Shown here: in pieces, positions 1 to 47,501 of the stretch | How positions within the stretch are numbered: the stretch's first letter is position 1 | Layout of the letters: every line of letters begins with the position of its first letter | Source of the DNA: a virus | Lineage: Duplodnaviria > Caudoviricetes | Virus record (IMG/VR): IMGVR_UViG_3300010052_000176 | Coordinates: 1-47,501 of that record | Reading direction: 5' to 3' (one strand) | Length of the DNA stretch: 47,501 bases | Translations under genes and position numbers: made by a program | The notes under the pieces: generated by a model | The model's input: the letters and a program-made list of their open reading frames with translations, nothing else | Database searches by the model: none | Told to the model about the DNA's origin: nothing

Positions 1-780
1 TCACAAATCGTAGGCCGTCACCTTGGCGGCCCCGATGGGAATGCTGGTCTTTCCGAGAACCTGAAAGTTGTACCAGTCGAAGTCGATCGTGAAGGACGTG
101 GATTCGCCAGGGGCGAGGCCGGGGATTGTGTAGGTCTCCACCTCATCGTTCGGTGAGTCGACCTGCTTCAGCCTGACCGAAAAGTCAATGTTCCGAAGCG
201 GCTGCGCGCCGGTGTTCTTCACCACGCAGTCGACCCAATACGTCTGCGTCGTCCCGGCCACGATCTGGGGCGGCGTCCGCAGTTTGGTTTCCCACTTCAG
301 ACCAGGGGGCAATAGCTCCGCGTGCCATGCGGACACGCCCCCGGTTGCTCCAGAGACGATGATTCCATGCACGCACACCATGTTCCCTACGCGATACCCC
401 GAGCTTTCGGCCCCTTCGTTGCCGCCGATCTCCGCGAGGGAGATTGTCACGGGCTCATCCCATTGCTTCGTGACGGGGTTGATCTTCGTGAGAACCTGCC
501 AGCCCCCTTCCTCACCCTCAAGGATCTTCGTGATGGGGCCGGTGATGCGGACGCCCTGCCAGTCGAAGGCGCCGGTCTTGATCGCCTTCCCGCTGCGGAC
601 CTGACACTTCGCCATGAACTGGCGGAAGTCCATCTTGTTCCCGAGGAGATTCACCTTTCCGTAGGGGAGCGGCTGGCCCTCTTTGTCGACGTTCATGCTC
701 GACGACGGCCGGGGGTTCTTCGGCTTCGGGGCGGCCTCAGCGGCCACGACGCAGCACAGAACGATCAGAAAAGCCCGCAT
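1..780 (-). CDS. Secreted protein with C-terminal Ig-like (CARDB-like) domain; moron or flanking host gene
   Basis: Signal peptide MRAFLIVLCCVVAAEAA; C-terminal VKNTG...PGLAPGESTSFTIDF pattern. Confidence 0.6.
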   Translation of the reverse strand: MRAFLIVLCCVVAAEAAPKPKNPRPSSSMNVDKEGQPLPYGKVNLLGNKMDFRQFMAKCQVRSGKAIKTGAFDWQGVRITGPITKILEGEEGGWQVLTKINPVTKQWDEPVTISLAEIGGNEGAESSGYRVGNMVCVHGIIVSGATGGVSAWHAELLPPGLKWETKLRTPPQIVAGTTQTYWVDCVVKNTGAQPLRNIDFSVRLKQVDSPNDEVETYTIPGLAPGESTSFTIDFDWYNFQVLGKTSIPIGAAKVTAYDL

Positions 781-781
781 G

Positions 782-1051
782 TCAGCCCTTTCGATTCTTG
801 GGGGAGTTCTCGACTACGCCATCGGCCGCGTCGATCTGGTCGCAAATCGCCTGGATTCCTGCCCTCGCGGCAATCATCGCGCGTTCTGCGCGGTCGAACC
901 CTCCGAGGAGTCCATCAAGGGACTTGCCCTTTCGGGACGCCGCTTTCTCCAGCAACTCGCGAGTGCGGGGAATCATCGCCTCCACCGCGGCCAAGTGCTT
1001 TCGCAGGGATGCAACGTCATACGTGTTCGGGATTTTCTTCGTGCCGGCCAT
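782..1051 (-). CDS. Small helical hypothetical protein, divergent from the main operon (start uncertain)
   Basis: ORF abuts the start of the 1-780 gene; no clear HTH. Confidence 0.55.
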   Translation of the reverse strand: MAGTKKIPNTYDVASLRKHLAAVEAMIPRTRELLEKAASRKGKSLDGLLGGFDRAERAMIAARAGIQAICDQIDAADGVVENSPKNRKG

Positions 1052-1055
1052 GCCA

Positions 1056-1171
1056 GCCATTAATGCTGTCATCGGTGGTTTTTGCAAATTCTCGGCATTT
1101 TTGAGGAATGAGTATTGACGGTCATTAATGACGTGCGTCTAATGCACTCGTCATTAATGAACATTGATGAC
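1056..1171. promoter_or_regulatory. Four operator-like palindromes with CATT(A/G)ATG core
   Basis: GCCATTAATGCT 1056, perfect GTCATTAATGAC 1121, GTCATTAATGAA 1150, AACATTGATGAC 1160 in an AT-rich divergent region. Confidence 0.75.
1115..1143 (+). promoter_or_regulatory. Sigma70-type rightward early promoter
   Basis: TTGACG (1115-1120), 17-nt spacer containing an operator, TCTAAT (1138-1143). Confidence 0.65.
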
Positions 1172-1225
1172 AAACGAAGTGCGTTGCGGCACTGAACACG
1201 AGATTCACCGGAGGTATCCGGATCG

Positions 1226-1271
1226 AAACCCCGTGAGTCGCCCGCAACCGACTCACGGGGTTTTTCTTTTT
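1226..1271 (+). terminator. Strong intrinsic terminator in the early leader
   Basis: 15-bp perfect stem AAACCCCGTGAGTCG/CGACTCACGGGGTTT running into a T tract. Confidence 0.8.
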
Positions 1272-1284
1272 CCAGGGGGCTGCG

Positions 1285-1749
1285 ATGTCGACGGCACTGA
1301 AGGCAGTGGTCAACACGAAGACCGGCGTTCTCGAATGCACGGCCTTCCTGATCGCGGAAGGTTCGCGGCCCATCGTCGCGATTGTGGAGACGCCCAACTC
1401 GCGACTCCCGGTCGAGGACGCGGAAACGATGGTCAACCTTGGCCGACTGCTGCGGAAGGATCGCCGGTCTGCGGACTGGATGTCGGTGGACTCGGGGTGT
1501 GATGTCGAAGTGCATTACTCGGCCATCACGACGGAGGACGAATGCGACACCGACCGTGGCGTGCAGATCGTCAGGGAGACGGAAGTCGTCATTGATCGTG
1601 TGCGGTTCATGGTCGTCACTCCTCGCTTCTGGAATACCGCACAGCAGACATACGACCCCCGGGTGATCGTGGGGGAATTCGACGCGAGCCCGGATGTGGT
1701 CGCGGACCTGACGGATTGGCTGACGGACGAAATCGGCCGCCGGTTGTAA
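1285..1749 (+). CDS. Hypothetical phage protein
   Basis: 154 aa ORF with AGGGGG RBS. Confidence 0.65.
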   Translation: MSTALKAVVNTKTGVLECTAFLIAEGSRPIVAIVETPNSRLPVEDAETMVNLGRLLRKDRRSADWMSVDSGCDVEVHYSAITTEDECDTDRGVQIVRETEVVIDRVRFMVVTPRFWNTAQQTYDPRVIVGEFDASPDVVADLTDWLTDEIGRRL

Positions 1750-1887
1750 GGGGGTGGGCCACGGAGGGAGAAGCCGTGGAGCAAGAGGGATCAAGCCGCC
1801 GGGATGAATTGAGCCTCAACCGGCAACCACGGCCCCACCTTATTGGACGCGGGACGGATGTCAACGGATCAAACGAAAGGGTCAACG

Positions 1888-2118
1888 ATGCCATTTCCAC
1901 GACGCGACTACTACGCGGAGTCCCTCGCCAGTGCCGTCGAAGAGCGGTACGGCGGACCCGGAGACAATGAACTGGCGGAATGCGCGCAGTGCGGCGAACG
2001 CTGCCTGATCGATGACATGGTCTGCCAAAACCCGGACATCGATACGGACACGCTCTTCTGCAGCAATCGGTGTTGCGAAGAGCACTTTCTCGACTCGATG
2101 GACTTCGACGAACTCTGA
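1888..2118 (+). CDS. Small Zn-binding hypothetical protein
   Basis: CAQC...CSNRC motif; GAAAGGG RBS. Confidence 0.6.
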   Translation: MPFPRRDYYAESLASAVEERYGGPGDNELAECAQCGERCLIDDMVCQNPDIDTDTLFCSNRCCEEHFLDSMDFDEL

Positions 2119-2128
2119 AGGTTTCTCC

Positions 2129-2187
2129 CTGTCTCCCCGGCCTCGTGGCCGGCCCTCTGCGAGATCGCCGGGGAGGCAGTTTCTTTT
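2129..2187 (+). terminator. Terminator-like hairpin
   Basis: CTGTCTCCCCGGC/GCCGGGGAGGCAG stem followed by TTTCTTTT. Confidence 0.55.
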
Positions 2188-2217
2188 CACCACGGGCCAC
2201 ACACCAAAGGGTCAGCC

Positions 2218-3573
2218 ATGTCCACGATTATCCGCTTCGAAGCTGAAAACATCATGCGTCTCAAGGCTGTGCGGTTCGCTCCGCACACCAGCAAGAATGT
2301 CCTGGGTGGACGCAACCGGGCGGGCAAGACTTCCACGCTGAGCGCCATTGCGATGGTGCTCGGTGGCGCCGACATGATTCCCGAAAAGCCGCTCAAGGTG
2401 GGCGAGACCGAGGGGGAGATTGAATGTGACATCCAGACGGACAAGGGCGTCATCACTGCCAAGCGGAAGTTCTGGGGACCGGGAGACGGCTCGTACACCA
2501 AGACGACCATCGAACTCACTGAGAAGCGGGACGGCCGCAAGGCGAAGCTGACGAGTCCGCAGGCGTTGCTGGACGGGATGCTGGGATCACTCACGTTTGA
2601 CCCGTGGGAGATCGAGCGTCAGCGGCCGGCAGAGCAGATTGCGAGGCTCAAAGAGTTGGGGGGTGTCAACACGGACGCGATCGATTCGGACATTGATCGC
2701 GTGTTCAACGAACGCAAGGAGGCGAATCGAGATGCCAAAGAGGCGCAGACGCTTTGGGACACGGCGGAGGCGTACCCAGATGCACCCGCCGAACTGGTGT
2801 CAGTGGGTGCATTGGTCGAAAGCCTGAACGCGGCGAACGACCACAACCGCAAGGGGGAGGAACTGGCCGCTGGCGCTCGCGAGGCCGCACGTCGGACCCG
2901 CGAGACCGGCGAGACGATGACCGCGAAGGCGGCCCTGGTCGCGAAGCTGGAGCGGCAGTTGGCCGACGCCCGCGAGGAACACGCCGAAGCAACCCAACGG
3001 GCCGAAGCCGCCGTCAACGCGGAGGCCGCCGCCAACGAACTCCGTGACGCATTCGTGGGAATCGACACGGCCCCCATCCGTCAACAGATGGGACAGGTCG
3101 AAGAGATCAACGCCAAGGTTCGGGCGAACATCGACGCTGCCAAGAAGCGAGCGGCGTCCGAGGCGGCCAACGCCAAGGCCAAGGAGCTGACGGACCAACT
3201 GGAAGTTCTGAGGGGCCAGCGGTCGGAACTGATGGCGAAAGCCAACTGGCCGGTCGACGGTCTGGGATTCGATGAGGCGAAAGGGATCACGCTCAACGGC
3301 CTTCCCCTGGATCAGGCGGCCGAGTCGGAGCGGAAGCGGCTGTGGGCCGGGCTGGCGTTCGCGTCCGCCAAGGGGCTGCCTGTGGCCCTCGTGAAAGACG
3401 CTTCGCTGATGGACGACGACGCATGGGACATCCTCATGGAGACCTGTGAGAAGTATGGCGGACAGGTCTTCGCGGAAGTGGTCGTCAAACGCGGTGGCGA
3501 CGAGTCCGAATGCACGCTGATTATCGAGGACGGCGAGTCTCGGGAACCGCACACGGAAGCAGAAGCGGCTTGA
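2218..3573 (+). CDS. SMC/Rad50-like AAA ATPase with central coiled coil
   Basis: N-terminal ENIMRLK, Walker A GRNRAGKT, Ala/Glu-rich coiled coil, C-terminal Walker B-like ALVKDASLMD. Confidence 0.85.
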   Translation: MSTIIRFEAENIMRLKAVRFAPHTSKNVLGGRNRAGKTSTLSAIAMVLGGADMIPEKPLKVGETEGEIECDIQTDKGVITAKRKFWGPGDGSYTKTTIELTEKRDGRKAKLTSPQALLDGMLGSLTFDPWEIERQRPAEQIARLKELGGVNTDAIDSDIDRVFNERKEANRDAKEAQTLWDTAEAYPDAPAELVSVGALVESLNAANDHNRKGEELAAGAREAARRTRETGETMTAKAALVAKLERQLADAREEHAEATQRAEAAVNAEAAANELRDAFVGIDTAPIRQQMGQVEEINAKVRANIDAAKKRAASEAANAKAKELTDQLEVLRGQRSELMAKANWPVDGLGFDEAKGITLNGLPLDQAAESERKRLWAGLAFASAKGLPVALVKDASLMDDDAWDILMETCEKYGGQVFAEVVVKRGGDESECTLIIEDGESREPHTEAEAA

Positions 3574-3583
3574 TGGATGTTCG

Positions 3584-3800
3584 GTCCCGTGCACAGGGAC
3601 GACGCGCGGCCTTGCGGTGGCCGTAGAACAGAACACCGCAGTCGAGATGCGTTGCAACTGAGTGTGGAACAGACGGCCGGATCATCGAAGCGAACGGTTG
3701 TCGTGGGTTCGACTCCCACAAGTTCGGTGCAACGACATGGAATCACAGAGTTGACCGGGTTCGATTCCCGGCGTCTCGACATCGCGGCCTGAATGCCGCG
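3584..3800 (+). ncRNA. Putative structured RNA with two nested tRNA-like T-arm modules
   Basis: T-arms GTGGG-TTCGACT-CCCAC (3703-3719) and CCGGG-TTCGATT-CCCGG (3755-3771); closing helices 3641-3649/3772-3780 and 3651-3662/3723-3733; flanking hairpins. Confidence 0.6.
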
Positions 3801-3826
3801 TTCACCAACCAGGGGAAGGACTCCAG

Positions 3827-4444
3827 ATGAAGATTCAACAGGCCAGTCGCGAGACATTCCGGGCCGCACAGGCGGGAGACCTGAAGGCCCGGAACGAGAT
3901 CATCGAGCGGAACATGGGGCTGATCGGACACGTCGCCGCCCGGCTGGTGCGGCGGGATAAGCGGAACTGGCGTCACGCCCTCCGCGATCGGATTCAGGAT
4001 GGCGTTCTCGTCATGCCGCGGATCATCGCGACGTTCGACCCAGACCGTGGCCTGCAATTCTCGACATACGCCGGAACCTGCCTCTCTCGATTCCTCTGGC
4101 GTCAGCAGTGGCAAGACCGGCTGATCGAACTTCCGGAGGGACGCGACACCCAGGCGAACCATGCGGCGGTGTGCAAGGCCGCTTCCGAAATCGAGATGTG
4201 CGGCGACGGGCATCACCTTCCGGTTGAAGACCCGCATTCACACACGGAGGAAGTGGAGTTCCGGGAACTGCAAGGCATCTTGAAAGACCGGCTCTCCCTC
4301 CTGTCCTTCCGCCAGCGTAAATACATAGGGAAGCGGCTGGCGGGGGAAACACTCAGCGAGATCGGGGCCGCCGATGGCGTGTCTCGCACCAGGGCACAAC
4401 AGATTGTCGATAGTGCCGTCCACGTCATGAAGCTCTCGGCATGA
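3827..4444 (+). CDS. Sigma-70 family RNA polymerase sigma factor (regions 2 and 4)
   Basis: GDLKARNEIIERNMGLI, FDPDRGLQFSTYA, region 4 HTH ETLSEIGAADGVSRTRAQQI. Confidence 0.9.
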   Translation: MKIQQASRETFRAAQAGDLKARNEIIERNMGLIGHVAARLVRRDKRNWRHALRDRIQDGVLVMPRIIATFDPDRGLQFSTYAGTCLSRFLWRQQWQDRLIELPEGRDTQANHAAVCKAASEIEMCGDGHHLPVEDPHSHTEEVEFRELQGILKDRLSLLSFRQRKYIGKRLAGETLSEIGAADGVSRTRAQQIVDSAVHVMKLSA

Positions 4445-4764
4445 TCCATTTCGACCGACTGACCGCCGCCGTATTGCGGCTGACGAATGACCCACTCGCC
4501 CGAATCGAGGCGATTGGCTGGAAGTTCGGACTGCTTTGGGCTGTGGCCGCCCAAGAACCCAGGGAGCTGCGTGTGTGCCACCCGGATCTGCGGACGGTGT
4601 TCCGCACGCTCCGGACGCAGCTCGACGCCAAGGATGGAAACCCATGTTCGAGTACGTGTGCTACGCGATCTCGGCGACGGCTCTCGCCTATTGCCTCACG
4701 ACGCGCGGTGCTCTCGAAAGGTAAGGACGCCCATGTCAACCAAACTTTGGACCCGGCTCGATAA
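4441..4764 (+). CDS. Hypothetical protein (boundaries uncertain)
   Basis: ATGA overlap with the sigma stop; 3' end overlaps the next gene. Confidence 0.35.
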   Translation: MIHFDRLTAAVLRLTNDPLARIEAIGWKFGLLWAVAAQEPRELRVCHPDLRTVFRTLRTQLDAKDGNPCSSTCATRSRRRLSPIASRRAVLSKGKDAHVNQTLDPAR

Positions 4765-5515
4765 TGAGGCCGTGGAACTGTGGACCAAGCCGCGCGCCGA
4801 AGTCCGGGACAGGCTCATCGTGCATTACATGCCCCTCGCCCAAATGCTCGCCACGAAACGCGCCGCCAAGAACCGCCGCGTTGACCCGGACGACGTGCAA
4901 AGCGAGGCGTATCTGGCCCTGGTGAAGTCTGTGGACGACTACGACCCGAAGAACGAACGGGGAGCGTCCTTCACGACCTTCGCGGGCTGGAGGATTCGCG
5001 GCGCCGCCTGCGAGCCCGAGCGGCAGAACGATCACGTCAACCACAAGGTGCGCGCCCGCGACAAGGAACTGCGGCGGCAGATCGACAACGGCGAAGTCGA
5101 CGTCAACACCGAGGAAGGATGGGCGACCTCGCTCGACCTGCTTCCGAAGGTGGGACACTTCGCAGACGAGCACACCGGGAAGAAGCGAGCGGAGAACAGC
5201 GTCCCTGATGACGACGAGGCCCAGGGGGACGACGGGCCGGACCTCGCAGCCGAGATGGCCCGCTGGCCGGCGGACATCCGCGAGGCGGTGGAGTTACTCT
5301 TGGACTGCGGATGGAGCGTGGACCTGTTCGTTGAGCGGGTGTACGCGGCGGACAGCAAGGTTTCGGATGAGTTGCTGTGGAAGTGCGGCCCGCCGGAGAA
5401 GGCGGCGAAGTATCTCCGCGGCGTCCTGAAGTTCATCGGGGCGGACTCCACGCTGTGCACGTTGGGCGTGCAGGCGGTGGAAGCCCCACCGCAAAGCTAT
5501 GAGGTGGCCCTGTGA
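4733..5515 (+). CDS. FliA/WhiG (sigma28)-like sigma factor with degenerate region 4
   Basis: RDRLIVHYMPLA...DDVQSEAYLALVKSVDDYDP..RGASFTTFAGWRIRGA resembles FliA region 2; AAGGA RBS before ATG 4733. Confidence 0.8.
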   Translation: MSTKLWTRLDNEAVELWTKPRAEVRDRLIVHYMPLAQMLATKRAAKNRRVDPDDVQSEAYLALVKSVDDYDPKNERGASFTTFAGWRIRGAACEPERQNDHVNHKVRARDKELRRQIDNGEVDVNTEEGWATSLDLLPKVGHFADEHTGKKRAENSVPDDDEAQGDDGPDLAAEMARWPADIREAVELLLDCGWSVDLFVERVYAADSKVSDELLWKCGPPEKAAKYLRGVLKFIGADSTLCTLGVQAVEAPPQSYEVAL

Positions 5516-5796
5516 CCCGCGAGGCCATCCACGACCTGAGCGAAACAGCATCCCCACTGGACGCAGTGGCATTGGGCGACGGCCCCTGGATGCGTCCCGG
5601 CCCGCCGACGCGGCCGGGGCAGCAGGCGTCGACCTACGGTTAGCGCCGCGTCGACTGTGCACAAAAAGCATTGAAGCCAGACACGCCGCCGACGATCGGC
5701 CTCTGACTGGATTGGAGCCGCACGATTGAGACTGCCCTTGGACCATCGCCCGGAGGCCGTGCCATGAAGAACTAATCCGAAGCTCACTCGACACAC

Positions 5797-5828
5797 GCCC
5801 GGCCGGATCGGCTGGCCGGGCTCTTTCT
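5797..5828 (+). terminator. Terminator-like hairpin
   Basis: GCCCGGCCGG/CTGGCCGGGC stem followed by TCTTTCT. Confidence 0.45.
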
Positions 5829-5842
5829 GACACGGGGCCATC

Positions 5843-6811
5843 ATGCTTGACGCCTTCCCACCACAACCGAACGGTCGCATCGTCGACTGGGGCCGCGATC
5901 AATACGACGCGGACACCGCACGGGAACGGTCCACTCGATTGAAGTCGATGTTGGACCCGCGCGGACCACGGGCGTACTACCTCGCCCTCAATCCACCCGA
6001 GAGGGAGCCGGAGAAGCACGACGAATACCAGCCCAAGGTGACTCACTTCACGATGGGTATCTTGTTTCATGAGTGGATTCTGGACGGCGAAATCAATTGG
6101 GTGGCCTCGCCCCATTCGCGGGGCACGACCGGCTGGAAACTCGCCTGCAAGCGACACCGGCCGAAGACGATCGTTTCCGAGGGGCAGGACAAGGAACTCC
6201 GCGAGTGGCGCGAAGCCCTCATGGGGAACAAGCTGGCCCGTGGGATCATCGAATCGGGCGGGTTCCGGGAGCAGGTCATTCTCTGGGACGAGACGGTGGA
6301 GTTTAAGACCGACAGCGGAGCGTTCGCCGAAGTCGAAATCCCCTGCAAGGCGGCACTCGACTCCCTGGACTTCAACGGCAACATCTTCTGTATCAAGACG
6401 ACCCGGGCCACCAACCGCGAGGAATGGGAGCGGGAAGTCCGCAAGCACCATTACGACTTCTCGGCCGCGTTCTACGACCGAGGGCGCCGGTCCATTCCGC
6501 ACCTCGCGGGGACCGGGGCGACGTTCACGCATCTGGTGGTGATGAAGGCTTCCATGAACACACCGGCCGCCTGCTACGCCTTCGAGTTGGGGGAGCAGTG
6601 GATTGAGATCGGGGACAACAAGGTCCGTGTTCACGGCCTGCAACGGTTGGCGAGATGCAGAGACAACGCGGAACTGCTGAGAGAGCAGTACGGGGACGCG
6701 GCGGACATCAGCGAAGCCTATCCCGATGACATCGCTTCGACCCAGGCAGACCCCGTAATGCCACGGGATTACGACCTTGAAAACTACGAACTCGAATTGA
6801 GCCAGCGATGA
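5843..6811 (+). CDS. RecE/exonuclease VIII-like PD-(D/E)XK protein (DUF3799-like) with atypical catalytic motif
   Basis: MGILFHEWIL, EQVILW, CKAALD, IKTT, SAAFY motifs; directly upstream of RecT. Confidence 0.75.
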   Translation: MLDAFPPQPNGRIVDWGRDQYDADTARERSTRLKSMLDPRGPRAYYLALNPPEREPEKHDEYQPKVTHFTMGILFHEWILDGEINWVASPHSRGTTGWKLACKRHRPKTIVSEGQDKELREWREALMGNKLARGIIESGGFREQVILWDETVEFKTDSGAFAEVEIPCKAALDSLDFNGNIFCIKTTRATNREEWEREVRKHHYDFSAAFYDRGRRSIPHLAGTGATFTHLVVMKASMNTPAACYAFELGEQWIEIGDNKVRVHGLQRLARCRDNAELLREQYGDAADISEAYPDDIASTQADPVMPRDYDLENYELELSQR

Positions 6812-7815
6812 CCGACCCTACCCGACTTCCCAAAGCAAGGAACGATCTCGCATCCCACCTCATTGCCGAGATGGGGCGCATCGAGCCGTTCGTCTCCGCC
6901 ACGATCCGGCCGCAGGAGTTCTGGGCCTGTGCGATCGCCGAAGTGAACGGGCTGCGGAACCCCGGACGGATCAATAAGGACTCCGTGTTGGTGCAGGTCG
7001 CGAACTGCGCGCAGACGGGGCTCCGGCTCGGGAAGACCTTCGGACACGCCTACCTTGTTCCGTTCAATGACAACGAATCGGGCACGAAGAACCTGCAACT
7101 GATCTTTGGATACAAGGGGCTCTTGGAACTCGCCTACCGCAACAACTTCCTTGCGGGCGTCGAAGTCGAGCTGGTTCTGACGGGCGAGGAGTGCCGCGTC
7201 TGGAATGACGAGACGGGCAAGAAGCTCCGCCACGACCGCGATGAGCTTCGCCGGCCGATTCCGACGCCGGACAACATCATCGGCGCTTACTGCACCTATA
7301 CCACCCGGGCAGGATTCAACGGCGTCCATGTGATGCCGGAGTGGGAGGTGCAGCGGGCCATCGCGAAGAACTCCCGCAAGAAGGATTCCCTCTGGAAGAA
7401 CGAAGACACGCTGCCCGACATGGTGCGCAAATCGCCGCTCCGCCGGGCATCGAAACTGTGGCAGCTCACTTCGGAGATGGCCGCGGCCGTCGCCCTGGAT
7501 GAGCAGTGGGACCGCGATGAAGACCAGCGATTGGACGGCGTCGACCTCTCCGGCGGGATGCTCCCCCGTCCCGAGAACCCGGCCAAGTCCATGCTGGCCG
7601 CCACGCTGGACGGCAAGTGCCTCTGCACCACCGATGAGGAACGGACGCAGGTCTGCCGCTACGCCCTGAATGGCTGTTCGGACTGGGACGCCATCGACAA
7701 CGAGGCGGCGACTCAGATCCTCACCAACCTGAACACGTTCACGACCCGGGCGGAATACCGGATGAAGTGGAGCCAGATCAGAGAGCGGGCAACGGAAGCC
7801 GCCCTCGCACAGTAG
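6808..7815 (+). CDS. recT: RecT-family ssDNA annealing recombinase
   Basis: AQTGLRL..GHAYLVPF..LQLIFGYKGLLELAYR; W...DMVRKSPLRRASK. Confidence 0.9.
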   Translation: MTDPTRLPKARNDLASHLIAEMGRIEPFVSATIRPQEFWACAIAEVNGLRNPGRINKDSVLVQVANCAQTGLRLGKTFGHAYLVPFNDNESGTKNLQLIFGYKGLLELAYRNNFLAGVEVELVLTGEECRVWNDETGKKLRHDRDELRRPIPTPDNIIGAYCTYTTRAGFNGVHVMPEWEVQRAIAKNSRKKDSLWKNEDTLPDMVRKSPLRRASKLWQLTSEMAAAVALDEQWDRDEDQRLDGVDLSGGMLPRPENPAKSMLAATLDGKCLCTTDEERTQVCRYALNGCSDWDAIDNEAATQILTNLNTFTTRAEYRMKWSQIRERATEAALAQ

Positions 7816-7826
7816 GGGAACCACCA

Positions 7827-8021
7827 ATGAGCACTGCCGCTGTAGACATCGCTGGTCCCGTGCATCCGAGAAGTGGGAAGTGCGTTTGCCGGGTCTGGCC
7901 GTTCTCGCAAGAGATATTCACGGGACACGGACCCGAGATCAAATCGTTCACGAAGCCGTGGTGGAAGTGGTGCTGCATCCTCTGGATTCGCAGATCACAC
8001 CACCCCGACTGCCTGATGTAG
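7827..8021 (+). CDS. Small Cys/Trp-rich hypothetical protein
   Basis: AGGGG RBS; 64 aa. Confidence 0.4.
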   Translation: MSTAAVDIAGPVHPRSGKCVCRVWPFSQEIFTGHGPEIKSFTKPWWKWCCILWIRRSHHPDCLM

Positions 8022-8060
8022 ACACCACACCCGGCTATGACGCCCAAAGGAAACGCACGG

Positions 8061-8957
8061 ATGCCAGAGATCGTTTACATCAAAGCCGAAGTGCTGCGGA
8101 AGAACATCCGCAATATCGAACTGTACGGCGAGGACGTTGACCAGGAGTTTGTCGCGAGGGTTCGCAAGCACGGCATTATTCGGCCGCTGCTGCTGGCCCG
8201 CGATGGCATCACCGTCATTGGCGGACACCGAAGGCTTCAGGCCGCGAAGATCATTGGGCTGAAGGAAGTGCCGTGCATCACCACGGAAGTCCCGGCCGAC
8301 ACGCAGCATCCCGACTTCATGGAAGCGGCACTGCTGGATAACGACAACCGCGAAAAGACCGTGGAGATGAAGGCCCGCGAGGTTGAGTGGTGGAATGAGA
8401 TTGAGACAAAGAGGGCCGCCGAACGGGTTGCTGAAACCCAGGCACAGCCCGGAGAGAAGATTGGTACTCGCAAGGCCTGCCCAAATTTAACCAAGCCTTC
8501 CGGCCGGGCGATGGACAAGGCCGCTGAGCGGGTTGGGATGAAGCGGTCTACTGCTGAGAAGGCCATCAAGGTTGTTCACAAAATCGACGAACTGGCCGCC
8601 GCGGGCGAGGAAGAGAAGGCGACCGAACTCCGCGAGACGCTGAACAACAAATCAGTCTCCGCCGCGCTAAAGAAGGCCGAGGGGTCATGGGACTCCGGCG
8701 ACAGCGAGCCAGAGACGACACCGCGGTCATCGGTGGCCGCCTACTTCGACGGCAAGGGCAAGAAGTCGCCAGCGGTCAAGAAGACGCACTTCGACGACTC
8801 CATGTTTGAGAAGCTGATCGGGCCGGTGTGCCGGTTCGTGCAGTCGCGGGCTGAGGTTCTGAACTGCGTCAACGGCGGCCATCACCGAAAGATGAAGGCC
8901 CTGATGAATGACTATCTCGCCGCGTTCGAGGAATGGCAGAAAGCCCGCCCGGCCTGA
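8061..8957 (+). CDS. ParB/Spo0J-like protein (CTPase-type N-terminal domain plus HTH)
   Basis: GIIRPLL...VIGGHRRLQAA box; HTH-like AMDKAAERVGMKRSTAEKAI. Confidence 0.85.
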   Translation: MPEIVYIKAEVLRKNIRNIELYGEDVDQEFVARVRKHGIIRPLLLARDGITVIGGHRRLQAAKIIGLKEVPCITTEVPADTQHPDFMEAALLDNDNREKTVEMKAREVEWWNEIETKRAAERVAETQAQPGEKIGTRKACPNLTKPSGRAMDKAAERVGMKRSTAEKAIKVVHKIDELAAAGEEEKATELRETLNNKSVSAALKKAEGSWDSGDSEPETTPRSSVAAYFDGKGKKSPAVKKTHFDDSMFEKLIGPVCRFVQSRAEVLNCVNGGHHRKMKALMNDYLAAFEEWQKARPA

Positions 8958-9007
8958 CGCCGGAGTTGCTTTGAGAGTCCAGGGATTTCGGACAGAGGGG
9001 AACAGGG

Positions 9008-10525
9008 ATGTTGGAGAGGAAGCCACACCAGTTGCGCGCGGTCGCTGAGTTCCAGCGGCTTCGACACCTGAAACGACTCGCCATCACCAGCCCGACTGGC
9101 GGCGGCAAAAGCCTGATGATTGAGGACATCATCGGGTTGGCCAGATCGGCCACGCTCTTCACGAATCGAAAGGTGCTCACGGATCAAATGATCGCCGCAT
9201 TCGAGAGAGCGAACATCTACTTCGGCGTCCGCGCTGCGGACTACAAGGATCAGTTCCGGCCCAACGCTCCGGTTCAGATTTCATCCAAGGATACGGAGTG
9301 GAGCCGCGTCTACAAAACGAAGCGATGGACGCTCAGCAAGTCCGAGATCGTCATCGTTGACGAAGGGCACGCACAGCAGGGCAAGGCGATCGAGACGATT
9401 CTGAACGACCACGAGGCGGCCGGGGCCACGGTTGTTGAGTTCTCAGCCACGCCGGTGAACCTGTCGCACCGCTGCAAGGAACTGATCGTCGCCGGGACAA
9501 ACTCGGAACTCCGATCCGTTGGAATGCACGTCATCTGCAAGACGTTCGAGCCAGGGACGCTGGACTTTCGGAAGGCGGCCAAAACCGGCGAGTTCAATGA
9601 CGGCGACGTTGTGAAGAATGTCTGGACGCCAGTCATCTTTGGGAAGGTTCTGGAGCACTACAACCGCCTGAACCCGGAGCGGCTTCCGACGATTTGTCGC
9701 TGCCCGTCCGTGCCAACGGCCGTCTGGATGTCCGAGCAGTTTGAGGCCGCTGGAATCCCGTCCGCATCACTGGACGGAGAAGAGATCATCATCAAGGGCA
9801 ATCGGATTCCGAGCAGCAGAGACGCCCGCAAGGAACTCATGGAGCGGTTCGACGATGGAAGCGTTAAGGTGATCACGTTCCGCGACGTGCTTCGCGAGGC
9901 TTGGGACTTCCCGAAGCTCTATCACCTGATACTCGCGTCTCCAATCGGGACGCTCCAGACCTACCTTCAGGTTGTCGGCCGATTGCTGCGGTCACACCCG
10001 AGCCTGGACCACGTTGTGCTGCAAGACCACGGGGCCAACTTCCTTCGGCATGGCTCACCCAACGCCGACCGGGATTGGCGGTCGCTATGGAAGAGCGACC
10101 CGAAGTCGATCACCGAGGACCGCATTGAGCGGATGCGGGAGAAGGAACTCGAAGAACCGATCGTCTGTCCGAAGTGCTATGCGTCACGCAACGGCGGACT
10201 GTTCTGTCATCACTGCGGATACCGCACGCCAAAGAAGACTCGCGAGATCATCCAGAAGGATGGCACGCTCCGCGAGGTTGAAGGGGACATCTTCAAGCCT
10301 CGCATCATCAAGGTTCACCCGGATAACCAGCGGCGTTGGGACTCACAGTTCTTCCGCTGTCGCAACGCCGGGATGACGTTCAAACAGGCTTACGCCCTGT
10401 TCTACCTCGACCACCATTACTACCCGCCGCGAACGCTGGCCAACATGCCGCGCGACCGTGAGGGCTGGAAGCAGAAGTGTAACGCCAAGGGGCTGGACCT
10501 CATTCCACGAGGGCAGGCCGTATGA
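9008..10525 (+). CDS. Superfamily II helicase with C-terminal Zn finger
   Basis: SPTGGGKS, IVDEGH, SATP, QVVGRLLR, CPKC..CHHC. Confidence 0.92.
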   Translation: MLERKPHQLRAVAEFQRLRHLKRLAITSPTGGGKSLMIEDIIGLARSATLFTNRKVLTDQMIAAFERANIYFGVRAADYKDQFRPNAPVQISSKDTEWSRVYKTKRWTLSKSEIVIVDEGHAQQGKAIETILNDHEAAGATVVEFSATPVNLSHRCKELIVAGTNSELRSVGMHVICKTFEPGTLDFRKAAKTGEFNDGDVVKNVWTPVIFGKVLEHYNRLNPERLPTICRCPSVPTAVWMSEQFEAAGIPSASLDGEEIIIKGNRIPSSRDARKELMERFDDGSVKVITFRDVLREAWDFPKLYHLILASPIGTLQTYLQVVGRLLRSHPSLDHVVLQDHGANFLRHGSPNADRDWRSLWKSDPKSITEDRIERMREKELEEPIVCPKCYASRNGGLFCHHCGYRTPKKTREIIQKDGTLREVEGDIFKPRIIKVHPDNQRRWDSQFFRCRNAGMTFKQAYALFYLDHHYYPPRTLANMPRDREGWKQKCNAKGLDLIPRGQAV

Positions 10526-10821
10526 CCGTCCACCTCTACAGGGGCCATTGGGAATTGATCCTCGCGAAGCTCACGGAGTCCCCAGACAGGTTCTCCGAGG
10601 CCGTGACAGCGAAGGTGCAGAAGGCGATTGAGTCACAGCCGGACGCCGTGTGCGTGGCCGTGGATGGTCAGTCGGTCGGGTTTCGGACTCTGGCCGGGCT
10701 GATCCAGGGAGCACACGAGGAACTCGCGGACATGCTGCTGATGCAGTGTGCCGCGGAGATGTGGTTTCAGCGGTGGGATGAGGTTGAGGACGGGGCCTTT
10801 GTTTCGGGAGGGGTGAAGTGA
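10522..10821 (+). CDS. Hypothetical protein
   Basis: ATGA-coupled ORF. Confidence 0.6.
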   Translation: MTVHLYRGHWELILAKLTESPDRFSEAVTAKVQKAIESQPDAVCVAVDGQSVGFRTLAGLIQGAHEELADMLLMQCAAEMWFQRWDEVEDGAFVSGGVK

Positions 10822-11174
10822 CGGTCTGCAACTCACCACGACAGAAGCAGAAGAAAAAGCAGCGGTTCAAGGATCGCAGCGCCGAGATGCCGCGACTGAT
10901 GCGCATGGGGGCAAGGTGCCACTGGTGCAATCAGGGCGTGACGAGAGTCGCGGACATTCCGCCATGCGAGCGAGTAACGCCCGCCTGGGGATACATCGGC
11001 CGACGCGGCGGACCCGTGCAACTGATGGCCTCCATCGACCACCTGCGGGAGATTGGCGACAGGCAGCATGTCGTACTGGCTTGCGTGCCGTGCAACGCGG
11101 CCCGGGCCGTACTGAGTGAATCGGAGTTTGCGGACTTCGTTGAGATGCAGAAGGGCGGACGACTGAAGCCATAA
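10818..11174 (+). CDS. HNH endonuclease
   Basis: CHWC...SIDHL...VLACVPCN. Confidence 0.75.
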   Translation: MTVCNSPRQKQKKKQRFKDRSAEMPRLMRMGARCHWCNQGVTRVADIPPCERVTPAWGYIGRRGGPVQLMASIDHLREIGDRQHVVLACVPCNAARAVLSESEFADFVEMQKGGRLKP

Positions 11175-11407
11175 CGGGCGGGATTCATCGGGGACCAGGA
11201 GGGGAACCGTTCGGTCGCAGAACGGGTTGAAGCCACGGATGGCGATCAAAAGCGACCACGATGAAAACCCGGCAGCGGAATGGTGCATAACACCCGGCAA
11301 GGCGTGAGGGACCAGCGTGCCCCCTCTCGCCGCTTGAGTCGGTCAAAGAACTGCCCAGGTTCATCGGCGAGACCCTCTATGGAAGAGGTGCGCGCCGACA
11401 ACGGAGA

Positions 11408-11479
11408 CAACCCGAAACGGTTGTTTCCACGAAGACAACCAAAAAAGGTTGCATTCGGAATTGCAACCAAAAAGGGATG
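11408..11479. repeat. Three CAACC-N6-GGTTG palindromes at 28-bp period (iteron/operator candidates)
   Basis: Copies start at 11408, 11436 and 11464; the third has one mismatch and overlaps the primase ATG. Confidence 0.75.
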
Positions 11480-12373
11480 CCACGAATGGCGAGGGACAGC
11501 GAGCGATGGCCAGAAGTCACAGCACGGAACCCCTGCCCGATCTGCGGCGGGAAGACGTGGTGCACCATCGGCCCCCGCCACATCAACTGCCATCGAGCCC
11601 CGTCCGCGAAGGAGCGGGAGACGGGTGCGGGTCTGAGCTGGCTTCACCCCCGCGACAACGCGACAGCGTTACCCCGCGTTGAGCGGGAGAAGAAGGAAAC
11701 CCCGAAGCTCACGACGGCGGAACTGACGGCCCTTGCCAGGAAGATGTTCGATGACAAGCGAGCTGATGCACGACGCGAGTCTGTGGCCCGATCACTGGGT
11801 GTCTCCGTGGCTTCCCTCACCGCTCTGCGCGTCGGCTATGGGGCTGACCGAGCGGGAGAGTATTCGAGCTGGCCGGCCCGCGACTGGCAGGGACACATCG
11901 TCGGAATCGTCCGGCGATACGACGACGGGTCAAAGAAGAGTCTCAAGGGCGGATCAACTGGTCTGTTCTACGAACGGGACTGGCTCAAGCGATCCGGCCC
12001 CGTGCTCATCGTCGAAGGGGGATCAGACACCGCCGCCGCCATCTCTCTCGGTCTACGAGCAATCGGTCGGCCGTCTAACACGGGTCTTGGCCGTGATGGC
12101 GGAATCAAACGGATGCTATCAGGTGCGCGCGCGCGCACCCTTCGAGCGATCGTCATTGCCGAGGCCGATAGCAAACCAGAGAAGCGGGGGCAGGCGCCGG
12201 GGTGTCCTCTCGATTGTCAGGGGTGTCTTACGTGCTTTCCGGGGCAGGCTGGCGCGGAGTTGGTCGCGAAGCAGTTGGGGTGCTCGTGGGTTCTTCCGCC
12301 CGAGGGATGCAAGGACTTCCGGGACGCACTGAACAAGGGGCGGTTGTGGCCGGGACTGATCCAGGCGTTGTGA
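11477..12373 (+). CDS. DNA primase-like protein (Zn-binding domain plus TOPRIM)
   Basis: PCPICGGKTWC; VLIVEGGSDTAAA; C-terminal PEGCKDFRD. Confidence 0.8.
   Translation: MPRMARDSERWPEVTARNPCPICGGKTWCTIGPRHINCHRAPSAKERETGAGLSWLHPRDNATALPRVEREKKETPKLTTAELTALARKMFDDKRADARRESVARSLGVSVASLTALRVGYGADRAGEYSSWPARDWQGHIVGIVRRYDDGSKKSLKGGSTGLFYERDWLKRSGPVLIVEGGSDTAAAISLGLRAIGRPSNTGLGRDGGIKRMLSGARARTLRAIVIAEADSKPEKRGQAPGCPLDCQGCLTCFPGQAGAELVAKQLGCSWVLPPEGCKDFRDALNKGRLWPGLIQAL
12122..12139. repeat. (GC)6 palindrome copy 1, GGT(GC)6ACC, inside primase
   Basis: Perfect 18-bp palindrome. Confidence 0.9.
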
Positions 12374-12411
12374 CTCGGAGCACAGGTAACACCAAGCCCA
12401 GGGAGAGAGCG

Positions 12412-14202
12412 ATGGCAGGACAGGTAGATTTGAGCGTGGCGAAGGTTGGGGATCGGTGCGAGCGGCGGGACGGGAAGGTGGTGCCGTTTGAGGGGCCGAC
12501 GCCACCCGACACGATGTGGACGGAAAACTGGCCCTATATGGCCGGTGGTGACCACTACACGCAGTCCGGCCGGTTCTTCGGTGATTCCGCGGAATGCAAC
12601 GACGACATCGTCCGCATCCTCCCGCGTGAGCAGGCCGCGGAGGCTGGGGAGGGGGTGGCGGATGACACGAAGCTGACCTTGGATCTACTGGCGTCTCAAG
12701 GGGTGTCGGTCGAGAACGGATTCGCCAACTGGCAGGTTTCGTTGAACGAGACACTCTCGTGGTCTCCGGATGATGGCGACGACATTCCGTGGGGCAACGG
12801 GCGAATGACGCTGCTTGTCGATGGGCCTCCCGGGCAGGTCAGTGTCGACCTCGATTGGCCGGAGACTGTCGGGCAGCTGAGGCCGTTCGGGCGGATCTTC
12901 CGCTTTGACGCCCTCCCGAATGAAGTGAACGCCCAACGTGCCGAATGTGCCAGACGAGTTGCCGCGATTGGGTTGGAGTTCTTGGAAGCCAATGGGGAAA
13001 AGCAGTCCCCCACGCCGCCGGACACGGTGGAGACAACCGCTAGCGTCATCAGCGAAACGGCCTCTGGCGTTGGTTCGTCCGACGCTCCGACTGGCGTGGA
13101 CAATCCCCAGTCCCCCGCTCCCCCATCGGCCGCGAACGCCGGGCCGGGGTGTGACCTTGAGAATCTGAAGAACGCCGTGAGCTGGGTGTTGCGAGGCGCT
13201 GAACCTTTGTCGGATATCGCCTGCTTCGTGCCGCGCGACCGCATCCAGATGCTTCAGGCGACCTATCGCGACTTGCCGCTTGTCGACGCCGCCCCGGTCA
13301 ACGCTCCGGAATCGCAGGAGGGGGAGTTGAGTCGCGTCAAACTGCTGATTTCAGAGACCGACGCTCTCGACCCACGGCGAGGGTGGGTGCTGACCGGACC
13401 TGCGGCGGCCACTGCTCGCAGCCTTGCGGTATCTCGGTTCGTCGAGTTGACAGAAGCCGCCCCCGTCGAGCCCGCCAGCCCGGAACCGCAGGGGGTGGAT
13501 GAGTGCAGGCGGCTGCGGCGTGAACTTGACGCTGCTGTGTTCCATCACGAGTGGAGCATGAAGGCGATTGACCTCTCGCTCGGCGAGCCGCGATACGACG
13601 ACGGTAGCCTGCTTGATTGCTTCCTTCGGCGGATTGCAGAACTCCAGCCCTCTCCCCCTCCGTCCCTCCCGGCCAGTGACGCCCCCGCGGCGGTGATCGG
13701 GGGGCCGGGGAGGCACCGGATGGAGTGGGGCGACGTGGTAACGATCGTCGGCCCGGCTGGCGAACAGTGGGTCGGATACTTCGAGGACCGCTACGGCAAC
13801 AAAACGCCGCTGCTCTTCAATCCTGACGGCACACGAGACCATACGTTCATCGCCATTGCTGGTGGTGTCACCGGCCCCTACGTCGAGCCGCCGAAGCCTC
13901 CGGTGCCAGTGCTTGTGATTGAGGAGAAGTCGCGGGTTTACGGATGGGTCGTCGCCTGGTCCATGTTCGACAAGAGCTTTCCAGCCGGCCAATGGCTCGT
14001 GGACGGCGGGCTGTTGGTCCAGCCAATCAAGGCCCTGAAGGGCGACATGGTCGTCGGCTACTGCGACCACGTTGGATTAGACATGCCGAAGATTCGGCTC
14101 TACGTGCACTACGACGGCCCGTGCATGTTCCTTGAGGAAGACTGGCCCCGCGTGCAGGAACTCGTCGCGCAGGTCAACGCTGTGGGAAAGGAGCGAGTGT
14201 GA
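12412..14202 (+). CDS. Long mosaic hypothetical protein
   Basis: GGAGAG RBS; several globular segments separated by Pro/Ala linkers. Confidence 0.65.
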   Translation: MAGQVDLSVAKVGDRCERRDGKVVPFEGPTPPDTMWTENWPYMAGGDHYTQSGRFFGDSAECNDDIVRILPREQAAEAGEGVADDTKLTLDLLASQGVSVENGFANWQVSLNETLSWSPDDGDDIPWGNGRMTLLVDGPPGQVSVDLDWPETVGQLRPFGRIFRFDALPNEVNAQRAECARRVAAIGLEFLEANGEKQSPTPPDTVETTASVISETASGVGSSDAPTGVDNPQSPAPPSAANAGPGCDLENLKNAVSWVLRGAEPLSDIACFVPRDRIQMLQATYRDLPLVDAAPVNAPESQEGELSRVKLLISETDALDPRRGWVLTGPAAATARSLAVSRFVELTEAAPVEPASPEPQGVDECRRLRRELDAAVFHHEWSMKAIDLSLGEPRYDDGSLLDCFLRRIAELQPSPPPSLPASDAPAAVIGGPGRHRMEWGDVVTIVGPAGEQWVGYFEDRYGNKTPLLFNPDGTRDHTFIAIAGGVTGPYVEPPKPPVPVLVIEEKSRVYGWVVAWSMFDKSFPAGQWLVDGGLLVQPIKALKGDMVVGYCDHVGLDMPKIRLYVHYDGPCMFLEEDWPRVQELVAQVNAVGKERV

Positions 14203-14468
14203 GCATGGCTGAGAAACATATCGCGGCAGTCCTGACGACGGTGGGGACGACGTGGCATGAACTGGGTCGCGTGTCGATCGGTGTGACGGTCGTCACAGGT
14301 CCGAAGGTCATCGAAGGACGTGAGTTCGACGCAACCGTTGATCCGATTCGTGCAAGAAGCCTCGCGATGAAACTTCTGGAAGCGGCTGACATCGCGGAGT
14401 TGCAGGCGCGGCAATACGGCTGGGTGCCGCGGCGTGGCGAGTTCGACCGCATCGCAATGGGCATGTGA
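14199..14468 (+). CDS. Hypothetical protein
   Basis: GTGA coupling, AAGGAG RBS. Confidence 0.6.
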   Translation: MSMAEKHIAAVLTTVGTTWHELGRVSIGVTVVTGPKVIEGREFDATVDPIRARSLAMKLLEAADIAELQARQYGWVPRRGEFDRIAMGM

Positions 14469-14537
14469 CCCCCTGAGTCGGCGTTCAAAAGGTAAACGGG
14501 GCAGCACGAGAGACGGGTACGAAAGCGAGGGAGACGA

Positions 14538-15200
14538 ATGGAACATCAACCAGGAGAAATGAAGCGAATGGCATCACGAACATTTTCCCAGCGAGTTCGC
14601 CGCAGCCTTGAAGGCTGCAAGTTTAAGCCGAGTGTTCGCCTGTGCCTGTTCGAGGACGGGTACTGCGTAGACGTTTTCGGGTTCCTGATCTCACTGCCGT
14701 TTATGGATCGGTGGTGGCGTCACCCGCATGAAATCATGGAGAGCTGGGGAGTCTATTACGACTCTCGCTCCGTCGTCCTGTGCTGGGGTGATTGGGTGAA
14801 GTTCTTTCACATGCCGTGGGACTGGAAGCACATCAAACACGAAGTGCAGCGCCCGGATGGATCGTGGGTGCCATACGTCGGCTGCTACGAGAAGGACAAG
14901 GAACCTGACGGCCGCTGGCAGGGAACGTATCCGTATCGGTACGTCCTGAAGTCTGGTGAGGTCCAAGAACGCACGGCGACGATCTACGTGGATCGCCGGG
15001 AGTGGCGGTGGAAGTGCCTTCGGTGGTGCCCACTGTTCGCAAGGAAAAGTCTCGGCATTGAGGTTGAGTTCAGCGACGAAGTTGGTGAACGAACCGGATC
15101 GTGGAAGGGCGGAACTATCGGTTGTGGTTGGGATTTACTGAAAGGTGAGACGCCAGAGCAATCGCTGCGGCGAATGGAACGGGATCGCAAATTCAGGTGA
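14538..15200 (+). CDS. Trp-rich hypothetical phage protein
   Basis: GAGGAG RBS, 220 aa. Confidence 0.7.
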   Translation: MEHQPGEMKRMASRTFSQRVRRSLEGCKFKPSVRLCLFEDGYCVDVFGFLISLPFMDRWWRHPHEIMESWGVYYDSRSVVLCWGDWVKFFHMPWDWKHIKHEVQRPDGSWVPYVGCYEKDKEPDGRWQGTYPYRYVLKSGEVQERTATIYVDRREWRWKCLRWCPLFARKSLGIEVEFSDEVGERTGSWKGGTIGCGWDLLKGETPEQSLRRMERDRKFR

Positions 15201-15279
15201 GCCATGGCTGGAGGCCATCGCAAGCCCCCTGAAGACCCCCTGCTACTTGGTAACGACACCCCGAAAGGAGAGATGAGCG

Positions 15280-15834
15280 ATGGCAAGAATCGAGACCCCT
15301 GAACACATCACCGTGGAATCGTTCATGGTGAAGGCGAACCGCGACTGGGCGACGGTGTTCCTCCGCTACGGCGAAGCAAAAAACATGCAGGGTCACGTGA
15401 TGCACCAGGGGGTGATGTGCATCCACTCTGATTACGGCACGTACGGCTACTGGTGGTCCCACATGGGTAAGCCGCTGCCGGAGTTTCTTTGCGGCATCGA
15501 CACGGGATACCTGCTTTCCAAGATCAGCCGCACAGAGACGCAGTACGACGAGGCGGAGAAGAACCTCAAGCGGGCTGTCGTCGAAGCTCGGAAGAGTGGG
15601 GCGAAGCCTGCGGCATGCCGGAAAGCCTACGACGCGATCACCGATGCGTTCGATGAATACGGCGGCCGTGAAGCCGCGTTCATGCTGTATCAGAACGGGG
15701 CACTGAACGACGTGATTCACGACTGGTGCGAGCTGTTCCCGTCCGACCATCCGCCGGCGGCTCAGCAGTTCGCACAGCGGGTGTGGCCTGAGATCGTCGC
15801 CGCGCTGAAAGAGAAACTTGCGGTGGCAGGCTGA
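15280..15834 (+). CDS. Hypothetical phage protein
   Basis: AAGGAG RBS; SDYGTYGYWW...YLLSKI segment. Confidence 0.7.
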   Translation: MARIETPEHITVESFMVKANRDWATVFLRYGEAKNMQGHVMHQGVMCIHSDYGTYGYWWSHMGKPLPEFLCGIDTGYLLSKISRTETQYDEAEKNLKRAVVEARKSGAKPAACRKAYDAITDAFDEYGGREAAFMLYQNGALNDVIHDWCELFPSDHPPAAQQFAQRVWPEIVAALKEKLAVAG

Positions 15835-15881
15835 CCCCCGCTGACCCCCATCCCGGACCCGAGAGCAGAGGAGGAGGAACG

Positions 15882-16097
15882 ATGCGGTTCATCAAGATGT
15901 TTCGCGAATCGTGGAATGACAGGTGGGTAATCAACGCCCGCGACCAATGCGGGCGTCCGTGGGCTCTCGTGCAGTGGAGGGCAATCCTGGTGTACCGGCT
16001 AATCGTGTTCCCGATTTCATTTCCGCTCTACGCCGTGGGGCTGCTGCTCTGCGTGCTTTCCAACTTCATTGCGTGCGGCAGGTGGGAAGTCCCCTGA
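15882..16097 (+). CDS. Small membrane protein
   Basis: GAGGAGG RBS; hydrophobic C-terminal half. Confidence 0.6.
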   Translation: MRFIKMFRESWNDRWVINARDQCGRPWALVQWRAILVYRLIVFPISFPLYAVGLLLCVLSNFIACGRWEVP

Positions 16098-16146
16098 CCG
16101 GTCTCTGTACACATGGCGTACCAAGTCTTTTGAGGGAGTAACGAAC

Positions 16147-16503
16147 ATGGCTGACGACTGGAAGCCGGATGCACCGATCGCCGAAACCTTTGTCTGGTTT
16201 CACGGGAAATGCTTTCGGATCTACACGTTCGAGCGGAATTCATCGGCGGTCGGGTGCGGTGGGCAGCGATTCCAGGAAACACACGTCCACGAATGGGCTG
16301 ACGGTCAGCGTGGCGAATGGCTGCACCAGCTGCACGGCCGCGGAATTGCCTTCCACTGCATCGTCGCTGCCGAATTCTCCCGCGAGGGCCGGTACGACCA
16401 CGAGGAATACGAAGCCAACAGCTACGAACTCGCACAGAAGGTCTTGAATGACGCGGCGAGAAGGGCGCGAGCCAACGCTGCAACCAACCCCGCAGCCCCC
16501 TGA
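16147..16503 (+). CDS. Hypothetical protein
   Basis: GGGAG RBS. Confidence 0.6.
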   Translation: MADDWKPDAPIAETFVWFHGKCFRIYTFERNSSAVGCGGQRFQETHVHEWADGQRGEWLHQLHGRGIAFHCIVAAEFSREGRYDHEEYEANSYELAQKVLNDAARRARANAATNPAAP

Positions 16504-16562
16504 CGCACCCGTGTCCGTCCTGCCGGTGCCCTGAGTTTCGCGAATTGAGGAGTGGGAGAGAG

Positions 16563-16970
16563 ATGGCGATGGAAGACATGAGAAAAGAGTTGGTTGCGAA
16601 TCGCGACATGCTCATTGAGCTGCGGAACAAACACCTGAGCCACTGCGCGGCGGTTGTCCTCGCGATTGTCCAGAAGCGGATTGAAGCAGCAGATGCAGTG
16701 CTTTTTCGAACGGCAGGTGTCAAGGAATGCTTGACGACTGAAGAGGCGGCAACTGTCAAGGAATCCTTGACAGTTCAGGGGGGCGACTTGTCGCTGGTCC
16801 TCAATGGAGTCGCAATCGGCCTTGAGGCTCTGGATTCGTACAAGGACCCGGCAGATCGCGATTGGGTACTCCAGTCCTGCATCTCGGCGATTCGTTCGGT
16901 TTCTCGGGACCTGAGTCCTGCCACCCCCGCCACAGCGATTACCGAGCCCCCGGAAACCGCAGGGATTTGA
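16563..16970 (+). CDS. Hypothetical protein
   Basis: GGGAG RBS, helical sequence. Confidence 0.6.
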   Translation: MAMEDMRKELVANRDMLIELRNKHLSHCAAVVLAIVQKRIEAADAVLFRTAGVKECLTTEEAATVKESLTVQGGDLSLVLNGVAIGLEALDSYKDPADRDWVLQSCISAIRSVSRDLSPATPATAITEPPETAGI

Positions 16971-17175
16971 GGGGGAGGCTGCCTGAAGTATTGGAACAAG
17001 GCGGATGCGGTCTTTCTTGCATCTCAGCAACGGAAGGGGGAGATCGTCGCGAGATTTGGCGAGCATTCCACGGACCGAATGTTCAGCGCACTGCGGGCGA
17101 TGGAGAACGCACTTTTACTGATCGCTCGGTAGCCCCCCACAACGCCACCCCTGAACCTGATCGAGGAGAGAGAAC

Positions 17176-17562
17176 GTGGAGTTCACCCCAGACCCTTCGG
17201 CGCCACAGCGACCGGCCGGACCTGCGATTCGGGCATTGCGAGAATTGAACGAGCGGTTCCACCCGGCGACATGCGGCGGCAACCGATCCGATGACGCCCA
17301 CAAGCGGTACGCCGAGGAGCACGGCGAATCCGACTACGGCATCTTGGTCAACGGCGTCTGCCCGGTCTGTGGCTGGAAGCAGCCGAAGGACATCGGAACG
17401 CAACTCCACGAGGCGAACCTGAAGTGTCGCAAGTTGACTCTGGCTCTCCAGAGGATCAACAACCTTGAGGCGTCCCCGCCACTATCCACAGACGCGAGTG
17501 TCTTCGCGGCGATGAAGCACATTGCACGGCACGCTTTGGCAGATGCAGGAGTCACCCAATGA
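17176..17562 (+). CDS. Hypothetical Zn-ribbon protein
   Basis: HPATCGG...CPVCGW. Confidence 0.6.
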   Translation: MEFTPDPSAPQRPAGPAIRALRELNERFHPATCGGNRSDDAHKRYAEEHGESDYGILVNGVCPVCGWKQPKDIGTQLHEANLKCRKLTLALQRINNLEASPPLSTDASVFAAMKHIARHALADAGVTQ

Positions 17563-17993
17563 CTGACCCCATCCCCCAGGCGATGCAGGCGGCGGAGAGG
17601 CTGAACAACGTGCCTGTGACGCGAAGCATATTCCCACTGGGCGTTCCAGTGGTGATTGAAGCAATCACAGACTTGGCGTCTGGATGGGACTTCGACGCCC
17701 CAATGCACGTGATGACCCCGTTTCATCGGTACTGCATTGTTGGGTCGATCAGCGACCAAACCCTGGTTGACGAAGTCGAAGAACTGCTCGTCAACCTGTC
17801 GTGCGGCATGGAGATCAGTTCAGACGCCAACACGTGGCCGTACGACGAGGGGCATCTCCTCTCAATGTTTAGCATGGCTAAGCGTGGCAACATCCTCAGC
17901 GATGTTCGCCTCGACCGGGTGGTCGTCACCGTCACCGATTGGGGGGATGCCGATGGTGACGGCAAGTGGACGATCGCCGCCGCTGCCCCGTAG
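17559..17993 (+). CDS. Hypothetical protein
   Basis: ATGA coupling, AGGAG RBS. Confidence 0.6.
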   Translation: MTDPIPQAMQAAERLNNVPVTRSIFPLGVPVVIEAITDLASGWDFDAPMHVMTPFHRYCIVGSISDQTLVDEVEELLVNLSCGMEISSDANTWPYDEGHLLSMFSMAKRGNILSDVRLDRVVVTVTDWGDADGDGKWTIAAAAP

Positions 17994-18015
17994 GCGTCAT
18001 CTACAAAGTCCGACC

Positions 18016-18411
18016 ATGCAAACCACTACTGAGACCTGCCAGCTCTTCCGGACGTTGTGGCTCAACGATCTGGAGTTCAGGGCACATGCGATGCGAAACG
18101 GAGGATTGCGGGCGGCGTCACAGGGGATGCAGAGCCATCACATTTGGGGCGGGAAGACGCGGCTGAATCGAAAGACAAACCTCATCCGGCTCTGTGCAAC
18201 GGTCCACGACTGGATGCACATGCGGCCGGTGGAGGGCCGGATTGCGTGTTGCTGGAAGCAGAAGGAACTGGGCGTCCTTGATTGGGACGTCCTGACGGAG
18301 TGTGCGGGCCGCCCGGCGAGAGCCTGGGTGGAGGTTCAACAGGCCAGCGGCATTTACGCCGCCATGCAAAGGGAGTTGCTGAATGAAGTGTCCACCACCC
18401 AGCGCAAGTGA
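18016..18411 (+). CDS. HNH-like protein
   Basis: QSHHIWGG...NLIRLCATVHDWMH. Confidence 0.6.
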   Translation: MQTTTETCQLFRTLWLNDLEFRAHAMRNGGLRAASQGMQSHHIWGGKTRLNRKTNLIRLCATVHDWMHMRPVEGRIACCWKQKELGVLDWDVLTECAGRPARAWVEVQQASGIYAAMQRELLNEVSTTQRK

Positions 18412-18916
18412 TCCAACCGCGTGGGCTGAATACCTCAGCCGCTTCACGGTTGCGGCCGACTCGCCATACGGTCTTCCCGAGCCGTGCAGGCTTTGGACGC
18501 GAAGCAAGTCGGGAATGGGTTACGGGAATCTCGGCTACAAGGGGCGAACCCAGAAGGTCCATCGGCTCGTGTACGAGGTGATGGTCGGGCCGATCCCCAG
18601 CGCCATGCTGGTTTGCCACCGGTGTGACAGGCCAGCGTGCTGTGAGCCGACACACCTGTTCCTTGGAACGTCACAGGACAATGCCACTGACTGTTCCCAA
18701 AAGGGGCGCATCGTGAGTCGCGGGCGGCGTGCTGTGGGTGAGGCAGTCGCCAGGGCCAAGTTGAAGGACTCGAACATTATCCGCATCCGCGAGATGCACA
18801 AAGAGGGGCTATCGCACAGAGATATCGCAACGTGGTTCGGAGTCAGTCACCGAGCCATTGGCGACATTCTGACTGGAAAGACTTGGCGTCACGTCACGGA
18901 AGGACAGGCAGCATGA
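18383..18916 (+). CDS. HNH homing-type endonuclease with C-terminal HTH
   Basis: CRLWT..GYG..KVHRLVY..VCHRCDRPACCEPTHLFLGT.QDN..D; SHRDIATWFGVS. Confidence 0.9.
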   Translation: MKCPPPSASDPTAWAEYLSRFTVAADSPYGLPEPCRLWTRSKSGMGYGNLGYKGRTQKVHRLVYEVMVGPIPSAMLVCHRCDRPACCEPTHLFLGTSQDNATDCSQKGRIVSRGRRAVGEAVARAKLKDSNIIRIREMHKEGLSHRDIATWFGVSHRAIGDILTGKTWRHVTEGQAA

Positions 18917-19266
18917 TTGAACTCGAACTCCCGTACCCACCATCCATCAACCGCTACTGGCGGCACAACCGCGGCCGAACCCATCTCTCGAAAGAGGGAC
19001 GTGACTACCAGAAGGGCGTGGCAACTGCGCGCGCGCGCAGTTCAATCGTGACCATGTCCGAGAACGTGGAACTGATGATCGACCTGAACCCGCCCGACCG
19101 GCGGCGCAGGGACGTGGACAATGTTTTGAAAGCCCTCTTAGACGGGCTTCAGAAAGGGGGTGTTCTTCAGGATGACAGTCAGGTGAAGAAGCTGACGATT
19201 GAGATGCACGAACCGGTGGCCGGCGGCAGATGCCGGGTGTCGATCGTGCCGAGATTGGCGGTGTGA
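18913..19266 (+). CDS. rusA: RusA-family Holliday junction resolvase
   Basis: LPYPPSINRYWR; PPDRRRRDVDNVLKALLDGL..DDSQV. Confidence 0.93.
   Translation: MIELELPYPPSINRYWRHNRGRTHLSKEGRDYQKGVATARARSSIVTMSENVELMIDLNPPDRRRRDVDNVLKALLDGLQKGGVLQDDSQVKKLTIEMHEPVAGGRCRVSIVPRLAV
19023..19042. repeat. (GC)6 palindrome copy 2, variant AACT(GC)6AGTT, inside rusA
   Basis: Perfect 20-bp palindrome with different but still symmetric flanks. Confidence 0.85.
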
Positions 19267-19305
19267 GTTCGGGCCGCGTGAGTCCGACAAAGTTCACTGA
19301 TCGAA

Positions 19306-19314
19306 CGATAACGG
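19306..19314 (+). promoter_or_regulatory. CGATAACGG candidate late promoter
   Basis: Intergenic, 9 nt before ATG 19324. Confidence 0.65.
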
Positions 19315-19323
19315 AGTCGAGCC

Positions 19324-19497
19324 ATGAACGGCTTGGAAGAGATGCTGAGGCGGCTTCTGGAGTGCCACGGAAAGGCGATGCCTGAGAACGTGGCGGATGT
19401 GGAAACCGCCCTGAGCATGGTCATTGAAGACCGCTACGAAGAAGGAGTTCGCGAGGGAGTGTCGGCAAAACCCACCCTCGCGGAACTCGCAGCCTAG
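19324..19497 (+). CDS. Small hypothetical protein (MNGLEEMLRRLLECHG...)
   Basis: 57 aa ORF with GGAG RBS. Confidence 0.5.
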   Translation: MNGLEEMLRRLLECHGKAMPENVADVETALSMVIEDRYEEGVREGVSAKPTLAELAA

Positions 19498-19586
19498 CCC
19501 GGCATGACGCCGGAGACATTCAGCACACGACGCGGAACGGAATCCGCGTCCGCTGAGACTAAACGAATTCCCGAGGGAGCGGAAGA

Positions 19587-19853
19587 ATGTTCGGTCTGGT
19601 GCGGAAGTCGAAATACGACGCACTGGCACGACGGTGCGATGAGGCCGACGCACAGCTTTCCCAGATCATGTTCCTCTGCCATCAGGTCGGGTGCGGTGGC
19701 GGTGAGATGAAGTCGCCGTATCGGTTGGTGAAGGAGCTGATTGACCGGGTTTACGTCGCGGCCTCAACGGTCGCGGCTGCTGAGAAGATTGACCAATTCA
19801 ATCGTGGCATGCTCGCCGAGCGAGAAGCCGCGAAGTCGCGTCACGCTGCGTAG
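19587..19853 (+). CDS. Hypothetical protein
   Basis: GGGAG RBS; MFGLVRKSKYD start. Confidence 0.6.
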   Translation: MFGLVRKSKYDALARRCDEADAQLSQIMFLCHQVGCGGGEMKSPYRLVKELIDRVYVAASTVAAAEKIDQFNRGMLAEREAAKSRHAA

Positions 19854-19868
19854 TTGCAGAAGTCCCAC

Positions 19869-19957
19869 GGAAGGGCCGGCAGTAGAAAGAGCCAAGCAGT
19901 CTCGAAAACTGTGACCGCGCCTCGTCGCGGTGGTGGGTTTGACTCCCACCCTTTCCG
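19869..19957 (+). tRNA. tRNA-Ser(CGA), atypical D and T loops, CCA not encoded
   Basis: Acceptor GGAAGGG/CCTTTCC, discriminator G, anticodon arm GCAGT-CTCGAAA-ACTGT, long variable arm ACCGCG/CGCGGT, T arm GTGGG-TTTGACT-CCCAC. Confidence 0.8.
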
Positions 19958-19986
19958 CTTTGTTTCGCTCACGTCAAGGAAGATCC

Positions 19987-21327
19987 ATGCCCGAAGTCCA
20001 GGCTACCGCCGCGCCCATTGAAGACACCCCTGCCGTTGACGCCGTCGCGAAACCGGAAGTTGCGACGGCCGAGGCCCTGACTGCCACGGTGGATGCTCCG
20101 ACCGCTCCGGTTGCGGTGGAAACTGTCGCCGTGGCCGACCCGGAGTCCGCCGTTGAAGTCGCCGTTCCGGTGGCTGAGGCGGCTCCGGTCGATCCATCCC
20201 CGCCGGAGCTTGCACCAGCTCCGGCCGAACCGCCGGTGTCCTCTCCTGCACCGGCGGTTCCTGAATCACTGGAAACCCTGAGCGAGGGTACGCCAACGAT
20301 CGCCGAGCTTGCGGGACATCCGGTCATGGCCACGACCGCGCCCCCCGCCTCCGCATCTGAGGCAGAAATCGCTACGCCGGGTGTCATTGCGACCCCGGCT
20401 GAAATCATCGGGGCCGTTGACACTGCGGATGAACAATCGGCAGGGAACGTCACGGCCCCTCTTTCACTCGCCACGGAAGGAGAGCCCGTTGCTGTCGCCA
20501 TCCCTGATGAACGTCCTGTCGAACCTGAACCCGCCCGAGCCGAAGAAGCACTCCCTGCGGTCGCTGAAGGAGGCGATGGGGGATCGGCCGATCCGGTGGA
20601 CGAACCCGCCGCCGCACCTGAACAACCGGCCGAGCCTGTCGCCGCCGGAAGTGATCCCGCCGCACGAGTGGAATCCGGCGTGGGGACCGATGCCGTGGCA
20701 GTTGCAGAACTGGCCGCCGCTGAAGACGGGGACGCCAATCCCGAACCCGTTCACAGTGACGTGCCTGTGACCGAGACACTCCCCGCCGAAGCGATCCCGG
20801 TTGAAGAGCCGGTCAAAGAAGACGCCGAGGCAGCCGCACCTGCGGAAGTGGTGGACGCTCCGGCGTCGGCCCCTGTCGGGGATCAGCCCTCGCCGGAACC
20901 GGAGGCTGATGCGCAGCTCCCCGAAGCAACGGCGGACGCCGCACCCATCAATACTGACAGCGTCCCGCCCGCTTCGGAAACGCCGGGGGAGACCCCGGCC
21001 GAACAACCCTCCGCCCTGGAGAAGGTCGCCGACGATCTCGCGACCAACTACGGACTGGAGAAGGCGTCGTGGCTCGTGGCCCTGAAGTTCGCCGCGAAGT
21101 CCCTGAACGCGGAGGGCGATGTCCTTGCCGCGATCAAGCAGGACAACGCTGACGGCCGCGAGAAGATGAGCCGCGCCTGCCGCCGGGCGACCAATGAGGC
21201 CTTCCCGGATTTCCCCAACGATGAGCGGGTGAGCATCGCCCGCGAACTGGCGGCGATCCTGAAGGAAATGGCGGACAAGGCCGATAGCGACCACGTACAG
21301 GCCGCCATCGCCGAAGCCCTCTCATGA
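19987..21327 (+). CDS. Acidic Ala/Pro/Glu-rich low-complexity protein with helical C-terminal domain
   Basis: AAGGA RBS; about 360 aa of A/P/E/V-rich sequence followed by a globular tail. Confidence 0.75.
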   Translation: MPEVQATAAPIEDTPAVDAVAKPEVATAEALTATVDAPTAPVAVETVAVADPESAVEVAVPVAEAAPVDPSPPELAPAPAEPPVSSPAPAVPESLETLSEGTPTIAELAGHPVMATTAPPASASEAEIATPGVIATPAEIIGAVDTADEQSAGNVTAPLSLATEGEPVAVAIPDERPVEPEPARAEEALPAVAEGGDGGSADPVDEPAAAPEQPAEPVAAGSDPAARVESGVGTDAVAVAELAAAEDGDANPEPVHSDVPVTETLPAEAIPVEEPVKEDAEAAAPAEVVDAPASAPVGDQPSPEPEADAQLPEATADAAPINTDSVPPASETPGETPAEQPSALEKVADDLATNYGLEKASWLVALKFAAKSLNAEGDVLAAIKQDNADGREKMSRACRRATNEAFPDFPNDERVSIARELAAILKEMADKADSDHVQAAIAEALS

Positions 21328-21956
21328 CCCCTCTGACCTACCGAGACTACGCAGCGGTCGCGCAGGATTGCGACATCGCCCTCTGGCGACCGCTGCCGTT
21401 CTCTTGGAAGTCTCCGAAGTCGTGGTTGGCGTGGGGAAGGTACATCGACCGCTACACCGGGAACTGCGGTTACTCGCATGTCACCGGAGTTCTTCACTGG
21501 CCGAATGTCGATCGGTGGATGAGCTGTGGTTATGAGGAGCGGAAGGGTGGATTCGCGGAACCGCTGGATGCGGTCGTGGAAAAGCACGGCGGGCGGATTG
21601 ATGTGTTCCGCGTGAAGGCGTCGGAGTGGGAGGCTGCCGAGGCGTCCCGCGTGTGTGTGTCGCGTCGGCTGGGGCAGGATCTTGGGGGGCGGTATGCGTG
21701 GTCGAACATTCGGCTCATTGCATCGCCGTTGCTTCCGATCATCGGTCTGTTCACGCCGCGTGGTGAGCATGAGGAATTGGTGGCCAAGGCGGCGGGGTCG
21801 CGCCGCGAGGGAATCTGTTCGCAGCATGTGGCCCGGTCGTTTCTCGCGTGCGGGATTCGGCTGTGCAAGAAGCCGTTGGATCGCACGACCCCGAATGACC
21901 TGTGGCTGACGAGCGCCACGGAATACGTCTGCACTCTTGTCAGGGATGACACATGA
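21324..21956 (+). CDS. Permuted papain-like NlpC/P60 amidase (YaeF/YiiX-like)
   Basis: DIALW, YSHV (His first), ICSQHVA (Cys later), TPNDL. Confidence 0.8.
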   Translation: MTPLTYRDYAAVAQDCDIALWRPLPFSWKSPKSWLAWGRYIDRYTGNCGYSHVTGVLHWPNVDRWMSCGYEERKGGFAEPLDAVVEKHGGRIDVFRVKASEWEAAEASRVCVSRRLGQDLGGRYAWSNIRLIASPLLPIIGLFTPRGEHEELVAKAAGSRREGICSQHVARSFLACGIRLCKKPLDRTTPNDLWLTSATEYVCTLVRDDT

Positions 21957-23560
21957 CGATGGCCCTCAGTTATCACCCCCAGGGACCGCGGGAAGCCCTC
22001 GCGCGTTTGGCCCTGGTTGCCGCTGCTCTCTGTTCAGTGGTGACGTTCGCCGCGCGGCATGCGCGGGCGGACAACCCTCGCGGGACGACCTGTCAGGATT
22101 GCGTCGTCGTGATCGGCGGATGCTCCGGCGTCTGTGTCTCGCGTGAAGGTCATATCCTCACGGCCGGGCACTGCAAGACGCAGGACGTGGAAGAGATCAC
22201 GTGGCCGGACGGGCGGAAGGTTCAGGCCCACAAGCTCTACGATAACGGCAAGGCGGAAGGCTGCGTCGTCTTCGACTGCGACGGGGAGGGATACCCGTTC
22301 ATTCCGGTTTCGCAAACGGTCCCTCAGTTGGGGGATGTGGTCTACTCGGGCGGATACCCGGCGCGGAATGGCGTCCGGGCGTTTGAGCAGAGCCAGGGGA
22401 AGGTTCTCGGCGGAGCGATCCGCAACGAAGGGAGCGATGAGTTCCTTTGCAACATGACCACGGACATGGGGCTTGCTGGTGGCTGGTCCGGGGGTCCGCT
22501 GATTAACGCGCGCAGTGAAGTCATCGGCGTCTGTAACGGGTTCGAGTGGCAAGAGTCACTCACGGGCCAGAGGGTCAGTCCCACGGTCTCCCGGTTCGTC
22601 GCGTGGTCGACGGTGCGAGAAGCCTACGAAACGGCGGTGACACCTTCGGGTGAGTTCACCGTCTATCTCCGTCACGACTGCGCGCCGTGCGATCGGTTCA
22701 AGGCGGACTGCGATTCCTTCGATCAGCGGCTCCTGCGCGGCGTGTTCAACGGAGTTCCTTTCCGGGCGTTGATGACGACCGGAAGCGGCCCGCGATTCTT
22801 CTGCAATGGGGCATCGTCAGAGGGGTACAGGGGCCGGGCCGAACTCAATGCGTGGCTCGGCCAGAACGTCCGCCGGAGTCGCCGCAACGATCCGGTGTCC
22901 CCCTCGCCGCTTCAGCCGTACACGCCACCGATCAATCCCTATGTCGAAGACTGCCCGGGTGGTGTCTGCCCGGCCGATGGTCCGCAACGCTACGTGCGCG
23001 CGCCGAAGACTCCGCAGATGCAGGCGGAGGAAATCAAGCTCGTGGTGTGCGTCAACCTGGGTTACTCCACTGGGGTTGAGGCTCGGAAGTGGGCGGCCAG
23101 CATCACGCAGTCCAAGCTCAACGATCTCTGTGCGTCACAGGGTTTGAATGCGTCGACCTACATCGTGTCTCGGGATCTCAACCCGGAGTCGTATGACCGC
23201 TTCGCGAAGTCGGTCGGGGTGGATGTGAAGTTCGCCGTGGTCGCGTTCATTCCGGAAAGGGATGATGCGTCCGGTCTCATTCGCGGGCGGATCACCACGC
23301 AGATTGAACGCATCGTCAAGGACAAGCTGGACGGGAAACCGCTGGCCCTGGTCTTCGAGCGACAAGACCCAAAGAAGTTCGATGAGGGCGTGGCGGCGCT
23401 GCTGCTGTTCTCGCCGGATGAGAGTGATCCCCAAGCCCCGTTCACGTTCACGGGGACGGTTCTGTGGGGAATCATGCAGGACAAGTCGAGGTTGCTGGAT
23501 GGCATCGTGAACCGCCTGAAGTGGCTCGCGGGGAAGCTCATCGGAAAGGTTCAATCATGA
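21953..23560 (+). CDS. Secreted trypsin-like serine protease with thioredoxin-like CxxC segment
   Basis: Signal/TM helix; CSGVCV..ILTAGHC; GWSGGPL; CAPCDRFK; CPGGVCP linker. Confidence 0.85.
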   Translation: MTMALSYHPQGPREALARLALVAAALCSVVTFAARHARADNPRGTTCQDCVVVIGGCSGVCVSREGHILTAGHCKTQDVEEITWPDGRKVQAHKLYDNGKAEGCVVFDCDGEGYPFIPVSQTVPQLGDVVYSGGYPARNGVRAFEQSQGKVLGGAIRNEGSDEFLCNMTTDMGLAGGWSGGPLINARSEVIGVCNGFEWQESLTGQRVSPTVSRFVAWSTVREAYETAVTPSGEFTVYLRHDCAPCDRFKADCDSFDQRLLRGVFNGVPFRALMTTGSGPRFFCNGASSEGYRGRAELNAWLGQNVRRSRRNDPVSPSPLQPYTPPINPYVEDCPGGVCPADGPQRYVRAPKTPQMQAEEIKLVVCVNLGYSTGVEARKWAASITQSKLNDLCASQGLNASTYIVSRDLNPESYDRFAKSVGVDVKFAVVAFIPERDDASGLIRGRITTQIERIVKDKLDGKPLALVFERQDPKKFDEGVAALLLFSPDESDPQAPFTFTGTVLWGIMQDKSRLLDGIVNRLKWLAGKLIGKVQS

Positions 23561-23823
23561 TCTCGGGATTCATTGCGGCGATCGGTCTCACGAATCTGTT
23601 GGCGGGTCCGGCCATTGGCCTGGTCTTCAGTGCCATCCGGATCTTCAGTGCGGGTCGGCAAGCGGTCCAGGTCGGGGCAGTCGTCGCCAAGGCGGTGGGC
23701 GCTGCGACGGAGAAGACGGTGTCGAGCACGGCCGTCGCGCCGCGTGACACGCCTGTCGAGCTACCGAAGGCGGTGGCCAAGCCTGCTCCGGTTGTGGTTG
23801 TTGCGCCGACTCAGGCGGCCTGA
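23557..23823 (+). CDS. Small membrane protein (holin candidate)
   Basis: ATGA coupling; hydrophobic N-terminus. Confidence 0.5.
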   Translation: MISGFIAAIGLTNLLAGPAIGLVFSAIRIFSAGRQAVQVGAVVAKAVGAATEKTVSSTAVAPRDTPVELPKAVAKPAPVVVVAPTQAA

Positions 23824-23824
23824 A

Positions 23825-23833
23825 CGATAACGG
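23825..23833 (+). promoter_or_regulatory. CGATAACGG candidate late promoter
   Basis: Intergenic, upstream of the DUF4406 cluster. Confidence 0.6.
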
Positions 23834-23836
23834 TGT

Positions 23837-23861
23837 GCCCCGCAGACGCGGGGCTTTCTTT
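23837..23861 (+). terminator. Intrinsic terminator-like hairpin
   Basis: GCCCCGC-AGAC-GCGGGGC followed by TTTCTTT. Confidence 0.6.
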
Positions 23862-23878
23862 CTCAAGGAGGGGACTTG

Positions 23879-24346
23879 ATGAAGGTGTTTATTCTCGGCC
23901 CGATGTCGGGCTACAAGGGTTTCAACTTCGACCGCCTGGATGTGGCCGAACTCTATTTGATTGAGATGGGCATGATGCCCGTCAATCCGGCCCACTTCCG
24001 CCGGGAGATGATGCAGATTGATCCGATCGACTACCCGAAGGGACTGTGGTCGGACAACCCGCGACTCTCTCCCCGGCGGGCCGCTCAGTACGCCGCGATG
24101 GCGATCGCCTATGACACGGGCGAGATGATGAAGTGTGACGCGGTGGCCGTGCTTCCCGAGGCCCAGGGTTCGGATCACTGCTACACGCTGTGTGGTCTCG
24201 CGCGGGCGGGCGGCAAGTCGATCATCGAGCTGCACCCCAACTGCATCGACACCACGAAGGCCCGGGCGGAGCGGCCGGACGAGCCCGAGTCGAACGCGGC
24301 GATCCTCCCGATGACGCCGCCGGCCCCGCAGTCGGAGTCCGCGTGA
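23879..24346 (+). CDS. DUF4406 / nucleoside 2-deoxyribosyltransferase-like protein, copy 1
   Basis: KVFILGPMSGYKGFNF..VNPA..CDAVAVLP. Confidence 0.75.
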   Translation: MKVFILGPMSGYKGFNFDRLDVAELYLIEMGMMPVNPAHFRREMMQIDPIDYPKGLWSDNPRLSPRRAAQYAAMAIAYDTGEMMKCDAVAVLPEAQGSDHCYTLCGLARAGGKSIIELHPNCIDTTKARAERPDEPESNAAILPMTPPAPQSESA

Positions 24347-24699
24347 GGACAACGTATCTCGCCGGGCCCATGCGTTCTTATCCGCTTTTCAACTTCCCCG
24401 CGTTCGATGCGGCGGCGGCTGAACTCCGGAAGGCCGGCCACTTCGTTCTGAACCCGGCGGAGCATGACCGCCACGACCTTGGCTTGCGGCCCGAGGATTT
24501 CCCCACGGGGCAGTTCTCGGACGCGGGCTGGAATGACGAACGGGTTGCCCACTTCATGCGGCAGGCGTTCGCGTGGGACATCGCGGCCATCTGCCGGGCC
24601 ACGACGATCGCGTTGCTGCCTGGGTGGGAGAAGTCCGCTGGCGTGGCCGTGGAACTCGGGGCCGCCCGGCTCCTCAAACTGGAGGTAATCGAACTGTGA
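24343..24699 (+). CDS. DUF4406 protein, copy 2
   Basis: YLAGPMRSYPLFNFPAF..VLNPAE..LLPGWEKSAGVAVE. Confidence 0.85.
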   Translation: MRTTYLAGPMRSYPLFNFPAFDAAAAELRKAGHFVLNPAEHDRHDLGLRPEDFPTGQFSDAGWNDERVAHFMRQAFAWDIAAICRATTIALLPGWEKSAGVAVELGAARLLKLEVIEL

Positions 24700-25127
24700 G
24701 TATCCGGGATCAATGGTTGAAGCCGCCGGCCACGCACGACCAGTTCTTCCGGCCGCTCGCCGCCAGTGAGTTGCCCGACACGGGCGACCGGACCTCGTTC
24801 GAGACTGGCGCCGTTCGTGACGCCAGCGAAGGCAAGGGCCTGCCGTCCGAGATTCCCCCGTGTGCCCTGCGCCGGATCGCCCTGCGGTTCGGTCAGGGCG
24901 CCGTGAAGTATGAACGCGGGAACTGGCGGAAGGGGATTCCGATCACTCGCTACCTGGATGCCATCGCCCGCCATTCGTGGTCACTGGCTGAAGGGGACGC
25001 GGAGGAAGATCACGCCGGGGCTGTCGCGTGGAACTCTGTCGCCATGATCTGGACGCTGGAGGAGATCGAGGCGGGGCGGCTTCCGAAGGAACTGGATGAC
25101 CGGCCGTTTCTCCGTGCGACCCGATAA
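24696..25127 (+). CDS. dATP/dGTP diphosphohydrolase-like protein (DUF5664-like)
   Basis: FETGAVRD..GKG..GAVKYERGNWRKG..EDHAGAVAWN. Confidence 0.85.
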   Translation: MSIRDQWLKPPATHDQFFRPLAASELPDTGDRTSFETGAVRDASEGKGLPSEIPPCALRRIALRFGQGAVKYERGNWRKGIPITRYLDAIARHSWSLAEGDAEEDHAGAVAWNSVAMIWTLEEIEAGRLPKELDDRPFLRATR

Positions 25128-25130
25128 CGG
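25122..25130 (+). promoter_or_regulatory. CGATAACGG candidate late promoter (contains the upstream stop codon)
   Basis: 20 nt before ATG 25151. Confidence 0.55.
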
Positions 25131-25150
25131 GGAGTCATACGGAGCGGGTC

Positions 25151-25423
25151 ATGTGGGCCGATGAAGACGACGATTGGTCCGACGATCCTGAAGACTGGAA
25201 CTTTCCACCGCCGGGGCACATGCAGAGCTACTTCACCTCTGGCGGACTGGACGAGGCCACGGTCACGATCGGGGACGACTTCCAGTTCCGGCATTTGGTT
25301 CCGCACAACGAGGACGCTGAGTCGGAACCGGAGCCTGCGGGCGGCCTGCTGTTTGTTGAGGACTTCGAGGACGGTTGGTTCCGTCGCCGCTGGGAGCGGT
25401 TGAAGTTCCTATTCCGGCGATAA
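25151..25423 (+). CDS. Acidic hypothetical protein
   Basis: GGAG RBS, 90 aa. Confidence 0.55.
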   Translation: MWADEDDDWSDDPEDWNFPPPGHMQSYFTSGGLDEATVTIGDDFQFRHLVPHNEDAESEPEPAGGLLFVEDFEDGWFRRRWERLKFLFRR

Positions 25424-25437
25424 CCCAGGGAGGGGAT

Positions 25438-26505
25438 ATGTCACGCGAGTGGACCACTGACGAAGTGACCGCCGCGCGCCGCATGCGGGATTCCGGAATG
25501 GCGTGGGGTGACATTGGAAGCAAGCTGGATCGCACGGGGGCGGCCGTTCGCTCTCGTGTCTGGTCAGTGACGCCGCCAGTTGCTCTGAAGTCGAAGGAGG
25601 ATGCGGGCCGGATTCGCCAACTTGAGCGGTTGGTGGAAAAGCAGGCGGAGGCGCTGGAGCGATCCCGTGCACCTCGCGTTCGATTGCCGTCGCGTCAGTC
25701 GTCAAAGACTCAGTCGGGCGACTTCACTCGCGTCATAATCCCGGACAGCCACGGTTGCCACATTGACCCGGAGGCCGCCGCCGCATTCCTCTCGGACCTC
25801 GAAGCACTGAGGCCCCGCGAAATCATCATGCTTGGGGACCACCTCGATTGCGGTGGGTTCCTCGCGCAGCATCACACGATGGGGTTTGTCGCTGAGACGG
25901 AGTATTCGTTTGACGACGATGTCGGGGCGTGCAATCAGTTCCTTGATGAGATCCAGCGGCGAGCGCCGGGCGCGGAGATCCTGTACCTCGAAGGGAACCA
26001 CGAGCGGCGCATCGAGAAGTGGTGCGTGACTCAGGCTCTCGCGAATCAGAAGGATGCGAACCTGTTGCGGCGGATGTTCTCCACGGAGGCGGTGCTCTCG
26101 CTGGAGAAACGTGGGGTCAAGATTTTCAAGCAGGGCGTGAAGTACGACGGACTTCCGATCCCGGCCACAATCAAGCGGGGTAAGTGCCACTTCACGCATA
26201 GCGATCGATGCAGTGTCCACGCGGCGGCGGCGATCCTGTCAGCGTTCGGCGGCAACGTGGTCTATGGCCATACGCACCGCGCGGACAGCTTCACGCGGAG
26301 GACGGTGACGGGCGGCGTCATCGGGGCGTGGAACCCTGGCTGCCTCTGCAAGCTACAGCCGTACTGGAATCACACCGCGATCACCGGGCATTCGCACGGC
26401 TACGCGATTCAGTTCCAGCGTGAGTCGGAAGAGTTCCTGCACGTCAACGTGCCGATCATCGACGGCAAGTCGCTGTTGGTGCCGCTGACGAAGCTGGTGT
26501 CCTGA
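25438..26505 (+). CDS. Calcineurin-like metallophosphoesterase with N-terminal HTH-like region
   Basis: PDSHG, GDHLD, GNHE, GHTHR; N-terminal WTTDE..WGDIGSKLDRT. Confidence 0.9.
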   Translation: MSREWTTDEVTAARRMRDSGMAWGDIGSKLDRTGAAVRSRVWSVTPPVALKSKEDAGRIRQLERLVEKQAEALERSRAPRVRLPSRQSSKTQSGDFTRVIIPDSHGCHIDPEAAAAFLSDLEALRPREIIMLGDHLDCGGFLAQHHTMGFVAETEYSFDDDVGACNQFLDEIQRRAPGAEILYLEGNHERRIEKWCVTQALANQKDANLLRRMFSTEAVLSLEKRGVKIFKQGVKYDGLPIPATIKRGKCHFTHSDRCSVHAAAAILSAFGGNVVYGHTHRADSFTRRTVTGGVIGAWNPGCLCKLQPYWNHTAITGHSHGYAIQFQRESEEFLHVNVPIIDGKSLLVPLTKLVS

Positions 26506-26606
26506 GTTCTTGTACGGCCGGGCGTTTCCCCGGAAGCCGATCTTGGGGTGCGTCACCGTGACGAACGGGGTTCCGCACTTCGAGCCGATGAAAGCGTGAG
26601 GGGACG

Positions 26607-26828
26607 ATGGGACAAGGCGAATCTGTGTTCCTTGGGTTCTGTAGTGGGTTGCTCATGCTGTCGGGGCTCATTGGCCTTGCTGGGACTGATCCGCAGTCGG
26701 TGCGTCATTCCGTGAGGGCGGAGGCTGTCACCGCTGGCGTTGCCAAGTGGACCGTGAACGAGCAGGGCGAAAAGGGCTTTGAGTGGATCGCCTGCCAGTG
26801 CCCGGCCGATTGCCCGTGCCCGAAATGA
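26607..26828 (+). CDS. Small membrane-anchored protein
   Basis: N-terminal TM helix, GAGGGG RBS. Confidence 0.55.
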   Translation: MGQGESVFLGFCSGLLMLSGLIGLAGTDPQSVRHSVRAEAVTAGVAKWTVNEQGEKGFEWIACQCPADCPCPK

Positions 26829-26983
26829 CCTGCCCCAAATGCCAAGGGCAGCAGCGACATCCCGTCCCGCTGCCTCATCCGAAGGTAGGATACTCGCTCC
26901 GCCCCTGCATTCGTTGTCACGGAACAGGGGAGACGAAACCCACGCCCGTTCCGAGCGGGAACGAACAGGCGAAATGGATCTGA
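26825..26983 (+). CDS. Small DnaJ-type Zn-finger protein
   Basis: CPKCQG...CIRCHGTG. Confidence 0.5.
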   Translation: MTCPKCQGQQRHPVPLPHPKVGYSLRPCIRCHGTGETKPTPVPSGNEQAKWI

Positions 26984-26984
26984 A

Positions 26985-27224
26985 ATGACTCAGCAGCACG
27001 ATAATTCCGGAGCCCTGTTCCGCGTCGACAAGCCCAAGTCCGACAAGCATCCATCCCACAGCGGGATGGCGACCATCAACGGCGTCGAATACTTCATGGA
27101 CGCATGGGTTAACGAGAAGAAGGACGGCACGGGGAAATACTTCTCCGTGAAGTTCAAGGCCAAGGGGCAGTCCACACCGCGCGGTGAGGAGTCGCAGGCC
27201 CCGAGCGAAGAACCTGCATTCTGA
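26985..27224 (+). CDS. Small phage protein, DUF736-like / putative ssDNA-binding
   Basis: DNSGALF..SDKHP..G..INGVEY..AW..GKYFSV; acidic tail ending EEPAF. Confidence 0.65.
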   Translation: MTQQHDNSGALFRVDKPKSDKHPSHSGMATINGVEYFMDAWVNEKKDGTGKYFSVKFKAKGQSTPRGEESQAPSEEPAF

Positions 27225-27234
27225 AAGGGGAGCG

Positions 27235-27441
27235 ATGTACCGAAGGAAGAAGCAGCCGTGGCGGGAGGCACTCGCCAAGCTGACCTCAGAGCAAAAGGAT
27301 TTGATGCTGCACGCAGTCCTTGAATGGCAGCTCGATCAACTGGCAGGCGACAGCGACGTGCGTTTCCGTGAAGCAGAGGACGGAGACCCGGACGACTTCT
27401 ATTGGGACAGTTGCGGCGACTCACTGATTGGACTCCCCTGA
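27235..27441 (+). CDS. Hypothetical protein
   Basis: GGGGAG RBS. Confidence 0.55.
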   Translation: MYRRKKQPWREALAKLTSEQKDLMLHAVLEWQLDQLAGDSDVRFREAEDGDPDDFYWDSCGDSLIGLP

Positions 27442-27593
27442 TGCTCCGCGTGAATCTCGATCCCCTCGCTGAAGCAATGCGGGACTCCGGCGACCGGCTG
27501 GCGGTCTACGTCGTGATCGCGGCCGGAATCTTCACGCTCGCCCACTTCTCCGGCTGCCTACTGATCGCACTGGCCATCAAGCACCGACCGTGA
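27441..27593 (+). CDS. Small membrane protein
   Basis: TGATG coupling; hydrophobic segment. Confidence 0.45.
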   Translation: MLRVNLDPLAEAMRDSGDRLAVYVVIAAGIFTLAHFSGCLLIALAIKHRP

Positions 27594-27766
27594 AAGACCT
27601 CTGGCCCGTCCTGATCGTCTTCGCCTGGTTCATCCCCTGCGCCGCCTTGGGGATCGCCATGCACGAATTCCCCCGAGAGACCTCCGTCGCCGTCACCGTG
27701 GCGACGGGGGTCTTTCTGTTGGGGCTGCTCTGCCGGAAGCGAGAGATGCGGCAGGCCACCCGATAA
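27590..27766 (+). CDS. Two-TM small membrane protein (holin candidate)
   Basis: MKDLWPVLIVFAWFIPCAALGIAM...VAVTVATGVFLLGLLCRKREMRQATR; basic C-terminus. Confidence 0.5.
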   Translation: MKDLWPVLIVFAWFIPCAALGIAMHEFPRETSVAVTVATGVFLLGLLCRKREMRQATR

Positions 27767-27769
27767 CGG
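27761..27769 (+). promoter_or_regulatory. CGATAACGG candidate late promoter of the terminase operon (leaderless)
   Basis: ATG 27773 lies 6 nt after GATAA. Confidence 0.65.
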
Positions 27770-27772
27770 GCC

Positions 27773-27952
27773 ATGAGCTTCGATACCAGCTACCCGAATC
27801 GGAAGGACTGGCGTCGTCCATACCACGACTGTCAATCCTTCGACCGATCCTGCCGACCACACGGCGGAGACCCGTGGGTTGCAAACGGCCGGCTCCACAA
27901 ACACCGGAAGCGGGAACTCTCCGCAACCGAACAAATCCGCGAAGCACACTGA
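27773..27952 (+). CDS. Small hypothetical phage protein
   Basis: MSFDTSYPNRKDWRRPY..FDRSCRPHGGDPW. Confidence 0.55.
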   Translation: MSFDTSYPNRKDWRRPYHDCQSFDRSCRPHGGDPWVANGRLHKHRKRELSATEQIREAH

Positions 27953-27959
27953 GCGTCCA

Positions 27960-28499
27960 ATGGAAACCCCTCTGACCCCCACCACCAACGCCGATGAGCA
28001 GGTGCGCGCACTAGGGTTGGAAGATGGGAAGGCTGGGGTGACAGAGGTTGTCGAAAGGCGTCAAAGAAAGGGGCTTTCGGCCAAGAAGCGGGCGTTCCTC
28101 GCGGCCTACGCCCTTCAGGGAACCATCACGTCGGCAGCTGAGGCGGCTGGCGTCAGTCGGCAGATGCACCAGAAGTGGATGCGGAAGGACAACTACCGCG
28201 TTGCGTTCGAGGCGGCCTACGAAGAGTTCTGTGAGAAGCTGGAACTGGAAGCGATCCGCCGGGCACACGATGGATGGGATGAGCCGGTCTATCAGGGTGG
28301 CGAACTGGTTGGGCACAAGCGGAAGTTCTCGGACGCCCTGATTCAGTTCCTGCTGAAGGGCGCGAAGCCTGACAAGTATCGGGACAACCAGAAGATCGAA
28401 CACGCCGGGGATGTCGGGATTTCGCCCGTCATGATTCTCCCGGCGAATGGGACGGAGCCAGGTGCGCGCGCGCGCACCTCAACCACGGAAGGGGAATGA
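27960..28499 (+). CDS. Terminase small subunit
   Basis: HTH ITSAAEAAGVSRQMHQKW; LELEAIRRA.DGWDEPVYQGG..KFSDALIQFLLKG; upstream of TerL. Confidence 0.8.
   Translation: METPLTPTTNADEQVRALGLEDGKAGVTEVVERRQRKGLSAKKRAFLAAYALQGTITSAAEAAGVSRQMHQKWMRKDNYRVAFEAAYEEFCEKLELEAIRRAHDGWDEPVYQGGELVGHKRKFSDALIQFLLKGAKPDKYRDNQKIEHAGDVGISPVMILPANGTEPGARARTSTTEGE
28460..28479. repeat. (GC)6 palindrome copy 3, AGGT(GC)6ACCT, inside terS
   Basis: Perfect 20-bp palindrome. Confidence 0.9.
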
Positions 28500-28500
28500 G

Positions 28501-28728
28501 ATGGCTGCGATTGAGGATAGTCGTGCCCGAAGTGCTGTCTGCCAAACGGAATGGAGGCACTGGGAAACCAAGGATCGCCCTCTCGCGACGATCCCGCTCT
28601 CGGTTCTGGATGAGTTGCGGGTGCTCCGGTGTTGGGCTGAGGAGGAGTTGGACCGAAAGTCGTGGGCGGAACACCGCGCCGCCGAGGCCGCCAAGAATGC
28701 CCCAGGAATCGCCACTGCCGCCGGGTGA
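28501..28728 (+). CDS. Hypothetical protein between terS and terL
   Basis: 75 aa ORF. Confidence 0.4.
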   Translation: MAAIEDSRARSAVCQTEWRHWETKDRPLATIPLSVLDELRVLRCWAEEELDRKSWAEHRAAEAAKNAPGIATAAG

Positions 28729-28800
28729 GTGAACAGGCGTTCAGTTTGCCGCATCGCGTCCACGGGCCTCTCCGTTGCGCACAGAGCACGTTAGAGCGTC

Positions 28801-30237
28801 ATGCCCATTGAACCGCATCCTGGCCCGCAGACGGACTTCCTGTCGTCCTATGCGGACATCGCCATCTACGGGGGCGCGGCCGGCGGGGGCAAGACGTTCG
28901 CCCTCGTGGCCGAAGCGGCCCGGCACATCGGCAACCGGGATTACCGGGCGACCATCTTCCGCCGGACCTCCCCCCAGATCACCAACCAGGGCGGTCTGTG
29001 GGATGAATCGTCACGTCTGTATCCGTTGATGGGCGCGCAACCGCGCGTTGGGGATCTGGAATGGCGGTTCCCCTCTGGCGCGGAAGTCTGCTTCCGGCAC
29101 ATGCAGCACGAGCAGGACAAGCTCAACCATCAGGGGGGGCAGTACACGTTCATCGGCTTCGACGAGCTGTGCCACTTCACCGAGTCGCAGTTCTGGTACA
29201 TGCTCAGCCGAAACCGCTCGACATGCGGAATCATCCCGTACATCCGGGCGACGTGTAACCCCGACGCGGATTCATGGGTGGCGCAGCTGATCGCGTGGTG
29301 GATCGATCAAGAGACCGGCCTCGCCATTCCTGAACGCTCGGGCGTCCTGCGGTGGTTCGTGCGGGTGAATGACCGGCTCGAATGGTTCGACACCGAACAG
29401 GAAGCCTACGCCGCGACACAGCGGCTCCTCTCGGGAGTGACAGGCACGGACCCGGAGTCAGTCGCCAAGCTCCGGCCGAAGTCCCTGACGTTCATTGCGG
29501 CCCGGCTTCAGGACAACCCGACGCTGATGTCGGCCGATCCCGGCTACCTCATGAACCTCATGGGGATGCCGCTGGTCGACCGGGAACGGCTGCTCGGTGG
29601 CAACTGGAAGATCCGCCCAATGGCGGGGAACTTCTTCCGCAGGGAATGGCTCACGAAGTTCGTCGACGCCGCTCCGCGAGGTGCGCGCCGCGTGCGGTAC
29701 TGGGATAAAGCCGGAGGTGAGAGCGACAGTGCCGATAGGTCCGCAGGCGTGAAGGTCGCGGAGTTCGAAGGGAACCTGTACATCGAAGACGCCATCTTCG
29801 GCCGTTGGTCGCCCCATAACCGGGATCTGATCATCGAGCAGACGGCGGAGCTGGACAACGCGGAACATCAGGGGAAGTGCGAACTGTGGCTGGAGGAAGA
29901 ACCCGGCCACAACGCGAAACAGGTCAAGGTGATCACCGCCAAGCAACTGGCCCGGTTCGCTCCGCACTTCGACAAGGTGGACCGGAAGAAGTTCCTCAGG
30001 CTGAAGCCCCTCGCCGCGGCGTGCGAATCTGGGATCGTCTACATCGTCAGGAATGAGAAGTGGAACCGGGAGCTGATTGAGGAGTTCGTGAACTTCGACC
30101 CTCTGGAGTCCGGGAAGTTCCACGACGACATCCCCGACGCGGCCGGTGGCGCGGCGAACCGGCTGTTGATGAAACCTGAGCAGCGGGCCTCTCTCCCTCC
30201 CCGTGGGATTCCAGGGCGGGGCGGGTTCACGCGGTAG
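28801..30237 (+). CDS. Terminase large subunit
   Basis: YGGAAGGGKT, IGFDEL, RATCNP, YWDKA, HDDIPDA. Confidence 0.95.
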   Translation: MPIEPHPGPQTDFLSSYADIAIYGGAAGGGKTFALVAEAARHIGNRDYRATIFRRTSPQITNQGGLWDESSRLYPLMGAQPRVGDLEWRFPSGAEVCFRHMQHEQDKLNHQGGQYTFIGFDELCHFTESQFWYMLSRNRSTCGIIPYIRATCNPDADSWVAQLIAWWIDQETGLAIPERSGVLRWFVRVNDRLEWFDTEQEAYAATQRLLSGVTGTDPESVAKLRPKSLTFIAARLQDNPTLMSADPGYLMNLMGMPLVDRERLLGGNWKIRPMAGNFFRREWLTKFVDAAPRGARRVRYWDKAGGESDSADRSAGVKVAEFEGNLYIEDAIFGRWSPHNRDLIIEQTAELDNAEHQGKCELWLEEEPGHNAKQVKVITAKQLARFAPHFDKVDRKKFLRLKPLAAACESGIVYIVRNEKWNRELIEEFVNFDPLESGKFHDDIPDAAGGAANRLLMKPEQRASLPPRGIPGRGGFTR

Positions 30238-30238
30238 G

Positions 30239-30496
30239 TCAGAGTGGCCTACGGCTGATGGCCCGCACCTCATTGAACTGTTGCAGTCCTTCGCCTCCCG
30301 TCCTCAGGAGCAGCGACACGGTTTCGGCCGTGTTGATGTCCATGTTCCTGTCGGTAATAACCCGCTTCATGAACGCCGGGAAGTCGTCGGCCTCTCGGAT
30401 CGCCTTCACCACTTCGGCAGTCGTCATTCCCACCAAAGATGCGATCTTGATAACGATCGGGCTCTTTTCGGGCTCCGGGAGCGGGAGTTGAGTCAT
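30239..30496 (-). CDS. Antisense small hypothetical protein
   Basis: AAAGGG RBS on minus strand; stop abuts terL stop; TATAAT on minus strand at 30547-30542. Confidence 0.55.
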   Translation of the reverse strand: MTQLPLPEPEKSPIVIKIASLVGMTTAEVVKAIREADDFPAFMKRVITDRNMDINTAETVSLLLRTGGEGLQQFNEVRAISRRPL

Positions 30497-30526
30497 TGCA
30501 TTGCCCTTTGCGAGAGGAGAAAGAGT

Positions 30527-30898
30527 TTAGTCCGCAAGGGAATTATACCGAGGTGTCGTCGTGGGACCATCCATCTCCCGCAAAGCGACCTCCACTCTCC
30601 GGCAGGCGTCGGTGTCCAATGGGCCATGCCTGCGGAAGCACTCACGGACGGCGGCCTCCAGATCGCGAATCAAGCCCGCGTGCAGCATTTCCGTGGGGAT
30701 GCCCGCACAGGCGTTGACAGCCGCGCGAGCACGAGCCTGGTTCTGGGCTGACAGGACGACGCAGTCCCGGTAGTCCGAGGATGCGGCGACGACCTCGCCG
30801 TCTGCGGAGACGGTGGTCGAGAGGAGGCCGTGCGGGGTGATGGCGTCGCCGGGTTCCCACGGTTCGGCCGACCACTCGCCGTTGAGGATGCGTGACAT
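30527..30898 (-). CDS. Antisense hypothetical phage protein
   Basis: WSAEPW..NQARARAAVNACAGIPTE.L pattern typical of small phage proteins. Confidence 0.6.
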   Translation of the reverse strand: MSRILNGEWSAEPWEPGDAITPHGLLSTTVSADGEVVAASSDYRDCVVLSAQNQARARAAVNACAGIPTEMLHAGLIRDLEAAVRECFRRHGPLDTDACRRVEVALREMDGPTTTPRYNSLAD

Positions 30899-30953
30899 AC
30901 CGCGATGGTCCGGCGGTGGCCGTGCGCCGTCAAGGGATTGCTGATGCCCCTCC

Positions 30954-30962
30954 CGATAACGG
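30954..30962 (+). promoter_or_regulatory. CGATAACGG candidate late promoter
   Basis: Directly before ATG 30969, where + strand genes resume after the antisense cassette. Confidence 0.7.
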
Positions 30963-30968
30963 GAGGCA

Positions 30969-32774
30969 ATGCCCCCATTCGCCAAAGCTCTGTTCAACGC
31001 AGCCAACGGCACGATCATTACGGCCTACACGCCAGAGATCGGAACGCTGGCCACACACCCGGTGTCAGCTTCGGGGGTGTCGGTCATTCGCGACGGCCGG
31101 TTGCGTGCAAGCGCCTCGTTGACGGATGAGATCTATTTCTTCTCCGAGACTCCGCCGGACCCCAATTACCCGGTGATCTCCCGCCAGCGATATTACTCCG
31201 GCGTTGGATTGTTCAGGCTGTACACTCGTCTCTCCCCATTGTCTCTGACTGCCTATGTCGTCGAATGGTACAACGGTGGATACCGGCTTTCGCGGTTCCG
31301 GTATCCGCCGGACACGACGATTCTCACGGGAGTGACCTACCCGCTGACCAGCGGGACCACCAACTCCGTTGCGATCCAGGCAGTCAACACCGACGACGGC
31401 AATGTGCGAGTGTCGGTGTTCGTCAACGGCGTGCGGATTATCAACTACCTCGACGACTCGGCAGACAAGATTACGGACACCGGGCATGCCGGGTTCCAGT
31501 TCTACGACACAGACGCGGGAGACGCGGCCGGCTTCCATCTGGATTCGATTCAGGCTGGTCTTGGCGACGACGACGTGATCGGCGTCACGGACACTGCCCT
31601 CTATGTCTCGCCCTTCAATTGGTACAGCGACGGCACCGGCGCAAGGCAGTCGAACAACGTGCGTGGTGGGTCGACTTTCATCGAGTCGGGCAACCCCGGC
31701 GCCTACGCCAAGGTTGGCTTTCAGGGCACGCGGTTTGGAGCCGTGATTCCGACGAGCCACCTTGCCGGTGCTGAGAGCGGCTGGCCGTGGATCAAATACA
31801 TCGTTGATGCTGACCCGACGACGGCGGGCCAAAGTCAGTTCGGCTGGCTCGCGCTGCATTCCGGGACCGACACCTTCACGCTGGCCTTGGATCTGGAGGA
31901 CGGCGATCACACCATCTGGTTCGGCTTCGCGGGCACGACGATCAGCAACGCCCGTTGGGCTGATCCACTTGCAAACTCGGTCAAGATCACCGGCTTTGTT
32001 CTCGACGATGGAAAGGTTCTGCTGCCCGCTTCTGGCGACATTGCAGTTAAGTCTCACACGATGTTTTCCGGCAACGACTCCATTGGCGAGGGCTACGCTG
32101 TCCTTTCAGGTGGCGATGGCCCTGCAAATCAAGACGCATTTCGGGCGTGGCCGTGGCTGGTTGCTGCTGCGATGGACGCGGAATTGGGTGTCGCCGCCTA
32201 CGGATCGCAGGGCTACTCATCAGAGGGCATTGGTGGAGTGCCAGCGTTCCATGACCCGGAGAACACGGCTGCTGCATCGTGGAAGTTCTACAGCGGTGGG
32301 CGGTCGCGACTGAATAGCGGGAAAATGTGGCCGCGACCGACCTATGTCTTTGAGTGCCTTGGAACGAATTCCGGTGACACCGGCCAGGAGTCTGTCGAAA
32401 GTTTCCTGTCCGAGATGCGGGCCGCCACTGGCACCTCGACGGTGGTGTTCTCGGTGATCCCTCTTGGTGGATGGGTTCGTGAGGACAAGGAAGCGGGGTT
32501 CGCGGAATATCAACTCGCGACTCCCGATCTCCGAACTGGACAACTCGATTGCGGAGAAGAGTTCCAAGAGGGGCTTGATGGGGAATTCGGCGTTCCTACG
32601 GACAAGTCTGTCGATGGTATTCACCCGAATGTCGCAACTCACATCGAAGCGGCCGGGATCATCTCCGGGCAGGCTCTGGCGTTCATTGCCGAGCTTCCGC
32701 CTGTTGAGGCTGTTGTTGTCGGCTACACCGGCGGCCGGCTCGGCCCCTTCCACACAAGCCCCTTCCTCTACTGA
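30969..32774 (+). CDS. Putative virion protein: beta-sandwich/lectin-like N-terminus plus SGNH/GDSL hydrolase
   Basis: NDSIGEG (block I Ser), GSQG, LGTN, DGIHPN. Confidence 0.75.
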   Translation: MPPFAKALFNAANGTIITAYTPEIGTLATHPVSASGVSVIRDGRLRASASLTDEIYFFSETPPDPNYPVISRQRYYSGVGLFRLYTRLSPLSLTAYVVEWYNGGYRLSRFRYPPDTTILTGVTYPLTSGTTNSVAIQAVNTDDGNVRVSVFVNGVRIINYLDDSADKITDTGHAGFQFYDTDAGDAAGFHLDSIQAGLGDDDVIGVTDTALYVSPFNWYSDGTGARQSNNVRGGSTFIESGNPGAYAKVGFQGTRFGAVIPTSHLAGAESGWPWIKYIVDADPTTAGQSQFGWLALHSGTDTFTLALDLEDGDHTIWFGFAGTTISNARWADPLANSVKITGFVLDDGKVLLPASGDIAVKSHTMFSGNDSIGEGYAVLSGGDGPANQDAFRAWPWLVAAAMDAELGVAAYGSQGYSSEGIGGVPAFHDPENTAAASWKFYSGGRSRLNSGKMWPRPTYVFECLGTNSGDTGQESVESFLSEMRAATGTSTVVFSVIPLGGWVREDKEAGFAEYQLATPDLRTGQLDCGEEFQEGLDGEFGVPTDKSVDGIHPNVATHIEAAGIISGQALAFIAELPPVEAVVVGYTGGRLGPFHTSPFLY

Positions 32775-32789
32775 TCCCGAAAGGCACGG

Positions 32790-33143
32790 ATGCCTACTCC
32801 GTATCCATTCTCCAAGCCCCGGCCTCACGTTCGATACAACGTGGGCGAAACGGCCATTGAAGCCCGCACTGGCGGCGGCATGATCGAGAAGATGCACGTC
32901 TCGAACACCTCCGCTGACACAGTGGTGTGGTTCAAGGCGTGGGATGTTCTCGCAGCTAATCTTGACGAAGAGGATGAGGTGGCCCAGCGGTACGACCACC
33001 CGATTCCACCGGGGCAGACGCTCCTCATTGAGGATTTGCCGCTCCTGCACGGATTCACGCATCGGCTGTGCGGCGCGAGCGGCGCGACGGATGAAACTGC
33101 CCCGGCCTCGCCCGGCATCACCCATGACTGGCGCGACGAATGA
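32790..33143 (+). CDS. Hypothetical protein, probably structural
   Basis: Beta-rich 117 aa ORF. Confidence 0.55.
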   Translation: MPTPYPFSKPRPHVRYNVGETAIEARTGGGMIEKMHVSNTSADTVVWFKAWDVLAANLDEEDEVAQRYDHPIPPGQTLLIEDLPLLHGFTHRLCGASGATDETAPASPGITHDWRDE

Positions 33144-33463
33144 CCTATCACGCCCGCACCTCGCCCGTCTTCCTCCACGAGACGGGACCGCATCAACTCG
33201 AAGTCTACGCGGCGGATGGGACTCAACCCTCCCTGACCGCACACGCTTCGCTGTCCATCACGCTCGTGGATTACGCGGGGGCTGTGGTGCAGGAGATCCT
33301 CAACGCCGCCATCGGCCGGACGGATGACGCCAATGGGAACCTGACATGGACTCCCTCAGCGGAGACCGTGAGTCAGGAGCGGCATTTGAGGCTGTTCCTT
33401 TCGGGGAGCGGGAACGTGATCGCGGAAGTCGGATTCACTGTGCAGTACGCACCCGGAGCCTGA
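33140..33463 (+). CDS. Hypothetical protein, probably structural (Ig-like)
   Basis: ATGA coupling; D.NGNLTWTP pattern. Confidence 0.55.
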   Translation: MTYHARTSPVFLHETGPHQLEVYAADGTQPSLTAHASLSITLVDYAGAVVQEILNAAIGRTDDANGNLTWTPSAETVSQERHLRLFLSGSGNVIAEVGFTVQYAPGA

Positions 33464-33480
33464 TTGTGACAACGGCAAGG

Positions 33481-34809
33481 ATGCCCAAAGGCTCGCCCGC
33501 AAAGGCGGCCATCGCCTCCCACATCCAGGGGGAACCGCAAGGGATTGCGGACCTCGTGGACGCGATGCGCACCGACTATCAGGTGACGCTGGGCGATCTC
33601 GCGATTAAGGCCAACGCCCAAACCGCCAAGGTCTCATTCACCCCGGCGACCAACGACCCGCGAGAGGCGGCGCTGGCGTCCGAACTCGAAAGCCTCTGGT
33701 GGCAGAAGTTCGGGACGATGCTGGAGTCTCAGGCCTATGGGCGTGTGGCCTATGAGAAGGTCATCGGCTACGACCCGGAACACTCCATTAACGTCGTCTC
33801 CCTCAACGAACTGCCGCACCGTCACACGGAAATGCGGCTGACTCTCGATGGGGACTTCGACGGGATCGACGTCCACGAGAAGGGCCGAAAGAAGCCGATT
33901 CCCCTCCCCCCGGAATACTCGTGGTGGCTGGCGATCGATGCGACCCCCACGCAGCCACACGGCAAGAGCCGGTATCTCGGGGCGCCGCAGCAGTTGTGGA
34001 AGGACAAGCGGCACATCACCTGTTTGCTCGGGACGTTCGTCAAGCGGTTCGTTCTCGGGCTGGGGAAGGTCCACGGCCCCGAGAGCTACCCGAACCCCGA
34101 TGATCCGAGCAACCCGTTTGACGGCGCGGCGGTGTTCGCTTCGGCCAGCACGTCAGTTGAGAACGGGGGACACCTGTACCTGTCGAACAACCGGATTCCC
34201 ACGGCGGACGGCAACCCCGGCCCGTATGAAATCGACGTGGAGAGCTTCGACGTCACCGTAACGGACGCCAAGCCGATCACTGACGTCATCCAGCACTACG
34301 ACATGGCCCAGCTCCTCGCCCGAGGGATCGCGCCGAAGCTGGTGATGGAGAACACGGCCGGTTCTCTCGCCCTGGTCAGCCAGCAAATGCTGATCTTCAT
34401 GGCGGTGGTGGACGAACTGGTGGGACAGCCCGCGAACTCCTTCCAGAAATACGTGGTCGACCCGGCGGTCAAACTGAATGACCCCTCCGGCAAGTGGAAA
34501 ATCACGGTCAACTTCACGCCGTTGACCCAGCGGCCGGACGATCTCGCGGAAACCCTGGTGCGCGCGTGGCTCACTTCGGAAAGCCTCTCTCCCCTGATCC
34601 TCTCGGGGGCGGTGGACGTGGTTCCCATCCTCGAATCGGTGGGCCTGACCATTTCCGAGGGGGCGGCCCAGAAGCTCCAGCGGTGGATTGATGCGAACGC
34701 GGCGGCCGAGCAGGTGCGCGCGCGCGCACCTGAACCGATCGCGATGGACCTGAAGATCCCGATGATTCAGGAATACGACGACTTCCTGTCGAAAGTCTGG
34801 AATGCCTGA
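33481..34809 (+). CDS. Portal protein (Mu gp29/DUF935-like)
   Basis: AYGRVAYEKV, PHGKS, FVKRF, GSLAL motifs; position before gpF-like gene. Confidence 0.75.
   Translation: MPKGSPAKAAIASHIQGEPQGIADLVDAMRTDYQVTLGDLAIKANAQTAKVSFTPATNDPREAALASELESLWWQKFGTMLESQAYGRVAYEKVIGYDPEHSINVVSLNELPHRHTEMRLTLDGDFDGIDVHEKGRKKPIPLPPEYSWWLAIDATPTQPHGKSRYLGAPQQLWKDKRHITCLLGTFVKRFVLGLGKVHGPESYPNPDDPSNPFDGAAVFASASTSVENGGHLYLSNNRIPTADGNPGPYEIDVESFDVTVTDAKPITDVIQHYDMAQLLARGIAPKLVMENTAGSLALVSQQMLIFMAVVDELVGQPANSFQKYVVDPAVKLNDPSGKWKITVNFTPLTQRPDDLAETLVRAWLTSESLSPLILSGAVDVVPILESVGLTISEGAAQKLQRWIDANAAAEQVRARAPEPIAMDLKIPMIQEYDDFLSKVWNA
34711..34732. repeat. (GC)6 palindrome copy 4, CAGGT(GC)6ACCTG, inside portal
   Basis: Perfect 22-bp palindrome. 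Confidence 0.9.
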
Positions 34810-35698
34810 CATCCCGGAACCGCCCAAGCCGGGGAACCTCACTCAAGAACGCTTGGTTGAGCGGGCGTCGAATGAGGCGGCCGATATCCTCGCGAAGGTC
34901 GTGAACGAAATGTTCGCGGTCAAAGAGTCCGGGGACTGGTCGAAGGTCTTTCGCCTGCTGGGACAACTCGCCTCACTGGACGGAGACACCCGCATTGCCG
35001 GGGCCATCCTGGGGATGATCTCCCCTTGGCTCCCGAACCTGCGGGACGTTCCGCGTGGAACCCCGCGTTCGGTGCGTGCCATTCAAATGGCGGTCAAGGG
35101 GTTGGATGACATTCTGCCAGAGGGGGTTGGAGAGCAATACCGCTGGCCGACGCTGGAAGACTCCATCAAATGGATCGTTGATGAGAAGGTGGCGGGGCGG
35201 GATGCGCTGCAGTCACTTCACAGGGATATGCGCCGCCGGGCGTTCTCGGAATCCGTTCAGGGGTCGCAGAAACTACTGACCCGATTGCAGGACGCCCTGG
35301 CCGAGTCGATGACGGCCGGGGATTCCGTGGCCGAGTTTCGCACCCGGATCAAGGACGTGACGGAGGTGTCCCGTTCCGAGGCGGAGACGATCCTGCGGAC
35401 GAACACCAAGCAGGCGTATCTCTACGGGCAGGAACGCACCCTGGATCAACCAGGGGTGAAGGATCGGTTCCGGTGGGTCTACTACGCATCGACCAAAGAC
35501 AACCGCGTCCGGCCGCACCATTGGGCGCTCGATGGATGGGTGGCCGAGCGAGGGACGCCGCTGCATCGGGTGTTCCTGAAGGTTCAGAGTGAATTCAACT
35601 GCCGCTGCACTGTCATTCCGTGCGATCAACGCCGGGCCGATGAGTTCGGGGTGAAGACAGAGAGCGACCTGCCGTCCGCACTGCGTAGCTATTTGTGA
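34802..35698 (+). CDS. Head morphogenesis protein (Mu gpF / SPP1 gp7 family)
   Basis: ETILRTN..AY..G; DNRVRPHH..LDG; FNCRCTVIP. Confidence 0.88.
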   Translation: MPDIPEPPKPGNLTQERLVERASNEAADILAKVVNEMFAVKESGDWSKVFRLLGQLASLDGDTRIAGAILGMISPWLPNLRDVPRGTPRSVRAIQMAVKGLDDILPEGVGEQYRWPTLEDSIKWIVDEKVAGRDALQSLHRDMRRRAFSESVQGSQKLLTRLQDALAESMTAGDSVAEFRTRIKDVTEVSRSEAETILRTNTKQAYLYGQERTLDQPGVKDRFRWVYYASTKDNRVRPHHWALDGWVAERGTPLHRVFLKVQSEFNCRCTVIPCDQRRADEFGVKTESDLPSALRSYL

Positions 35699-35706
35699 GT
35701 GGCGAA

Positions 35707-35715
35707 CGATAACGG
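35707..35715 (+). promoter_or_regulatory. CGATAACGG candidate late promoter of the capsid operon (leaderless GTG)
   Basis: GTG 35719 lies 6 nt after GATAA, with no SD sequence. Confidence 0.7.
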
Positions 35716-35718
35716 GGC

Positions 35719-36834
35719 GTGACCGACCAACTCCCGTTTTCCGAAACCATCGCCAACGCCCCACCGGCTCAAGACCGGCCGGGGTTCGTTCGGCTGTGTA
35801 AGGACTTCCTTCACGCTGACGAGTATGTGATTGGATTCGAGGCGGACGGGTCGCAGATCAAGCGGCGGTTCACGCCTGCGGATTTCTCGGCCATCGTCGC
35901 GAGGTTCGCGGAACTGAATGCCGCGGGAATCCCGACGCCGCTCCGCTGGGGTCACGGCTCCGGTGTGGGCGACACGGACGACACGCAGTCCGAAGCGGAC
36001 GTTGCGGAAGTGTGGGCCGATAACGAGCGGGCTTACTTCGGTGTCTATGTGACGCCGGAGGACGCCGCGCGGCTGACCAAGAAGCAGCGTCCGTGTTCTC
36101 CGGCGCTTGAGCCGAACTTCATGGACGGGACCGGTAAGGTCTGGCCGGGCTATTCGCTGAAGCATATCGCGATGGTCTCGCATGCGACCGTCCCTGACCA
36201 ACTGCCTTTTATCCAAATGGGGCTCCCTGCCCCGAAGCCCCAAGGAAAGAGAAAGATGCCCGTCACGTTTGAACCGCTGGTCACCAATGTCAACAGGCTG
36301 TTCGACCGCGTGAAGCCGGGCGCTGGCCTTGCGACCGAGGGCGACAACGCCGTCACTGAAGACAACTTCGACGTGCTGTTTCCGGCGATCGTCGATGCCA
36401 TTCTTGGCCCGGATGCCGAGGAGCCCGAGCCTGCCGCGGATGAGCCGCCTGTGGTGGAGCCCGCCGCGGAGGCTGATCCCCTCGTGATGAGCCTGAAGAC
36501 GGCCGTTGAATCGCTCACGGCTGAAGTCGCCGCCCTGCGGAACGGCAAGGCGGCCGACGCCAAGGCTGAGTTCGAGTCGGCGGTCGACGCCCTGTGTGCG
36601 GACGGCACGATCAAGGCGGCCAAGAAGCCGATCCTGATGGAGTTGGCCAAGGGCAAGGGCTACGACAAGCAGCTCCTGGCTGACCTCTACGACGGAGCCG
36701 AGAAGGCCATTCTCATGGGCTCCAAGACGAAGCACCTGAAGAACGCCAAGGAGCCGAACGCGGCTCCGTTCAGCGAGGCCGACCGCGAGAAGGCCAAGCG
36801 GCTTCTGGGTCGCAAGCCGAAGAAGGCGGACTAA
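35719..36834 (+). CDS. Mu-like prohead protease with C-terminal scaffold (possible internal start at 36256)
   Basis: PLRWGH, CSPAL, LKHIAMVSH motifs; AAGGA upstream of in-frame ATG 36256. Confidence 0.75.
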   Translation: MTDQLPFSETIANAPPAQDRPGFVRLCKDFLHADEYVIGFEADGSQIKRRFTPADFSAIVARFAELNAAGIPTPLRWGHGSGVGDTDDTQSEADVAEVWADNERAYFGVYVTPEDAARLTKKQRPCSPALEPNFMDGTGKVWPGYSLKHIAMVSHATVPDQLPFIQMGLPAPKPQGKRKMPVTFEPLVTNVNRLFDRVKPGAGLATEGDNAVTEDNFDVLFPAIVDAILGPDAEEPEPAADEPPVVEPAAEADPLVMSLKTAVESLTAEVAALRNGKAADAKAEFESAVDALCADGTIKAAKKPILMELAKGKGYDKQLLADLYDGAEKAILMGSKTKHLKNAKEPNAAPFSEADREKAKRLLGRKPKKAD

Positions 36835-36885
36835 ACGCCGCCGCTGCCCTCTCTCTTTCCCCTCACATTCAAGCAGGAAGTCTGA

Positions 36886-37518
36886 ATGAACAATCCCGTT
36901 TCCGGCTCGCGGACGATCCGCAGCTACACTCCGCGCGACATCTACTACACGAAGGAGCTGAAGCCCGGCATGGACGGCGGTCGGATTGACTCGACCTACG
37001 CCATCGACGGCGGCAACACGGGGTTCACGGATGAACTCCGTCCCGGAACGCTCATGGGCCGCATCACGGCGAACGGCCAGTGGGTTGCGTGCAAGCGGAC
37101 CCAGGTGAATGCGGCCGGCGCCACGGCCGCGTCCTTTGCGGTGGATGATGCTCGCGCCTTCATGGCCGGCGACACAATCACCGTGGGTGGCGACACTGGC
37201 CTGACGATCCTGAGCATCAACTACGGCACGAACACGATCACCCTCACGGGGTCGATCACGTTCGCGGACAACGATGCGGTGTTCGCGTCGGGCGCCCTCG
37301 CCGGTTCCGAAACTGCCCGCGGCGTGCTGGACGAGTTCGTTCAGCTCTACGACCCGAACACGAAGGCTCTGCGTGATCTGTACGTCGGGCGGATCATCAC
37401 GTCCAACGCGAAGATCCGCACGGACATGATTCTCGGCGACCTCGCGGCCTGCCGTGCGTCTGGAGTGACCAACTTCCTCAATCACCTCCAGTTCTACACC
37501 AACGGCGTTCAGGTCTAA
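36886..37518 (+). CDS. Head decoration protein
   Basis: LRPGTLMGRITANG...GSETARGVL; between protease and MCP. Confidence 0.7.
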   Translation: MNNPVSGSRTIRSYTPRDIYYTKELKPGMDGGRIDSTYAIDGGNTGFTDELRPGTLMGRITANGQWVACKRTQVNAAGATAASFAVDDARAFMAGDTITVGGDTGLTILSINYGTNTITLTGSITFADNDAVFASGALAGSETARGVLDEFVQLYDPNTKALRDLYVGRIITSNAKIRTDMILGDLAACRASGVTNFLNHLQFYTNGVQV

Positions 37519-37579
37519 CCGCCAGCGTTTCTCCGTCGATCTGGGCACGACGCCCCATTCTCAATCAAAGGACTGATTC

Positions 37580-38656
37580 ATGTCTGTGACTCGTGCCCTC
37601 GTCAATTACGACGAGATGCTGGAAACCTACGTCACGGCTGGCGGCAGCACGCCGACTCCGGCGACGGACCTCCTGTACCAGAACCCCAAGGACGTCATCA
37701 GTGACGAAGTGAAGGTTCTGTATTCGACCATGCTGCGTCGGCCCGCGCCGTTCAACCGGCGTGGAGCGGTCGCCCGTGTGATCGACAAGAACGGGAAAAG
37801 CTCGCGGGAAGCCGCGATGTTCGTCCAGTTCAACAAGCAGCAGTTCTCTCAGGACGTCTTCATGGCGGTCCTGAATGATGAGGACGGCCGCTTGATCCAG
37901 GCCAAGGCGGCGTCGGAGGTGGACTTCCACACGGAACACGCCCGCGTCCGGCACAAGATGTCGAAGGAAGTTCTGGCCGCGAAGCTCCTGACCGGCCAGA
38001 CCGTCTACCTCGACCAGAACGGCGACGTTCGCGAGGGGTCGGACAACACCTATGACGCCATCACGTTCGGGTTCCTCTCGGCTCACCAGGGCCAGTTGAA
38101 CAACGGCACGAGCGCCATTATTACGGCCTCGTGGGCGACGGCGGGCACGAAGATTCTCGACCAGATTGAGAACCTTCGGATTCGCGCCGCTTCGGAGAAT
38201 CAGCCGCCCCCGGTTCGCGCCCTGATGAACAGCGGCATGAAGACCTATCTGCGTGCTAACACGCAGTTCAAGGAATGGATCGCGGCCTCTCCGTCGCTGT
38301 CGGAACGGGAACTGAAGGGCGATTCGATCGACGTGATCGGCGGCCTGAAGTTCGAGTTCTGGGACCAGACCTACCAGAACGACTCCGGCACGTACTCGAA
38401 GATCATCCCCGACAACATGGTGATCTTCCTGCCGGCGACGATGGACTGGGTGCAGCCGCTCCGCGGCCTGACCCTGGTTCCGACCTCAATCGAGGTGGGT
38501 TCGGGTCTGAATAACCTGAACGAAGCCTATGGCGAATTCGCCTACACCAAGATGAGCGAAGACCCCATCGGGATGGACTCCTATATGGGTGACGTCTTCG
38601 GCTGGTGTGTGAAGGAACCGGCCGCCGTCTGGCAGGCAACTGTGGTTGGATTCTAA
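37580..38656 (+). CDS. Major capsid protein (lambda gpE-like)
   Basis: 358 aa, position, PAPF, W-containing central motif, IPDNMVIFLP. Confidence 0.8.
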   Translation: MSVTRALVNYDEMLETYVTAGGSTPTPATDLLYQNPKDVISDEVKVLYSTMLRRPAPFNRRGAVARVIDKNGKSSREAAMFVQFNKQQFSQDVFMAVLNDEDGRLIQAKAASEVDFHTEHARVRHKMSKEVLAAKLLTGQTVYLDQNGDVREGSDNTYDAITFGFLSAHQGQLNNGTSAIITASWATAGTKILDQIENLRIRAASENQPPPVRALMNSGMKTYLRANTQFKEWIAASPSLSERELKGDSIDVIGGLKFEFWDQTYQNDSGTYSKIIPDNMVIFLPATMDWVQPLRGLTLVPTSIEVGSGLNNLNEAYGEFAYTKMSEDPIGMDSYMGDVFGWCVKEPAAVWQATVVGF

Positions 38657-38662
38657 CGATCC

Positions 38663-38688
38663 GCGGCCCTCTCGGGGGCCGCTCTTTT
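38663..38688 (+). terminator. Terminator-like hairpin after MCP
   Basis: GCGGCCCT-CTCG-GGGGCCGC followed by TCTTTT. Confidence 0.6.
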
Positions 38689-38761
38689 GCCCGCGTAGCT
38701 CAATCGGCAGAGCAGCCGCCCTGTAAGCGGAAGGTTGGGGGTTCGACTCCCTCTGTGGGCT
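38689..38761 (+). tRNA. tRNA-Thr(TGT), CCA not encoded
   Basis: GCCCGCG TA GCTC AATCGGCA GAGC A GCCGC CCTGTAA GCGGA AGGTT GGGGG TTCGACT CCCTC TGTGGGC T. Confidence 0.88.
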
Positions 38762-38779
38762 CTCTCTTCAGGATTCCCA

Positions 38780-39232
38780 ATGCCTTTCTCCCCCGCCAAC
38801 ACCTATGCCTCGATCGAGGAGCTAAAACTCCGCGTGTCGCGGCATGGGTACAAGTGGGCGGCGGACGTCGACGACGGGGACGGGTTTGTCCCCGAGTCCT
38901 CCCCGGAACAGAACTACCCCGAGGAATCCCTCGAATACGCCAACACCCTGATCGACGAAGCCCTGGTCTCCCTCAACGTGAGTGTCACCCCGCGCCCGGC
39001 CAACGACTGGTGCAGGGATCGGGCGATTGATCTCGCGGTGTGGCGGCTGTTCTCGCTTGGCGGGCGGAATGTCCCGGCCCCGTTTCAGGCGGCCTATGAC
39101 ATGGCGATGGACAAGCTCATGGAAGTGCGCGCGGGGACGCTGCGGATTCCGGGGCTGGAAGACCCCACCCTGAGCAACGGCCGGCGGTCGGGCCTCCCGG
39201 TGCGGATGATTAACCTCCGGCGGTGTCACTGA
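38780..39232 (+). CDS. Head-tail connector (Mu gp36/DUF1320-like)
   Basis: YASIEEL; ANTLID; DLAVWRL; YDMAMDKLMEVRAGTLRI. Confidence 0.8.
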   Translation: MPFSPANTYASIEELKLRVSRHGYKWAADVDDGDGFVPESSPEQNYPEESLEYANTLIDEALVSLNVSVTPRPANDWCRDRAIDLAVWRLFSLGGRNVPAPFQAAYDMAMDKLMEVRAGTLRIPGLEDPTLSNGRRSGLPVRMINLRRCH

Positions 39233-39747
39233 TGAACATTTTCACCGCCGCCCGCGAAGCCGTCTGGGCCGCCATCGACAATTACGGGCCGCTCCAGGGG
39301 AAGTTCAAATCCAAGTTCCGGTATTCAGGTGCGCGCGCGCGCACCTCGCCCGAGCGGCCGGACTTCGTTCGGGAACCGACTTCCACGAGTGAATGCCCGG
39401 CGATCCGGTTGCGGCCGATCGGACTCACGACCCAATGGCAGACGAACCAGCGGCAGGAGATGCCTTTCGTTCTCGAATGGAAGGTGTGGACCAAGAACCT
39501 CGACGCCTGCGAAATCGAGGAACTGGCGGCACTGGTGATCGACGCGATCCACGGCGGCAAGGCGGCCGGGCAGGTGCAGAGCTGCATCCGGGATGCGATC
39601 AACCAGAAGTTCCCGGTGTTCACGCCCATCACGTTCGGGCACGAAGAAATCGGCGACGGTCCCGATAACGCACAGGGCGTCCTCACTGCGACGGGCGGCC
39701 TTCTCCTCCCCCTGACCTATGCGCCGGTGAACTACAGTGTCCAGTGA
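39232..39747 (+). CDS. Putative tail terminator/completion protein
   Basis: Position and size; CPAIRL motif. Confidence 0.5.
   Translation: MNIFTAAREAVWAAIDNYGPLQGKFKSKFRYSGARARTSPERPDFVREPTSTSECPAIRLRPIGLTTQWQTNQRQEMPFVLEWKVWTKNLDACEIEELAALVIDAIHGGKAAGQVQSCIRDAINQKFPVFTPITFGHEEIGDGPDNAQGVLTATGGLLLPLTYAPVNYSVQ
39327..39346. repeat. (GC)6 palindrome copy 5, AGGT(GC)6ACCT
   Basis: Perfect 20-bp palindrome. Confidence 0.9.
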
Positions 39748-40693
39748 AATCGTCGGCGTTAATGGCTCACTGACGGTCTATCCCGAACTGGTGTGGGGTA
39801 CGAAGCCGACCGCGGATGATCTCGATTACGTCTACCTTCCGGTGGATTCGTTCGGGATCAAGACGGCTCACCAGAACCGGAAGAATAAGCCGTATGTCGG
39901 CGGCCGGTTCACCAAGCATTCGCAGGCGTTCAATGGGTTCCCGTCCGGTTCCATCGGCGGCAAGCTCCACGGCAACGTCGTCTCCAGTGTCTCGAAGTCG
40001 CTTGCTCAGTTCGTCTGTGACCTGTTCTATGGTTCGCTGACGGATAATGAGTCGGCGTCAATCGGCATGGAGTGGGCGCAGGGGCCGGACGTTGCGAACA
40101 AGGCGTTCCACGGGATGCGGGGCGATCAGATCACCATCTCTGGTGACTCGGCCTCTGGTGTCGTGGCGTGGGCGGGGAGCTTCGTCGGCAAGAATGAGAC
40201 GTCACTGACGACCGCGCAGGCGGTTCCGAACGATCTCGAAAAGCTGGTCGACTTCCACTTCCCGGATATGACGCTGGCGATTGCGTCCAGCAATATCGGG
40301 ATCTCGTCGTTTCAGGTGCAGCGGTCTCTGAATCAGAAGGTGAAGTGGGTCAACTCGCGAACTCCGTCCTGTATCAAGGTCGGGGACATCATCGACACGA
40401 TCACCGTTCAGCTTTTGAAGAACGCGGCCACCTATGACGCCGTCTCGCGCCTGATGGCGTCAGCCGGCACGATGGCTGAGTACGACCTCGACCTTGTCCT
40501 GAAGGGCAGTCACAACGGGACGGGGACGAACAACAACACGCGGGCCACTGCGGACATTCCGCGATGCTGCCTGATTGATCCTGATGACAAACTCTCGATG
40601 GACGACGTGTTCGAGCAGGGTTTGACGTTCGACATCCTCAAGCCGGATTCCTCCACGGCGGCGATCGCCTGGACCTGGGACACGGTTGCGTAA
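39737..40693 (+). CDS. Putative major tail tube protein
   Basis: E..WGT.P N-terminus, beta-rich 318 aa, followed by a terminator. Confidence 0.7.
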   Translation: MSSEIVGVNGSLTVYPELVWGTKPTADDLDYVYLPVDSFGIKTAHQNRKNKPYVGGRFTKHSQAFNGFPSGSIGGKLHGNVVSSVSKSLAQFVCDLFYGSLTDNESASIGMEWAQGPDVANKAFHGMRGDQITISGDSASGVVAWAGSFVGKNETSLTTAQAVPNDLEKLVDFHFPDMTLAIASSNIGISSFQVQRSLNQKVKWVNSRTPSCIKVGDIIDTITVQLLKNAATYDAVSRLMASAGTMAEYDLDLVLKGSHNGTGTNNNTRATADIPRCCLIDPDDKLSMDDVFEQGLTFDILKPDSSTAAIAWTWDTVA

Positions 40694-40720
40694 GTGCTCC
40701 CCGGTCTTCCGGGTTGAGCT

Positions 40721-40758
40721 GGCGGCCCGGCGTTTCCCCCTGACGCTGGGCCGCTTTT
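40721..40758 (+). terminator. Intrinsic terminator
   Basis: GCGGCCCGGCGTT/GACGCTGGGCCGC followed by TTTT. Confidence 0.7.
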
Positions 40759-40765
40759 CGTTTCT

Positions 40766-41377
40766 ATGCTCACATTCAACTTCAATCTCGGGAAACTCGC
40801 CAATCTTCCGGCCGCGGAAGACAAGATGATCCACGGACTCCCCTCGCTGATGCAGCAGGTGGGGGTGTATGTCCTTCAGGAGCAGAAGTTCAACTTCGAA
40901 AAGAAGAGTCGCGGCGGGGCGGGCGAAGACGGGGTGACGTGGAAGCCGCTGACGGCTGAGACGGAACTGAAGAAGGCCCGCAAAGGGAAGGGCTTCCAGA
41001 AGCAGCGGGCCAAAGCCAAAAAGCTGATGGGCCAGTTGCGGACGGCCACAACGTCCGAAAAGCGGAAGTCGCTATTGGGGAAGATCCAGAAGGCACGGGC
41101 GATTCCAAAGTCCCAGATCGGCGTTGATACCGGGCTCCTGCGCAACAGCGTGACGCCGGGCTACGCGGGGCCGGACGGGCAGGGAGGGAACGTGCTCACC
41201 GTGAACGGAAACCGTGTAACAGTAGGGTACGGCCGTTCGTATGCGAAGTGGTTTGACGCAGTGCGTCCGCTCCTCCCGAACGCTGATCAGCTTCCCACGG
41301 CGTGGCAACAGGGGATAGACGAGATTGCGCAGCAGTGGGTGGATGAGATCGCGAAGGAACTCGGACTATCGCGATGA
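40766..41377 (+). CDS. Virion morphogenesis protein (Mu gpG-like)
   Basis: DGVTWKPL..T..KK; DTGLLRNS; VTVG..YA...RPLL. Confidence 0.8.
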   Translation: MLTFNFNLGKLANLPAAEDKMIHGLPSLMQQVGVYVLQEQKFNFEKKSRGGAGEDGVTWKPLTAETELKKARKGKGFQKQRAKAKKLMGQLRTATTSEKRKSLLGKIQKARAIPKSQIGVDTGLLRNSVTPGYAGPDGQGGNVLTVNGNRVTVGYGRSYAKWFDAVRPLLPNADQLPTAWQQGIDEIAQQWVDEIAKELGLSR

Positions 41378-41481
41378 CGATGTCCCAGTTCGCCATCACT
41401 GGCGGGTTGCGGATCTGGGCAATGAAGAACGCCGCACGCTCCGATGGCTCCGCCATAAGTTCCCGATCAGGAAGGCCCTCC

Positions 41482-41490
41482 CGATAACGG
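41482..41490 (+). promoter_or_regulatory. CGATAACGG candidate late promoter of the tail-tip operon
   Basis: Upstream of ATG 41527. Confidence 0.65.
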
Positions 41491-41526
41491 GGTGAACTCT
41501 ACAGCCGCATTCTGTGATCGGTCAAC

Positions 41527-42993
41527 ATGGCAGCCACGCTGGAAATCGGGGGCAACGCAGACGGCGCGTCCAAGGCGCTGAAGGACGTGAAGGCGGGCAC
41601 GGCCGAGGTGGCGGCCGAAATGAAGAAGGCGGATATGTCCGCCGAAGAACTCAAGGCCGAGATTGAGGCGATTGGTCGGACGGAGTTCGACGTTGATCCG
41701 ATCAAGCAGCTTCGGAAGGAGTTGGAGCTTTCCGCGAAGGCGGCTGGTGACATCGGCGGCGGGGGCGTCACCGGAAAGCTCACCGCCCTGTTCTCCGGGG
41801 TCACGGCAGGCATTCAGGTTTTCAAGGGGCTCTCGCAGGGCGTGAGGGAGTTCCGGGAATACGTGCGTGGAGCGGCGGAGGCGGGCGACGAGGGGTTCAC
41901 GGATCTTGATCGGACGCTGACGAATGTTTCGGGGAAGTTCACGGCCCTGGTGAGTAATGCCGCGCAGTCCAATCTGGGGCAGATGCTTCTGGGTGGGATC
42001 GGCGGGTTTGCTGATGCGGCCGTGGAAGGGCTCGCGTCCGTATTGGGGGTCTCCACCGAATTGGAGGCGTCGGCCGTCCGGCTGGCGAACATCCACAAGC
42101 AGCTCGCCAGCGCTGAGAAGGTGGAGGCGGATCTTCGGAAGTCGCGCGAGGGCGAGCGGCTTCAGAATGCCGTCAATCAGATTGACGATCTGGGGCGGGT
42201 CAATGCCTTGGTCCAGAAGGAAATCGACCTCCTGAAGAAGCTGGCGTCCGAAGACAAGCTCACGGCCGAGCAGCAGGAGAAGTCGCGGCAGAAGATCGGG
42301 TCTCTGGAGAACCGGCGGCGGCAGTTGCAGTCGGAGGCGGCGGCTGAGCGGCGGCGGCAGTTAGAGGAACAGATCCGGGCCGAGGAAGCAGCGGCCCAGG
42401 CTCAGTACGACGCGCAGGTGAGGGCGGCCGAGGAATATTCGCGGCTTCAGGAGCGATTGGCCAAAGAGGAAGAAGCCCGCAAGGTCAAAGAGGTTCGCGA
42501 CACCGAGGCGGCCGAGCGTGCCAAACTGGAGGCGGCCGACAAGGCGAAAGCGGAGTATCAGCGGAAGGTTGACGAACTCGCTGGAAAGGACAACGTGAAG
42601 GGGGCGGTCCAAGGCGTTCAGGAGGCGGCGGGCAGCATTGAGGCGTTGATTCGGAGGCTGGCCAGCAACGCGGGCAAGGAAGGCACGGACGAATACCGGA
42701 AGGCGTTCCGTCAAGCGACGATGCAGTCCCGGGGCGGGGCCAAGATCTTTTCAGATGAACAGATCGCCCAGGCTCAACAGCAGAACGCCAACGCGATCAC
42801 GCAGTCCCTTCAGGGCACGGCTGGAGTGTCGGACCTGATGGTGGACGCCTTGAATCAGAACCTTCAGGCCGCGCAGCAGCTTGACCAGAACAACGCCCAG
42901 GTGGCGCAGGAGGTGGCCCAGATCCGGGCTCAGCTCGCCGAGGTGGGCAAGAACACGACTCGCCGGGCTCAGACGATGGGACGGAAACAGTGA
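41527..42993 (+). CDS. Short tape measure protein
   Basis: Helical Ala/Gln/Glu-rich 488 aa with Gly-rich hydrophobic segments. Confidence 0.7.
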   Translation: MAATLEIGGNADGASKALKDVKAGTAEVAAEMKKADMSAEELKAEIEAIGRTEFDVDPIKQLRKELELSAKAAGDIGGGGVTGKLTALFSGVTAGIQVFKGLSQGVREFREYVRGAAEAGDEGFTDLDRTLTNVSGKFTALVSNAAQSNLGQMLLGGIGGFADAAVEGLASVLGVSTELEASAVRLANIHKQLASAEKVEADLRKSREGERLQNAVNQIDDLGRVNALVQKEIDLLKKLASEDKLTAEQQEKSRQKIGSLENRRRQLQSEAAAERRRQLEEQIRAEEAAAQAQYDAQVRAAEEYSRLQERLAKEEEARKVKEVRDTEAAERAKLEAADKAKAEYQRKVDELAGKDNVKGAVQGVQEAAGSIEALIRRLASNAGKEGTDEYRKAFRQATMQSRGGAKIFSDEQIAQAQQQNANAITQSLQGTAGVSDLMVDALNQNLQAAQQLDQNNAQVAQEVAQIRAQLAEVGKNTTRRAQTMGRKQ

Positions 42994-44897
42994 GCGACCT
43001 GCGCATCAGTCAATGGGACTTCGTCAACGAAGAGTGGGACGCCCTGGACCTGACCACGCTCGGGATCGCCGACGTCAAGGTTAAGCGGTCCAACTCGCAT
43101 CCGGCCATCCTCACGTTCACGATGACGGCGGCCAACTACAAACTCCCGCTCTCCTATCAAACCGTCCTCGCGGTCTGGGATGAGGGAGCAGACCACGCGG
43201 ACGGTGTGACTGCACAGTCAGCCGACTACCCGCTGTTTGAAGGCTGGGTGGAAGTCATCACGCCCGGGTCGGAGTCCAACGAAGTTTCGATCACCGCCTA
43301 CGACCCGTCGTGGCGCGCGGCTCGACTTTCGTTGATGAACCTCCCGTGGGACAACGCGACAACTCCCGATCCCGCGTCCTCACCCCTCATTACTTACAAC
43401 GCGACGAACGACGCCAGTGTGGAATATGCGCTGGCGCGCGCGGTGGCGTTCACGGTCGGGGAGATTATCGAACAGGTGATGGACGACCATGTTCTTCCCC
43501 TTCAGGCGATCTTCGCGGCGCCCGCGGCTGGCACGCCCTACGACTCGACGGAAATTGACGCCCTCGCGTCGGAACCACAGTCGACAGTGACGGCTCAGAC
43601 GGAGTGCTTTGCCGCGTTCTGCGAAAGGCTGTTGGCCGCGCACGATCCGGCCATTCGGATGTTCTTGGAACCCGGAACCCGCAAGTGGCGGTTCCAAAAT
43701 ATGAAGGAAGCCCCCGAAGTCACCATCACCCTGAACGATCCCTCCAATCCGACAGGGATGGTGCTGGCGGCGGATATTCAGCGGAGCGCGGACGGGCGGT
43801 ATGGGGCTGTTGAAATCTACGGCCCCCCGACTCGTGAATGGGCCGAAGCGACCTACACGCCTGCGGGGCCGAACACTCTCGACCTGACCGGAACGGCCAC
43901 GGTGGGGACCTCCCCCGAGGAGTTCAACTGCTGGTATGAGTTTCAGGTGGTCGACCCGGACTTTACCCGCATGGTCAACCGTGGTCCCTACCCGATCACG
44001 GTCCCTGGTCCCACCATCGTGTCGAGCAAGTCCGATGGGTCGATTCCTTCGGCGGTCATCCCGTCTTACACGACGACCCACTGGGCCACGTTCATTGCGA
44101 CGTTTCAGGACAACGATGGGGGATCGGATCAGCCTGCGTCGTTCTCCGGGTGGATCTGTGATGCGCGCTCGGGAATCGTCTCGTTCGGCAACGTGACCAA
44201 CAAAACGTGTGTCTGTCGCTTCAATCCAACAGGCACGCCGAAGATCGAAACCCCCGAGTCGGTGACGTTCCTCTATCCCCGTCTCGCGCCGCCGCTCAAG
44301 GTGCGAGTTCCTGAGTCGGGATTCGAGGGGACGGCCTACACGGTTGGAGGACTCGAAAACACCTACCGCGTCTATGACGAGACGCTGGCGGTCGGGTACG
44401 AAAACGGGAACCCGGTGGGGTCGGCCACTCGCGAGGCTCGGTTCGAAGAGTACGCCGCGCAGTTATTGGAGCAGAAGAAAGACCTGATCTACGCGGGGCC
44501 GATCACGCTGGAGGGGATGGCCTATGAGTTCGCGTTGCTCAATCGCCGGGTGAACCTCGAAGCCCTGGATGATGACGGCGACCCGATCACCGATGAATGG
44601 ACGTGGGACACCATCGGGGCGTTGGTCTCGGATGTGGAATACGACTTCAAAGAGGGCACGACCACGATCAGCTTTTCGTCGGATCAACTCGAAGCCCTGT
44701 CGATGTCTCAGGACGAGATGAAGGCCCGGCTCAAGATTCGTCCGGCCGAAAAAGTGTTCTGGTACACGTGGAACGCGGTCACGTTCCGGAGGCCGACCAA
44801 GCCGGGCGGGTTCCGCTCGGGCGCGATGAACGGCGACACGGTGGCCGTCGCGACGATCGGGTCTGGCTACGTCGACGAGTTCGGGGAGGCCCAATAG
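42990..44897 (+). CDS. Tail tip / baseplate hub-like protein
   Basis: LTFT, PLFEGWV, VSITAYD motifs; follows tape measure. Confidence 0.65.
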   Translation: MSDLRISQWDFVNEEWDALDLTTLGIADVKVKRSNSHPAILTFTMTAANYKLPLSYQTVLAVWDEGADHADGVTAQSADYPLFEGWVEVITPGSESNEVSITAYDPSWRAARLSLMNLPWDNATTPDPASSPLITYNATNDASVEYALARAVAFTVGEIIEQVMDDHVLPLQAIFAAPAAGTPYDSTEIDALASEPQSTVTAQTECFAAFCERLLAAHDPAIRMFLEPGTRKWRFQNMKEAPEVTITLNDPSNPTGMVLAADIQRSADGRYGAVEIYGPPTREWAEATYTPAGPNTLDLTGTATVGTSPEEFNCWYEFQVVDPDFTRMVNRGPYPITVPGPTIVSSKSDGSIPSAVIPSYTTTHWATFIATFQDNDGGSDQPASFSGWICDARSGIVSFGNVTNKTCVCRFNPTGTPKIETPESVTFLYPRLAPPLKVRVPESGFEGTAYTVGGLENTYRVYDETLAVGYENGNPVGSATREARFEEYAAQLLEQKKDLIYAGPITLEGMAYEFALLNRRVNLEALDDDGDPITDEWTWDTIGALVSDVEYDFKEGTTTISFSSDQLEALSMSQDEMKARLKIRPAEKVFWYTWNAVTFRRPTKPGGFRSGAMNGDTVAVATIGSGYVDEFGEAQ

Positions 44898-45670
44898 TGC
44901 TGTGGCCGATCGAGAACGCCGTTCACTCCCGGGACGTCGAACAGCGGTTGATGCGGTCGCTCGGGCAGGTGTTCCGGCTGGAGTCGGACCTGCGCGGGTT
45001 CGGCTTTGCCACGGGCCAAGCTCCTGTTGATCCGGATGTGGCCATTCCCGAATCCCCCCCGGTTCCGTGGAAGAAGAAGGTTCTGCGTCTGCTGTCGACG
45101 ACGGCCACGCTGACCTATGTGAACTTCGACGCCCTGCTGGCGGCCGAGGCGGTTGGCGGAGTGGATACGGTCTACTCCGGCAACATCAACGATTATTCGT
45201 TCGTCTTCCTGCACGCGGCCAGCACGGTGTGGGCGGACATCATGGCCGCGCCGAGTTGGGTCGGGCGAATCATCGCGTCCGGCGAAAACCCTATCGGGTC
45301 GACGTCCACGGCGGCCCGGACTCAGTGCCGGACGATCGCGACTGACTGCGGTCTGACCAATGACCTGACGGACGCTTACGACGCGGGGTCAACGCTGATC
45401 TCCGCAATCACGGCCGATCCGCTCACGGCTGGCGTGAGTTCGATCCGGCATGCCGGAACCGGGGCGTTCCTCACCGCAGGCGGGTTTCCAGTTCTCTGGT
45501 CGACCATCAACGACACGACGCCGGCCCCGAACGTCAAGCCCGCCTGTGTGCATGCGAGGTTCAACGACACGTCCGTGGTGCTGATTCAGGATCTCAACTT
45601 CTTCGGCGATGCGATCTGGAATTCCGGGAATGCCCAGTTCGTCACCAACTGCCTGAACGTCTACCCATGA
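44897..45670 (+). CDS. Putative tail fibre/receptor-binding protein
   Basis: TAGTG coupling; N-terminal coiled segment plus globular domain. Confidence 0.5.
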   Translation: MLWPIENAVHSRDVEQRLMRSLGQVFRLESDLRGFGFATGQAPVDPDVAIPESPPVPWKKKVLRLLSTTATLTYVNFDALLAAEAVGGVDTVYSGNINDYSFVFLHAASTVWADIMAAPSWVGRIIASGENPIGSTSTAARTQCRTIATDCGLTNDLTDAYDAGSTLISAITADPLTAGVSSIRHAGTGAFLTAGGFPVLWSTINDTTPAPNVKPACVHARFNDTSVVLIQDLNFFGDAIWNSGNAQFVTNCLNVYP

Positions 45671-45834
45671 ACATCGCGAACTTCCCGCCGATCGACACCC
45701 CCGCATGGAAGCGGATGGTGGAGCAACGCATCGTCGAACTCGAATCCAAAATCTTTCGACTGGAAGCCGAAGTCTCCTACCTGCGCAATCAGGTGGGCAA
45801 TCTCCCCGTGAACCCCGACGTGACCGTTCCATGA
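45667..45834 (+). CDS. 55-aa paralog of the N-terminus of the preceding protein
   Basis: PID..RMVEQR-8-FRLE-13-PVNPDV versus PIE..RDVEQR-8-FRLE-13-PVDPDV. Confidence 0.65.
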   Translation: MNIANFPPIDTPAWKRMVEQRIVELESKIFRLEAEVSYLRNQVGNLPVNPDVTVP

Positions 45835-46301
45835 GTTGGCGCAAGCCCGGCCGCCCCTGCCTCCACTACAGCACCTCCCAAAACGCCTGTCGGCTCGCTG
45901 GCGCTCTTTGCGGGGATATTCCGGCCCCATGCACCGAAAGCGACTGCGCGGCCTGCTACAGCCTCTCAGAGCCCACAATGGCGGCCCCCAACGAAGTCGT
46001 GGCCCGGCTCGTCACGGACTGGAAGGCCAAGCGGCAGGTGCGCGCGCGCGCACCTGAACTGCCCGCGCCGCCGGCCCCTGGAATCGCGGCGTACACCGAG
46101 GCCGATTTCCCGTGCGTCCACCGGGGGGAGAAAACCGGGGAGCATCAGTGCACGGAATGCGACGGGGGAAAGCTCCATATCCTGTATGACTGCGGACTGA
46201 AGGGGCGGGAATGCACGGTGCTGGCGGCGCCGAAGGCCCGGGGGAAGGACGGGCAGCACGCTCTCTGCTGCCTGGCGTGTGACGAACGGCAGGCGGCCTG
46301 A
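45831..46301 (+). CDS. Cys-rich hypothetical protein
   Basis: ATGA coupling; two Cys clusters. Confidence 0.65.
   Translation: MSWRKPGRPCLHYSTSQNACRLAGALCGDIPAPCTESDCAACYSLSEPTMAAPNEVVARLVTDWKAKRQVRARAPELPAPPAPGIAAYTEADFPCVHRGEKTGEHQCTECDGGKLHILYDCGLKGRECTVLAAPKARGKDGQHALCCLACDERQAA
46035..46056. repeat. (GC)6 palindrome copy 6, CAGGT(GC)6ACCTG
   Basis: Perfect 22-bp palindrome. Confidence 0.9.
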
Positions 46302-46334
46302 TAGAGTCCGCCCGTCTCTGTTGCGGGAGATGGG

Positions 46335-47501
46335 ATGCGGTTCACTCTTCAGAAACCGGCCGGCCGGTTCTGGCAGGTCTGCGCGACGATCAACGGGCGA
46401 GAGGTGCGGGTCTCCACGGGCACGCACGACAAGATCATTGCGGAATCCAAGCGGAAAGACGCCGAAGCCGCCGACCGCATGGGGATGGACTGGAAAGAGG
46501 CCGTCCGCAAAGGGGGCAAGCGGGCTAAAAAGGGCGAACAGACCGAGTGGACGGAGTTCCGCGGAGCCTACCGAAATCGACTGCCAGCTCCACGACCCGG
46601 GACATGGCGAGCCTGTGAGGAGCGGTTGAATCTGGTCGACTCGTGCCTGAGCCCCAAGCGGGTGAAGGATGTGTGCGACCGCGAGGCTCTGAAGCAGGTT
46701 CGCGACTACCTGATCAAGAAATACCCGTCGAAGCATTCCGCCAAGTCGCGGCTGCAAAGCATCCTGGCGGTTCTCCGGTGGGCGGCCGAGGAGGGGTATT
46801 GCGAATTCGTTCCGGCGGTGAAAGGCATCTCCGTCGCCAAGCGGAAGAAAATGAAGGGGCGACCGCTCACCCCTGATGAGTTCACCGAATACCTGAAGGT
46901 GGCGAAAGCTCGGCTGAAGGACGCCTATCCCGGGTGGGAGTTCCTGATCCGGGGTGTGAGGGCGCAGGGGCTCCGGCTGGAGGAGAACTTCCTGATCCAC
47001 TGGACGGACCCGCACTACCTCCGGCCGGTCTTCAGCGGGAAATACGCCCGGCTGGAAATCCCGGCCAACCTCCAAAAGAACGACACGGAGGAAGATGTCC
47101 CGCTGACGCCGGACTTTTCCGACCTGCTCCTCACAGTCCCCAAGGCCGAGCGTGAGGGATGGGTGTTTGATCCACCGGCGATCCGGCATTCCAACCGCTC
47201 GGGCCGCAATCCTGAGTGGGCCGGGAAGGTGCTGGCAGCGATCGGCAAGCAGGCGGGCATCCTCACCGACAAGAACAAGTACGCCAGTGCCCATGATCTC
47301 CGCCGAACGTGCGCACAGGACATGATGGATGCAGGCTGCGAGGAAGCCGATATCATGCGTGTGATGAGGCACGCCGATTGGGACACCACCCGCAGTTGGT
47401 ATGCCTCAAAGCGGGTCGAGAAGTCGGCCGAGGACATCGCCAAGAAAATGCGGAAACCCTCACAGAACGACCCTCACACCGACAAACGCGAATCGGCGTA
47501 A
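46335..47501 (+). CDS. int: Tyrosine recombinase / phage integrase
   Basis: GLRLEE (R), QKN (K), HDLRRT (HxxR), MRHAD (H), TTRSWY (Y); N-terminal arm-binding-like domain. Confidence 0.93.
   Translation: MRFTLQKPAGRFWQVCATINGREVRVSTGTHDKIIAESKRKDAEAADRMGMDWKEAVRKGGKRAKKGEQTEWTEFRGAYRNRLPAPRPGTWRACEERLNLVDSCLSPKRVKDVCDREALKQVRDYLIKKYPSKHSAKSRLQSILAVLRWAAEEGYCEFVPAVKGISVAKRKKMKGRPLTPDEFTEYLKVAKARLKDAYPGWEFLIRGVRAQGLRLEENFLIHWTDPHYLRPVFSGKYARLEIPANLQKNDTEEDVPLTPDFSDLLLTVPKAEREGWVFDPPAIRHSNRSGRNPEWAGKVLAAIGKQAGILTDKNKYASAHDLRRTCAQDMMDAGCEEADIMRVMRHADWDTTRSWYASKRVEKSAEDIAKKMRKPSQNDPHTDKRESA

Follow-up and report, generated by a model that had tools for sequence, protein, structure and literature searches.

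The window analyzed here, a 47,501-nucleotide stretch of a Caudoviricetes genome covered over its whole length, carries six perfect palindromes with a (GC)6 core, which are DNA-level signals set in tolerant spots of six genes. These sites are likely bound by some phage protein. On sequence grounds, we favor with modest confidence the orphan ParB-like protein encoded at positions 8061 to 8957 as their reader, in which case the palindromes would be KorB-like loading sites.

Results

All six palindromes reported in the preliminary description were recovered, and they are the only runs of (GC)5 or longer in the whole window. Site 1 (12122 to 12139) is the 18-bp GGT(GC)6ACC; it falls in a loop of the primase gene (11486 to 12373) that varies in length. 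Extended from 12121, the site reads AGGT(GC)6ACCC, with the last arm base off. Site 2 (19023 to 19042; 20 bp), in a RusA-like resolvase gene (18913 to 19266), has the different yet symmetric flanks previously ascribed to it, AACT(GC)6AGTT. Site 3 (28460 to 28479) is a 20-bp AGGT(GC)6ACCT, with the stop codon of terS 20 bases further on, and site 5 (39327 to 39346) has the same sequence and length close to the start of gene 39223 to 39747, which has no PHROG or Pfam match and owes the name "tail completion" to the preliminary description only. The 22-bp CAGGT(GC)6ACCTG occurs as site 4 (34711 to 34732) in the portal gene, within its variable C-terminal tail, and as site 6 (46035 to 46056) in a Cys-rich gene (likely start, 45978), 280 bases ahead of the integrase. 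The title of the earlier description, which announced six copies of AGGT(GC)6ACCT, was overstated, since only four of the six contain it exactly (12121 ends in ACCC and 19023 has AACT..AGTT), whereas its body text was correct. In agreement with that text, all six sites fall inside predicted coding regions, with two reading phases represented, and are dispersed through six unrelated genes roughly every 5 to 9 kb (centre-to-centre spacings of 6902, 9437, 6252, 4615, and 6709 bases). The half site AGGTGCGCGC is likewise present, as a sequence match on the plus strand at 5046 to 5055 and in further copies at 11386, 28000, and 29679, all four on the coding strand. However, 7 of the 1000 codon shuffles also gave at least four (the mean being 1.5, with one of the sites outside the shuffled genes), and these half sites are weak and may be codon by-products.

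That the palindromes arose by chance, by protein selection for ARAR peptides, or as an assembly artifact deserves practically no credence. No palindrome match was found in 100 dinucleotide shuffles of the window, and T(GC)6A appeared in 1000 synonymous-codon shuffles with a mean of 0.008 and a maximum of 1. Judged against codon usage, the palindromic codons have a joint probability of 4e-26 in the window and of 6e-23 in G001, a relative with 67% portal identity; the former value, together with the two reading phases, bears out the claim that protein selection fails to account for the sites. QVRARAP- or VRARE-like peptides are found in the tails of 5 of 22 portal homologues, as peptide selection would have it, but the ARAR-type peptide is missing from 17 of the 22 portal tails and from 108 of 120 primase loops, and it shifts between alignment columns. 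Furthermore, the G001 peptides STARARG and PRARAV are encoded by an equally perfect palindrome, which, with the codon test, refutes this explanation. Long possible palindromes were also obtained from back-translated primase loops; these are produced by degeneracy alone and are no evidence by themselves. With regard to assembly, reads of run X1 (possibly the source sample) bridge all six sites with none altered inside, and reads of run X2 (a synthetic metagenome) bridge five and extend 11 bases beyond the sixth. The agreement of the two runs at the sites excludes an assembly artifact, and independent contigs give the same sites. Runs X3 and X4 hold relatives near 90 to 95%.

A repeat of the host chromosome, or the site of a host protein adopted by the prophage, is a very improbable source of the motif. 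The 18-mer GGT(GC)6ACC has 95 scattered loci in 185,579 species genomes (the host's own chromosome not included), each on a different contig and one with two matches, compared with 5 in the 47.5-kb window; it is abundant in none of these genomes. Y(GC)6R in 401 Planctomycetota genomes reaches at most about 40 per Mb, like the reversed control. Similarly, CTCCGCGCGGAG, the motif of the relative G002, reaches at most about 11 per Mb in 301 genomes, compared with 325 per Mb in G002. Each related phage also carries a different motif of its own, in support of phage specificity. In IMG/VR, the 20-mer had no matches, and the core 14-mer had at least 119 scattered loci (39 of 64 parts), with a single contig, a 2.5-Mb record, giving more than one of them (three). 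A QVRAREP-derived palindrome query, GGTNCGCGCGCGCGNACC, gave 12 single matches, none in a relative, and the T(GC)6A neighbors G095 and G214 were rejected as background. A portal search returned no locus and no INPHARED record, and the portal profile matched none of the 401 Planctomycetota genomes. The primase profile matched 9 of the 401, and no strong motif (defined as p<1e-8) was present in seven stretches from five of the primase-profile-positive genomes.

By sequence comparison, the coding-embedded sites of the (GC)6 series (window, G001, and G002) change their arms in concert and stay in place. G001 has 5 sites of the form (C/T)ACC(GC)6GGT(G/A) in 25.6 kb, three of them in orthologous genes; its sequence ends before reaching the slot, by which we mean a ParB-like or similar DNA-binding gene within ~2 kb before the helicase. 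TCTACC(GC)6GGTAGA occupies the same portal tail as site 4, TACC(GC)6GGTA stands in exact register with site 5 with all four arm pairs changed on both sides, and GCACC(GC)6GGTGC lies at the place matching site 6, while in the terS frame the G001 site is at the opposite end from site 3. None of the 11 sites in the window and G001 departs from an exact (GC)6 core, and the arms, although they vary between and within phages, are almost always symmetric. In a palindrome pair count with a slid row (-2), 16 of 16 cells were paired and 3 pairs were changed on both sides, a comparison of two sequences that carries no statistic. G002 (40% portal identity) has 12 copies of CTCCGCGCGGAG in 37 kb, one of which falls in the same primase loop as site 1. 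The outer half sites of the G002 motif combine independently, the pattern expected of a dimer site. The G002 slot holds a ParB-like gene (phrog_1033, E 1.9e-7), whose protein has no significant HHalign match to that of the window and belongs to a different subfamily. A common GC core and site position alongside different ParB subfamilies would fit a shared reader encoded elsewhere.

Z-DNA has 12 bp per turn, so (GC)6 represents one potential turn. It is doubtful, though, that the sites act by shape, with this turn, or a cruciform or hairpin formed by the perfect arms, absorbing supercoiling or being bound by a structure-specific protein. The window and G001 keep a constant core under varying arms at all 11 sites, the two G001 arm classes (3 and 2 sites) are never mixed, and all nine folded stretches form the palindrome hairpin. 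However, a hairpin is trivial for any palindrome, folding z-scores are weak (-0.1 to -2.5), and reading frame by itself permits only repeat numbers divisible by three. Action by shape also leaves the fixed arm sequence of each phage unexplained. The Z-DNA or cruciform reading offered earlier is permitted by the window sequence but does not account for the wider family: the G002 core is only (GC)2 with mixed half sites, and the other family palindromes are mostly AT-rich or gapped rather than alternating GC. We consider quite improbable a two-part site in which the four-base arms would give phage identity and the fixed one-turn core would flip from B to Z or cruciform form, such that supercoiling would gate the loading of a phage ParB-CTPase clamp genome-wide, e.g., on excision or replication start.

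The candidate reader, on the plus strand at 8061 to 8957 between recT and the helicase, contains ParB_N (PF02195, above cut-off) with a GHRR motif, and profile searches also match. A helix-turn-helix at about residues 149 to 180 and C-terminal helices are predicted, and the structure model matches ParB, Noc, and KorB chains. As the preliminary description had noted, no ParA accompanies it: none of the 57 ORFs matched the ParA family, and the KGGxGK[ST] motif was absent from six-frame ORFs of at least 60 aa. With respect to ParABS systems, a ParB with CTPase domain and helix-turn-helix is therefore present and a ParA ATPase gene was not found in these scans. The sites are not clustered like parS near parAB or an origin, being 4.6 to 9.4 kb apart; none lies in or beside parB, the nearest being 3.2 kb off, which counts against ParB as reader.

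The closest ParB homologues are carried by seven near-whole phage records (G003 to G009; 33 to 42% identity). None of the seven has a (GC)5+ run, and an AATT-centred palindrome is found within the parB gene, in the same linker, in 7 of 8 homologous loci; both results count against ParB as reader. The window retains a decayed copy of this palindrome, GCCCAAATTTAACC, in that linker (8479 to 8492). G003 is the only one of the seven with a strong dispersed motif, and this differs from its parB-internal palindrome; 2 copies were seen in G004 and in G005 and none in G006 to G009. The four-base arms of the G004 parB-internal palindrome, AGGTAAATTTACCT, are identical to those of the window sites, which counts for ParB but could be chance.

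In the wider primase family, strong dispersed palindromes were present in 11 of 15 records with a slot gene and in 0 of 5 without (Fisher 0.008, kinship uncorrected); at a threshold of 1e-6, the counts were 12 of 15 and 1 of 5 (Fisher 0.03). This table comprises 20 whole primase-family records, 18 of which were fetched whole out of 41 loci, and the motif threshold and those 18 records were picked after partial scans had been seen. Under a Markov null, the best p was 1e-3 to 1e-4 in 10 simulations (G002, G420, G433, and G416); six simulations of the window reached p 4e-10 because order-5 Markov models inherit GC runs. A motif-by-genome table of 28 records was near-diagonal, each phage or clade having its own palindrome. 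Among sister phages, G423, with ParB, has 21 copies of TGAC-N5-GTCA, compared with 6 in G422, in which no ParB was found. Sites also fall inside the slot gene itself (2 of 10 in G427, 1 of 7 in G430, and 1 of 21 in G423). In contrast, several observations count against ParB as reader: a strong motif is missing from 4 of the 15 slot-positive records, ParB_N was not detected in the slot proteins of G433 (DUF3102), G430, and G424 despite strong motifs, and 12 loose TGAC sites remain in G424 without the ParB of its clade. Turnover of orthologous TGAC sites is too fast to reveal decay in ParB-less phages. GCAGG-N7-CCTGC of G416 (p 1e-7) resembles tRNA T-arm sequence by eye and was left out of the count. 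No palindrome was enriched in stretches reaching 21 kb at eight further portal loci with 31 to 42% identity (L226, L227, and L230 to L234; L228 and L229); structural genes are therefore insufficient. The proposed co-occurrence of motif and ParB in related phages is supported at the level of the slot gene but not among the closest ParB homologues, which lack GC runs and have a different internal palindrome.

Another phage protein might instead read the sites, for example the product of the small divergent gene 782 to 1060, which has the position of a repressor and would impose a stoperator-like transcription block in the prophage. We regard this as possible but unlikely. An integrase is present, a 233-kb contig is recorded as a source of the proteins of this phage, G001 has by eye a comparable leader and small divergent gene, and the window and G002 have a common site position with different ParB subfamilies. 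Stoperators are, moreover, repressor sites dispersed over a phage genome (PMC9283540). They are, however, asymmetric and oriented (PMC4351075), whereas the window sites are palindromes with only a faint one-sided flank bias. The divergent control region (1060 to 1285), where a repressor-controlled promoter would carry the same site, has no (GC)6; the palindromes there, at 1121 and 1152, are different ones. Pfam and PHROG gave no match for gene 782 to 1060 and the Atlas none with confidence, and BLAST clusters contained no small DNA-binding gene common to the window and G002.

Discussion

We propose that a dimeric phage protein docks at the palindromes, with the ParB-like clamp of 8061 to 8957 as the leading candidate. 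Each site would serve as a loading point from which such a clamp, which we infer to bind CTP and slide, would spread over the intervening kilobases. The position of parB within the recombination-replication cluster suggests action during lytic growth, when the clamp may regulate or organize phage DNA genome-wide in the manner of KorB rather than serve in partition.

Many phages carry orphan ParB-like genes, to which the literature searched assigns no DNA target; dispersed palindromes like those of Cluster O are still without explanation. The present family offers matched protein-site sets, namely at least 7 palindromes with different slot proteins and two sister phages differing in the presence of ParB, so that cross-binding could directly test both the ParB target and the role of the palindromes. 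Natural candidates for a protein site on Z-prone DNA are rare, and the (GC)6 sites provide one.

Mobile elements commonly carry orphan proteins of the ParB-CTPase fold, and about 1% of the homologues are on prophages (PMC12704722); the main text of that study does not use "palindrom" and assigns no DNA sites to the prophage orphan ParBs there. Cluster O mycobacteriophages have a 17-bp palindrome across the genome, about one-third of the copies in genes, described as a predicted dimer site of unknown function, and they encode a ParB-like protein (Corndog gp90), for which the authors deem a role in genome stability unlikely (PMC4351075). Cluster O has >30 copies with a 3-bp variable centre and no integrase, whereas the window has 6 copies, an invariant (GC)6, and an integrase. 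In Cluster A, many phage-specific stoperators, bound by a phage protein, are spread over a temperate genome (PMC9283540, PMC6550527). Those sites are asymmetric, transcription-oriented, and read by a monomeric repressor; those of the window are symmetric. The IR sites of N15 are dispersed along the N15 genome. The N15 prophage resembles the window in that several palindromes occur alongside a phage ParB, its SopAB acting with four IR centromere sites (PMC7205306), but it is a plasmid prophage with SopA, and the window encodes an integrase and lacks a ParA motif.

KorB is a ParB-family CTPase clamp that loads at the palindromic OB operators of RK2 and is able to act more than 1 kb away (PMC11790492). 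The window differs in being an integrating phage without ParA, with 18- to 22-bp sites that have an alternating GC core and all lie in coding sequence, and general PHROG and Pfam ORF scans identified no KorA-like partner. Of the features of KorB-like regulators (KorB, VirB, and BisD), a putative ParB-family clamp, whose model matches KorB chains, and dispersed palindromes are both present; a link between the two is suggested by co-occurrence in relatives and opposed by the nearest homologues, and the parallel is with a clamp that regulates genes rather than only partitioning.

Six palindromes in the window are selected and phage-specific

A sequence check of the window located all six palindromes where the preliminary description had placed them, each with a T(GC)6A core, and no other run of (GC)5 or longer was present. 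The form AGGT(GC)6ACCT, which the title of that description gave for the whole set, is exact in four; one has a single mismatch and one has AACT/AGTT arms. The 20-mer did not occur in dinucleotide shuffles of the window, the core arose 0.008 times per genome when codons were shuffled and proteins kept, and the probability of six palindromes from synonymous choice alone was 4e-26, confirming that protein selection does not account for them. Contigs of two sequencing runs (X1, possibly the source sample, and X2, a synthetic metagenome) have identical letters at the sites. Four half sites had also been described; these are present, but their enrichment is weak (7/1000 shuffles). The flanks show a one-sided bias, all in the coding direction: AGGT has a C before it in 5/5 sites, and in 4/6 the right arm runs into (C/G)AA(C/T).

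The 18-mer was found at 95 loci, each on a different contig, among 185,579 species genomes, and the 20-mer had no match in IMG/VR. Y(GC)6R followed its reversed control across 401 planctomycete genomes, peaking near 40 per Mb. Within the genomes searched, which may lack the host's own and near records, the palindrome matches no known host repeat.

The window is a complete virus record encoding recE/recT, a ParB-like protein, helicase, primase, RusA, terminase, portal, capsid, and integrase. Its proteins are recorded on contigs of 233 kb and 47.7 kb, consistent with both an integrated and a free form of the phage. We infer a planctomycete host from gene content: the relative G001 carries the DUF1580 family, which is biased towards planctomycetes, and the primase family matched 9 of 401 genomes in a search confined to Planctomycetota. 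Elsewhere, 14538-15200 strongly matches the CBASS inhibitor Acb3 (PF25187, E 2e-44), and two sigma-70 region-2 genes lie side by side (3827-4444 and 4733-5515), with sigma-like genes also in the relative G002. Consecutive genes at 23876-26505 (two nucleoside 2-deoxyribosyltransferase-like, one dATP/dGTP pyrophosphohydrolase-like, and a metallophosphoesterase) possibly form a nucleotide-modifying or counter-defence cluster. The region 782-1290 (compare L236 3624-4100) has a small divergent gene in repressor position that matches no known family, palindromes GTCATTAATGAC at 1121 and GTCATTAATGAAC at 1152, and a leader whose terminator lies at 1225-1264; a similar leader occurs in G001.

Two relatives keep such sites and change the letters

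G001 (portal identity, 67%) has five (C/T)ACC(GC)6GGT(G/A) sites within 25.6 kb, an 18-mer type that occurred only once elsewhere in IMG/VR. Three of the five lie in orthologues of the portal, 39223-39747, and Cys-rich genes of the window. The copy in the 39223 gene has its core in register with that of the window, and all four arm pairs differ on both sides, from AGGT/ACCT in the window to TACC/GGTA in G001. G002 (portal, 40%) carries 14 copies of CCGCGCGG, 12 of which are CTCCGCGCGGAG, half of them intergenic; in 301 planctomycete genomes this palindrome reached at most 11 per Mb. One copy falls in the same primase loop as the window site at 12122..12139. Judged from proteins alone, RAR-, VRAH-, or LRAE-type peptides occupy this loop in 12 of 120 homologues, the two closest among them, and in the portal tails of P0019 and P0021-P0023 the position of QVRARAP or QVRAREP shifts. 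Seven further portal loci (31-42% identity) showed no motif. Overall, the six palindromes are genuine and under selection, specific to the phage, and retained in position.

The G002 record may be rearranged. It contains a tape-measure-like gene distant from the tail genes (L238 10622-15747), and four sites in an 800-base gap followed by tRNA-Leu and then integrase. Four small viral contigs (L257, L258, L262, and L263), alike among themselves, hold several 16-bp (CG)n-core palindromes and have no gene in common with the window.

A ParB-like protein is a candidate reader

In the orphan ParB-like protein (8061..8957, plus strand), a ParB_N domain scores above cut-off and is accompanied by a GHRR motif and a predicted helix-turn-helix; a structure model of the protein, with a mean pLDDT of 72, gives matches to ParB, Noc, and KorB. 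In line with the earlier claim of an orphan, the ParA motif is absent from the window. The records with the protein's nearest phage homologues, G003-G009, lack (GC)5+ runs, and 7 of 8 homologous loci (L217-L224) have an AATT-centred palindrome of 14 to 30 bp in the parB linker that joins the CTPase domain to the helix-turn-helix, a pattern that argues against a simple link between ParB and (GC)6. The AATT palindrome could be a parS-like site or origin. It has decayed in the window's parB, which may reflect a switch of specificity to GC sites or be unrelated. The window sites share AGGT/ACCT arms with the parB-internal site of G004, a weak match of four bases among seven comparisons. G004 and G005 have a second AATT-type copy elsewhere. 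G003 has six TTCCC-N4-GGGAA (724, 15710, 28953, 36990, 37581, and 38302), three near parB, differing from the palindrome within its parB.

The wider family was surveyed in 20 records: the window, G002, and 18 whole records from 41 primase loci, picked after a first scan. Strong dispersed palindromes (P < 1e-8) were found in 11, differing by phage or clade: TGAC-N5-GTCA in G418 (14 copies), G420 (29), G421 (11), G423 (21), and G425 (6), with a loose form in G424 (12); GTCTC-N6-GAGAC in G433 (13); GTGCAATATTGCAC in G427 (10); and TCCACAATTGTGGA in G430 (7). All 11 have a slot gene, for a ParB-like or similar predicted DNA-binding protein, immediately ahead of the helicase or no more than about 2 kb from it. 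Four records have a slot gene but no strong motif (G434, G438, G426, and G442, the last assigned from position and a weak PHROG hit). Neither was found in G416, G422, G443 (with ParB_N genes elsewhere), G444, and G440 (41% complete), the slot-gene absences being uncertain because the profile initially missed the gene of G427. Among the 20 records, strong motifs occur only where a slot gene was detected (Fisher P = 0.008, uncorrected for kinship). The sisters G422 and G423 on the terminase-portal-capsid tree have 6 versus 21 sites, and sites lie within the slot gene itself in G427, G430, and G423. This wider pattern supports a palindrome-ParB link. The slot gene of G002 is ParB-like but of a different subfamily from the window's, leaving room for another common reader; the G001 sequence stops short of its slot.

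Four slot proteins have no detected ParB_N (L360 6871-7527 in G430, L346 7018-7842 in G424, L365 12093-12890 in G438, and L343 8160-9152 in G433); one is DUF3102, and three have TGT(C/T)-N10-(A/G)ACA within their own gene. G416 holds five GCAGG-N7-CCTGC (12463, 32026, 32290, 55448, and 56249), four of which look like a tRNA T-arm on visual inspection, and G421 an uninterrupted reading frame of about 5,170 codons (15633-31139) with an internal ParB_N-like stretch.

The (GC)6 core is invariant while the arms vary symmetrically, which would fit a structural role; such a role seems unlikely, and the motifs of G002 and the AT-rich motifs of the family need none. Sequence comparisons lean modestly towards the ParB-like protein as the reader. 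Given the observed sites and protein, we infer, as a somewhat probable reading, KorB-like loading: a dimer of ParB would dock at every palindrome, clamp shut on CTP, and slide over the 5 to 9 kb between neighbouring sites, so that six sites would reach most of the genome. The location of parB among recombination and replication genes suggests that it would act during lytic growth, to control genes or to organise replicating DNA.

Comparison with known systems

Searches with subscription journals mostly outside their scope found no account of dispersed palindromes in planctomycete prophages and no description of the system under orphan phage ParB, phage DUF3102, or bacteriophage Z-DNA; for ParB-like proteins with palindromic repeats in phage genomes, only Cluster O was on topic by title. 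The main text of a survey of orphan ParB folds mentions no palindromes, and its supplements may bear on the point (PMC12704722). Sites of N15 are described in PMC7205306. In Cluster O mycobacteriophages, a 17-bp palindrome to which the authors assigned no function recurs more than 30 times, and a ParB-like gene is present that they set aside (PMC4351075). The CTP clamp KorB silences at a distance, from operators more than 1 kb away (PMC11790492). The six-palindrome set is a variant of such dispersed operator systems.
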